DNA of 62,447 nucleotides, filler included, from Globobulimina sp. (lineage: Eukaryota), in the NCBI GenBank assembly GCA_003354225.1. It is 15 parts of 15 records of this genome, joined end to end, with 100 filler letters (N's around TTAATTAATTAA, not from the genome) between each part and the next. Parts side by side here need not be neighbours in the genome. Positions count along the whole stretch, not along the records: positions 4,178 to 8,254 come from PIVH01001648.1; positions 8,355 to 12,428 come from PIVH01001649.1; positions 12,529 to 16,601 come from PIVH01001650.1; positions 16,702 to 20,773 come from PIVH01001651.1; positions 20,874 to 24,945 come from PIVH01001652.1; positions 25,046 to 29,116 come from PIVH01001653.1; positions 29,217 to 33,286 come from PIVH01001654.1; positions 33,387 to 37,455 come from PIVH01001655.1; 7 more parts are not named here. One strand, 5' to 3'. Position numbers and translations under genes: made by a program. Numbering within the stretch: position 1 is the stretch's first letter; the number at the start of each line of letters is the position of its first letter. Below, in pieces: positions 1-62,447 of this stretch. The notes under the pieces were generated by a model. That model was not told where the DNA came from and did not search any database. It saw only the letters and a list, made by a program, of their open reading frames with translations.

Positions 1-161
1 CACACAGAGTCATAAGATTTAATTTATTCATTATCGGAATTAGGATGATATAAAACTGCCTCAATCATCGAAACATGATGCCATTGAATTTAATTAAAAT
101 TATAAATTTGTCATATCTTAAAATACCGGCAATTGGAGGTTAACTTTGTTTGAACAGCAAA

Positions 162-1392
162 TTATAAGTCACAAACAAGATATCTTTGAGAATCAAAAAT
201 CGAGACAATAATTCCATATTTATCCACTTTAAAAACAGCCGTACTTCCCAATATTTTACTATTATCCACATCAATCACCAATGCTTCTGCTCCTTTCTTT
301 TCGTTGTTGTCACCAATATCAACAGACATCATTGACGCAGCCATTTTAGTGACAAATTTTGGAAAACACGCCACATAAACTTTATTATCATCAGTTGGCG
401 ATGCATTTACGTTATCACAGCCGGCATTTTTCATTTCAATTTGCTTTAATAAAGTTATTTCATTATCATTCTCCGCCTGTACATGTACAGCATATTGGAA
501 TAAATGATTTCCATTCACAACATACAAAGTGCTGCCATCGTTTGACAATGAAATACCATTCGCATCGCCTAATTTATCTGCAACAATCTTGCAAGAAACA
601 ATTACATTTTTGCCTGGTCGTTTTGATAAAAAATCAGTGGGAGTTTCGCAAAAACCAACATTGGATAATTTCATCTCATCCTTCACAATAACCTCAAAAA
701 TGCCATTCCAAGAACCTGGCTGTAAATACATAGTAAAAATATGCATACATTTTCAATAAAACACATACGTCATTTTTCATCCAATTGGTAAAATAAAAAT
801 TGCCATTTGATTCCGCGACAACTGCCAAATTATTAATGTATAAAAATGAATTTGAAGTGATTGAGGTCCAATATTTTAATTTTTTATTTGCTAAATCTAC
901 TTTGAAAACCGATACAAATTCACCATCTCTTCTATGATTCACAATGAATACAAAATCATTATTTCCGTGTCTTATAACTGACATTCCATGCGGATGAAAA
1001 TCGGGATGAACATAGCCAGATAATGCCATTTTTAGCGGCTTTTTATACTTCGAATCTTTGCTTAATAAATAAATTTCACCCTTTTTTGAGGCTGGCAATG
1101 AAGATATTCTTTGTTGCATATCGCGATAATTGTAATATGGTATGTAACTCGGTTCAAATAATTGAAATACGGAAAGTAAATTACCGCAGCTTAATAATAA
1201 TGAATTGTCGGATAATGATTGGATATCTTCGCAGGATAAGTCATTTGGTGTTGCTATTGCATCACAATTATTTAATCCAAATGATTCTATTTTATTAAAC
1301 TCGCCAACACTGTAAAGTTTGAAGAGGACAAAACCAACAAATGATAACACCACACCGAGTATCAATTGACACAATAATTTACCAAGTCTCAT
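162..1392 (-). CDS. Paraoxonase/arylesterase-like six-bladed beta-propeller, 2 exons (intron 720-768)
   Basis: N-terminal hydrophobic anchor; PON-type motifs CEDI, FHPHG, NNL, NGI and DNV. The GTATGT..ACAG intron joins ORF 694..1392 to ORF 162..746 in frame (MKND|PGSW). Confidence 0.8.
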
Positions 1393-1647
1393 GGTATATA
1401 CTCTGTATATCAGACTGAGACTTTTTTACTTTATCATCAACCCCAGCGACTGGAGCCAAATAATGTAAAGTTTGAATATAACAGAAAATAAATGCACACT
1501 ATGACTATGCAGCTGATTTATTTTTTTATTACGCATAATTGATATTAATATACTTTAATTAATATTTCCGACTCACAAATTAAGACAACAACTTTAATAA
1601 AACTACACAACATTAATTGAACAAAGAAGTAGAAAAAGTACAACATA

Positions 1648-3138
1648 ATGCGCCAAGAACCGACGTTAAGCTCAAGATTAATTATTAAGGAAAAAAAAGA
1701 AGAAGCTAAGTCTGTGAGAAATGTAAGCAAAAAAAGAGCATGCTGCTGTTTTGGAAGTGGTTTATGTTCAGCGATTATTATTATTGTTGCCTCACTTTTG
1801 ATATTTTATTTATTTTTTAATTCAACCTCAAGTAACAAAGATGTCATTGTGGCGCCATCAAAGACAATGTTTAGAGCTCCAGTATCCGGCTCAGATTACG
1901 TTTATTTGGATTGGGAGGCACCGCAATCGACCGGTGGCTCATTCATTGAGTCATACACATTACAGTACAAAGTGAAAACGGATGTAAATTGGACAGATAT
2001 TCTCATGACCAGCAAAGGCTTATTATTACATAATAATGTTACACAATTAGAGGGTTCCACAGATTATGAATTTCGAATTAATTCATTTAACGCCTATTTC
2101 ACATCGGATTGGTGTCAAACATTAGATATTACCACAAAGGCACCAACTTTGCCATCACCACCTTCTGCTCCATTTGCAATTGGTATGACGGTGAAAAAAG
2201 CAGATACCGCAAAAAAAATAATTAATTTGAGTATTGCAGTAAAAGCAGGTTCGAATGGTGGAGCTCCCATTGATTTTTATTCTGTATTTTATCGGTTAGC
2301 AAATGAGAAACGAAGTGAATGGGAAACATTTTGTAAAATTACTTTCAGCGAAATACAAACATTGACTCCGTTGAATATGTTAAATTGTACTGGCACAATC
2401 AAAGCAGATCAAGTTAACCAAATTTATAAGTTTAGTGTGACTGCGACAAATCGGGTTGGAACCTCAGCAAAATCAGCAATAACACCTTGCTTCATTCCGC
2501 CAATCGATTCCCTCCAATATTATATGTGCAAAATGCAAGATGTACCCTCCAAAATGAAGAATTCCTCCATTTCAGTGACTGTGGGCCCCTCTGAAATTGA
2601 CATTGCATGGCTGCCCCCTTCGAGTGACTCACCGATAATATCTTATGAGCTGCAAAGAGATGATTTGTTGTGGGAGGAAGCATTGCATACCGTGGAAATT
2701 CCAAATAAAGGATTGTCGCTTTATGCGCAATTAAATGGTTTAAACCCTGGCTCTCCGTATCAAATCAGAATAAGAGCAGTTAACAAGGATGGCAAAGGCG
2801 AATGGAGTGAATTATTGGTGGTTAAAACTGTGGAGACGGAGAAATGTGGAAATTATAACGATGAGATAGCGATTAAGGAATTCCCTCCGACAAAGTATAT
2901 CTCATATTATTTGGCTTGCTCATTTTCAAGTGATGTGGAAAAATGTATAATCAGTGAGCTTGGAAAAGATCATTTAAGCGATGGGTGCCGGACATGTATG
3001 AGCCAAGAGATATATTGTGTGAATACAAAGTGTAGCACACAATGTTTGAAAAGTCCGCAATCAGATAAATGTTTCCATTGTGTAGAGGATAGTTGCTTTG
3101 GACCGGCCCTTGGACAATGTGGTGGATTGCCGACGTGA
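1648..3138 (+). CDS. Type II membrane protein with three fibronectin type III repeats and a Cys-rich C-terminus
   Basis: TM segment around aa 40-57; FN3 motifs WEAP..GGS.I..Y, L.P...Y..RIRAVN..G.GEWS; dense Cys pattern at the end. Confidence 0.85.
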   Translation: MRQEPTLSSRLIIKEKKEEAKSVRNVSKKRACCCFGSGLCSAIIIIVASLLIFYLFFNSTSSNKDVIVAPSKTMFRAPVSGSDYVYLDWEAPQSTGGSFIESYTLQYKVKTDVNWTDILMTSKGLLLHNNVTQLEGSTDYEFRINSFNAYFTSDWCQTLDITTKAPTLPSPPSAPFAIGMTVKKADTAKKIINLSIAVKAGSNGGAPIDFYSVFYRLANEKRSEWETFCKITFSEIQTLTPLNMLNCTGTIKADQVNQIYKFSVTATNRVGTSAKSAITPCFIPPIDSLQYYMCKMQDVPSKMKNSSISVTVGPSEIDIAWLPPSSDSPIISYELQRDDLLWEEALHTVEIPNKGLSLYAQLNGLNPGSPYQIRIRAVNKDGKGEWSELLVVKTVETEKCGNYNDEIAIKEFPPTKYISYYLACSFSSDVEKCIISELGKDHLSDGCRTCMSQEIYCVNTKCSTQCLKSPQSDKCFHCVEDSCFGPALGQCGGLPT

Positions 3139-4077
3139 GTGACATTTATACAAAATTATTTAAATAAAATTTAAAAACTGTGTTATAAAAAATTCTTGAA
3201 AAGTACATCTAGCATTCCATGCCGATGTGTGGATCCCTTCTGTAATGCTTGTTTTATTGATATTTTTTGCATTGATTGTGCATAATTGGAACAGCAATCG
3301 CAATTACGTCCACTGATAATAAACACATTAAAAAACATGCGTTTGATAAACAAAACTTCACTTACTTGTTCGAGATTATGTATTTGGCACCGGCGAATTG
3401 TCTATGATTGAAATGTGGAAACGACAGTTTGTTTTCATTCATTTATTGTTCAACGCAACTTCTACTGGAGGGGACAATGACTTTTCACGTATTACATCTG
3501 TTGGATAAAAATAAACGAAGTGCCTGAAATATTGAAAATTATTCACTTTTTATATCGGTTGAATGATAAAAATAAATATTTTGGCATTGAGACTATGAAA
3601 GGAATGGAATATTTGAATGAAATAAAGTTAATTATAATGCAACGAATTGAGTGTGCTTTTAACTACACACAACTGAATAAATTTTGATAGAACATAGTAA
3701 AATATTGATATATACAGAATAGATTTATATCTATGGACGATGCATATTTGTCTTTGGGGAAAGATAAGTTGTGTAAAATGTGGCATTCGTTGAAGGAAAG
3801 TGCTGTGCCATTTGGATATGGACAGTTTTAAATATATAAAAGATGTGAATAATATAAATGAACCAAATATGACTCGATATCGAATAATATAAACGTACGA
3901 AAATCGAGTCATGATTTTGAGAAAACTACACCGGAAATTTGAAAGCAAAAATTAAGTCATTGAGCCAAAGTTTTTTTACTGTGAAAATTAAAAAAAAAAC
4001 TTTTCCACTATAATCGATTAAAAACTCACAAATTAAACTCAAACAATAATAATGTCATTATCAATTAAAATCACATC

Positions 4078-4177
4078 NNNNNNNNNNNNNNNNNNNNNNN
4101 NNNNNNNNNNNNNNNNNNNNNTTAATTAATTAANNNNNNNNNNNNNNNNNNNNNNNNNNNNNNNNNNNNNNNNNNNN
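4078..4177. other. Artificial contig-joining linker (44N-TTAATTAATTAA-44N), first of 14
   Basis: Identical 100-nt spacers start at 4078, 8255, 12429, 16602, 20774, 24946, 29117, 33287, 37456, 41623, 45790, 49955, 54120 and 58284. The core has stops in all six frames. Contig lengths fall from 4077 to 4064. Confidence 0.99.
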
Positions 4178-4612
4178 TTCATATCTGGCTAGAAATTCTT
4201 AAATTTGATTCGTGTATTTTTCATTGGTGACTTGGTTTTTTTTTTGTTTTTTATTTTTGTATTCCATTTCAATTTAGACTTTATATATGTTTACCTCTGA
4301 AACTAGTTTGTGCAGGTCGTTTAACAGTATATATACTCAACCCCACCTGGTTAGATAAGTTGTATATATTTTATTCAATTATCTGAGAAACAGTTTGCTA
4401 TAGGTTTGTTCTGCATCACGTTTTCAGCGTCAGATTTTTATTGTTTCTGAGAAACGCAGGCACCAGAAAAAATCTGACCCCAATAAAAATCTGACGCTGA
4501 AGACAGGAATCCGGATGCTCTTGAATTTTCGGTATACAAAGGGTAAAAGGGGGGTTATATTTTGCAATATATCGTTCAGTCTCTCAAGCTTCCTTATATT
4601 AGCACATAAATA

Positions 4613-5347
4613 ATGGCTGAGGAAAAGAAAACTGACGAATTGAAGCAATTTCCGTTTTATTTTAAACTTCGGAATGTGCCAAATGATCATTCATGTTTAT
4701 TTCATTCAATTGGTTATTTAGTGAACAATGAAAAATATTCCACAGATATAAATTTTCATTGTGAATTAAGGAATATTGTAAGCAATAAAATTACAGAAGA
4801 AAAAGAAGAATACACGCAAGACTTGTTAGTAATTAATAAAAATGCAAACGAATATTCAAAATGGATAACAGACGAATTTTCTTGGGGCGGGACTATGGAC
4901 GCTTCGATCATCGCAAAAGCGTTTAATGTTGATATTGTTGTTATTGATGTGACTGCAAATTTATATTATATATTAAATGGAGGAGATAATAATAGGCGCA
5001 TCCATATAATTTATAATTTTGAACATTACGATGCCTGCGTAGGGATTTATAATAATAGCAATGATTTGGATGTTACCAAAGAAATCAGACAATTTAATTT
5101 GAAAAAATTAAATGAAAATCACAATGGAAAATCATTAAATTGGGAGGGAATCGAAAAAAATGTTTTGAAATCATTTTTGAATGAACAGCACAAGGAATAT
5201 AAGAAAAAAAAAGAAATATTGGATAAATTAAAAAGTTTAAAAAAATATAAATGTCAGGATTGTGAAAAAATATTGTGTAGCAATGATGAGATGGCAGAGC
5301 ATATAAATAGCACTAACTATGAGCATTGTATGTTTGATGAAATATGA
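4613..5347 (+). CDS. OTU1: OTU1/YOD1-like deubiquitinase with C-terminal C2H2 finger, no N-terminal UBX-like domain
   Basis: VPNDHSCLFHS (catalytic Cys), WGG, HYD (catalytic His), CQDC..H..H finger. Confidence 0.85.
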   Translation: MAEEKKTDELKQFPFYFKLRNVPNDHSCLFHSIGYLVNNEKYSTDINFHCELRNIVSNKITEEKEEYTQDLLVINKNANEYSKWITDEFSWGGTMDASIIAKAFNVDIVVIDVTANLYYILNGGDNNRRIHIIYNFEHYDACVGIYNNSNDLDVTKEIRQFNLKKLNENHNGKSLNWEGIEKNVLKSFLNEQHKEYKKKKEILDKLKSLKKYKCQDCEKILCSNDEMAEHINSTNYEHCMFDEI

Positions 5348-5488
5348 AAATTATTTGTTGACAATAAATTCACAGCCTTTGCGATAAATATAAGCTCAGA
5401 ACCGGTTCAAAAAGTGCAAGTTCAGATGATATTAATTTTGACAATAAATTCACAACATTTTTCCCCTTCTTCTTTTCATTTACTGACA

Positions 5489-5498
5489 ATCCTTGCAC
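5489..5498 (+). promoter_or_regulatory. Recurrent non-coding motif ATCCTTGCAC (copy 1)
   Basis: Exact 10-mer, intergenic, about 140 nt after the OTU1 stop, preceded by a pyrimidine tract. Function unknown. Confidence 0.6.
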
Positions 5499-5753
5499 AA
5501 GAATCCTACCTAAATTATGTCTTTTTTTTCATCATCTGTGGTGATGCCATGCGGCTGTAAATTTGAAAAAGATCAGATAGCCAAGCGATTGCAAGGTACG
5601 TATACTTATATTTAAAATATATGCTAATATAGCCGCGCAAATTCGCAACATATAGCTACATTTAGCAGAAATGACTATGACTACGAAATAACATGTCCAA
5701 AAAACAAGTGTGGCAAAATCTGGGACTTAGCCGATTGTGATAGTGTCATTCAT

Positions 5754-8254
5754 ATGAATGAACAGCATTATTTATATTACGCGCAAGAAATTGAGAAACG
5801 ATCCTCCGTTCCAACCAAACCATGTCCATTTTGTGGCGTTGATTGCGAGCGTCCATCCACCAAATCTGTACAACGTGATGACAAATGGGGATATCGCGTA
5901 CATTGTGCCTGTAACAGTAATAATATTTATAATAAACGAGATTGGTGTTGGGAATGTCAGCAAGAATGGAAGACCAAGAATTGGGAAGATTGTGGCAATG
6001 CAAATTGTCATTTACATGCTCATCAAAATAAAAATAAAAATAAAAAGAAGAAAATTAATATGAAGGCAAGCGGAACCCTCGGCACTGCAATGGATGTGGA
6101 TGTGGATGGATTCGATGTGGGCGATATGATAAATATAAATAATAGTACCAACACACAAATACCTGCAACTCACACAACTCACACAAGCACATACCAGGTT
6201 GGACAGCAGGTGAAAGCCCGAGATCCCTCTTTTGGGGGTACCGCATTTTATGCAGCTACCATTAAAGTTGTTGAATATGATCGCGTCAAAGTGGGTTATA
6301 ATAAATGGCCTAAACCTGAGTGTGATCAATGGATAAATGAACATCAGTATGCTGATTATATCAAAATTGAAGCAGCGTCCGGATCCGCTACAGATACATC
6401 CAGTGCATCCTCGTCGATTGCTGGTGGTAAAAAAGGTAAAAACGGCAAAAACGGCAAAAACGCGACTTACAAAAACGGTAAAAATGGTAAGAAAGCGCGT
6501 AACAAAGGGAATAACGGTATTGTTGGCTTACAAAATTTAGGTAATACATGTTTTATGAACTCAGCTCTGCAGTGTTTACTACAATGCCCTGAATTTATTG
6601 AATTGTGTATGAATGACAAAATTAAATTGCCTGTATGCAGCGGCTGGGGCTCTCGCGGCAAAATTAATAAATCCTCATTAGCTTATATTTGGTGCTCATT
6701 TGTGAAACAAATTTATAGTACAAACCGTGGCTCCGTAGCACCGCGTGACATTAAGAATGGACTACGACGCTTAAATTCTGATATTGGTAATGGTACACAA
6801 CAAGATTCGTTTTGTGTGATCGAGACTTTATTACAAGGCTTAGAGGACGAATTATGTGCGGATAACCCGGATCGAATGGAGTATGATGTAAAAATTGAAC
6901 ATGACAAAGACCGGCCGAGCAAAGACGATATTGATGACATTGTGGATAAATTATGGCGCAAATATTGTGCGCATGGCGTGTCTGTGCGGGATATATTCGA
7001 TGGCGTTGAATGCGAAAAAACGCGTTGTTGTGCCTGCAATTTCGAGTTACAGACTTTTCAATCTTTTCGACAAATTGAGTTACCGTTATGTAATAAGATT
7101 ATTTCGTTGCGGATTAAGGTATTTATCCCAGAGATTCGCGAAAGTTGCGTGTTTACAGAAAATTTAACCTTGGCCTATGACAATACGATGGATGGCATAA
7201 AATACATTTTGTTGCCAAAATTAACCCAAAAATATGAATTAAAAAACACAGTAAATATTAGATTTGGTTGCATCAAATTAAATGCATCGAATAAAAGCAG
7301 CAAGAAATCGATGAACGGATGGATTGAGTACTTGGATGATAACGATAATTGTTCGAAAATCAAATGTCATTCGCAAATATTCGCAGTGGTATATACCAAT
7401 AACAAACAAGTGAGTTATGTGCCGCAATTTAATTTGATTTGCAATGAAAAAGGCACAATTTTTAGCAATTTCGTGGCCAAAAGCGATGGTTTATTGTCCT
7501 TAGACGATGAGGTGCTTACTTTTAAAAAACTGTATGGTCCTAAAAAGAATATGTGTGGCAAGCAGATGGTGGCAGAAGAGAGCAAAGTCAATCACTCCGA
7601 CTATGAATCACCGATAATATTCTATAACAATCGCGTGGTGAATGCCAGCGATAACGTAAAGATGCAGAAAAATGGCTGTTTGCTACGAATATTTGTGCAT
7701 AAAAAATATAAGAATAAGTCGCCTGCCTCGGTTTCCAAAGTTCGCTTTGATGCCAATGACCAATTAACCATTCAATGCGCATTAAATGAGAGCAATAAAT
7801 CGTCGCTGTCCTCATTGGAATGCCTTACTGAGACAGTTAAAAGTTATTGGACCAGCTTAGCCAACTTCACTTTTCATGATTTATCGTCGCTTCTTCCAGG
7901 CTTTGGCGCTGCCGATGACAATAAACAAGAAATAGCGGCCAAAACCAGTCAGGCCAAAGCTACGCACAATAAATTAAAGACTTTGTCTGAATCTGCAAAG
8001 GTGGCCAATAAGTGGTTGAGCTGGAGATTAGATTGCATCGCTAAGTCGTATGAGGCCGACAATATTAATTATACGAAAGCCAAAATGTTGGATAATTTGG
8101 ATGACTGTTTGGCTGTTTATGAATTGAATGAGACCTCAAATGCCAACGTGTTGGATTGCCCGCGCTGCGCGCCCCAATTTCCAGAGATTGTATCTCGGAA
8201 AGTTGATATATTAAAGACGCCGAAAGTGTTATTAATACATATTGACCGTGAGGA
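5754..8254 (+). CDS. Ubiquitin-specific protease (C19), 3'-partial, with N-terminal IBR-like Zn finger and Tudor-like domain
   Basis: Cys box GLQNLGNTCFMNSALQCL, QQDS, C..C Zn ribbon, PKVLLIH. N-terminal CPFC..HCAC..WCWEC..C..C. The ORF runs into the linker. Confidence 0.9.
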
Positions 8255-8354
8255 NNNNNNNNNNNNNNNNNNNNNNNNNNNNNNNNNNNNNNNNNNNNTT
8301 AATTAATTAANNNNNNNNNNNNNNNNNNNNNNNNNNNNNNNNNNNNNNNNNNNN

Positions 8355-8482
8355 CCCTTTTCTTTTCGGCATCCTCCAAGACCACCTTCCAACTCGGCCC
8401 TTTTTTCCTGCGCCACAGCTGCGAGATCTTTCAAAACTTGGATCTCCTGTGCTCTGGCCACGTCCTCCGGGTCGTACGGCAC
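8355..8482 (-). other. GC-rich exon fragment of a different gene at the contig start
   Basis: Open frame VPYDPEDVARAQEIQVLKDLAAVAQEKRAELEGG after a CTGCAG acceptor; visibly higher GC than the rest of the contig. Confidence 0.4.
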
Positions 8483-8507
8483 CTGCAGATGAGCAGAAGT
8501 TTAAATA

Positions 8508-9889
8508 CAGGGAGCGACTGATTTAACTCTAAACTGTTATAAATTTTCTGATTGCATGGATATGACTGTGCACTGTGGCACAGGAGATTGTATCATTAAT
8601 TGTGGGATAGATGCTGGATATTCTGACTATTGTAAGGGGATGAATATCATCTGCGGCCCAGGTGTCTGTCATATTAACTGCAACCAACTTGGTGTCAATA
8701 CATGTACTGATGTCACCATCTACGTAGCAGCAGCGGTATCTTATTTCTGTATTGGAGCGGACTGTGATGGAGTTACATTTATTGGTGGTACAGTACCACC
8801 CGTAACAACATATAATCCAACAATAGCTCCAATTGCATCAACTATCACTACATCTATCCCAATCGCAACCACATCAATCCCTACAAAAACCCCAACAATA
8901 ATAGAAACGATGGAGCCTACAATATCCACAGCAGCAATCTTCACCACATCGGTTGAGCCAACAACAGCAATGCAGCCGACATTAATTACTGTGTATGGAT
9001 GGAAAATTATATTGCACAGTTTTTTTAGGTGCACCATGTTATACATGTTTTACCTGTAATACTTAGCTGCGTATTCCTGATAAACATTACTAAAACAGAT
9101 GGAAATATTACAGTTACAGAGGTTGTGGATTTTATAACGGATAGTATTAACGAAGAATTTGCTGAATTGTTGGTTGTTAATACTGATTATGTATTGGATG
9201 TTGATGTGATTGATAGTAACATAATAACTGTAACACTTATGGCTACGTCAACAACTTTGTTGGATAAATATGAGATTGATAATATAAAAGATGCAACACA
9301 GAATAAGTTAAATACACAATATGGAGATGGGACTGTTTTGATGGAACGTATGGTGGATGAATATAGTACCACTATTTTCAACACTGAGAAGTCGCAAATA
9401 ACACATAATACGATATCAGGTTTGGAGCAAATAATGATTGGATGTATTGCTATGTTATGTATAATATTGTTAATTGCATTGGTATTGTATGTGTTAATGC
9501 GGAAAAAGCAAAAGAAAAAACAAGTTAAATGTAAGACTGGCTCACTCAGTAATGTCGTATGTAATAATATTGAAATGAATGGAATATCATTGATTGATTC
9601 GACTGAAATGATGCCAAATATGGATATAATGAGTTTGAGTAAATCATTATCTGAAGAGGATGAAACACGAAGTGAACAAATAGATACAACAACATCTGTG
9701 CATGGAACAAGTAAGAAAAATGCTACAAATTTAACGTGTACACAAGAACTGGATGATGAAGAGATGTATAATAATACATCTACGGATGTAGGGACACCAG
9801 GCGCAGCAACTACGTGTGGCGAGACTGCTGGAAATGACAATACGCCTGATTTGTATGTCGAGCCTGGCCAAATATCTGGTGAAGTCTAA
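8508..9889 (+). CDS. Cell-surface protein (Cys-rich repeats, Thr/Pro stalk, single TM, acidic tail), 5'-truncated, one intron near 8991-9066
   Basis: ORFs 8556..9059 and 9029..9889 can be joined by a GT-AG intron; TM IMIGCIAMLCIILLIALVLYVLM is followed by a basic stop-transfer segment. Exact splice sites are uncertain. Confidence 0.7.
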
Positions 9890-9940
9890 TTAACTAAAGA
9901 ATTATTTTTTGTTTATATAAATATTCAAGAATTTGTAAGT

Positions 9941-11405
9941 TTAAAACCAATCAAAATTCCAATGTCCGGAAGGTTTAAAATGAATAAATAAGTTTGCATA
10001 GTAATCCCCAGGCAATGGTTTCCTTCTTGCATGTCCGCATTTGGCCGATTCATAATATACACAATCACCCGGTTTCATTGTAATTTCGTGCAAAACACCA
10101 TGATGATCATATATTTGCAAGGGCCAATCCTTCCCTTCATCCAATTTGCTATCAACATTAACAATGGCGGAAAGAACGTGTGTACGACAGGTATCGACAT
10201 GCATTCGTAAGATTGCACCACGCGGATACTGACGTATCCCATATAACGAAGTCATTTGTAATTGGTTTGGGTCGTCGAATCCTGCCCATTCAGATAACTT
10301 TGTTTCAAAATAGTTAATCAACAAATTGCGCTCATTCTGCTGCAAATGTGCCATGACAGTTGGCGCAGTGTATTGGTTTAGCACAGGACCGGAAAATCCC
10401 TCCACAGTAAACTCCTCCACAGCTTTTCTTTTCTGCCAAAAGGACAAAATAGGCGCATATATATCAGGCGGAAGCGCTGATTGCTTGAAGCCAATCACTG
10501 TGAAGTTTGGGACAATGCGAGGCTGCGCATAGTTCAATGCCTCGCGTTTGCGAGCCCAAAACCTATAAACCCAATCAGTCATTTCTGCTTCATAGCCTTC
10601 AATACATTCTGTGCAATCTGGCTCAAACCCGGAAGCTCTGCACCATTCATGCATTGCTTCTCCTTTTCATATTAAAGCAATCAGTTTGAAACAGAAAGTA
10701 TGGCAATATATATTTCAATGTTTAACTGGATATGGATTTATGTTTATGGCCATCGATGAGATACAAATCAATGAAGGAGTCATCGCTCGCATCGGTTGCT
10801 TTGAAAATGTGTCCTAAGAATGTTTGTTCTGTGCGCAAGTCAGTGGGGTGTATAACGTCGAGATATTTTGGGTTTTTTTCGTACCAATAAAAATTGACAT
10901 CTTTGCCGAAATTATTGGTAAAAAATGCATGCGATTTTCTATTCACATTGATCCACGCAGCGAAGGCTGGGAACGCAGTGTCTTGCAATACGGAAAAATC
11001 CCGGTAATCATAATAGTTTTTATCAATTGGTATGATTAGAAATAATGAACAGTTTGTTGGTAGATTCCAGTCAGTAAATATAGAAATGATGGATGGGAAT
11101 ACAGATTTGTAGTTCATTTGTGCTAAATGGAGCACAGTGGGACCAGTTTGGTAGTGTGCACCAGCAAAAAACGGATGTGATAATGATTCCGTGCATTCAT
11201 CGGAATACAAATGTAATAGGATGTTGTTTTCAGTGAAACCATTTTTAGGGACCAATTGGTAAAATCTGTCTTCTGATTGGATTTTTTCCACTGGTTTTTG
11301 CCATTCGTCGTAGAGACAAATGACGCCGCTGTCTACTTTTTTGGCACATAATACATGATATATGTGTAACTGAAATAGTAATAATAAAGTAATTAAAGTT
11401 GACAT
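9941..11405 (-). CDS. Secreted 2OG-Fe(II) oxygenase (prolyl-4-hydroxylase-like) with VHL-beta-like domain, intron 10663-10726
   Basis: Signal peptide MSTLITLLLLFQLHIYHVLCA. Catalytic HVD..H.R motifs (LRMHVD, CGHAR, YYANLFIHFKP). Splicing gives KSIS-R-EAMHEW in frame. Confidence 0.8.
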
Positions 11406-11455
11406 TGAGGTTCTTTGAGTTTTCACTGAGTTCTCGATCAACATACAACAAAAAG

Positions 11456-12374
11456 CTACATTTTTTGAAATATATTGTGTAATTGTTGAGTTCCATAACA
11501 TTCCATTGGTATTTTTGCCACTCGCATAGTGGTTCCTTTCCCCGATATATTAAAATGTGGCACATATCCTTTGAATTTATCATTATCTTTGTAGTTATTG
11601 TTTTTACAGGGCATATTCCAACATTTTATGTCCGGATATTGCAATTTTATAGCATGCTCTCCACATTTTGTGCCTATTAGTTGTATATTTAATGTTCCAT
11701 TATCACAATCCAATAATATATCAATTTCATGCAAACCATCAAATCTAAGGAACGCTAACAACTCAGTGCCATGTACTGTGTGTGTTTGATGTCCATTGTG
11801 TTTACATCCATTGCTGTAGCACCCATTCGACCAATGGTTATATGCAATATGCCATGCTATGTATAACAAGTAACAACAATGTAGAAACATGACAACATAT
11901 ATTAATATAGAAAAAAATAACAATTTTCACTGCTCCATGAATCATTTCCAATATGTTGTTTTTCGCTGACACCCCATGATACCCAGCCGTTGTCTACAAC
12001 CATTGTCTAAAAATTAACAATTTAACATAATTACGCATTGTCAACGTAGTTTAGTTACAAACGTGTGCTCGAAAACAATGTACTCCGCAAAATAACGGTT
12101 CAATATCACTCAATATATACGCATGGCCATCATTTAACTTTATTATGGATTTGCGGTCTTCTTCAAATTTAAAAGATTCCCGACCAAGAGACAACTTGCT
12201 ACAATAGTTGTGGTTGAATGCTAAGATTTCGTACTTTTGATGATACCATATTACAATCAACTCGACTAAAGCATTGGGTATTGTTATATTGATAGTCACG
12301 CATTCATATCGGATATAACCAAATACAGCACAATTAGCTTGGCTTTTTGTCAAAATGCTTCTTTGTGTGCTCAT
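11456..12374 (-). CDS. SPRY/B30.2-like protein with N-terminal 'VFGYIR..IP' helical motif, about 3 exons
   Basis: CAVFGYIR..IPNALVELI, GVHCFR, WGV, IDILLDCDNGTL, YVPHFN; GT-AG introns near 12007-12061 and 11858-11921. Confidence 0.6.
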
Positions 12375-12528
12375 CGTTGAAGCTGCATAAAAAAAAAACC
12401 TGCTCTTTTACTTGTCGAGCCTGGAATCNNNNNNNNNNNNNNNNNNNNNNNNNNNNNNNNNNNNNNNNNNNNTTAATTAATTAANNNNNNNNNNNNNNNN
12501 NNNNNNNNNNNNNNNNNNNNNNNNNNNN

Positions 12529-13364
12529 AACTGATTTCCAAATGCATTAAGCAATGATAGCACGGCCGCGGTTTGTCTATGATATCCAATAAGTTGTAAT
12601 CCTCTCAAATGTGGCCATATTGTTCTGATTTTATTTGCGTCGATGTCGACATATGACCCGAATCCGATTGTACAATATTGTGTGTTTGGAAACTTTGTAA
12701 AAAGTGTGTGTAATAAAAAAGAATTAAAAGAATTTGGAGCTTCTCCAAAATTATCAAGTCTCAATGTTGTTACATTACCGGTATTTATAAAATTTTGTCT
12801 CATAAATGCATTAATATCGATCTCCAATTTCTTTGCACCATCTAATTGGATGTGATTTACTTCATTCATAACATTGATTTGATTATTTATTTTTAATTCA
12901 TTGAACCGACTTAAATCTATTCCCAATCTTTTTAGGAATCGGAATGGTTTTAAATTAATTGATGAATATTTTTTTATGTTTACGATGTGTAATTCTTGCA
13001 TTAAATTTGGTGAATTGCAGCCTAAAAATATGGATCGATTTGATTTACTAAAATGAATATAATCATATTGTTGCATAAATGATGCAGTGACACCAATCAC
13101 TTGTTTTGGGAGTTGATCCAATTTGATATTTTGGGTTGTTATGGTGGTTGGTTTTTTCTTTCTGTTTCTAATAATGTTTGTTAATACATTATTTATTGAA
13201 TTTACTGCGGGCGATCGCGATTTGATGAAAAATTCAAATAATGCGGCATTAACCATATTCATATTAGTTGCATCGTTTGCTAATTTTTTAAAGAAATGTT
13301 TCGTTTCAGTTTGCGTTAATTGGGCTGATAACTGTCTAAATTGCACGGCTTTAGCGAGAGACAT
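12529..13364 (-). CDS. F-box-like/LRR-like protein, 3'-partial
   Basis: LDQLPKQVIG..ASFM..DY..FS..NR F-box-like motif followed by Leu-periodic repeats; runs into the linker. Confidence 0.55.
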
Positions 13365-13415
13365 GGTCGCTTAAAGTGATTGGCTAAACTTAGAATTATC
13401 AAGCGAGAAAGTGAA

Positions 13416-14684
13416 ATGTCACCGCAACTTACACCGGAACATGCTTTGAAACTATGCGTATTTGCACTAATGTTTCTTGCATTGTTGATATGCTTATGTT
13501 TGGCTCAAACGTGGCTGGAAAAAATAAAATATCACAATTCAATTACGATTGAAACAATGAATATAAACAATGATAACACAGTTGATTCATATTACAGTCA
13601 ATGGCATGGATCATCATTAATTAATAACCAATATAAAAATGAACATAATAATATTTGTAATTTACCGACATTACTATTTATCCGTAATCATAAAACCGGC
13701 GGCTATATGAAATTCTGGGAAAAGAAATTAAAAACACATTGCAATTTACAGCATCCATATTTCTCAATTATTGATTACAATTTATTTGAATGTCATGTAA
13801 GTAGTAATTTATCATTACAGGAAAATGAAAACGAGCTAGAAATTTGTGACACAGCATACAGGGCGAAAGAAACAGCACCAATTTATATGAAAAGTTATTG
13901 GGATTATAAACCAAGTAAAAAAGAGTCGGAATTAATTAAAATTTCTGAGAAATCCAATGTTCATTTAATAATTCTCTCGAAATTGCTGGATATCAACTCA
14001 GAGAAACAGAGCTATATTCCAATAATGAGCGTACGGACACCATTACAAACCATATTAAGTGGATATAACTATCATTCACAAGGCGCAGAGACAAAATGGA
14101 CAGACGCAAATTTAACGAGTGGTGAAGCACAATACAAGCGAGGCAGTGTTCCGTTGATATATTGCTTTAAAAATGTGTTTTCCGATATCGATGCAAATGA
14201 ATATATTATAAATCGTAACACAACAATGTATAAAGAATATAAAAAAGGATTTGTGAATAATTATTCCAATATTACAGCCTTAGCATATGGATTATATTTA
14301 GAATTTGCCAGATATGTAAATTGTGAGTGGCCATTAATAATATCAATGTACAATGAAATAAAATATAATAAAAAATATAAATGGTTTTTATTTTTAAGGT
14401 TCGAATGGTTTCATAATTATAATTATACAAAATCAATTTATTATTTTGTCAACCAACTTGGAATAAAAAATAATAAAAATAATTTTAGTTTGATCGATGA
14501 ATTATTGAAAGGCGATTTGGATAATAATAACACTCAGCAGACCTCAATGCATGTGACACGAAATCGATACGATAAACAATTACAAACAAAACTACTTTTG
14601 ACTTATAATAAAAATGTGTGCAAAAAAATTAAAAAAATGACTTTAATGCTTGATGATGTTTGGTTTCATCAACAATATTGTTAA
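13416..14684 (+). CDS. Type II membrane sulfotransferase-like protein
   Basis: N-terminal TM; HKTGG (5'-PSB-like), VRTP..ILSGY.YH (3'-PB-like), LRFE, H-V-T near the C-terminus. Confidence 0.65.
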   Translation: MSPQLTPEHALKLCVFALMFLALLICLCLAQTWLEKIKYHNSITIETMNINNDNTVDSYYSQWHGSSLINNQYKNEHNNICNLPTLLFIRNHKTGGYMKFWEKKLKTHCNLQHPYFSIIDYNLFECHVSSNLSLQENENELEICDTAYRAKETAPIYMKSYWDYKPSKKESELIKISEKSNVHLIILSKLLDINSEKQSYIPIMSVRTPLQTILSGYNYHSQGAETKWTDANLTSGEAQYKRGSVPLIYCFKNVFSDIDANEYIINRNTTMYKEYKKGFVNNYSNITALAYGLYLEFARYVNCEWPLIISMYNEIKYNKKYKWFLFLRFEWFHNYNYTKSIYYFVNQLGIKNNKNNFSLIDELLKGDLDNNNTQQTSMHVTRNRYDKQLQTKLLLTYNKNVCKKIKKMTLMLDDVWFHQQYC

Positions 14685-14720
14685 TTTCCCTGGCACTGCT
14701 ACAAGACGGTGGTTCCACTA

Positions 14721-15788
14721 TCACCAATCTGAATTGTCTGAAAATAAATGGTCAGTGCTGCTGCTGCTGCTGGTACTGCTGGATGATAAATAATGATTGA
14801 CCGACATGGATGCATTGCATATTTTGGTGCATTCTGAACAAATTACTGAGATATATTCATTATAAAGATATTTATCCAAATCCATGGCCATATTATCACT
14901 TTCATCCTCCGTATCACTTTCCGTATCTTTAAAAATTGCATTAATCATATTGCCTTGTTTTATATCTGCAATTTTTGTTTTTGAGTCCAAGTTAATTATA
15001 TTTCCATCACTATCAAAGTTACGATTCATTTCAATTTCATTCCTGAAACTTACTTCATTTCGACATTGATCAAAATGTTTGCATTTTATGATAAATCCAA
15101 TACCAAATTCAACAATAATATTAATTATAAACCGATCAAATAATAAATAACCATAATTCGTTTCAAATGCCATTAAAATAGCACTCAATAATTTATTGCG
15201 TTGCTTTTCTGCATCACAACTTTCACATTCATATTGACGAAGACATTCAGAATCCAAAGATTCATCCAATACTCGCAACGCACATAAATTGCAACATAAT
15301 CTCCTACATTCACAGCATTTATGCGCTACGTTTGTTTGCCAATATTGCCACCAAGCCCGCTGTGCCCATTTTGTTGTCAGAGAGCAGAGTTTATGCAAAC
15401 TTTCATTATGATATATTGTGAATGTATTTAATTTTGCAATTTCATGATTCCAATTAGGTTCATACCAAAACAAACCCTCTGATTCAATTTGTAATTTTTG
15501 CTGAGAAATATCAACAATTGTTCCCACTCTCCACACACAATAACTAAACACATCTTGAGCTTGGTGAAAATCGATTACATCTCCAATTTGCAAGTCATTT
15601 ATCCAGAATGTTTCTTTTATTTCATTTAATCCGTCCCATGAATATGAATTTAAATGCAATCCAAATGCTAAAATGTGTCTGTATGAATTTAATAAACTGA
15701 CTGCAACATCATCTTCGCAAAATAGTGGGTCGTGTTTCTTGTCTTTGAAAATATTTAATAGGAAATCTATGGCTTCCAAACAAGACAT
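14721..15788 (-). CDS. Hypothetical protein with Tudor-like segment and Cys-rich Zn finger
   Basis: 355-aa ATG ORF; LQIGDVIDF..WRVGTIVDI, CCEC..CCNLC..CESC. Confidence 0.6.
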   Translation of the reverse strand: MSCLEAIDFLLNIFKDKKHDPLFCEDDVAVSLLNSYRHILAFGLHLNSYSWDGLNEIKETFWINDLQIGDVIDFHQAQDVFSYCVWRVGTIVDISQQKLQIESEGLFWYEPNWNHEIAKLNTFTIYHNESLHKLCSLTTKWAQRAWWQYWQTNVAHKCCECRRLCCNLCALRVLDESLDSECLRQYECESCDAEKQRNKLLSAILMAFETNYGYLLFDRFIINIIVEFGIGFIIKCKHFDQCRNEVSFRNEIEMNRNFDSDGNIINLDSKTKIADIKQGNMINAIFKDTESDTEDESDNMAMDLDKYLYNEYISVICSECTKICNASMSVNHYLSSSSTSSSSSTDHLFSDNSDW

Positions 15789-15837
15789 GATGCTAAGAAC
15801 AGTTGAATATTTTTGTGAAGTAGTTTTCTATATAAAA

Positions 15838-16266
15838 ATGGGCACTTGTCTATCAAACGGAATTGAGACAATTGAATTGATAGAGATAAGAACCAGTATT
15901 AATAAACAAAACGAATGTATTCAATCTATGATGCTTTCTACAAAAAATGATCTGAAGATAATCAATGATAAAATATGTAAAATTGAAGACAAACTGAGTA
16001 ATGATGACAGAAATGGTACTATCAACACAATGAACACAAATCTCAAACAACAAATGAACGAATTAGCAAATCGTTTTAAATGTAATCAACAAAATCAATG
16101 TAAACGGGAGCCATATCCGGAATTTCCGAAACCGAGAACTGTCAAACTATATTCACAAAATCAAGGCAACTCAAATATAAATGATAAACAATGCAATGCA
16201 ATAAATTTGAAATTGAACTCATTGAGAAATGTGATAAGAAATGAGATGCAAATTGTAATGACTTAG
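15838..16266 (+). CDS. Small coiled-coil protein with N-terminal acylation-like motif
   Basis: Starts MGTCLS (Gly2/Cys4/Ser6) within ORF 15673..16266. Confidence 0.55.
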   Translation: MGTCLSNGIETIELIEIRTSINKQNECIQSMMLSTKNDLKIINDKICKIEDKLSNDDRNGTINTMNTNLKQQMNELANRFKCNQQNQCKREPYPEFPKPRTVKLYSQNQGNSNINDKQCNAINLKLNSLRNVIRNEMQIVMT

Positions 16267-16844
16267 TCCCTTTTGTTGCGATAATATGCGTTTGTTGATG
16301 CAGTCTATTTATTTGTCATTCCCTGCTGAATGAAATATAGTGATAATAAAATCCACGAACACCACTCCACTCGACAATGTCAACAGCAAACCTCAAAATG
16401 GCAAAGCTTTGGACAGTAATAGAAGTATGTTGCTATGCAGTGTGGTCAATAATTGTCATATTATCGGTTTGCACAAATCTTAAACTCTGTAAAGAAAAGA
16501 TGTCTTTTTATATATTACTATTTTCGAAACGGTGTGGTATTTTTTTTTTGCAAATAATGCAAATTTACCAATTTTCCTAAAAACTCGAATTTCCGAATAT
16601 TNNNNNNNNNNNNNNNNNNNNNNNNNNNNNNNNNNNNNNNNNNNNTTAATTAATTAANNNNNNNNNNNNNNNNNNNNNNNNNNNNNNNNNNNNNNNNNNN
16701 NTATAACAGTATACTTTTATGTTTTTGTGATAATGAGGCTTTGTTTTTATAATAAATTAGAATAATGATGTGCTTAAGTTAGGGTTATCCTATTTAACAT
16801 AATGTATGTTATACGCAGTTTGTGCTTGCCCTAATTGGCATAAC

Positions 16845-17438
16845 CTATAAGTCAACCATATTATAATTAGGTAAATGTATATCAGCTGCTGAAACTCGAT
16901 TATCAAGACTTTTAGAAATAAACTCCTTTAAAGCTGGTTCATCGAGACCTAATCCCCACTGCTCATCTTCCTTCAAGAAGTCATCATAATTTTTTGCCCA
17001 TAAGACTACAATCTCAATAGATAAAGGATCAAATTCACCTTGCACAGCATCTGCTTCCCATGTTTTATGTTCAAATGATGACTTTCCATTATTACCTTTT
17101 CCATCTGGCGCATAATGTGCTCTTCCAATACAGATTGATCTACCAATTAAAACTGGATCATTAGCTATTAAATGACATACTTTAACGTATTTTAGATTTT
17201 CTTTTTCAAGATAATCCTTTGCTGCTAAAAGGCTAGTTTGTGCTCTTTCCTCTAAGCTTTTAGAGCTTGAGTAAATGGTAACGTCACCAAAGTCACGATC
17301 TTTGAATAGTGGTATTCCTCTTGAAGTTCCCGCCTTTAAAATGGTGTAATCTTTTACCGCTTTTTCAAGTGGTAGTGAAACGTTTTCACCACAGCCAGTT
17401 ATTGCTAAAGCGACTGCTATTGGTAGTAATTTATTCAT
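16845..17438 (-). CDS. Bacterial lipoprotein, possibly DUF4875-like
   Basis: AAGGAG Shine-Dalgarno 6 nt upstream of ATG 17438; lipobox LAITGC; RAQT..AA and YAPDGKG motifs. The family assignment is from recall, not a search. Confidence 0.7.
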   Translation of the reverse strand: MNKLLPIAVALAITGCGENVSLPLEKAVKDYTILKAGTSRGIPLFKDRDFGDVTIYSSSKSLEERAQTSLLAAKDYLEKENLKYVKVCHLIANDPVLIGRSICIGRAHYAPDGKGNNGKSSFEHKTWEADAVQGEFDPLSIEIVVLWAKNYDDFLKEDEQWGLGLDEPALKEFISKSLDNRVSAADIHLPNYNMVDL

Positions 17439-17481
17439 TAGTAACTCCTTTATTGATTTGTATAATGTATGTTGTGTGCAG

Positions 17482-17727
17482 TTAGTAGTATCCAAAACAA
17501 TCTTTCAAATAATTTCGTATTTTCATAATAAAAGGTAGTAAAACTATTAGTGAAATTATAAACAAAGGTAGGTTTGCACCTCTGATTCCCTCATAAATAC
17601 CAAGCATAGAAAAAAATGGGATAATCACCATCAAAGCTAAAATGATAAGCCCAAAAACACCATTTAGAGCAACTGCCCCAAAATACTCTCCAGGTGATAA
17701 ATACAATCGACCAATTCTTATTCTCAT
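17482..17727 (-). CDS. Bacterial small membrane protein
   Basis: AGGAG upstream of the ATG; two hydrophobic segments; co-oriented with the lipoprotein. Confidence 0.6.
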   Translation of the reverse strand: MRIRIGRLYLSPGEYFGAVALNGVFGLIILALMVIIPFFSMLGIYEGIRGANLPLFIISLIVLLPFIMKIRNYLKDCFGYY

Positions 17728-17799
17728 ATTATCTTCTCCTATTGAGATTTATACACAACTAGGTATTATGCCATTAAATTATATAAAGGAGAAGAAGTT

Positions 17800-18366
17800 A
17801 TGGGTTTTGAAGAACATAAAGAAAGAGAAGATTTAATTGTTGAAATAGAACAAAAATCTTCAAAAATTTATAATGATTATGAAGAATTAATAAACAATAC
17901 TGAAAAAGAAGTTATTTCTCATGTCAAATCAAGAATTGAAGATATTAAGGAAGTTTTCTATAAATTTCTAGTTAATAAGGGTTTTGAATGGTCAATTGAT
18001 CAAACAGCACAAAATAGACCAGGGTATGAATCACAGAAAGAATTAATATATAAAAAAAACATGAAACTTTCTATTGATATTAATAAGGTAGAATTTACAG
18101 ATAAAATTAGTAGTTTTTATGGATTGCTGTTAATAACTTCAGACAAGAAAAACTTCTATCAATACTCAATAAATTTCCCGGTAAATAAATCTTTAATTTA
18201 TAAACAAACACCTTTTAAAAGGTTTCAAATAAGGGATATTGAAAAAGAATTTTCTAAATGGGAAGATAAAATTATTGATGATTTAGCCCACTTAAATGAA
18301 ATGGGTGTATTTTATAATGATAAGCCTGAAGTTGCTTCATTTTCTAAAAATGAGATTAATAAAAAT
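17800..18366 (+). CDS. Bacterial hypothetical protein, truncated at a chimeric junction
   Basis: AAGGAG upstream of ATG 17800; no similarity to CFAP58 until about 18367. The junction position is approximate. Confidence 0.55.
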
Positions 18367-19314
18367 GGACATTTTGAGATGAAAGAATTGAGCGAATCCG
18401 TCAAATGTTTGGAAAAACAAAAGATAAAAAAAGACGAAATATTAGTAAATGCGGAAAAGTTATTATGCTCTCAAGACACAGAAATAAAGACATTACGCCG
18501 TACATTATCCGAAGCCCACAATCGAGAGAAGCAAGAAAAGCAAGTATTCGATTCCATAGTGGATGAGCGGGATATTTTAGGCGGACAATTAATTCGTAGA
18601 AATGATGAGTTGGCATTGTTGTACGACAAGATCAGATTAATGGAGTCTACATTAGAAAAAGGAGAAATTGAGTACAGAAACACTTGTCAGGACAAACGCA
18701 ATTTGTGTTTGAAATTAAATAATATCAAAAGACAGCTCAATATCCGCAACGAGCAATATAACAATATGAATAAATTAAAGTATGAGGTACACCATTTGCA
18801 GAGGGAATTGTTGCAGGAAAGGACAAAAGTTAAAGCTCTCTCTGAAGAATTGGAGAATCCAATCAATGTACATAGATGGCGGAAATTGTCAGGCTCTGAC
18901 CCTGATCAATTTGAATCGATTCAAAAGATACAAACATTGCAGAAACGATTAATTGCAAAAACTGAAGAAATTGTCGAAAAGGATTTAATTATTCAAGAAA
19001 AGGAAAGATTATACATTGAATTAAAAAATATATTAGCTCGACAACCCGGGCCTGAAGTGATTGAGCAAATAAATATTTATCAAAACACATTAAAACAAAG
19101 AACTCGGCAAATTAAATCAAATGCTGCTGAATTAAATATGCTACAAACACAAATAAGTCAATATAAATATGATATGAACAATTTAAATAATGAGTTGGTG
19201 AATGTTAAAAAAAAATACTATCAACAAAAGAAAAAAGAACAACTTTGGAAAGAACAATCAAGAAATATAGCGACTGAAGTACCAGCTACAGCTCATCAAA
19301 TAAAACCACTGTAA
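18367..19314 (+). CDS. CFAP58: C-terminal half of cilia- and flagella-associated protein 58
   Basis: ERDILGGQLIRRNDELALLYDKI, ELENPINVHRWRKL, LQKRLIAKTEE and LARQPGPE are diagnostic CFAP58/CCDC147 blocks. Confidence 0.9.
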   Translation, partial: GHFEMKELSESVKCLEKQKIKKDEILVNAEKLLCSQDTEIKTLRRTLSEAHNREKQEKQVFDSIVDERDILGGQLIRRNDELALLYDKIRLMESTLEKGEIEYRNTCQDKRNLCLKLNNIKRQLNIRNEQYNNMNKLKYEVHHLQRELLQERTKVKALSEELENPINVHRWRKLSGSDPDQFESIQKIQTLQKRLIAKTEEIVEKDLIIQEKERLYIELKNILARQPGPEVIEQINIYQNTLKQRTRQIKSNAAELNMLQTQISQYKYDMNNLNNELVNVKKKYYQQKKKEQLWKEQSRNIATEVPATAHQIKPL

Positions 19315-19786
19315 TCTTAAACAATTGTATTTTTATAGTTATTAATAACTTGTCAGAGTGTAATAGAAACGGGATGCAATTCTCACTGAGTCTGGCATCA
19401 TTGTACTCTTCTTGTCTTCATATCCGTTGTACAATGATTTTCGATAATTATTATCTGTACATTTTACAGGATGCGATATTACATCCTTTCTGGAGATCAA
19501 TTCCAAATTTCCAATATGTTTTAATTCGTCATCGTGGTATTCGGTGATATGTATATGATTGGATTAAATTCTAGGTCGAGGAAATATATTCATACATTCC
19601 AATATCATATTTTTTTCATCTATTTCTGTATTTGTATGATGCTCATTGCATTTGTTACGCAAACCATTGCATTTATAATGTGGTTGACCAAATCAGGGAC
19701 TAGTCCTAGCAAACTACACTAGGCAATTTGCAAATTTAGTTTCTAGTTTACAAACGTTTCTGTATCATATGTGTAGTTTGAACGAT

Positions 19787-19797
19787 GTGCAAGGATA
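19787..19797 (-). promoter_or_regulatory. Recurrent motif TATCCTTGCAC (copy 2)
   Basis: GTGCAAGGATA on the + strand; 12 nt downstream of, and sense to, the minus-strand gene ending at 19810. Confidence 0.6.
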
Positions 19798-19809
19798 TGA
19801 AATGCAGTC

Positions 19810-20547
19810 TTAGTAACGAAAATGTGCTCTTGCAGCAGTAGCACCCCGATTAGTAATGCAAAATTCTTTAATTTTGAATGTATGTACATTGCTTAACAAT
19901 GATACTCCCAAATAATATGATTTTGTTGTGTCAACATTCTCAAATAAGAGACCTAAATTAATATCATTTAATTGAGCTTCGATTGTGCGTTTTGGAACAT
20001 TAAATGTTATTTTTATGACTTGTTTTCCTTTTATTTCCACGAATGGATAGAATTCGGGCATTTCTTTTTCAGACCGAGCTGTCCGAGCAGCTAATTCTTG
20101 ATGATCCCATTTAGATCTCTGCGCAAGATCCCATACGTAATAACAAAATGGATTTTTCATATTAAATGCATAGGTATTCAAATTGAGTTGGTTTGATTCT
20201 GTAAACCCAATGGCAACGGCGGACTCAAATTCACTAAAATCGTCCATTTCAAAAGTCCATTTAAACGTTGATTGCGGAGTTTGTTTCGGATTTATTTGTG
20301 TTGAACCAAATACTGTGTTATAATCCCATTCTAACGCACTTAATGCACCGTATCTAATTCCATTTTTATATTTAATCTCAATATGTTTTCCATGATTTCC
20401 AAATTCTTCTGTCTCAAAAAAATACACCAAACATAACGATGTCACTAAATCTGGAACGTTTTTATCGTGTCGATTAACAAAACCATACACAATTTTCTTA
20501 CACCATTCATCAATGCCTTTCAATTTGTTAAAAATGTTTGCATCCAT
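19810..20547 (-). CDS. SPRY/B30.2-like protein with N-terminal 'IVYGF..VPDLV..LCL.Y' motif
   Basis: Same architecture as 11456..12374 (FKWTF, AIGF, VIKITFN...TI, YYLGVSL); likely start MDANIF. Confidence 0.6.
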   Translation of the reverse strand: MDANIFNKLKGIDEWCKKIVYGFVNRHDKNVPDLVTSLCLVYFFETEEFGNHGKHIEIKYKNGIRYGALSALEWDYNTVFGSTQINPKQTPQSTFKWTFEMDDFSEFESAVAIGFTESNQLNLNTYAFNMKNPFCYYVWDLAQRSKWDHQELAARTARSEKEMPEFYPFVEIKGKQVIKITFNVPKRTIEAQLNDINLGLLFENVDTTKSYYLGVSLLSNVHTFKIKEFCITNRGATAARAHFRY

Positions 20548-21073
20548 TCTTTTTGTTAAAAAATGTGCTAAACCTTGAAATTCTATCTGTAAAAAGTTTT
20601 TTAAATCAACAACTCCACATTTTAATTTTATCACTACCGACACTAAGAACAACATGTTATACAAATTAGTATTTTTAGCATTATTACTCGTCGCAAACGT
20701 ACCTAATATCGCAGCAGATAATTCACGACAATTATTACAAGCCACACCTAGCACCACCGGTGACGATGCCACTNNNNNNNNNNNNNNNNNNNNNNNNNNN
20801 NNNNNNNNNNNNNNNNNTTAATTAATTAANNNNNNNNNNNNNNNNNNNNNNNNNNNNNNNNNNNNNNNNNNNNAACCCTCTCCTATAGTCATACATGTAT
20901 GATTTTTAATTATTTTTCATAGTCATACATAATTCATTATCTCGGACGAGATCCCCTTTATTTCATAAATCATATCTGAATATATGATTCTGTGTCTTAT
21001 AGGAGTTAACCCTGTAGGTTAATTCCTTTCGTATTTCTATCTTTCTTTTACTGTGTTTCTGTAATATGAATAG

Positions 21074-23737
21074 GTAAAGGCGAAGATCATAAATATATTG
21101 TTCCTGTACTTACCGAATTATTTGAAAAGCTTTTATTGTATCAACACGACAAACTGGAATTGTTAGTACTAAAATGCGATGGTTTATATAAAAATAGATA
21201 TATTTGGAGGTATATTTTAAATATTTTAGCTAAAAAATATAAACATACGAATGGTGAGATTTGGAGTTTATGCCGGAAATATTGTTATAAAATATCTGAT
21301 TGGCAAAACTGCTCAATCTGTAAATTATTGGTATTTATCTAATATTTCTTCCTTATTTCTATCTTATTTCATCTGAAATTGTGTACTAATATATATTTAG
21401 CCAGGTGCATGTCCATGGCATCGCCAACGTACATTGGCCAAAAAAAAAGTGATCCGTAATATGAAATGGTGTAAAGAGGATAGAAAAGCATATCATGATA
21501 GAGTTATTTTGTCACATCGACATGAACTTAAACATATTAGTATCTATGTTTTGGATGAAAATAGTATTATGACGTTAAAATATTATTTACAAAATACTAA
21601 ATTTATGCATAAGTATTGCCAAATTGATTCACTTGAATCCCTTCAATTGTATGTGTCGATGATCACATTAGAAGCTTTTACATCAATTGAAACTATTAAT
21701 GAGATATATGAACATAAATCGAAAACAGTATATGTATGATAAATAGAACATAAATTCGATAGAAAAACTATATAAATATTCCAAATATTTGTAAATCTAA
21801 TTTAATTTCTATTATATATTTAATATATTTCTATAATTTTTCTATCATTTTCATGTATGTTAATAGTCATCCAAAAATAAAGAAAAAAACAGAAAATATG
21901 ATTATATTATTGGTCATGCTCTGATGCATATTCCTCCAATTCAAGCACCAATATATATGGCCTTATTATATAATTTAATTACATACAAACAGATAATGGA
22001 TGATTCACCAACAACCAAAGAAAATATTGTTAATGATGACGATTATAATTTCATTACGACGCAGTTTCCTGAATTAGATATGGGAACCAAAAAATATGAA
22101 AAATTGAAATATCTCCTCTTCACGAAAAGAGATAAAATATGCCATAATATTAAATACGCGAATAGTGCGAAAATATACAGTGAATATTATCCGGGAATCA
22201 AAGCACCTGCATCTACTTTAAATTTATGGGTATCACGATTAGGTTTATCTCATATTGATTCGTTAAATAATGTGTGTGAAAGAGTTGGCAATTTCTCACA
22301 TAATGAGGTAACTGCAGAGTTGCGTGGATTTTATCAATATTGGACTGTACCGAGGTATTGTATTTATTATGTATTTCTGCTATATTTATATACAATACAT
22401 AATAAATAATATGTGAATTTATATTAATAAATAAGAATGAAACATTCTGCAGATAAATATGATCATAAACAAGTTTTTGATATAACTAGTGCCGTATATA
22501 TCGATCATATGGCAATTGAATGCAGACCACGTAATAGTATCATATTATGGAATAATGGATATGCGCCGGCAAAGATCCGTCCTGGCGCACTTGGAATTGA
22601 AGCAAATAATGCATATTTTAATAAGTAATTTCTACACTGTTTCTATTGTTTTATTGATAATATTTCTACATTGTTTCTGTTGTTTTTGTATATTGTTTAT
22701 ATAATGTTTGTCCATTGTTTTTGTTATACAGACAGGAATGACGTACGAAGGGCAAACAAACCTTAGCATTGGTATATTCACGCCTGACGTTATCGTTTAT
22801 CATATTGAATCATATATTTACATCAACAACAAGAGATTAAAAAAGAAATGAATGAAATATTTGAGCAAGAGGCTGGTGAACAGTTCCCCAGTTTTTATTT
22901 TTATGTATGTTTCACCAAATATTTAATTGATGATTATATTCGGAAAAATTATAAACAAAAATACATCGCAAAATATGGAAGTGAAACCTTGTTATGGCAT
23001 ATTATCACGTGTTGTAAATGCGGGGAATGTACACGTTGCGAAGGGGTAAAAAGATATCAAATGAGTTTTGTTGATACTATTACTGGCATCACAAAACGCG
23101 CACCGTGTGTTAACCATTGGAAACTTCGACATATCGCATGGTTTAATCATCTCAAGTTTGTGTATACTATATGTTTATATACTGTATATATATGGTTTTT
23201 CATCTTAGTATATTTTGAGTATCTTTTGTATTTCTTTCTATTTTCTATTACATTTTGATTATCTTTTGTATTACATTTTGAGTATCTTTTGTATTTCTAT
23301 CTATTTTCTATTACATTTTGATTATCTTTTGTATTACTATATATTTTGTATCGTTTTTCTTATATAGTGAGCCAGACAAATATCCAGATCGACCCCCACG
23401 ATATCAAGCCAACAATGATTTAAAACAATTAAAGAAATCATTTCGATGGTTTAATACCAAAGTTATATTTACAATACGCAGTGCTAAAAAAGAGGTGAAA
23501 TTTAATTTGTGCCAAGAATATCCGCGGTGAGTGTGGAAGAAAATAGGGAAGTATGTCACAAAAGCCTGTCAGAGTAAAATTGATATTTGTTTAACATCTC
23601 CAACCGCTACACCGCATACAGGTAAATATTTACAATGTAATAAATATAAACAAACCCCTCCCGAGATCTCTCCATATCATAAAGACATATTAAATTATTA
23701 TAAAAATGTATTGTGTGTATATGGTAATAGTATATAA
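21074..23737 (+). pseudogene. Multi-exon gene of unknown family with Cys/His Zn-finger-like motifs, degenerate in the 3' part
   Basis: Frame-preserving GT-AG introns at 21331-21400, 21728-21866 and 22355-22435; motifs CSIC..CPWH and CCKCGECTRC..CVNH. Frame breaks at about 22625-22850 and an in-frame TGA at 23528. Confidence 0.45.
23212..23337. repeat. Tandem duplication, 2 x 63 bp
   Basis: attttgagtatcttttgtatttct..ctattttctattacattttgattatcttttgtattac at 23212 and 23275. Confidence 0.85.
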
Positions 23738-24665
23738 TATATATGTAAACAACAATATAAAACATTTCCTTTTGTCTATTTTATTTAATAAACAAAAGAC
23801 AAACAAAAGAAACGTACACGAAATAATAATAATAATAAAAAGGATAAGAATACAAATAAGGCAAAAAAACACTCCAAGGTAAGTTACATTAATATATACA
23901 GTATATCTAATATGATCTATTTTGTATACATATATTAAACGAATACAATAGAAAATCCAAAAGAGAAATCGACAAAAACATAACAAAGGCCCACATCGCT
24001 CACCACCACGTAAAAAAGCGCATTTAGCTTAAAAGAAAAAAAAAGGAAAAGCAAATTGAGTGTACGCATCATTATTATTACAGAAAAATGAAGCAATCTT
24101 TACAAAAGGTTTATTGTAAGGAGGGGGCGCTATGTATTGTGTACTGTTTAGGATATGCTCTAATGTAGTATTTTTAGAAATATATGTTTCAAATAATACA
24201 TTTGGATGCGTTTTTTTGTGCCAATCAATTAATTTATCACAAATATATCTGCCATTACTATACGGCCATATATTGGATGATAATCTATTGGGCTGTGTTT
24301 GGGGCCCAAACACTCATATATTTGGTAGCCGCTTTGGTTATTTATAACTTAATTGCTTTGGATGCTTGCTTAATTAGTATATTAATTATATCATCCAATC
24401 AAAGTTAAAAATGTAACAATTAGTGTAACAAAATTACATATTTTTTAACATCTATGACATCTGTAATATGTTATTTCTTTCTTCCTACATATAACTTAGT
24501 ATAGGATACATATACATGATGTATGATCAAATATTTCGGTACATAATTTTCTTCACATACATTTGATCATACATTTGATCATACATAGATACATTAGGGA
24601 TTAGGGATTCACTGTCCGGTATATGGTCCTGGCAGACCGCGAATTAAATGGAAAAATTGAAAAAA

Positions 24666-24810
24666 GGATTTGGGGTCTTGGATGACCACAGATTGGATGA
24701 AAAAATTGAAAAAAGAAAAAAAATGAATTTGGAAAGAAAGGATTTGGGGTCTTGGATGACCACAGATTGGATGAAAAAATTGGGAAAAAAAAAGAAAAAA
24801 TGAATTGGAT
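24666..24810. repeat. Tandem direct repeat, period 74 bp
   Basis: ggatttggggtcttggatgaccacagattggatgaaaaaattg is identical at 24666 and 24740. Confidence 0.9.
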
Positions 24811-25310
24811 TTGGATGAATGACAAACCTTTATTATACAGCTTTATGTTGGTCCAATGAGTATTTATTATGGGAAAAATATGTGCCTGATAACGGTAAAA
24901 TTTATAATTTTATCGTGTCACATGAAATCGCACCCAAATCAAAGGNNNNNNNNNNNNNNNNNNNNNNNNNNNNNNNNNNNNNNNNNNNNTTAATTAATTA
25001 ANNNNNNNNNNNNNNNNNNNNNNNNNNNNNNNNNNNNNNNNNNNNATCAAATTAACATTTTTTTTTTTTTTGTTTTCTTTGCTAATTAACATTTTATCTA
25101 TTTAGTTATCATAGATATTATCGACCTAATCGGTACCCCTCTCATTCACCACATAATCAAACCAAATACCAATACAATTCACAAAAACCACGCGGTCCCG
25201 GTCCATTCCCGCCGTATTATCCAAATAATAACAATCAGAATAGCAACAGTAATGGTTGCAATCACAATAATGCAAACAGCCGAAATAATAGCAATCATAA
25301 CAATCACCAT

Positions 25311-28300
25311 ATGAATGGTAAAAAATACAAATATAATCATACGCATACGCATCATGCACATAATATCCATGGCCATGGCCATGGCCATAGCCATAGCCAT
25401 CCGCATAATAACAGACGAAGCGACGATAGAATGCTTCATGTCACCTCCTGTTTGATGGCGTCCTCGGATGCATCGCCTGATGATGAAGTCTCTGATGATC
25501 AAATTGATAATAAAATTAAAGATAATGATGGCTCCCACAAATATCACCGGTTTACGGATCAACAGTACCATCTCAATAAAAGTCAAATCACTAAACTCGT
25601 ACAGATATTTGGACAAAAGCATGAGATTCACGACAAGTTGAAAACGAAAGATCGTAATCGAGATTTCTCAGTTATTACTTTTTTCTTTTCTTCTTCTTCT
25701 TTTTCTATCCTTGCACATTGCCCTGTAATATTACTGATATACAGACAATTTTAGCCCGATTTTTATTGAGTTTATTATGTCGATTGGAAGCGTGTGGAGT
25801 GGACGGCCTTATCATTGGCCCCATATTATTGGGTGGTGGTGCCGCTGCCTATGTGTTGGACGAGCATAGTGAGCCAAAACTAGTCTATAACAATATCAAT
25901 GTAAATGTAAATAAAGATAACAATATAAACGGCATAGACAAAAATGTGGCCGCTGACATGAATAATAATAACAAACAGTCCTATCCGCCTTTGCATTATA
26001 ACGACGTTGATATTATGCTAGAAATTGAGTTTGAAGACTGGGATGATTTGGTTTTAAAATGGCAACAAAATGATAAGTCATTAGCCTACAGAAACGAGAA
26101 AGAACATCACATTGCGGTGTATGCGGCGATCCGCACTGCGTTCCTTGAGTCCTTACGTGAGTTTGCACCCAAAGACATGCAAAATATGGATATTGAAGAC
26201 ATATGTTCCAGCTACCTCGACACACAGAAGAGGTTTGTATGTGGCGACGAAGACAGCAACGGCGGTAATAGCGATTGTTGGGCCATTTACAGCGGCAATC
26301 ACGACCGCGGGCATTATTTAGATTTAGTATTTATCCATAAAATGAAGCGACGGTATACCTTTCCAACAGATTCGTTCCGTATAAAAATCTCAAAAACAGC
26401 GTTGGAAGTCATATCTGAATCCATCAGAAAACACGAGCGAAAGTATAAAGCGCAACAATTTGAGAAGAGGCATCGTTCCAATTCATACCCTTCATTGTCA
26501 CATTTGAAAGAAAAAAGGAATGGTTTAGATCAACAACGACGCGACAACAAAGAAAAAGGCAATTCGACAGAGATTGCGCATCCAGACCTTGAGCCCTCAC
26601 CACAGCCACAGCCACAGCCCAACCCGCAGCCACAACCACAAGCAGCGCCACCGGGTATTACTGGACATTTGGTCTATCACACCTTCGGGAGACAATATAT
26701 GAATGGCGCACCACCTCTATTACACACATTACACCCACGCCATCCATTTTATTCCTATCGACTACCCCCAAAACAGATACATATGCCTCAGATTCATCGA
26801 GAGCTGAACTGGTCCACTTTAGCCGACACTTTGTGCGCAAGGACGCTACGCTTCAATGCCTATGCCTTATGTGGTGATTTTGAGAAAGCGCGCGAGAATT
26901 TATGTAAACGCAATATCGGCAAAGTACATAATCCAGAAAAGATTCATGGCGGTGGTTTCTTTAAATACTGCGATTTGATCTCGAAACAATGGCAACGCTC
27001 CGAGAAATTAGAGAAGTTTTTATGGATCCGGTTATCGTGGGATATCGATATAAATCATCAGAGTATGAATAGTAACGGCAGTGAGGATATGAATAAGCAC
27101 AACAATCGGTATCATTATATGAATGACTTGAAGGATATTGATCGGACCTTAGCCACTTACATACGGAGACATTATAAGAATCGACCGCTTCATGCCACAA
27201 AGTTCTTGAATTGTTTAGAAAATGTAATTAAAGATTTACGACAAGACGATGCTGCATTGGAGGTGTTATCGCATCACATTCATCGATTGCGAGCAAAGCT
27301 GGATCGACATTTACATGAACAAAATAAGCATTTACTTGAACAAAACCAAAGCCATTCCGTACATAAGTCACCGCCAATGATCCATCATCATCCACACGCA
27401 CATCCTATACACCATCCCCATGCGCATATGCCGCCACATATACATCCCGCCCCACCACCTCCATTGCATCCAGCTGCGCCATTTCCGCCCTTACCCAATG
27501 GCGCACCTATTATGACGCCCAATGGTGTATTAATGAATCAGCATTTTGCCCATATATTGCACCATGGCAAACAGCTACAATCAATACAGCGCAGTATGTT
27601 TCCCAACCAACCGGCACCTCCGCCTCCGCCACAACCACCGCATACCACACATACACATACCGCACAAATACCACCACCCCCACCACCGCATAGACAGCCA
27701 TTGATATTTCCTGCGCCTGCGCCATTAGCTTATCTCAGGAATAACAATAATAACAATAATGCCAATGGGAGCAGCAGCAACAATAATAATAATAATAATA
27801 ATAGTGGTGGTGGTAATACATTGCAACAAATGCATCACGAATTTCAACAAAGATATAATAGTAACGAATGGGTCCATTTATACAATGGGCATAATGCACC
27901 AGCTCCTGTGGCCCGGAAAGCGTACCATATTGTACCCAATAGCTTGGTCAATTTGAATTTAAGCAATCCTTCAAATGCCACTGCCGGTAAATCAGCCGAG
28001 ATGAATAGGAATAAAAATCTTACCATCGGCAATATTATACAGAGTTATATTCCAAATAACAATCTGATGACTGCTGCGACTGCCACTGGTAATGACAGTT
28101 TAAATGATGAAAAAGAAGAGTTAATGCTTAAAATTGATATCCCTACACCACCTTTACAGGAATTACAGCTTATGGATGAGCAGAGTCAGAGCGCGAGGCC
28201 CAAGGAGCTGAAAACTAAACGAAGACAAAGAGTGGAGGAAGAAAAACAGGAATTTCCATCCACTCCATCCTCCATCGACTCTGCTGAGTTAAATGAGATA

Positions 28301-29116
28301 AATATTGATATCAATCTGGATTTAGCCGATAACACTAATACGCAAAGCGTTGTTGGCGACCAACAGAATGTGCCAAACACAACTATAACAGACGAAGGTG
28401 TTACAACTAACTGCTCAGTGTCGTCTGTGTTACCATCATCTGAAGGTATTATAACAAATGCCAATTCGAATGCGAATGCGAATGCAAATGCAAAACCAGT
28501 GATTTTAACCAATCCAATTTATAATCAATTAGTGACAGGAACTGGAATTGCAAGTGGTGGTAATCCGGCCACTGTTACATCGTATCAAGGAAGGCGATTT
28601 TTTCAAGTCAATGGTCAGACCTATCAGTTCCCTGTTAATTATTTTAAGTTTGTATTGGTTCCACAGCAACAACAACAGCAACAGCAACACACACAGAGAA
28701 GAGTATTTGTGCCACCACCACAACATAATACAAATAATATCGTACAATATGTGGTAAATAATAATGATGACAATAAAAACGCACATAACCAGACTCAAAA
28801 TAATCAGAACAGTAATTTGAATAATCCGAACAATGAGAATATGAATTCATCCGTATCACCACCACCACCTCATTCTGGATGTTCACAATCATTTAACAAA
28901 GGTGTTGTATATCAACAACAAATTGAAAACAATTTACAATCAATACATTTTCAAGCACCGTCACCACCGCAACAACAGACGCAAACAACACACAAAAAGC
29001 AACAAACACAAACACATATAATACCGCATCAATACCATCATGTGTCGCAACCACAGCCACAGCCACAACCGCACCAATCGCCATTTATACTCCATCCGCA
29101 TTTAATTTCGCAGCAA
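25311..29116 (+). CDS. TENT5/FAM46-like terminal nucleotidyltransferase with long low-complexity C-terminus, intron 25671-25744, 3'-partial
   Basis: GGGAAAYVL, YNDVDI, DCWAIYS, LDLVFI..MKRRYTFPTDSF.I, GDFEKA..L, PEKIHGGGFFKYCDL match the FAM46 block order (GSAASHVL, YKDLDL, DRWSLIS, VELKFV..RRQFEFSVDSF, GDF..A, PEEIRGGGLLKY). Confidence 0.8.
25706..25716 (+). promoter_or_regulatory. Recurrent motif TATCCTTGCAC (copy 3)
   Basis: Inside the TENT5-like intron, sense strand, after a long pyrimidine tract. Confidence 0.6.
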
Positions 29117-29760
29117 NNNNNNNNNNNNNNNNNNNNNNNNNNNNNNNNNNNNNNNNNNNNTTAATTAATTAANNNNNNNNNNNNNNNNNNNNNNNNNNNN
29201 NNNNNNNNNNNNNNNNACCATCTGCGGGATTTTCCCAAAGAGTTATTGCCCATGGTCAGCATATTTAGTTACAAAGTGAAGCACTCAAATGTTAGTAAAA
29301 ATAGAAAATTTAAATGTTGATTGAAGAAATGAACTAAAAGCAAAAACCCTATTGTGATCTAAATGATTTACTCAAACAAATTTTACTTAAACATCTAAGA
29401 TATAAAAACTGATATTTAGTCTCGACAGACATCATTTACATCTTAGTGTTTTGGGATATAACATCAAATATATAACAGCAAAGAAGTGAATTTGAGAATG
29501 AATGCATCAGAAACTATGTATACGATTGGATTGACATGGAGTACATACTTTGAAATTATGAGTGATATTAAACAATCTGCATACAACTTATTCTGACAAT
29601 TTATATCATAAATCGAATTAATAAAAAGCATCATACGGTTGGTAGCTGTAAATAAAAAGCATCAATATAAGGCAGGAATATCGCAATACATTTTTATAAT
29701 TGATTTACGCACTGCTTTTATTGCACGGAACAACAGTTTTTAGAGAAAGTTTAGTTAATA

Positions 29761-30666
29761 ATGAATGTCTCTGTGAATCAATCTGATATTTCAGAGTTAA
29801 TGCATCTTTGCAATGTGGGCCAAAAAATCGCTGAGAGAATCATTGACTGTCGTAAAAAGCAACGTTTTTTAGATTGGAATGATGTTGTTTCTCGAGTGAG
29901 AGGTGTCTCATCAGTGATGATTTCGAACTGGAAACAACAACAAAACATCGTCTTATCAATAAATAAACCAAATGTCGACGTCATGTTTAATACTCATATT
30001 CTGGGCATGTCATGTTTAATGCTGACATTTATGATTATGATTGGTACAATGCTTTACAATTGGAATAGTAAGCAAAATGATGGCAGAATTATTGTGAATT
30101 TTGAATGTTTGAGAGATAGTGATTGCGATAAAGAATTAAATGAAAGATGTTTACCGGGGAAACTGTTTGGATTACAAGCAAGTTTTTATGATAATGAAGA
30201 GAAAATTTGGATTAAAAGTAGGTTTGGATTGCAGAAGTTGTCTGAAAACGAACAATTGAAACAAACAATCACTGAGTCCGGACTTCAATTATCAGCCAGA
30301 AAATGTTGGAAAATTGTGGGGAAAATTGAAGATGAATATGGTTCGCAAATAGCACAAATATGCGACATTGAGAACAATTTAACTTGTGTTTATGATAGAT
30401 GTCGTGGCACGGATCAAACAAATTTTCTTTCATGGAATATTATGGGAGAAAGATTTAAATTTCTTGTTGATTTCAGGTTATTTCAAACCAGATTTGATTT
30501 CAAGTTATTTCAAGACTGTGCCTCATTGGAAGAGTGCTTCAGTTATGAAGTTCTTCAAAACTTTAAGATGAATATCGATAACTGGATCACTAACGGAATC
30601 AGCATTATTGACAGAAGATCCCTTCGAAGCCAATGGATGTACGAATCATTCTTAAATTGTACATAA
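29761..30666 (+). CDS. Protein with N-terminal ComEA-type helix-hairpin-helix domain, TM and Cys-containing C-terminal region
   Basis: VSVNQSDISELMHLCNVGQKIAERII..R....F....D....VRGV followed by a hydrophobic segment. Confidence 0.6.
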   Translation: MNVSVNQSDISELMHLCNVGQKIAERIIDCRKKQRFLDWNDVVSRVRGVSSVMISNWKQQQNIVLSINKPNVDVMFNTHILGMSCLMLTFMIMIGTMLYNWNSKQNDGRIIVNFECLRDSDCDKELNERCLPGKLFGLQASFYDNEEKIWIKSRFGLQKLSENEQLKQTITESGLQLSARKCWKIVGKIEDEYGSQIAQICDIENNLTCVYDRCRGTDQTNFLSWNIMGERFKFLVDFRLFQTRFDFKLFQDCASLEECFSYEVLQNFKMNIDNWITNGISIIDRRSLRSQWMYESFLNCT

Positions 30667-30928
30667 ATGACTAGAATATTATGTTTTTTATTTGTTTGAA
30701 AAATAGCGGACTTGTAAACAGAAGAAGTTTAGCGGACTTGTATCAGTTCAATATTTTAAAAATGCACGCCATTGATAATACGGCGGAAATAACTTAACAA
30801 AAGAAAAATAAAATACAAAGACAAATATTTATAATACTTAATATAAAACATAATAAAAAAACAAATACAACTAAACACTCAGGTGCAGTCATCATGTCTT
30901 TATAATTAAAAGAAAAATTGCTTTAGAA

Positions 30929-32196
30929 TTATACGGATGGATAAGATGGTTCCATCAATATGCCACATTCTCCAGAATTTCCATTCTTACCGCAATGTTT
31001 ACAAATTAATATATATCCATTCATTCCTATACGCACAAAAAAACAAAATCCATTCCACAAATATTGCGAATTTGCGTATATACAAAATACAACATACCCC
31101 ATGAAGCACCCCAACTGTTCTTCACTTTCCAATACTGCTGACTTCCCGAGGTACCATAACCAACCGCCAAAACACCATGATCTAATCGGGTACCACACGT
31201 ACCGTCCAATATACCACCCGAATAATGTTGAAATGCGGTCTGATCAGCTTCAATGGCAATGCTTACAGGTCCTTCAGCTACGGCGGCTTCTAATGAAGTC
31301 TCGCTATTTGCACTCACATCTTTATACCCTGTGATTGCATCATATTTAGTACCACACGTCGACGATTTGCAAGCTCCATCCCTCGCTGTATACGCATACT
31401 CCGACGTACTGCATAAACCACCGACTGCTTTGATATATTTGAATGCATTGTCCATTAAGCCACCATTGCATCCATTGTTGCCATACGAACCGGAACAATC
31501 TGCACAAACACAACGCGTACATGAGAATTTGCGACAATATGTGTACATTACATACCTACTAATTGTTGCTCTGATAAACTGGTAATACTTGCACCAGTTT
31601 GTTGATGTGCAATGGCATAACGCGATTCTAAGGCGCCAGTGGAGGAAAATGCCTATGTAGATATTATATGTGCGATTTCGCGTATATTAGATGTGAATAT
31701 ATGGCCATACCCAACATGAACCACAACTTCCTTGGTTTTTAACAGGGGTCACATAATTACCATTGTTATTGGTCCAATCAATGGAGTCTGGCGCATCAAC
31801 CTCGGGCGTGATGGGTGTCATCGCCACTCTCTGTCTCACAGTTCTTTTGAGCATACATGATTCACTATGGCCATGGATATATAATCGAAATTCCTCACTG
31901 GTCATATCACTGAATTGATTTACACGCATTGTGAATGTACGGCCGCCCGCAATGTTAAAATCATTAATCATTTTCCAGTTTTCTAAAAAGGTAATAAATG
32001 CAGCCGCTTCTGCTGGCATATCTAAATATACTTTGTTGAATTCTTGTTTCCATGATTCAAAGGCTGCGGCATGATCCAAATTGTCCCAATCGAAGGTAAT
32101 TTCTTGTCTCCACGCTTCGTTCATTGATAGTGCACCATAGGGATTCTGGTCGAAGCCAAATGCTACACCTAATAATAATGCGATAATGGCTTTCAT
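30929..32196 (-). CDS. Cathepsin L-like papain-family protease (C1A), 4 exons
   Basis: Signal peptide, I29 propeptide (NQFSDMT), QGSCGSCWAFS, LDHGVLAVGYG, YWKVKNSWG. Introns 31653-31710, 31500-31555 and 31027-31097. Confidence 0.95.
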
Positions 32197-32399
32197 GGTT
32201 GGGGTTGCTTTTAGATGCTTTGTTGCTAAGGTAGGAGAATGATCAGGAGACGCAAGAAACGATGGGAAAGAAAGCAAGCGGCGAAAAAAAACTTTTTAAT
32301 TCAAGGAATGCAGCTTAAATCTTCAAAATACTAAAAAATCCGAAAATATATTTCAAAATTGGAAAACACATATTTGTTGAATAAGAGAGATAAAACAGT

Positions 32400-32960
32400 T
32401 TATTTTGCATTTGAATTCATCCAATCGTCAATGAAATACTTTGCTTGAATTGTTGGACAATTAAACATTTTTGAAAATAAAATAACATCACATTTCTCAT
32501 TATTTTCCATTTCAATATTGATAAATGCATTGATTGTGTTTAATAACGTTTGTTGCTTTAAAAAACGTAAAATATGCATCCAAAGTTCCTCAGTTTGCAT
32601 TTCATTTAAATTAAATATTCGTTTTATATCACTTCCTTTAATTATTTGACCCTTTTCAATTTTATATGATAACCATGAAAAAATATTAATTGAACTATTT
32701 CCATGTTTTTGATTGGAATCACTCTGTTTTTCTATCTTATAATCAAAATCCAATGCCACTCGAATGGTTTCATTGCTCATTTCAATGTATTTACTGTTTA
32801 TCTCTATATCCATTTGATTTTCATGTTTAATCTGCTTATTTTCAGTAAATTTTGGTTTTTCATCGATTTCCATTTTATGGCTTGTCTCATGATTATATTT
32901 GTATTGATATTCATATTTATTTGTTTTATAATTAATAATTGGTTGTTCATTCAGTTTCAA
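32400..32960 (-). CDS. Hypothetical protein (5' end uncertain)
   Basis: 186-aa ORF in very AT-rich DNA; no motif recognised. Confidence 0.4.
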   Translation of the reverse strand: MKLNEQPIINYKTNKYEYQYKYNHETSHKMEIDEKPKFTENKQIKHENQMDIEINSKYIEMSNETIRVALDFDYKIEKQSDSNQKHGNSSINIFSWLSYKIEKGQIIKGSDIKRIFNLNEMQTEELWMHILRFLKQQTLLNTINAFINIEMENNEKCDVILFSKMFNCPTIQAKYFIDDWMNSNAK

Positions 32961-34072
32961 TTGTCGTTTTTTATGAGTTTTCTGTTTTTATTTTTTTGTA
33001 CATGTTTGGTTTTCGAATAGAATTTGAATAATATTAAATATAATGAGCATACCATATGAGCGTTTAATTGTAAATGTGTGTTGAAGAATTTCCTCCCACA
33101 AATTTGGCAAATCCACACATTTGTGTTAGCGGTATGTTTGTTAGCTTTCTTTGTGTGATTTGAATAATTGGTTGCCTATATAGTCGATATTGTTTCTGAG
33201 TTTGGTATTTAGGGACAAAAATTATCTATAAATTGCAAATTGTTATTTGTTAATTGTTACCGATAACTTATTGTCCATTGTTCTGANNNNNNNNNNNNNN
33301 NNNNNNNNNNNNNNNNNNNNNNNNNNNNNNTTAATTAATTAANNNNNNNNNNNNNNNNNNNNNNNNNNNNNNNNNNNNNNNNNNNNTGGTTCAAATATCA
33401 AATGCAAAATGAATTGCATCAAAGCCAAAAATATCAATTGCTGCATAATGTAACTTTTGCGATGCGCCATTTTGGACTGGATATGGATATTATGAACAAT
33501 ACCAATGAGTACATGGCTGCATTGTCTCTTAATGTGAGTGGTGAACAAGAGGTGGTAACACAACCTATATATCATCTTTTGAGCGAAAAAACATATAATT
33601 TGGCAGTCAATCATTATTGGCAAGATTATGTTTGTTTCAATTATATATCGCAAGATTACAATACTTTTCAGCAATCATTTAATAGATAGAATTATAGGAT
33701 TATGAAATATTTAGTTTGATGACTTTGATCATGATGGAATCTGATAGCGGTGGAATATTCAAAATTGCGCATATAATGCCATATATGACTATATGTGGTA
33801 GTAACCAACTTTTCTTTTGTAAATAAATTTTTAAAAAATATACTGCGTTTAGTGAGGAAAAATGTTAAATAATACAACTTCTCCATGGTTTTGTTATTGG
33901 AGATTGAGCAAAATTGAATGTGCTAATATAAGAAATTTAATTAATTATACGAATAAAAACTTATTTAATGTGCGAATATGTATCCCTTAGAAATATATAA
34001 ACAAATTAACCACAAAAAAACAAAACAAACGGAATATCATTTTAATTCATTTAGAATTTTTTTTGAGTGAAT

Positions 34073-34764
34073 TTATTTTTGACCAAAGAATTTTGCCATA
34101 TCACCAAAGGCAGTTTTCTTTTTATATCTGCTATCTTCAATAACTTGGATCTTTGCATCGTTGCTAAAATCAGAGGTCCATTCAACAAATGTCTGTGCTT
34201 CACAATCAGTGGGATTTGTTACTTTCCGTACTTGAATTTGATGAGTTGCACTTGAGTATGACACACTATTTAGTAATATTTTTTTATTTAATATTTATTT
34301 TACATTTATATATTGCGAAATTGCGAGTGATCAAAACCACGATGCAATTAAACATACGCTGGATCTGACGAAACCACGGTGTATGCTACAACCCGACGTA
34401 AATCTGATATTTCCATGATTTGTACGGTTTGTTTAGTACCATCGGCATAGTTAATTGTTCTCGTTCCTCCCACACTGATTGTATAGATTGTATTTTGTGG
34501 TAAAAACCAAATCAAATTAAGAACAAAGTGTACCTGCTTGGCTCACCATCAATTTCTGTTTTTTTGACATCTGATGCCCAGTCAAACTGTAATGTTGTGT
34601 ATATTGTATAGCTAAAAATAACAAACATGCATAATATTATATTTATATTAACTAACAGTGACTGCGCGAACGGCCGTCCATACAACATCAACATCGACAT
34701 TTAATACTGCTGATTCCCAAACACGTGCTGATGATGGAATGTCTTGTTGTTTTTGTTCTGCCAT
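34073..34764 (-). CDS. SRPBCC/Bet v1-like (polyketide cyclase-like) protein, 4 exons
   Basis: Spliced product ARVWESAVLN..VDVVW..VR|FDW..|VGGTRTI.YADGTKQ..|..TFVEWTSDFSNDA..VIEDSRYKK. Missed as one ORF because of the introns. Confidence 0.8.
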
Positions 34765-34870
34765 AATATATAATCTATTGATTTATTTGATTACGTTGCT
34801 GCAGCAATGATACCTGAAATGTGGATAGTTTTTTTTGTGAAGAAAAGTTTTCAGCTTCTAGCTCACAATA

Positions 34871-36169
34871 ATGAAAGCTGTAATAGTTGTCGTGTTAGCA
34901 ATTACGCTGCTTCATGTTCAAGAAGCGGTATATTCAACACCCAAAATGGCAGAGGCATGGAAACGAGAAATAACACATGATTTTGAAAATTTGGACCATG
35001 CAAATGCATTCAAAAACTGGCAAAAAGCATTTAATAAAAAATACTTTGATTTGAAAGAAGAAGGACATCGATTCATGATATTTTTGCAAAATTGGAAAAT
35101 GATCAACGAATTTAACATTGCAAGAAATAGAAATTTTACCCTCAGATTAAATCAGTTTGCTGATTTAAATGGAGAGGAATTTAAATATTATGTTCATGGC
35201 CATACAGGCTCATGTTTGAAACATCAAACTGTTGAAACAAACGCAACAAAACAACCAAAAAAAATAACAAATATGGATGCTCCCGATTCAATCGATTGGA
35301 CAAATTACAATGGTAATAATTATGTAACTCCCGTTAAAAATCAGGAGCAGTGTGGAAGTTGCTGGTATATAATATATATAAATATATGTTCACGTACATA
35401 ATTATTATACATTTTATATTGAATATAGGGCTTTTTCAGCAACTGGCTCAATTGAGTCACGCTCTGCGATTGCAAACCGACAGAGCGGTGCTGCTATTAT
35501 CCCATTATCAGAACAGCAATTAGTTGGTATGCATGCACTATGAATATACTGTTCCACATTGCAATTGTTGAGTTGTTTTATGTTTTAATTGTACAGATTG
35601 TTCGAGCGAGTATGGAAATCATGGCTGTAATGATGGTTCAATGGGTGATGCATTCAGATATATTATGGCCAGTGGCGGATTATGCTCTGAAAAGGAATAT
35701 CATTATAAAGGAAGACAGGGTACTTGCGAAGCATTGTCATGTGGCAACATATATGATGCAACAACTGGATATCAAGATGTTGTTCGAGAGTCGGAAGCAT
35801 CACTGGTGGAGTCATTGGTTGATGGACCAGTATCGATTGCTGTTGAAGCGGATCAATCTGCATTTCAGTTTTATTCGAGTGGGATCTTAGATGGATTGTG
35901 TGGTACTAAATTGGATCATGGTGTATTGGCTGTTGGCTATGGAACAGGGTCAGGTGAGGATTATTGGAAAGTAAAAAATAGTTGGGGACCATCATGGGTA
36001 TGTTTTAATACATTGTATCAACTCTTTTTGTTATTATATCGCTCAGTTGTTGTCGTTTGTTGATATGTAGGGTATGAATGGATACGTGTTAATTTGTAGG
36101 AATTGTGGTAAAAATGGTGGCAGCGGAGAGTGTGGCATATTGAGGCAGCCTTCATACCCCATTGTCTAG
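34871..36169 (+). CDS. Cathepsin L-like papain-family protease, paralogue of 30929..32196, 4 exons
   Basis: QEQCGSCWAFS, LDHGVLAVGYG, YWKVKNSWG; introns 35365-35428, 35527-35596 and 35998-36070; stop TAG 36167-36169. Confidence 0.95.
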
Positions 36170-36342
36170 TTTGATATATTTATTCTTAAAAGTCACCAAC
36201 AAAAAGTAAACTGCTTAAGTGTGAGGATGAATGTAATAATTAATTATATCAATAATTATTTAATCTCAATACTTGAATAAAAGAAATTTGTAAAATTAAG
36301 AAAACAAAATGATGTATGGTTATATTTCATTTCTACTAAATA

Positions 36343-37455
36343 TTAATTTGATTCCTCATCATCATTACCACCCACTTGCGTAGCAGAAATAGTCGCAAAT
36401 CCTCGTTTTCCTTTCTCGTCCGTAACCACATTGGTTGAAACTGCATCCTTTCCAACAATTCCTTTATCCGACATTTTATGGAACGAAATCTCGTCCTCTT
36501 GTTGTGATATTTTTAATTTCTGATTCCTATAAACATAATATCCAATCCCCAAAACCACCAATATCACAACCACCAATATACAAATCACGGCCACAAAGCG
36601 ACCTAATTTCGCAATTGTGGCTGCCTCCGTATCTCCGCCAGGCGCTGCCGTCGGCGATGCAGTCGGTTCATCAGAATCAATCTGCGCACAATAAACCCCT
36701 TTCCATCCCTCATCACATAAACAACGCACAAATTTCGCCTCCGGATCCGCGGCACAAATACCGGTCTGACTGCACACCGTAAATGCTTCCTTATTCTCCA
36801 AATCCGTCGTATTCGTCACACACTGATAAGGACAGGCAATGGCAGAGGTCATTGTGAATGAATAAATGACAGCTCCTCCTCCTCCACATACTCATACAAA
36901 TTCACAACAGTCTCTTCGTACGGATCGTACACTGATTATAAACAAAACACATAACGCCGTCAAACCAAAAGCGTTTCTCACAAATATACCATACCGGCAC
37001 TGTGATCTCTGGGACACACCAAATTAACCCTAAACTCTCTGTTTCTTTTCGCCTCCGCACACCACGAACCTTCGCCATACGTCACCGTTACGCCTCGCGT
37101 CGGATCGTCAATCTGGTCAAACAAATCCGCACTGGGACTGCCATTCGCAAATCGACCCAACAAATAACACTCCTTCGTCGCATTATTGGCTTGAAACACC
37201 AAGCCATGGCCATTCCATTCTTGCTCATAATCCAAACAATCGCCGCCACCGTCATACTCCGTGCACGGACCAATAATATCCCTACAAAACGCTGGCAACA
37301 CGTCACTGTTCATGGCAACCACCGGCTGCGTTATATACACATAATAGACCCAGGTTCGATCCCTGTCGTTATCAAAATCCTTATCATGCACTATATATAA
37401 GCCACCATTCTGCCCGGCGTGGCTCTGCTGGGCACCAAACGCACCCAAATCATAC
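36343..37455 (-). CDS. Mannose-6-phosphate-receptor-homology (MRH) domain + EGF + TM protein, 5'-partial, with an apparent 1-nt frameshift
   Basis: YDL, CYLLG, GVTVTYGEGSWC..R...VNLVC, Y.F.M.S.IACP; EGF CSQTGIC..CLCDEGWKGVYC; TM. One intron near 36932-36992. Confidence 0.7.
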
Positions 37456-37555
37456 NNNNNNNNNNNNNNNNNNNNNNNNNNNNNNNNNNNNNNNNNNNNT
37501 TAATTAATTAANNNNNNNNNNNNNNNNNNNNNNNNNNNNNNNNNNNNNNNNNNNN

Positions 37556-40500
37556 CACGCAATTTATTTATATTATAATTTTTATCTGTTTTTAAGATAT
37601 TTAACACAGTGCTACGCAATTTAATGAATTGGACATCTTCAAACGCATTCCAATTAGTATCAACTGATTTAATATCATTCAATTTTTTAGAAATCAAAGC
37701 CATGGATTTTTCTTTTAAAGAAACAGATTGTGGAACTTTGACAAGATGATTTTTATTCGCATATCCATGGAGAAACTCACTGGTATTGGCATTTCCATAT
37801 AAACGAGGATTTGTATTCAAGCGATTATTTAGTTGAGTTTGAAGTGTCTCATCGGATGTTTCTCTTAACCACCGTTTAGTAAATGCTTCAAAGTTAATCA
37901 AAGGAAGATGTGATTTATTGGCATAATCATTCCAATTGCAATGGAAAAGGAAATATATTGACAACCATTCACCCAATAAATGTTGCTTATTTTGCCATAT
38001 TGGTTGGGATATTTTATATTGTAATTTATTACATAACTCAACAAAAATAAAACGTGGCAAAGAAGGCCATTCAATATCTAAACTGATATCAGTAACATCA
38101 TCAACGGCAACATTTATGGAAAACATCTGAAACATATAAAAATCTGGAATCTCATGAAAAAAAACATAACTTGCAAGAAAATGACTAGCAAAATAACCTA
38201 AATGTGTAACACAATGGCACAGAAGATTCAAAATATGATCGCTAAAATAACATTCAAATTCTGAATGATCATATTCATATTTTGTATCGACTGCTTTAGC
38301 TAGACTCCGAATAAATAATTTCAATTCTGTCCGGACTTGTAGCTGATGTGTTTTCCACATTGAATCCCAATGTAGACGTTTATATTCAGCAAGACTCAGT
38401 AAATAAGTTCCATCCCTTATTGTCAATGCACCTCGCTCACAACTTAAGTGTGTTTTACTTACAATTTTCAACAACATGGCACGATCTGGATGTTGTGGGA
38501 TTTCTTTCCATCGTTTAGTAACATGCCAACCACATTCTCGCAAAGTAATTATAATCTCAGTATCATCAGAAAACTGTAAAGTGTGTCTTAATTTTTCAAT
38601 TTTTGGGTGAAGACGCAATGGTAAATTTTTATGAGTAGTTGTATTATCAATGCATATAGAAAACACAAATTTTTTAATATTTTTTGTCATTCCGAAAGTA
38701 AGTACTTTTTTGTACACTGCAATTAATGTTTCAATCATATATTGACCATTTTCAACCGGAACAAATTTGGGTTTGTTAATTGTTTTACCTTTTTGATTGA
38801 CCATTGTCAAAAAAACACCTGACACATTTACATTATCTTTCAGGAGAGCAGTTGCTTGGGCAAAAGTACCATCAACATTTACTAAAAATAAAAGGAGATC
38901 TTTTTCAATATCAATTCCTTCAATTAACGCAGCATCCATTGATTGTTTAATCTGTTCGCTCCAATATGTGGCATAACACCGTAAAACAAATGTTTTTAGG
39001 GACGAACGTTGGGGGATCAATGATTTAAAAGCGACACGCATATCATTGTCAGATATTGAGTCAAAAAAATTAAACAATCGTTTTTGCAAAGCGTCAGTTT
39101 TGACATTGGTTGACAATGCATCAATTAGTAAACAACGATATAATTTAGAGGCAGAGTGTAACATATCAGAAATACTGGTTCTTTTAAGATATGATTCCAT
39201 TAAATAATTCTCAATCCCTTTGGAAAATATATAATTGCCGCTAATAACACTGTTATATTTACAGCAACAATTCTCACGTTTAGAACTGATTGTTTCTGTA
39301 TATGTTTTATTGGAGCAACTATATCGTTGAGTTTCTGTTTGTAACAAAGCAGTTATGCTAAAACCAGAAACTTTGTCATCTTTTGACTCTGAAAAACCAT
39401 TTTTAAAGATTTGAGCATCACACTCATCATGGCAACAACTTGGATTTGTGGAGGTTAATGGGATTCTATCGCCTATTAAACTTAATATGACGTTTTTAAT
39501 GGAACTTAACGTATTATTCGATCCGGAAATTGCTTTCGTTAATTTACATTCTTGGACGGAATTGCTTTTTAGTAATTGTAAATGTTTGCTTGGGGATAAA
39601 TTATTTTTATTATTAATATTTAATACATAATACCAGGGTGCTACACAAGGCATACAATATAAACCAATCAGAAATCCATGAGTTTTAAAATAATGCCTGG
39701 CACCACTTGCTGGAGGATACAAATTTGTCGGTTTGGTATGATAAACCTTGCACTGATTTTGTTTACCATCAACAACATAATTACCCACAAGTTTACTGAG
39801 AATTTGATTGGTAAAATGTGAAGCTGTAAATTTCTTGACAGTTTTTGCAGTCTCTTCACCAAAACATGACCGAGCAAAGTCTGCATCTTTATTAGCTAAA
39901 TACATCAAAACTCTTAGATGTTGCTGTCCAATTCGTTGAAAATCTGCAGCAACACATTTATCAGCTTTTGTAAGGAAGACGGATTTTGATGGGGTTTTAT
40001 TTCGGAATATATAATAATATGCCCACCAACATAAAATATCAAATACTTTGGGTTTAATTACTTTGATTTTGGAATTATTTATATCTTTGGATGTCACCCA
40101 AATACGCTGCAAAATATCCAATAATAACTTCTGATAATTGCCTAGATAGAAACATATATTATTATGTATAATTAACAGTGTCTAATAACGCATTTTAACG
40201 AACCTGATTCGGAGCAAATCTTCTTATAATATGGACATTTATCACCTAAAGCTTTGTCAAATTGTTGTTGGGTTTGATTTATTTCTTGATTATTAAAAGC
40301 AATGGCTGCCGTTGAACCAGTATTATTTAAAACAATCGATGGTAATTCTATATAGACTGTGTGAAAAGAAAATATTTTATAAACAATAAAATTAAATACC
40401 TATAGAAATAACCAAATCATAAAGAATATTATACCATGGATATAATTTTAATTTTGGGCATATATTGCACATTGAATCAGTTTCGAGATATTTATAATGT

Positions 40501-40814
40501 GTGGCAATACCAATTACAGTATCAATTAAACCAACGCCTGTAACATATGAGCCTAATGTCAATTCAATATCAATCTCTTTGGATATATTTTCATGGATAA
40601 ACGTCGTCAGCTCTTTGGTAATCGAATATTTTCCATTGCCAATAAATAAATGAATATAGGATCCGATATTGATTGCAATTGATTTTTTACATTTTAAATT
40701 ATCTTTGGGTATAACCAAACAAAAATTAACTCTCGCAGTGAATTGTAAAATTAATATTTGACGTATGGCGTTGGCGAATGATTGTAGATTGCCATTAATA
40801 CCAAATGAATGTCT
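37556..40814 (-). mobile_element. Mutator(MULE)-like DDE transposase gene with spliceosomal introns, 3'-partial
   Basis: VNVDGTF (D1), ICIDN (D2), ECGWH (CxxH) and NANTSEFLH (E) occur in MULE order, with upstream Cys clusters. Frame-preserving introns at 40142-40203 and 40348-40399. Confidence 0.65.
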
Positions 40815-41747
40815 CTATATATATTGTATTTGTTATCTCAATCTTTTTTTTTGGTTTATTTTAATTTGTGTTTCTATTTTATGTTTGCACACCACTCAAT
40901 ATTTTAATTTCACACAACACACAAACTGAATATGTAAAAAAATTGCGAGTATGAAAAACGTTTGTTTTCAAACTGAACTTGAAACATATTAATAATGAAA
41001 TCCACCAAATCAGTTATAAGCTTACTTTGTTTCACCAAAATTGAGCTTTGTCTCACAAACTCAGACCACTTTGTTTGAGTACTCAATTTTCAACATTAAA
41101 TGGCACAAAACAATCCTCGCAGCCAAGTCTAAATGGTCCAACTTTGGAGCAGTTGTAATTCCTCTGCTTTTGATTAATTCTAAAGGCGTTATTTTGGTTT
41201 TCGACGTATTGGAAATGACATCAATGTCATCATCGCTATCAACGCTATCATCACTGCTATAATCAGTCTCTGATTCAGTTTGTTCTGAATCATATTCACA
41301 CACTTCTTTTGTTGATTTATTTTGTTTTGTGCGTGTTGTATTATTTTCATTATTTCGCATCTAAATATATTAGTGAGTGCCAGGATAAGTACTAACGTTT
41401 CCAGAAACAGTCAGTAAGTCACTGACCGGTCACCCCGTTTTTTAAAAAATTGACAAAGAGCATAACTAATCGCGTGTTAGGGTAATTAGAAGAATATGGT
41501 GGCTGTGAAAACATTATATATTAATATGTAATATAATTCACACCAGGCACAAAACATACAATGTATTTGGTAGTATGATATTCTTCCCGTTCTTCCATAT
41601 CTTTCTCGTTTGTTTTTGCAGGNNNNNNNNNNNNNNNNNNNNNNNNNNNNNNNNNNNNNNNNNNNNTTAATTAATTAANNNNNNNNNNNNNNNNNNNNNN
41701 NNNNNNNNNNNNNNNNNNNNNNATTCACAGAGCGATTTTGAAAGCAA

Positions 41748-41758
41748 TATCCTTGCAC
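41748..41758 (+). promoter_or_regulatory. Recurrent motif TATCCTTGCAC (copy 4)
   Basis: Non-coding, 25 nt from the contig start, beyond the 3' end of the UBC gene. Confidence 0.6.
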
Positions 41759-41970
41759 TCAGAGATAATTAAAAGTAGCATGAAATCGCTAACTGATATT
41801 TATTCATTTTATTGAACACAACTTGTTTTTTTGAGCGCAACAAAAAGCAAAATAAATAAATAGCATTGATCAAAAAAAAAATAAGTTTTATCCTCGCACA
41901 ATAAGAGGTTAGAATAGTTAGAATTTATTTTTATTTGAAAAAAAAAAAGGCAAATTAAAGCAATGTTAAT

Positions 41971-42420
<450 letters not shown>

Positions 42421-42483
42421 CTATTTTGTTTATATATTTGTTGTTGCGTTTGGTTTTTAGTTTTTGTTCTGTTTGTTTCGGTG

Positions 42484-42494
42484 TATCCTTGCAC
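42484..42494 (+). promoter_or_regulatory. Recurrent motif TATCCTTGCAC (copy 5)
   Basis: About 70 nt upstream of the UBC start codon, antisense to the flanking genes. Confidence 0.6.
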
Positions 42495-42699
42495 GGGATT
42501 CAATAATTATTATTGCAAAATATTTCTATTTTTTTCGAACTGTAGTTTGAAAATTCTTGTTCTTTTGTGTTTGGAAGAGGCATGGAATGAAATACAGGCA
42601 CCTGTTTGTTGGGTAGCAGGCAAGTCGTGAAAGCGAGGACGATGGAGATGGAGCTTCAAGTGCGAATAGGAGTTTTGCTGAGGATTTTTGTTTAAGATT

Positions 42700-43020
42700 T
42701 TAATTTAAGGCACTAACGAGTTGGCTGTATAATTGTTCGAATTTGAAAACAGTTATTGCTGATATTTGTTTTTCTTCATTTATCACGTTGTATGGTAATG
42801 ATGCGTTGATTTCTTTGGTTAATTGTTTATAGTGGTTTATTAGCTTAGATTCTTGATTGGTGTTTTCTGTATGAATATACCTTGGGTTTTCACGTTTTGC
42901 TTTGCGGGTTTTATTGGATTTGCTGTTTTTACGTTTTTCATCTTGGATGAATGTTTGCAATTTGTCTTTGAGAGACTGCTCTTGCACGCATAACATTTTA
43001 TATTTTGAAGACAAGTCCAT
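42700..43020 (-). CDS. Hypothetical small basic protein
   Basis: 106-aa ATG ORF; no motif recognised. Confidence 0.4.
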   Translation of the reverse strand: MDLSSKYKMLCVQEQSLKDKLQTFIQDEKRKNSKSNKTRKAKRENPRYIHTENTNQESKLINHYKQLTKEINASLPYNVINEEKQISAITVFKFEQLYSQLVSALN

Positions 43021-43148
43021 CGATTTGAATGTAGCTATTACTGAATCTCAATTATGAGCTGTTTGCATAATCGGAAATAATTTTAAATTAACACATAACA
43101 TTTATATAAACAAAAAATAGATCATTTCAATCACTCAGTCTCTGAGCA

Positions 43149-43886
43149 TCAAATTACATTAAATCCATTTGAAGCAAAGCATTGGTTTTGTGTGGACCAA
43201 TATGTGTACTCACAATTTGTAGGTAATGTGTTTGCCGATGATATCAATGTCGATTCGCATTGTTCGTAATTCAAACAATCAATTTTCCATTTAATGCATA
43301 TGTCCCATTCAATATTACCATGATTAAAATTGTTTGCAAAATATATCCCAGAATGGTTATTTTTATCATTACAACAAATTGTCCAATATTTTATTCCTAT
43401 GGCTCTAATTTGATTTTTATCACAAAATATTATATTCGCATTGCTATTAACTCCGTTTTCATTGTAATGATATAAAAACGATTCCTGTTCAAACATAACG
43501 CAGTTATATAATACCAATGCGTCCAATAATTCTGTTTTTGTATCGTTCCATAATTTGGGTGTTATAAATGTTTCAATTATGGAGATATTTTCATTAATCA
43601 TTTTGCCGGGAACATAATGTGATAAATACGATCCGTGCGTTGTGTTCCAATCAATAATTGTGCAGCCACCGTAATTGGAAGAAAATAATATTTGTAACAG
43701 TAATTTGCGTTTATGTTTATCTTGTTCACTGATGGGAATATCAAATATTGTCGAAGGGATCCAGTATCTTAACGAATATCCCAAATTTATGATGTTTGAT
43801 TCCAAAATCTCTGACATGCATAATGTGCACATGGTTAATAACGTGCATAGTAATATCAACCTTTGCTGATATAGCAGCTTATTCAT
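43149..43886 (-). CDS. Hypothetical secreted Cys-containing protein
   Basis: 245-aa ORF with a signal-peptide-like N-terminus. Confidence 0.55.
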   Translation of the reverse strand: MNKLLYQQRLILLCTLLTMCTLCMSEILESNIINLGYSLRYWIPSTIFDIPISEQDKHKRKLLLQILFSSNYGGCTIIDWNTTHGSYLSHYVPGKMINENISIIETFITPKLWNDTKTELLDALVLYNCVMFEQESFLYHYNENGVNSNANIIFCDKNQIRAIGIKYWTICCNDKNNHSGIYFANNFNHGNIEWDICIKWKIDCLNYEQCESTLISSANTLPTNCEYTYWSTQNQCFASNGFNVI

Positions 43887-44131
43887 GTAAAGGTTGGCGA
43901 CGAATATATTTAAATAGAGCGGTAGTGAGAAATTATGAAAAAGCTGACATTAAAACAGATGCATGCTCTCAAGATAATGTATGGAAAGTCACTAAGATTC
44001 CAAAACAAGAAAGAAACTGCAATAAATACATTAATTGGACAGCATATGCACATATTTCATTGTCCAGTTACCGTTAGATTTATAAATATAATATAAAATA
44101 TATATATATGATTTACTTTTAATCCGCAATG

Positions 44132-45789
44132 TCACTGAGATTGAATAAACATTGCTTGAATATCAATGGATTCAGTTTCTTTATCAATTCTTCCAATTAA
44201 TTCTGTTTGTTGTTGCAAGTACTGTAACACTTTGAGCTTTTCAAAACTATTTTGCTTCCCTGAATGTTCAGCCTCTTCTATCAATATTGCAAAATATTGA
44301 CTTATGCTCAAAGTGCTGGAATTCAATGCTATTTCCTTGATATCATTGATCTCATTTTTAATGACACAAATTAATTCAATCAACCCTCGTTCCATTTGTT
44401 TTAACTTTGATGCTTCGACGGCCAACATTTTATCAGTATCTTCCACATTTACCTTTTTTTCCACTCTTCTCAAAGCATAGCGATATTTCTCTTTGCTCGC
44501 AAAATGGCCCTCATAACACTGCGGAGCAAATCCAAAAGCTGACTGAAACCAACCTTGTCTCACTGTGCTCTCACATTTGTTGCACACATAAAATTCCTCC
44601 AATACGCCCTGTTGATTCCGCACTCGCTCCTTTTTTTTCACTGCGTGGCTAATGGCAATGGTTCGGTTTCCATCACCATATTGAGCTCGGAGCTCCTTTA
44701 TCCTTTTCGCAACCACATAACAAACAGTTAACATTTCATCCAATTGCTCGCTAAATTCATTTATTATATCTCTTAATTGAGCCTTTTGCTTTAATTGTTT
44801 TGCAGAGAGACATAAACTCTGTGGCTGTGGAACGGTAATCTCTTTGAAAAATTGCTCAAACACTTCCATTGCCTGACTGAATTGCGCCTGTTTGGAATAA
44901 TCAATTTCTTTTTCATCAAACTGAAATCCGCGATTATTGAATGCAAAATATTTTTTTCTGTGTTTGATGTTTGCTGTTTCATTGACAGCAGAGAGGGCAA
45001 TGGGAGGCCGGCTGCCATCATCAAAGGTAAACAGTAATATTATATTATCCGCCACATTTTTAGCAAATTTATCAATGACTTGGCTGAAAACATAAGATTC
45101 TTCTTCTGCTAATCTGGTAATTCCTGCTCGCATCACCAGGCAAATTGCATTGATTTCCTTGACTTTGGTTTCAAACAATTCCTGTAATTGTTTGCCAATT
45201 TCCTCATCAAACTGTCTTCCGCGGTCATCGCAATTGGCAAAGCCCGGCGTATCGACAATGGTTACATTATAATGAATGTCTGGATGGATTGGTTGGATGT
45301 GATAAACGGAGATCTCCTCTGTCTGACTTTGCGTTGTTTTCTTTTTTTTTATATCTGGATTTTCAACAATTAATCGATATCTATCACCTTCAAACTCTGT
45401 ATCAAACAAATAATTCATCATATTATTGATTGTGGTGCTTTTTCCTTCGCCCGTCTTGCCAACGAGTAAAAGCGTAACATTTTCTTTAATTTCTTCATTA
45501 TCGACAGTAAAATCTACATTTCGTAGCATTCTCTTTCGATTTTTCAATGAAATCCGTGGTAAATTTTTTAAAAATCGTATTCTATCCAATGACGAAATTC
45601 CTATTTTGTTACATAAAAGTTTCTTTGCACTCGGCGATAACTCTGCGATTTTACTCAAACATTCATACTCATTTTCAATCAATTTGCAATATATATTGCT
45701 TAAATTATTTTGAGTGCACCAGGTTTTCAATTTAATTGTTCCGATATTAATTGGTGCGGATAGTGCTGAATAATAATTTGTGTCATACA
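44132..45789 (-). CDS. SAM domain + AIG1/septin-like P-loop GTPase with coiled-coil tail, 5'-partial
   Basis: SAM-like W..QNNLS..L.ENEY..L..I.EL..IGI..DR.RF; G1 GKTGEGKS, G3 DTPG, INAICLV, IILLFTF. Confidence 0.75.
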
Positions 45790-45934
45790 NNNNNNNNNNN
45801 NNNNNNNNNNNNNNNNNNNNNNNNNNNNNNNNNTTAATTAATTAANNNNNNNNNNNNNNNNNNNNNNNNNNNNNNNNNNNNNNNNNNNNATGCCTATGGT
45901 GGAGGTGCTTATGACTAATTTTTACTTTTGTCCT

Positions 45935-45945
45935 TATCCTTGCAC
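45935..45945 (+). promoter_or_regulatory. Recurrent motif TATCCTTGCAC (copy 6)
   Basis: 16 nt after a probable + strand stop (..GGTGCTTATGACTAA ending at 45918). Confidence 0.6.
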
Positions 45946-46050
45946 ATTAAGTATACACTATATTTAGTAAGTTATTACTAATCGGCGGCGGATCAATAAT
46001 ATGAAACAACAACAACACAAACATACACAACAAAAAACGTACAGTTTAAA

Positions 46051-47155
46051 TTAATTAATTGATATTTTGGATGTAACTATAATTTTATTGGTATGCGTAA
46101 TGACTTTGACAGACAACGATGTATTACCAACAGCATCAGATCCTTCTTGACGAAGCGTTTGATTTATAAAGGATCCATTTTGTAATATTTTTTTAAATTT
46201 ACTTTCTTTTTTAACACCGATCGGTCTCTCAATTTGTAATATTATGGATTGTATATCTTTTCGGTTATTACCTTGATCATGAACAAAGGCGCTGTAATCA
46301 TATTTACTGAGGAAAGGTCCCCACGCTCTTCGATCTATCGAATACGTAATATTCCAATTTCTTCCTCCTTTCACTGTGTTACTAACTGTTTTTTTCTTTT
46401 GTTCAAATATTGGCGGTGGGGCGCTTTCAGTATCTTCAATTTCATTCTTTGCTTCTCGTTGTTTAAAATCAATGTCATGATCATCCTCACTGTACAATAT
46501 AATATATAATATTATTAATATACATATATAAACACATTATACATAGTACATACTCCCAATCAATCTCTTTTGGAACGGTAAAAATATATTTATTCCAGAT
46601 CATAATATGTCGAATAACATCAGATAAATGAACAGCGTTTTTGCGTTGATATAAAGCGTTCGTAATAAAACCAAAATACTCAATTTGCGTAGACGAATAT
46701 CCAAAAACATTTAAACTTTCATAGTCTGCATCATCTGATTCGAATTTATTATTATTACCATTCTCGTTTAATACATCGATACAAAATACAGTTGGAATAA
46801 AAAATTGCTTTGCAAAACTAAATAATTCATATATCTTTAACCAAGAAATAGTTTCATTATCAGAGGTTATTAAATATTTATTATTTCCTTTACCAATAAT
46901 ATTTATTATCAAATAATCGTAAGGTTCGCTATTGATATTAAAACGAGTTTCTTTTATGAAATCTAATAATGAATTTAAAGACAAATAGGCTGTTTTTTGC
47001 GCATTTAATACTAATTTATAATCCATATTTTTGGGACCCCATATGGATGAATGTGTATCTATCAATAAATTAACCTTATCATTAAATTGTTTGCTGTTTT
47101 TATCGCCTTTATAGTTCCCCAAAGATAATACAACGGCAAGTCCTGTTTCTGTCAT
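46051..47155 (-). CDS. Degenerate caspase-fold (C14 p20-like) protein, intron 46490-46553
   Basis: LAVVLSLGNY, YDYLIINIIGKG (His position = Lys), LITSD, PTVFCIDVLN (Cys position = Leu). The intron joins two ORFs in frame. Confidence 0.5.
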
Positions 47156-47231
47156 ACTGACTACCTATGCTTAATTAATATAAACTGTGAGTACCACAAA
47201 AAAACACTAAAACCTAAAGAAAATTAATGCT

Positions 47232-49100
47232 ATGTTCACCCAACTGTCTTCTGGTAAATCTACTGATCACCAACGACGATATAAACACATGTTTAAAAAA
47301 ATACACGACCTTAAACACCAATATGTATATAAAGCAAAGCTACGTCGCTTTGTGCAATGTTTGTGTGCCATATTTATTATCATTCTCATATTTTTACTGT
47401 ATCAACACATCATTTCAATTCAATATTTGTCGTCAATCTTTGATACCAACAAACATGTGAATAAAACAACGAATTATAATGTAAGCAGCAACCATAATAA
47501 TGCGAATCATCCATCTTTGCAGAATGAACTGGGAATGAATCTTTCCAAACTGTTAGAACAAAATGGAATTAATATTGTACAATTCATTAAACATTACGGC
47601 GAGAACAATCTAAGCCACCCGATAGAAAATAAAAAATCAAACAAATCATCATCCGGATTGATTAACATATGGAATAAAAATATTTCAGACACTCCACCGA
47701 TAAAAATCTCAAAATCTGTATTAAATGACATTGAAATCTCAAATGTTGTGTGGGATTTCGGCGCTTGTGGCTGTACGGGATGGGGAGTGGGTATGTCATG
47801 CATTATATCCTTGCACAGCATATTGTAAATAATATATAACAACATAGAGACTGTCAACATAATTAAGCCTTTATACGACAGAGTTTGTTCAAATATAAAA
47901 CTAATCACAGATTATGATTGTTGGTGTCCAGGTTTTTTAGATTCGACGGTAGATTTAATGAACAGTTTGCAATCTACCTCAGATTATTTAGACTGGGATG
48001 GAAATGAAAATGGAATTGAAATATTTATATCGCACAAACCAGCCTCACGGTATCCAACATTCCCATATTACGGTCTCATAAACATTGCGAAACGGCCGCA
48101 AATAGTGATTGGTCGCTCTATGATCGAAGTTGATTACATTCCAAAAGACGATCTGGATCGAATGAAGTCATCCCAATGGATCGATGAGTTGTGGGTTCCA
48201 TCACGTTTTGTGAAAATAATCTATGTTCAAAATGGCATCCATCCAAATAAAATAAGGGTGATTCCGCCCGCCATAAATATCGATATATATCCGCCCAAAC
48301 AAAAGATAAAGGCATATAAACATTTACCATCGTTAAACAGGAAAAAAAAGTTAATTAAAATAACGAAAAAAACCTTTCGGTTTCTATCGGTTTTTAAGTG
48401 GGAGCCGCGCAAAGGATATGATGTTTTATTGACTGCCTTTTTGAGGGAATTCCAGCGCAAAGATGATGTCCAATTATATTTGCAAACATATGCCTATGCC
48501 GAGAATAGTGGCAGGAGCCGAGAGGTGAGTTACTTGCAAGCGAAGTTGAATGAAACCATCTTGCAAATAATAGAGGTAAATGACGATATGGAATATGAAT
48601 ATGTTATGAAATATATGTATCCTAAAATTGAGATTATGAGCAAACGGCGCAGTATGAAGCAGTTAGCATCGTTGTATGCCACAGTAAATTGTGTGGTGTT
48701 GGCCTCGCATGGCGAAGGCTTTGGGTTACCAATATTGGAAGCAATGGCAGTGGCTACTCCGGTGATGGTAACAAAATGGAGTGGATTGCGAGATCTTGTG
48801 ATAAATGAGACCTATGGATATTTGATTGACATTGATGGTCGTGAGATGGCACGGAATACGCCGGGAAGATACGATTTTATTGAGGATAAACAAAAATGGG
48901 CAAAAATTAATGTGACCAGTTTGATGGGGAATATGCGAAATGTGTATAAATATAGGAAAAAAGCAAAAAGGATTGGCAGAAATGGACAGAAGTTTGTTTA
49001 TAAACACTTCCATCCAAATATTATAGCGGACAAAATTAAAACTCGAATGAAAGAACTTGTGTATTTAAAAAAAAATAATCAGTCATTTCTCTCTGTATAA
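47232..49100 (+). CDS. Type II membrane GT4 (GT-B) glycosyltransferase, intron 47791-47847
   Basis: TM; DELWVPS, FLSVFKWEPRKGYDVLL, SHGEGFGLPILEAMA. Splicing gives GWGV-E-TVNII in frame. Confidence 0.9.
47806..47816 (+). promoter_or_regulatory. Recurrent motif TATCCTTGCAC (copy 7)
   Basis: Inside the 57-nt GT4 intron, sense strand. Confidence 0.6.
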
Positions 49101-49179
49101 AGCCATTAAACTGACTCTGAATTGAATAACATCAACAAGAGTTTTGAAGAATAATTCAAAGTTTTCTTGTCCTCTGCAT

Positions 49180-49845
49180 ATGATGGAACAATACAAACCT
49201 CTTTTTTTACGAATTTTCTTGGTCTGCTTAATTTGGGCACTAATTATTCAAATAATTAGGTTCATCGGATATTATTTATTGACAATAACAATCCGGAAAT
49301 TGATTTATTTGTTATCTATTTTAAATTATATAGTTTATGGTTATTTTAATCATCAAAAATTTCCATATTTTATATGTAATACATTTTCAAATATCAAAGG
49401 CAAAGGTGATTTGTTAAAAATGAATATATCAATTATTGTAATATGGTTCGTAATATTTGCTTTTCAGTCCTATTTTATTTATATTGATACATCAAATGAA
49501 ATATTATCAATATTATATGTATTTGCCACATATCAACAAATAATAATTGCAATATTTGACAAATATGTCGGAAGAAAGAAATATCCAATTTTAAGAGATT
49601 TACATTATTCATCAAGTTTAATATTACTAGTCATAAATGCACAAATTTGGGGATATTCAAAATTTATATTCAAAAGTCATGCCATCATAATCAATATTAT
49701 TATTTCAAATATGATGATGTTATTATATCTTTTAACATTTTTCTATGAAACAAAATATGGTTCAATGTTATCATACGGATCAAAGTTTGTATCAAAAACA
49801 TTTGAATTGTTTTTAGTATTTGGTTCAATGTATTTATTATTGTGA
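49180..49845 (+). CDS. Hypothetical multi-pass membrane protein
   Basis: About 220 aa with 6-7 hydrophobic segments. Confidence 0.55.
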   Translation: MMEQYKPLFLRIFLVCLIWALIIQIIRFIGYYLLTITIRKLIYLLSILNYIVYGYFNHQKFPYFICNTFSNIKGKGDLLKMNISIIVIWFVIFAFQSYFIYIDTSNEILSILYVFATYQQIIIAIFDKYVGRKKYPILRDLHYSSSLILLVINAQIWGYSKFIFKSHAIIINIIISNMMMLLYLLTFFYETKYGSMLSYGSKFVSKTFELFLVFGSMYLLL

Positions 49846-50054
49846 ACTTTTTTTCTCGGCATTGAAATTTGCGTGCCAATCCTGAAAACATTTCAGAAAC
49901 ACAAAAACAGATTCGTTTTGCAAGTCTAACTCGTGAAGCTGTACTACTTCCTATNNNNNNNNNNNNNNNNNNNNNNNNNNNNNNNNNNNNNNNNNNNNTT
50001 AATTAATTAANNNNNNNNNNNNNNNNNNNNNNNNNNNNNNNNNNNNNNNNNNNN

Positions 50055-50752
50055 AATAAATTAGTGACCTGCGTAAATTGCCATCACCGAAGCGAAAACT
50101 GCATCAGCAAGACAAAATCACTAATGCGTCTGATACAGTCACCGATTCGCTTGATGCATCGATCTGCTCTAGCACTGTTGCCCACATCAGATCGCATCAG
50201 ATTTCGCGTTTTTTCCTTGTACACCACAGTCTGACAGTTGTCTATGATACAGTACAGAGACGCAATAAAATTGAGTTAATGTCCCGGTGGGAACAGATAC
50301 AACGCGGATATATCAGACCAGAAACATGTACATTGCATGAACGAAATACATATTATGATCATGAAGCAAATATGCATGGTCGACATGGAGAATATCGCTT
50401 TGTTGACACCATTATTGACGTTAATGATATCTTACAAACACACGATTCATTGGATGAGATTGTGCATAATCATAATCATAATAATCATAATCATAATAAT
50501 AGTAATAGTAAGCCAGTGAGGTGTATAACATTGGGCAAATCGACGGGATCATTGCATTCATTGTTGGATAATCCAAAGGATATTTTTACTGATCGCGAAA
50601 AGACAAAGGGGCAAATAATTAAAATTAAAATGAGAAATGATTTAAAATGGAAAAAGAGACAAATGAGGTTGCATATTAAAAAAAAGAGACGCGAAAATTT
50701 GAGATTTAAAAAGAAAACCATGCAACAACGAAACCAACGCAATGATTCATGA
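50055..50752 (+). CDS. 3' part of a hypothetical protein
   Basis: Open frame from near the contig start; HN repeat and basic tail. Confidence 0.4.
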
Positions 50753-50867
50753 TCGAAATCCACAGTATATATTACTAGTAATTATTATTATAAATTGTTT
50801 AATTTGTATTTTATACCTTGAAGTGTTTTTTTCTCAGTACGTATATTGCAATAATTGCAATAATTGC

Positions 50868-52904
50868 ATGGCTTTACAAGAACCAAAAACGAAGCAACGT
50901 CGCAGATCATCCGTCCACAAAGTAATCAACTCGTTTGGCAAAGGAATATCCAAAGGAATAACAGCGGGAGTCACCAAAACCAAGAAATTTGCCATAGAAA
51001 AAGTAGTAAAAGTTGAAGCCACTCCAGAAACTAATCAAATGATAGAATCATTAAATAAACTAAACAGCATAAAAAAAACAATATCATCGTTGTCAGACGG
51101 CACCATTACAAATCTATACACTGAACAAGTGCGGCAATCCATATATAGTTTACAATTAAGTGAAACCTTAATGTCATTAAAAACATGTCAAGCAACAAAC
51201 GATTTATTCAAAACCTTTTCAGACAACGTAATGGGCAGAAAACTATTTAAATTGAACACAATGACCAATGAATATTTAGTTAAAATGGAAAAGGAACTAA
51301 TTAATCCGCTCTTCATTTACCAATCCAAAGAATTAAAAAAAGCGGAGACATTAATAAAACACTACGAAGGCATCAAACGAGATTACGATTTCGCACTCCA
51401 TAAATACAGAAAATTAATCAGCAAAACTGAGAAGAATTCGAATTCGAAATCAACGTCAAAATGAAAAATTAATTCTAAATCCAGAAACGAAAAGGACAAA
51501 TTAATTAAATTCAAAGCATTGCAAACGCATAGAAATAAGATTACGGACTGTATAAATAATGTACAGCTCAAGCAACAGAGAGATTTATTGCATTGTTTTG
51601 AAAAGTTCTGGAAAGCTTATTTAATATTTGCAAGGCGCCAAGCTCAGATTTTGTCATTGAAGGATGACTTTGAAGAAAAATATGAAGCGCAGAAACAAAT
51701 CGATGTCGATGTCGATGTCGATGTGTTTGCACCATCGCGATATGGATCGGAGTGGCGGAACTCGCGGAAGCCAGCTTTAGTACAATCCAACTCGTTGCGA
51801 GTGGCGGTATTAATGAATTCCAATTCCAATTCGAATGCCAAGGATGAAGACAATGAGATATTAGCTAAGGAATTGCGCTATAAAAATGCCATAAAATTAG
51901 GCAGCGGTGCTTTTGCAACGGTTTATAAAGCAAATGATTTGTTGTCAGAGGATAAAGAAGTTGCGATTAAGAAGATATGCATCGGAGATGGCGCAAATGT
52001 GCTATATTTATCTTCGACGAAGGAAGAGGCCGAGAATGAATTGGAAATAATGCAATCATTGAACGGACACATAAATATTATCAAATTGCTCGATAGTTAT
52101 TATGAGCAGACTGTTTATAATGATTTGTATCTAAATTTGGTGATGGACTATGTGCCGGCTACATTGTTGTCGCAGTGTGCGTTTTATGCGGAAGCTGGTG
52201 ATACGATCAGACATAATGTCATACAAATCTATGCCTTTCAGTTGATTAAAGCCGTCAATTATATGCATATTAAGCAGATAATCCACAGAGATGTCAAGCC
52301 GGATAATTTGTTAATTAATACAAAGAATCATATGTTAAAATTATGTGATTTTGGCTGTTCCATTTCCATGAAAGTTGAAAAAGAAAAAGAGTTGGAAAGT
52401 TATGTATGTTCGAGATATTATAGAGCACCGGAACTAATATTACAAAGTGCATATTATGACTGCAGTGTTGATATTTGGTCCATTGGCTGCGTCATTGCTG
52501 AAATGTTTTTAGGTACATTGTTATTTGAAGGAGATGACGATGAAAATGAACAGTTAGATGACATTATAAAAAAATTAGGAACTCCCAATAAAAATGATAT
52601 TGATGCGATGAATGCAGATTATATTTACAAGCAAGAGTTGTTAGATAGAGATGAAAGTGGCGAGTCGTGGGATATGCTGTTTTGTGCTGTTATTGATATG
52701 CCACAAGACGCCATTCAATTAATATCACAAATGTTGATATATAATCCAAGCAATAGATTAACTGCTTTACAATGTTTAAAATGTGAATATTTTAACCGTA
52801 ATTCATTCGAATTCAAAAATGATAAAATGTGCGAGGAATTGGGATTGTTTGATTGGAACGATTTAGAGATACAATATGGCAAAGCAAGTGATATAATTTT
52901 ATGA
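50868..52904 (+). CDS. BAR-like helical domain fused to a GSK3-like (CMGC) kinase, interrupted by one in-frame TGA at 51462-51464
   Basis: Kinase motifs GSGAFATV, VAIKK, HRDVKPDN, DFG, SYVCSRYYRAPEL. BAR-like ELINPL..Y...RDYDFA before the TGA and LL..F..FWKAY..F after it, in the same frame. Confidence 0.75.
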
Positions 52905-52989
52905 TATCGATCGAATTGCATGAATTATTATTAAATGTTTTTTTTTTGTTTTTTTGTGTTGCGTACAAGGATAGAATAGAATAGATTGT

Positions 52990-53889
52990 TCACCGTTTCT
53001 TTATCAAAAATATGCCATCTTCCCAACCTTCACCCATCATATGTCTCTCCCAATACGCGATAAGCTCACAATTTTCTTCTTTTATGATATATTCAATTAC
53101 AACTTTTGGTGTAAAATGTAATTGTAATTTAGTGCCATGACTGGCCATTTCAATTTGCTTTGTTAGCCATAGCGGGTTACTGTCGGCGCCTTTATGTAAA
53201 TAATTATGTGGTATATGTAAATAAGCGATGCCGCCTTTATTTAATAAATTTAATAATTGTTTAATAAAACTCTGCTGCACATCGGGTGGATTGTGTTGAA
53301 TAGCAATTAATGAAAAAATAAAATCAAATTTAACTCCATGTAAATCCAATATCATATCACCTAAAACAGGAATAATATTATTTATATTAAATTTTTTTGC
53401 ATTTTCCATGCATTCATTTAAATAATTTTGACTGATATCGATTGCATAAACTTTCTGAAAATATGGTGCTACATTTATTGATAACCTACAAACACCGCAA
53501 CCGAAATCAATGACATTGTTATATTTTAAACTGATATTATATTTTTTAATACTTTCAAATACTTCCTTGATCATTTGCTTTCCGCTTAAAAAGAAAGCCG
53601 TCATATCATCAGTTGAGATATCTCCATTTGATTTGTTATATTTTGATGAAGTAATCACTCCCCAATACGGACGATTTTTGCCAAAATCATTCCATGAGTT
53701 TTTAACACCATCAAATAATGATTTATATGATGTTATTGCTTGTGCTTCTCGGTATGCACCCTCTCCTTGTTCTAGTTCTACGTGTGGTTGTTCACTAAGT
53801 TCTACTTTTTGTACTCTTGCGAACACCAATATATATACCACCAACACCATAAACAGAAACAAGCTCACTATTTTAGTGACAGTCTTCAT
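52990..53889 (-). CDS. Class I SAM-dependent methyltransferase with N-terminal membrane anchor
   Basis: VIDFGCGVCRL, YAIDIS, FDFIFSLIAIQHNP, LLNKGG; intronless. Confidence 0.85.
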   Translation of the reverse strand: MKTVTKIVSLFLFMVLVVYILVFARVQKVELSEQPHVELEQGEGAYREAQAITSYKSLFDGVKNSWNDFGKNRPYWGVITSSKYNKSNGDISTDDMTAFFLSGKQMIKEVFESIKKYNISLKYNNVIDFGCGVCRLSINVAPYFQKVYAIDISQNYLNECMENAKKFNINNIIPVLGDMILDLHGVKFDFIFSLIAIQHNPPDVQQSFIKQLLNLLNKGGIAYLHIPHNYLHKGADSNPLWLTKQIEMASHGTKLQLHFTPKVVIEYIIKEENCELIAYWERHMMGEGWEDGIFLIKKR

Positions 53890-54219
53890 TCTACACTTCA
53901 GTTAAGATAATGTTTTGTTGAGTAAAAAAGCAGTTTTTTCGTTTCCCGCAGACTAATGAACCAAGAAAATACTATATTTAACATCAATGGTGACTGGTCA
54001 ATTTGCAGCACATTTATTTCATATGGAACCCATGAATGTATTTGTGATGATTGAATATTAATATATCTGGCGTATCTGCACGAATTTTGGATTTGGCGTA
54101 GATTCACGTCACCGGGCCGNNNNNNNNNNNNNNNNNNNNNNNNNNNNNNNNNNNNNNNNNNNNTTAATTAATTAANNNNNNNNNNNNNNNNNNNNNNNNN
54201 NNNNNNNNNNNNNNNNNNN

Positions 54220-54950
54220 AGTCCTATTGTTGAAAAAAGAAAACATAAAAATAAACCATCTACATATATGTCGACATCAAATTGCGAAATGTGCTGAGAT
54301 CGGTCTTCTTTGGTTGCTCATAATATACTAAATAAAAGTTGTCAACTCTCCGAGAAAATGTTTTTACTTTGCATCCTAGTGTCGGTTGTTGTTAAGAATG
54401 TGATGATGGTATATTAACAATCGTGAATTTGAATCAGTTTGAGGCATTTTTGCGGAATTATAATTGTTAGTAATCCGAGAATTTCTTCTTTTGGATAGTA
54501 TGCCATTTGATGTTTGTGGTCGTTGTCTTTGTATATTTCTATGTTTATTTTTATTGGCTTTCGGTTTACTGCGTGCTGATGGCTGTAATGATGTTACTTT
54601 CATTGTTGGTGCGAAATCTGATTGTTCACAACCGACATAACGTAGCTTGTTACCATTACCACCTAATTCCCATTTATTTGATTTTGGTTGGGATGTAAAT
54701 GGTTTGTTATTGTAGTTATTGTTATTCTTATTTGTTACGACCAGTCTTGAGTTTGGATTCAATGAGAGTCCTTTTGTTGAAAAAAGAAAACATAAAAATA
54801 AACCATCTGCATATCTGTCAACATCAACTTGCGAAATGTGCTGAGATCGGTCTTCTTTGATTGCTCATAATATACTAAATAAAAGTTGTCAACTCCGCCA
54901 GTCACCAAGAAAATGTTTTTACTTTGCATCCTAGCGTCAGTTGCTGTTAA
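54220..54950. repeat. Imperfect direct duplication of about 180 bp (54220-54395 and 54767-54950) covering the LanCL upstream region and signal-peptide start
   Basis: Near-identical gaaaaaagaaaacataaaaataaaccatct..gcgaaatgtgctgagatcggtcttcttt..aaaatgtttttactttgcatcctag in both copies. Confidence 0.9.
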
Positions 54951-56567
54951 CGCCTCACCTTTGCCACCATCTCAAGACCAGTGCAAACCAATAAGTGCAA
55001 AGGAGCCTCCTCAATGTCCACAAACAATTGGTATGCGTAATTGCGTATAGCATTTAATACATATTGATAAATAATATCTATATTTTTATAAAATTAAACT
55101 TATTAAAGGCCCGCCATGTCCACCTTGCTATACAAATGAAAATAAAGATTATCAATCTGGCGATGCCATTAGTTTCACACATTCCGAACAGCAACAAATG
55201 GGACAGTTTATGGATTGGTATGTTGATTGGTGGAATGCAAATTATCCTCCCTCAAAAACATCAAATGGATATAGTATATGGACAGGGTCCGCCGGCAGAG
55301 GCAATATTTTTTTAAGATTATATCAATATGACACTGCTAACTCATCATTGCTACAAACAGCTGAGAATTATGTGGATCACGCAATGTCAATATTACCCGC
55401 AAAACAACAATATACTTCATGGGCCACTGGAGTTAATGGTGTATGGTCTTTGAAAGCAATCATTGACTCTATCAATGGCAATGCAAATGGAATGCAGCAA
55501 TATATTGCTTTACTGCGTGATTGGTTCAATGATATAAACACTGCCATCAAAGAGAATGATTCCGTTTCGCCAAAATATGGTTTGGATATGAAACATTTCT
55601 CATTAAATGCAGGTTTAGCCGGGGCTTTATATAATGCCTTATTATTAAATAAATACTTCAACCAAACAATTATTGATGTTGATATTATTGTGAATTTAAC
55701 ATATTTCATCTTAGACTCCGGAATAAAAACAGGTGAGTCGCGCAGACATAATTATTTAGAGTATCTACATCCGTATATTCATGATTGTTACACTTGGGGA
55801 GCTGGCTCGGGATCCGGTGGTGTGGTCAAAATGATATATGAAGCATACAATATGTATCCAGATGAGTTGGATAATATTTTCAATGTCGCTGATAAATACT
55901 ATGTGGCAATGAAGAATACCGTGGATTTCTATGTTAGCATTCAGTTGGACGATGATAATATGCCAACGCAAACTGGTGATGCTTGTTCGCGAATGTACGG
56001 CTCTGACAATGATGCGCGAGTCCAATGGTGTCATGGATGCCCATCTTTTATAAATGTTTTCGTGCAAAGTTCCATATTATTCAATAAATATAACACGACT
56101 GCATCTCAAAAATATTTAAATTCTGCCTTAAGGTATTTTGCATCGATCCATAATCCATATCTATGTATTTATATAATTGGTTTTCATCATGAATAAGATG
56201 TTCCAATGCAACGTGGGACCGTGGCCTATTGGTGAAAGGTACGATGTTTTGCCATGGCATTGCTGGGAATATTTATATGTTTTGGGAATTATCTGAGTTA
56301 TTGAATAAAATGCAAGAAATGAATATTAATTTTAACGGCTATGATTTAGAGTTCTTACAACAACAAAGTGCGTATCGAGCAAAACAATTTGTTTTATGGA
56401 CTTTGAATTGGAACAATGTGAACAAAACAAGAATATATGATTCAGATGAAGGATTTTCGCAACATCAGGGAAATTTTGGCATTCCAATGTTATATGTTCA
56501 AACTATTCAAGATGGATGGCCGCAAACTCAAAATGTGTGCACTCCAACTTGGAATTTGTGTCTTTGA
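54913..56567 (+). CDS. LanC-like (LanCL) protein with signal peptide, 3 exons (introns 55031-55108, 56133-56197)
   Basis: SIWTGSAG, VQWCHGCP and WDRGLLVKGTMFCHGIAGN are LanCL hallmark motifs. The first exon, MFLLCILASVAVNA-SPLPP.., splices in frame. Confidence 0.85.
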
Positions 56568-56596
56568 ACACTTTTGTCACTTAATTAATTATAAGC

Positions 56597-58283
56597 TTGT
56601 TTAAGTACTATGAAAACCCAGTGAATGGAAAAATCTTCTGTTTGAGACATGACAAGCACCACCAGACAACCAGACAAACGATACCATCAAAACCTTTTAT
56701 TTTTAAATCCAATTCATTGTACTCAATAGAGCTTGACACAGTATACATTTCGACATCGGAACTTTGTCCAATACTTATCACAATCAATGATAATGATGTA
56801 TGGTTGGAATTGAATGATAATAGAAATGTACGGAATAAAATAATATTGTATCATCTCACTGAAAGGGACATTATCAATACGTCTCAACAAATCCAAGTGT
56901 TTGAGATATTGAGTCCAACAAAACTACCAACCATAAAATCTGTAAATATCATGGATGCAAAAATAATACAAAATTATGCACCAAATGCAAATAATAATAA
57001 ATGTGAATTGAATGCATATTCATTATTATTTGCAACACAAATTATATCAAAAACAAGATTCAATGTAAAGAATACAGCAAATACCTATTATGTGAACACA
57101 TTAGCTAGAGATGACACAAAATATGGGTTATCTACAAGTTGGACATTTGATTTTAAGCTAAATTTCCCATTGTATGCAACAAAAAACACAATAATATACA
57201 TTACAGATAATGGTCATGGATTTGGACGGTTAATATACGACAATATATTGCATCAATTTGGAATAGAAATCGGTAAACAATTGCAAATTATTTACATTCC
57301 ATCAGCAACAGAACTAAATAGTATTGAATCTGGATATAAACATATTGTATTTACATTTAATAATCGCAATAAAAAATTATTACTTTACATTGATAATGCA
57401 TTTGTTGGCGAAGTAATTATACAAAATATATCCGCCTTATATCTATTTTATGTATCTGGTATAAATCAAGATTTCTTATCATCTTCCAATAAAATAAAAG
57501 AACTGAGATACTTTAGCTGGGCGGTTGAAGATATAAATATGTTAAATGATAATCACTGTGGGGTAAGTTGTGTTGATTTAAATTCTGCACTACTTTGCAT
57601 TTCAAAGAGTTGTGTATGGTTTGAAATATCCAAACAATGTTTGAATTCACCAATTGATTGTAAACAACTATCAAATTCTAAACAAGAATGTAATGGAGAA
57701 ATATTTGCAACTAATAATAATTATGCTTTATCGCATTTGTTGCAAAGCAATTGTTATTATGCTGAATCATGCAAAATCGGACAAAGATATAAATTAGAAA
57801 CGAAAGAGATGATAAATATTGATTTTATATCCCAACATTTTGATATTAATAATATGTATCATTGTAAAACATTTTGTGATTCAATGTTAAAATGTTTGCA
57901 TTGGCAATATAATAAAATAGAAAAGAAATGTGAGTTATTTGGCAATGGGCAATATGTCGGCAAAATAAATGATGATTATATCCATGGATATCCTCTATCT
58001 ATTTCAGGTTCAGCAGTGGCAGATATTATATCCTCTCAAATTGAAAATGAATGTGAAGGCCGCTCAATGTTCCATGTTGTTGTACAAATAAATTATGCAC
58101 TGTTATCTGAAATATTTAATTCACATCAATTTATTGACGGTTTATTTCCGCGCATAAAATTTGAATTTTCTAACATGAAATTGAATGTGTTTTCAGGTTA
58201 TGGCCAAGGTGGGAAAAATGTACATGATCGGGATGAAAAAAACGAGATTTCAATATATTGGCAAGAAGGAATTGTTGATTTAG
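56597..58283 (+). CDS. LamG/concanavalin-like + PAN/apple-like extracellular protein, 3'-partial with uncertain start
   Basis: KHIVFTFN...LLLYIDN..IKELRYFSWA; CKTFCDSMLKCLHWQY....CEL. Confidence 0.55.
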
Positions 58284-58383
58284 NNNNNNNNNNNNNNNNN
58301 NNNNNNNNNNNNNNNNNNNNNNNNNNNTTAATTAATTAANNNNNNNNNNNNNNNNNNNNNNNNNNNNNNNNNNNNNNNNNNNN

Positions 58384-59298
58384 TCTTTCTCCGCAAACAA
58401 TCCTTACACACAATATCCAGACACCAGGGACACTTGGACTTCCTCGTAAACCGTTTGAATGGTTTCTGACATAATTTACACGGCGACTGCCGGTCAAAGG
58501 CATCAATCTCATATTTAACGTCCGGATTCAACAACTTTCCCCGTTGCTTCATCGACGAATACAATATAGATTTCCCGTTCTGCACGCGATCCAATTCATG
58601 CTTTTTGGGCTTGACACAGCGGCCCAAATACTTTCGTGAGCGGCCCGGCGTGGATGAACCGGCGATCCGGATGTAACAAATGTAGATATAGTCCCAACTC
58701 CACTTCAATGTCACGCAATATCTTCTGATCAGCGTCATAAATGACCCGCGCTTGCATGTCGTTGCAAATATGCGACACTACCTCGCAAGCTACGGACTTG
58801 GACTTCGGCGCAAAGTTCATCACATTTATAAACCATTCTTGCTTCAAATGCTCGCCGCGCACAGTGGCCAAATGCCGCGCATTGGGCAGTAAATGCTTGC
58901 TCTGCTCTACGAACACAAACTTGGCCAAATCGCACGCAAACGCATGTAATTGCGGCTCGTTCAACGATAAGCAAATCGCGGCAGTACACGAATATTTGAT
59001 GGCGTCCAAGCACACCGACTGCGTTTGCGGGTCTTTGGTCTGCCGCAAAACGGTGGTGATCGCGGCCAAAAACTGATGCCAAGTCACCTCGTACAGCGCG
59101 CGCACAATCTCTCGTTGTCGCGCTTTCTGCCACGAATGTTTCCGCAACGACGAGTCCCGCAATTTCGCCAAAGCTTTTTGTACCAAACGACTGCATTCCG
59201 ACCGAAACTGCTTCTGCACCGCCTGCACGTCCTCGTTTTCATACTGATGGAAGGTTTTCATCTCAATGGGATTCAACGAGATCGAGTCATATAACTCT
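58384..59298 (-). pseudogene. Fragment of Sec7/BIG-type ARF-GEF (Sec7 end + HDS1), PH start and FYVE finger, frame-disrupted
   Basis: ELYDSISLNPIEM, VRALYEVTW..FLAAIT..L....D.....CLDA..AF...LAKF, DRRFIHAGPLTK; then, in another frame, CKLCQKPF.RF.RKSKCPWCLDIVCKDC. Confidence 0.6.
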
Positions 59299-59699
59299 GA
59301 GCTAGGAACGATTTATAGCGCCAGCTTTTCATATCTGAGGAACTGTAGACTGAGATCTCGCGATGGACTGTTTTGTTGCGGGATATTCATATTTAATTTG
59401 TATTGCCGTGTTCATTGTGCTCATTGTCATTTTGCGAATTGGCGGATTGCTTTTTGTGTTTGTACGGCTGATTGGTTGATATTGCAAATATTGCTTTCAA
59501 ACTAGTTTTGCGATGGCCACGAAATCATCTCGTTCTCGTGTGTACCTTGACACAAACAAATGTTAAACGCTAAAATGTTTTAAAAAATAAAGATGAGAAA
59601 AACTGCCACGAACTGAAAACTACTTAATTTAATTTAGTTAGTTAGGAATTGAAGGTGGCAAAATCCACCAAGAAGACAAAAACTGATCTGGATATTTCT

Positions 59700-59884
59700 T
59701 ATTTGCTATTAACACCAATTCCGCTTCAATTCAATTTATTATAATCTGTATATTTTAAAATTCAAACAATTAGTGTAAATAGAATTTGATTATATTTGCT
59801 ATTAAAACCAATTCCGTCGTAATTCAATTCGATCCACTTAAATCTGTATATTTTAAATACAAAAAATGAGTGTGAATTTAATTC
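59700..59884. repeat. Diverged tandem duplication, period about 93 bp
   Basis: tatttgctattaa.accaattccg..aattcaatt..aatctgtatattttaaa at 59700 and 59793. Confidence 0.75.
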
Positions 59885-60323
59885 AAAAAATTCTGCATAA
59901 CCCGAAATGGACAAAATCAACAAAAAAGTGAGCGCACTGCTACATCCACAACATAGGCAACGTGTAGCTGGGCCGTAAATAATGCTGGACCTATTTTAGG
60001 AGTTGACCAATGGACGTATTGGATCGCGACAGATGGGTCAACAACGTTGCTTCCTCTATAGCTGCTCTCCTTTTGTCTCTTTTGGTTTCTTTCTTGCAAC
60101 TTTTTACTCCCCTTTTTACCCCATATAATCCATAATTTCTATATTCTATTTTCTATTTTCTATTTCTATAGGCAAACTTTGATGACTGGACATTTGCGAT
60201 AGAAAATGGCATGGTTAATATGCAATTATGACGGTAATTTTAGAATAAATTACTCATTTTTAGACATCTTTAAACTGAATATTCCACAAAACTTCTGTAT
60301 TTATCGCAATCGCTACCAAAAAA

Positions 60324-61484
60324 ATGTATAGCATTTTAATTGACATTTATGGATATTATTATTCATTTATAAAAATGTATTTCTTTGCAAATACACCATC
60401 AAATGCATTGGAATTATTTCATTGGTCATGTTATCAAATGTACGTTGTTTTTTGGAATAAACCATTTCATAAAAATGCACCAGAAAGAACTGTATCAAGC
60501 CTCAATTATTTGGTTCCCAAATTTATTAATCCAAATGTAGGTTTAATTATTTTCCCTTTTGCATGTATATTTATGGCAATCTGGAATATGGACTCAATTT
60601 TTCTAAAATTGATTCAACATCCTTATTGGTGGGAGGGAGGGATGACAAACACAACATCCTTAAAAAGAGCTGACAAACACAACGTCGTTTCAACTGTATT
60701 CATTATTGCCTACGGGTTCAATATTTTCTTGCAAAAGAAACAAGAAGAAGATATGCCGCCTATGTACAGTAAACACCATTTTTATCAGTTTGCTTTACAG
60801 CATAATATCCCAACAGTCAAATGTATTTTATCAGAGCAAGAATTGGAAAAAGAATCTTTCAATGGCCATTGCAAAAACAAACAATTTATTGTCAAGAGAA
60901 GTTATGGAGCGTTTGGACAAGGAACATTTATGACCAAAAGTCCAAAAAAATATTTATCAGAGATTCCCAAAATTGTGATTCAAGAAAGATTGGTGAACCA
61001 TATTTCAATACAAAATATAACAAAGAATAAAGAAACTTTATGTACATTTCGAGTTGCAACATTTTCAAGTGATACACAACTGGACCCTGTCACATTTTTT
61101 AGATTACAAACAAATAAAAATGCAATGACTGATCAAAATATACATGGAAATGTATTGAGTTATATTTATGATAGGGAATCATCAGAATTTAGAAAACGTA
61201 TTTATTGGAGACCAATAATGCAAGTATCACAAAATCGCAAAGATGCATTTAAATGGAAATTTAAAGGCTTAGATGATTTTATATCTGTTTTGAATCGTAT
61301 TCATCATAAATACTTAAATGATTTTGTTGGTTGTGGATGGGATATTGCAAAAATATCAAATGGTGATTGGGTTATTGTTGAATGCAATGTTGGAGAGGGT
61401 TATTATTTTGATAAACCAGAATACAGTGATAAAATATTGAAATGTTATTTGAAGAAATTGAAAGTATTCCACAATGATAAATGA
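60324..61484 (+). CDS. ATP-grasp protein (sugar-transfer-associated-like) with hydrophobic N-terminus
   Basis: FIVKRSYGAFGQG, VIQERLVNH, LCTFRVAT, GWDIA...GDWVIVECN; intronless. Confidence 0.75.
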   Translation: MYSILIDIYGYYYSFIKMYFFANTPSNALELFHWSCYQMYVVFWNKPFHKNAPERTVSSLNYLVPKFINPNVGLIIFPFACIFMAIWNMDSIFLKLIQHPYWWEGGMTNTTSLKRADKHNVVSTVFIIAYGFNIFLQKKQEEDMPPMYSKHHFYQFALQHNIPTVKCILSEQELEKESFNGHCKNKQFIVKRSYGAFGQGTFMTKSPKKYLSEIPKIVIQERLVNHISIQNITKNKETLCTFRVATFSSDTQLDPVTFFRLQTNKNAMTDQNIHGNVLSYIYDRESSEFRKRIYWRPIMQVSQNRKDAFKWKFKGLDDFISVLNRIHHKYLNDFVGCGWDIAKISNGDWVIVECNVGEGYYFDKPEYSDKILKCYLKKLKVFHNDK

Positions 61485-61606
61485 TTACTTTTGCGTTTAA
61501 TTTTATTAATATCAGGACTGACACTCTAGCTCGTACTCGTTCTAGTCTCCACCTAAAATCAAAACTTATACGTGTTCTTAACTTATCTCGAAAGTTATAT
61601 ACAAAC

Positions 61607-62332
61607 TTATATACGTGTACCTTTATATTGATCTGATATCTCATGTAATTTATGTAATAATGGAAATTTATTATTTATAAATAAATTGGATTCGCGAATG
61701 ATTGCATGATACATAGATGTAATATTTGTACATTTTATTGCGTTCAATCGACTTAATAATACATCAAATTTCTCACATTGTGATATCTCAATAAATTTAT
61801 TATATTCTGTCGACTTAAAATATGCTTCAATATCAGTTATACCACCTTCTTCTATTAATGCTTGCAATTGTTTATATGCTGATAATTGTTTTAATAAACC
61901 AACACATTCTATTTGTTTCATTGAAAGTTGTTGTATTTGAGAGTTAATATGCGATTGAGACGGTTTTGCTTTTTTTCTTGGCATATGACTATCATCAATT
62001 GGTCTCGCACGTTTTTGTTTTGTTTTTTTAATAAACATTCCTAAAAATCTAGATTTATTTGCTGCAAATTGTTGTTTTTGTTTGATGATCCATTGATTAA
62101 TTATTTCCGTTGCTTCCTTATGAAATGATTGAGGAAACCTTTTCACGCCTTGGTGATGTTTATATTTCTCGCCATCACATTTATGTTTTGTTTTTAATTC
62201 ATTCCATATTCTATTTAAAATTGCTGTTGGTGGTTGCTTTCCTTTTTTATGATTATATTTTTTATATTGGCTTAGGAATAACGCATACGATACAGTCTCA
62301 AGATGGCTCATGTTGTAAGTTACGGAACTCAC
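61607..62332 (-). CDS. Hypothetical basic protein with possible HMG-box-like N-terminus
   Basis: SYALFLSQY..ILNRIWNEL; NLS-like PRKKAK. The start is uncertain. Confidence 0.4.
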   Translation of the reverse strand: MSSVTYNMSHLETVSYALFLSQYKKYNHKKGKQPPTAILNRIWNELKTKHKCDGEKYKHHQGVKRFPQSFHKEATEIINQWIIKQKQQFAANKSRFLGMFIKKTKQKRARPIDDSHMPRKKAKPSQSHINSQIQQLSMKQIECVGLLKQLSAYKQLQALIEEGGITDIEAYFKSTEYNKFIEISQCEKFDVLLSRLNAIKCTNITSMYHAIIRESNLFINNKFPLLHKLHEISDQYKGTRI

Positions 62333-62447
62333 TCAAGATTAAATGTAACTCAAGTTAAAATGTCCAACTAAGTGATTTTCGAGACCGTTACATTTCATGT
62401 CTCCAATGTCTCCACTTGTCTTTTAGATTGGCGATCCTAAATATGAT

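Follow-up and report, generated by a model that had tools for sequence, protein, structure and literature searches.

A near-invariant non-coding motif of Globobulimina sp. that is probably read at gene or transcript boundaries

Several described systems rely on short sequence signals comparable to the one reported here. U12-type introns carry near-invariant, intronic, sense-strand-only words (5′ splice site RTATCCTT, branch site TCCTTRAC) read via snRNA pairing, and the histone downstream element is a sense signal just past the cleavage site of a gene subset, pairing with U7 snRNA to give an RNA end without poly(A). Sites of the yeast general regulatory factors (Reb1, Abf1, Rap1) commonly have an adjacent T tract. 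According to the available part of PMC5052057, yeast RNA 3′ ends accumulate 5–25 bp upstream of Reb1 sites; these sites are located within 3′ UTRs as well as ORFs, favour neither orientation and are frequently read through. In Blastocystis, as described in the accessible portion of PMC4159000, the GU-rich motif TGTTTGTT lies 4 nt downstream of the poly(A) sites of ~96% of genes and tolerates up to two substitutions. U1A binds the heptamer AUUGCAC in two places, stem-loop 2 of U1 and the polyadenylation-inhibition element within the U1A 3′ UTR, and an A1-to-G change costs human U1A 5 kcal/mol (excerpts of PMC2203988 and PMC3647115).

Our literature and Rfam searches revealed no described element that corresponds to TATCCTTGCAC, in agreement with a preliminary description of the same DNA, which knew of no counterpart. 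The window, i.e., the whole 62,447-nt stretch analysed (Globobulimina sp., assembly GCA_003354225.1), consists of 15 unrelated contigs of 4064–4077 nt each, separated by N44-TTAATTAATTAA-N44 spacers. The 10-mer ATCCTTGCAC is present there in seven exact copies (5489+, 19787−, 25707+, 41749+, 42485+, 45936+ and 47807+) vs. ~0.1 expected, and six of them extend to the 11-mer TATCCTTGCAC (0.025 expected), the top 11-mer of the window by enrichment. The order-3 Markov expectation for the 10-mer is 0.083 (P ~5e-12), dinucleotide-preserving shuffles contain a mean of 0.13 copies and a maximum of 1 (0/100 reach 7), and 296,810 nt of GC-matched control sequence, taken from 80 unrelated eukaryotic loci, yielded a single copy. 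When the extra 5′ T is counted, four 11-mers carry one mismatch (5488, 41377−, 41889+ and 52963−), the last three all being non-coding; with up to two mismatches, 24 copies are observed vs. 16.7 expected, a count reached by 6/100 shuffles, and this wider cloud is not enriched overall. All seven exact copies claimed previously were recovered at the same coordinates and strands, the copy with one mismatch at 52963(−) is confirmed, the distribution over five independent contigs holds, and the earlier expectation of ~0.05 copies is close to the computed 0.08–0.13. The data support a discrete, near-invariant non-coding motif, with the following sites and associated introns.

5488–5498, plus strand: AATCCTTGCAC, the exact 10-mer with A replacing T at −1; in the tandem gap between an OTU-protease ORF (stop 5345–5347) and a UCH-hydrolase ORF (opening at 5628), sense to both, 140 nt past the OTU stop, with an ATG 18 nt downstream at 5517
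19787–19797, minus strand: exact TATCCTTGCAC; sense, 12 nt past the TAA of a 320-aa minus-strand ORF (19810–20772); convergent neighbour CFAP58-like (17746–19314, plus strand)
25654–25754, plus strand: inferred intron of a TENT5-like (NTP_transf_7) gene, GTAATC..TTTTAG, one of the two best candidates
25671–25744, plus strand: the alternative best intron candidate of the same gene, GTTATT..ATACAG
25706–25716, plus strand: exact TATCCTTGCAC; sense, within the inferred TENT5-like intron, preceded by a 35-nt pyrimidine tract
41377–41387, minus strand: TATCCTGGCAC, candidate one-mismatch copy; sense, in a tandem gap, ending 16 nt before the ATG (41360) of a 99-aa minus-strand ORF
41748–41758, plus strand: exact TATCCTTGCAC; first base is the 26th of its contig; antisense to a minus-strand UBC (E2) gene, 213 nt past its stop
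41889–41899, plus strand: TATCCTCGCAC, one mismatch, then A; 141 nt downstream of the 41748 copy in identical orientation, 72 nt past the UBC stop and antisense to UBC
42484–42494, plus strand: exact TATCCTTGCAC; antisense to both minus-strand neighbours, ~205 nt past the SYF2-like stop (42700) and ~87 nt upstream of the UBC ATG (~42398)
45935–45945, plus strand: exact TATCCTTGCAC; 16 nt past the TAA (45916–45918) of a plus-strand gene, within a 132-nt gap between convergent genes
47790–47846, plus strand: 57-nt GT..AG intron of a GT4 glycosyltransferase gene, with the motif inside
47806–47816, plus strand: exact TATCCTTGCAC; sense, bases 17–27 of the GT4 intron, 30 nt before exon 2
52963–52973, minus strand: TATCCTTGTAC, one mismatch (C to U); sense, 16 nt past the TGA of a minus-strand methyltransferase ORF (52990–53901), in an 85-nt convergent gap, 58 nt past a kinase gene stop (52902–52904)

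TATCCTTGCAC probably serves as a signal at the boundaries of genes or transcripts. The interpretation that we tentatively prefer, with a probability of roughly one in three, is that nascent transcripts carry it as a sense-strand element which acts at their boundaries, as an auxiliary 3′-end/termination element for a subset of genes. In addition to the enrichment and invariance of the motif, the lack of an enriched degenerate cloud and the single control copy, its placement argues for this interpretation. With ORFs of at least 100 aa taken as a proxy for coding sequence (80% of window bases), seven of nine motif sites fall in the remaining 20% and the other two are intronic, so that the copies are non-coding as originally claimed and coding sequence contains none. 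The distance from stop codon to TATCC is 12 nt at 19787, 16 nt at both 45936 and 52963, and 140 nt at 5489, as measured for placements whose position after stop codons had been correctly reported; three of eight tested sites therefore start 12, 16 and 16 nt past a stop in sense orientation, and at least three sites at 5–25 nt from a stop are expected with P = 5e-5 (20,000 random placements of eight sites in non-ORF DNA). Sequence upstream of the sites is pyrimidine-rich (mean Y 0.64 vs. 0.50, P=1.5e-4 by resampling), which substantiates the earlier remark that several copies follow pyrimidine tracts.

At 45936, the end of the upstream gene is carried by cDNA-like contigs and the motif itself is transcribed, being bridged by X6 record 9 and X8 record 20. 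In a single X7 contig, adapter letters directly follow position 45930, 12 nt past the stop and 4–5 nt upstream of the motif, and no A-run is seen; this end, from one run, is weak evidence. All 17 indel positions of X6 between the two convergent genes are located at or beyond 45956, with none in the 37 nt spanning the stop codon through the motif, a small conservation footprint. Transcription through the motif, the indel-free stretch and, weakly, the X7 end argue for the transcript-boundary interpretation, although continuation of the X6 and X8 contigs through the motif and the blindness of contigs to strand, expression level and true RNA ends also argue against it.

The Blastocystis element provides a precedent, sharing with TATCCTTGCAC a short sense motif near the stop codon of a compact protist and a position a few bases past the RNA 3′ end, fixed in Blastocystis and represented here by one contig end 4–5 nt upstream (PMC4159000, as far as its accessible portion goes). 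In contrast to TGTTTGTT as described there, the present motif marks a minority of gene ends, is almost invariant, is not GU-rich and is also found in introns and upstream of ATGs (PMC4159000). Indeed, among the 55 ORF ends listed only two carry it (ORFs beginning at 19810 and 52990), and the contig of the GT4 gene stops 15 nt past the stop codon with no motif there; the scarcity at gene ends counts against a 3′-end role. So do the tandem-gap copies, which lie 140 nt and ~97 nt past the upstream stop, far beyond the 3′ UTRs of ~12–15 nt seen where RNA evidence exists (5′ UTRs, ~20–25 nt), and closer to the downstream ATGs, which begin 16–18 nt past the motif end. The 41377 copy, which accounts for one of these two gaps, may be a chance match, since about one such copy is expected.

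The two intron placements proposed in the preliminary description are correct, and one is now verified by splicing: the GT4 intron is skipped in all three cDNA-like runs (X6, X7 and X8) and retained in X1, a DNA-like run. The TENT5-like intron is inferred from sequence, with 10 of 14 frame-preserving GT..AG pairs enclosing the motif. Both intronic copies are in sense orientation, in favour of the preferred interpretation, yet a sense 3′-end signal within an efficiently spliced intron is awkward for it. U12-type signals have ATCCTT in common with the motif and are similarly near-invariant, but the verified intron begins with GTATGT, and its copy of the motif lies 16 nt in from that 5′ end and 30 nt short of the 3′ splice site; the base preceding TATCC varies, and most copies are non-intronic.

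The main rival explanation, almost as probable as the preferred one, places the signal in DNA: a sequence-specific protein, which could be a regulon-specific transcription factor or, like yeast Reb1, Abf1 or Rap1 with an adjacent T tract, a factor of the general regulatory, boundary or roadblock kind, would bind the motif and organise nucleosome-free gene boundaries, block read-through polymerases or co-regulate a gene set. Copies are present in every non-coding class and one is clearly antisense, as expected of orientation-independent action: the copy at 42484–42494 is the single clear exception in orientation, opposed to both flanking minus-strand genes, its antisense direction having been noted earlier. 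This copy, together with those at 41749 and 41890, antisense to their sole visible neighbour, argues against a sense-strand element; we agree, however, that 41749 is unassignable because a possible upstream plus-strand gene would be off the contig. Orientation-informative sites (introns and tandem gaps) give 4 sense vs. 1 antisense, a non-significant ratio that further weakens the case for sense-strand reading; few informative sites underlie the sense bias, and the motif may be read at either the RNA or the DNA level. Many copies adjoin T-rich tracts, UBC and the ORF at 41360 each have a copy <90 nt ahead of the start codon, and another copy precedes the ATG at 5517 by 18 nt; all of this would suit a DNA site, as would the proximity (<250 nt) of a copy to OTU, UCH and UBC, the window's full set of three ubiquitin-system genes.

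Similarity to yeast Reb1-type roadblocks, as covered by the available part of PMC5052057, extends to a discrete, protein-sized site in intergenic DNA, 3′ UTRs and gene bodies, with RNA 3′ ends shortly upstream and read-through at many sites; the adapter-tagged X7 end combined with read-through in other runs is compatible with this pattern. The yeast sites described there are nevertheless orientation-free and mostly promoter-located (PMC5052057), whereas here neither the two mapped transcription starts (47178− and 47207+) nor the intervening 28-nt promoter has the motif, three copies adjoin stop codons in sense orientation, and the binding protein is only putative. An orientation-free site would not predict the tight post-stop placement, two copies lie in convergent gaps (85 and 132 nt) where there is no promoter, and near-total invariance over 10–11 bp, with few one-mismatch copies, would be unusual for a transcription-factor site.

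Such invariance, with almost no degenerate copies, is a signature of nucleic-acid pairing, and a rather improbable alternative is that the motif is the pairing target of a small nuclear RNA carrying the complement GUGCAAGGAUA, for which the histone downstream element with U7 snRNA and the invariant U12-type signals are the closest analogies. The best-placed variant (52963, C to U) would retain a G-U pair, but those at 41890 and 41377 would lose a pair. The sites are unstructured (fold z-scores −1.8 to +1.4, no common fold, a small AUCC/GGAU hairpin being possible only at 42484–42494), which fits both the linear single-strand recognition proposed under the preferred interpretation and snRNA pairing. 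The contig end 4–5 nt upstream, where adapter letters follow without an A-run, is in line with a histone-like arrangement, in which a sense-strand element is located just downstream of a putative cleavage site in a gene subset; this likeness is drawn from one contig end, and unlike the histone case no upstream stem-loop, histone genes or U7-like RNA were found. In the conserved stem-II segment of U6 snRNA, 9 of 10 bases presumably agree with the reverse complement of the motif, which would accordingly resemble the 5′ end of U4 snRNA. A near-match of a 10-mer among snRNAs is, however, expected by chance at the few-percent level, and a second, unrelated resemblance was seen (U1 stem-loop 2). No candidate RNA was detected in the window: Rfam gave 0 matches at gathering score, and an E<=10 scan of 41723–43100 returned no snRNA and only weak snoRNA-like chance matches.

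The resemblance to U1 stem-loop 2 reflects the 3′ half of the motif, UUGCAC, which provides six of the seven bases of the U1A heptamer, and U1A sites likewise function in sense orientation close to poly(A) sites (PMC2203988 and PMC3647115, within the parts available). Departing from the sites described there, the first A is replaced by C, a stem with a closing C-G pair is missing at 7/8 sites, and the invariant UAUCC half is left unaccounted for (PMC2203988, PMC3647115).

Descent from one mobile element or repeat family (footprints or terminal remnants, e.g., introner-like or MITE-like) is very unlikely, even though identical copies with very few diverged ones could mean recent spread and two copies are intronic. 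In an alignment of eight sites with 40 nt on either side, 9 of 10 invariant columns fall in the motif and the flanks are unrelated, none of the 20 largest repeat families listed carries the motif, no inverted partner copies were found near the sites, and spacing from stop codons is non-random; the earlier exclusion of a dispersed repeat or transposon is thereby upheld. Chance, composition bias and a library or assembly artefact are effectively refuted. Two of the seven exact copies are <50 nt from a contig start, a possible assembly effect, but the other five are contig-internal, and the Markov and shuffle statistics speak against chance. The 45936 copy is present in contigs of runs from three studies, the intron holding the 47807 copy is spliced out precisely, and adapter letters at loose contig ends lack the motif, which disposes of the primer or adapter match considered at the outset.

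Overall, under the preferred transcript-boundary interpretation, TATCCTTGCAC (UAUCCUUGCAC as RNA) would be a lineage-specific cis-element of an extremely compact genome, located just outside coding sequence (after stops, before ATGs and in short introns), where a highly sequence-specific factor, a putative protein or RNA, would bind the single-stranded sense motif on nascent Pol II transcripts. At the 3′ ends of a minority of genes, it may function as a downstream auxiliary element, setting the point of cleavage or termination a few bases upstream of the motif and halting read-through into the convergent neighbour, while the intronic and 5′-proximal copies may represent the same binding site engaged in co-transcriptional marking or latent processing.

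The 10-mer ATCCTTGCAC is a real, strongly enriched and near-invariant non-coding word of the window, placed non-randomly beside the ends of coding sequences. All seven exact copies announced in the preliminary description were recovered at their positions, as compared with a mean of 0.13 and a maximum of one copy in shuffled sequences, and with 0.083 copies expected under an order-3 Markov model (P about 5e-12). Together with the preceding T, the motif (TATCCTTGCAC) is the top-enriched 11-mer of the window (6 copies vs. 0.025 expected). Only one 10-mer, ATGGCCATGG, has a higher enrichment, which is due mostly to a local coding repeat at 25367–25379; this repeat (25367–25390) codes for a His/Gly-rich stretch within exon 1 of a gene for a TENT5-like protein. 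The copies considered here, of which the seven exact ones and 52963 (minus) constitute the eight main sites, are as follows.

Copies of the motif in the window (position, strand, match)
5489, plus: exact 10-mer; the 11-mer from 5488 has one mismatch
19787, minus: exact 10-mer
25707, plus: exact 10-mer
41377, minus: one-mismatch 11-mer
41749, plus: exact 10-mer
41889, plus: one-mismatch 11-mer (variant 10-mer at 41890)
42485, plus: exact 10-mer
45936, plus: exact 10-mer
47807, plus: exact 10-mer
52963, minus: one-mismatch 11-mer

Allowing for up to two mismatches in the 11-mer yielded 24 matches vs. 16.7 expected, including six exact matches and four with one mismatch; given so few degenerate copies, the motif is close to invariant. 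The next base is A after five of the seven exact copies. Among shorter words, the 7-mer TTTCTAT occurs 47 times window-wide vs. 18.6 expected, an excess to which an imperfect tandem array within contig 6 (23195–23371) contributes in part, and it forms the final bases ahead of the motif at 25707 and 52963.

The window is composed of 15 length-sorted contigs of 4064–4077 nt joined by spacers (N44-TTAATTAATTAA-N44) and is not one locus. Its GC content is 0.335, and 80% of its bases fall within ORFs of at least 100 aa, reflecting a very tight packing of eukaryotic genes, for which the following Pfam matches were obtained.

Pfam matches in the window
OTU and UCH deubiquitinases, UBC E2, SYF2-like C-terminus
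TENT5-like nucleotidyltransferase, GT4 glycosyltransferase, CMGC kinase
fn3 and CFAP58 domains
Cathepsin L paralogues, AIG1 GTPase
Methyltransferase, LanC-like protein

The closest protein relatives of the kinase are 57–58% identical, with none above 58% in the protein search; a metagenome scan with the kinase alignment returned 80 loci, all at 44% identity or less and, hence, without a close relative, and a metagenome scan with GT4 exon 2 as a query found no relatives. These 80 unrelated eukaryotic metagenome loci (296,810 nt, GC 0.32, i.e., similar to the window) were used as a control, where we found a single motif copy, ~34-fold fewer per base than in the window. Two cathepsin L-like genes on neighbouring contigs, at 31027–32295 (minus strand) and 34862–36063 (plus strand), are each split by one intron, and the pair has a 179-nt stretch with 75% complementarity. 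The start of contig 14 carries a direct repeat of 129 nt with 95% identity (54220–54348 and 54767–54895) followed by a second repeat of 49 nt (90%), a sequence pattern that suggests a local duplication of ~180 nt. An exon-1/intron model for the UCH gene (5596–5632) was dropped due to its broken frame.

The distribution of copies relative to stop codons is the clearest aspect of their placement. Those at 19787 (minus), 45936 (plus) and 52963 (minus), previously described as sense-oriented and stop-proximal, do begin 12, 16 and 16 nt past the stop, respectively, and at least three sense copies 5–25 nt after a stop were obtained just once in 20,000 random placements of eight sites within non-ORF DNA (P = 5e-5). 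The gaps between convergent genes that harbor 45936 and 52963 are just 132 and 85 nt long. Besides being 16 nt past the methyltransferase gene (sense), the 52963 copy lies just beyond where the kinase gene (antisense) presumably has its poly(A) region; the end of the kinase gene (52905–52962) is organized in textbook fashion as a stop codon, 25 nt, ATTAAA and a long T/GT-rich run leading to the reverse-complemented motif variant. A larger distance holds, as proposed, for the copy at 5489, located 140 nt past the upstream stop; this copy and 41377 (minus; ~97 nt past a stop) occupy tandem gaps, 18 and 16 nt ahead of the next ATG, respectively. Between the OTU stop and 5489, an exact 17-nt direct repeat containing AATAAA (5358–5374 and 5438–5454, 80 nt apart) may represent a duplicated poly(A) signal region.

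Three plus-strand copies are found around the UBC gene, which is encoded on the minus strand: 42485, ~87 nt upstream of its ATG, and 41890 (variant) and 41749, 72 and 213 nt beyond its stop. The antisense status assigned to 42485 stands, this being the sole clear antisense case; 41890 and 41749 may go with a plus-strand gene that lies beyond the contig start, outside the sequence. All three ubiquitin-system genes, OTU, UCH and UBC (4610–8254; 41971–42420), have the motif within 250 nt, the number of such loci being small. The exact copies 41749 and 45936 begin at contig bases 27 and 47, both facing inward, and a two-mismatch copy at 58399 lies 16 nt into the last contig. This pattern may have arisen by chance or through an effect of assembly in the vicinity of T-rich tracts; since cDNA-like contigs extend upstream of 45895, the contig start there is not a chromosome end. 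The reported pyrimidine tracts are also borne out by the 30 nt ahead of the motif (mean 0.64 vs. 0.50, P = 1.5e-4), and this excess may in part be a mere consequence of T-rich sense strands (introns, 3' flanks) and of A-rich 5' leaders on the opposite strand.

A number of known identities were considered for the motif. In an alignment of the eight main sites with ±40 nt, 9/10 invariant columns are inside the motif and the flanks do not align, in agreement with the earlier view that it is not a dispersed repeat or TE, and none of the 20 largest repeat families listed, out of at least 60, bears the motif. A library adapter match, previously set as a test, was not found, the adapter letters near 45936 occurring without the motif; an adapter or primer artefact was also rejected given that five of the seven copies lie >700 nt from a contig end and that 45936 is present in runs from three studies. 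Mobile-element remnants and, least probable of all, chance or an artefact are both essentially excluded. No nearby complement of at least 8 nt exists at any of the eight main sites, and no RNA fold is shared across them (z-scores −1.8 to +1.4). Rfam models gave no matches at the gathering score across the whole window, and none of the seven matches listed at E ≤ 10 in 41723–43100 is U1, U2, U4, U5 or U6 (four of them are weak, chance-level snoRNA-family models, E 4–8.6, with bit scores far under gathering); no tRNA was found. A U4 snRNA gene at 42485 was ruled out, as no U-snRNA match was listed at E ≤ 10 in 41723–43100.

A coded peptide was dropped because the reading frame varies between sites. 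A U12 intron signal was likewise dropped despite the common ATCCTT. The U12 5' splice-site word stands precisely at the exon–intron junction, where the motif would be misplaced, beginning at base 17 of the verified intron, 16 nt in from a GTATGT 5' end, and the base preceding TATCC is free (A, C, G and T among sites). The U12 branch-site word lies about 10–20 nt from the 3' splice site, while the distance from the motif end to exon 2 is 30 nt in the verified intron and 28–38 nt in the inferred one, and the motif has one extra base relative to the U12 branch-site consensus. The literature string matches listed (supplements being outside the search) were primers, siRNAs and miRNAs with no cis-element, consistent with the initial statement that no matching described element is known.

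RNA-like evidence comes from contig 45890–49954, i.e., from two of the eight main sites, and is based on a comparison of contigs (not reads) from the DNA-like run X1 and from the runs X6, X7 and X8, whose "RNA?" flag is a guess and which we treat as cDNA-like because of their spliced joints. The copy attributed to the GT4 intron, 47807, is indeed located, in sense orientation, inside a 57-nt GT..AG intron (47790–47846) that is skipped by contigs of all three cDNA-like runs (joint 47789 to 47847) and retained in X1, which places it within a real, efficiently removed intron. Placement of 25707 in an intron of the TENT5-like gene is likewise upheld for an inferred intron: 10 of the 14 frame-preserving GT..AG pairs enclose the motif, including both pairs with plausible splice sites. 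On the same contig as the GT4 gene, adapter letters at 47207 (X6) and 47178 (X7, X8) mark RNA ends. These represent the starts of two divergent genes, separated by 28 nt, and both genes have 5' UTRs of ~20–25 nt. The interval 47178–47207 is an extremely short bidirectional promoter with RNA ends adapter-tagged in 2–3 runs; ACCACAAAAAAAC, an A-rich word, is found at 47193 and again at 34009.

At the 3' side, the GT4 contig of X6 stops 15 nt past the stop codon, with the motif absent. The contigs of these runs give several hints on function, all of them weak. The motif at 45936 is spanned in X1, X6 and X8, and, since contigs of X6 (record 9) and X8 (record 20) run across it, it lies within transcribed sequence. 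These two contigs derive from relatives ~3–5% diverged, and all 17 indel positions of the convergent gap in X6 are at 45956 or beyond, with none from the stop through the motif end, while X8 shows at most one substitution across 45895–45978; this constitutes a weak and small constraint footprint that covers the 40 nt following the stop, with the motif central. One X7 contig (from one of the three cDNA-like runs) has adapter letters right behind 45930, without an A-run, and ends 12 nt past the stop and 4 nt ahead of TATCC, a contig end as such being unable to prove an RNA end. The cover gaps of X7 (45931 to about 46206) and X1 (45890–45930) were given no weight.

We propose, with a probability of about 35%, that the motif acts at transcript boundaries, as a sense-strand element that is read single-stranded in nascent transcripts. 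In a minority of genes, it would provide an auxiliary downstream element fixing cleavage/termination a few bases upstream, in the setting of a genome with 3' UTRs of about 12–15 nt. We class the motif as a candidate cis-element of gene boundaries or 3' ends in a compact protist genome. Its nearest documented analogue is found in Blastocystis, where a motif is located at exactly four bases beyond the poly(A) site (PMC4159000). The Blastocystis motif is near-universal, GU-rich and degenerate, whereas here most gene ends are without the word. The motif differs from a general poly(A) downstream element of the Blastocystis type in its presence at gene ends, which is far from near-universal: of the 55 ends listed (ORFs of at least 120 aa), only 19810 and 52990 carry the motif, in addition to the gene end at 45918, and several ends without it have A[AT]TAAA instead. 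A sense-strand boundary element is also at odds with the antisense copy 42485 and with the tandem-gap copies, which are closer to the next ATG than to the previous stop, and a 3'-end signal in a well-spliced intron would be awkward.

The main rival reading, which we hold to be only slightly less probable, is a duplex-DNA site of a putative high-specificity boundary, roadblock or regulon factor. Yeast Reb1-type sites are found in gaps, ORFs and 3' UTRs with no orientation preference and frequent read-through, and Pol II stalls at them, with RNA ends accumulating 5–25 bp upstream as a result (PMC5052057). The mixed locations of copies, the T tracts, the one antisense copy (42485) and the presence of a copy near each of the three ubiquitin-system genes speak for a DNA site, which does not, however, predict the tight sense-oriented spacing from stops, and both mapped promoters are without the motif. 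Orientation-informative sites include four sense vs. one clear antisense, and one contig end (not a proven RNA end) lies 5 nt ahead of the 11-mer.

Pairing with a putative small RNA bearing the complement of the motif is an unlikely explanation, in favor of which one can note the near absence of degenerate copies and the G–U pair that would survive the C-to-U change of the best-placed variant. In more specific and still less probable versions, the motif would be a target of a lineage-specific snRNA with GUGCAAGGAUA, guiding cleavage/termination a few bases upstream in a subset of protein-coding genes alongside the A[AT]TAAA route, or would act within pre-mRNA by mimicking the 5' end of U4 and engaging U6. 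The guide-RNA version, a route to mRNA 3' ends and boundaries, would resemble a U7/histone-like mechanism that reaches beyond histone genes. With snRNAs of other organisms as the reference, the motif complement agrees in 9 of 10 bases with the stem-II segment conserved in U6 snRNA, so that the motif resembles a U4 5' end. In addition, the 3' half of the motif (UUGCAC) shares six of seven bases with the U1A-binding heptamer AUUGCAC, which acts near poly(A) sites and has a first base critical for human U1A (PMC2203988, PMC3647115). A U1A/U2B''-type RRM site (PIE-like) was rejected, as the copies read CUUGCAC, CUUGUAC, CUCGCAC or CUGGCAC, with the critical first base wrong; seven of the eight folds leave the site unpaired, without the stem of a C-G-closed loop, and 42485 alone can form AUCC/GGAU. 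The finding of two unrelated snRNA resemblances implies that 10-mers easily near-match snRNAs.

Overall, ultra-compact eukaryotic genomes have only tens of bases in which to terminate a transcript and to begin or shield the one that follows, and, to our knowledge, the transcript-boundary solution of ultra-compact eukaryotes is known for few lineages only (e.g., Giardia, Trichomonas, Blastocystis). The motif offers a ready entry point for experiments on how gene boundaries are defined in a flagellate lineage that is poorly studied or uncultured. If its reader is an RNA guide, RNA-guided mRNA processing would gain a new class, and, if a protein, a high-specificity factor would be identified; under either an RNA or a protein reader, the motif would contribute to better gene-end annotation for fragmentary single-cell assemblies.
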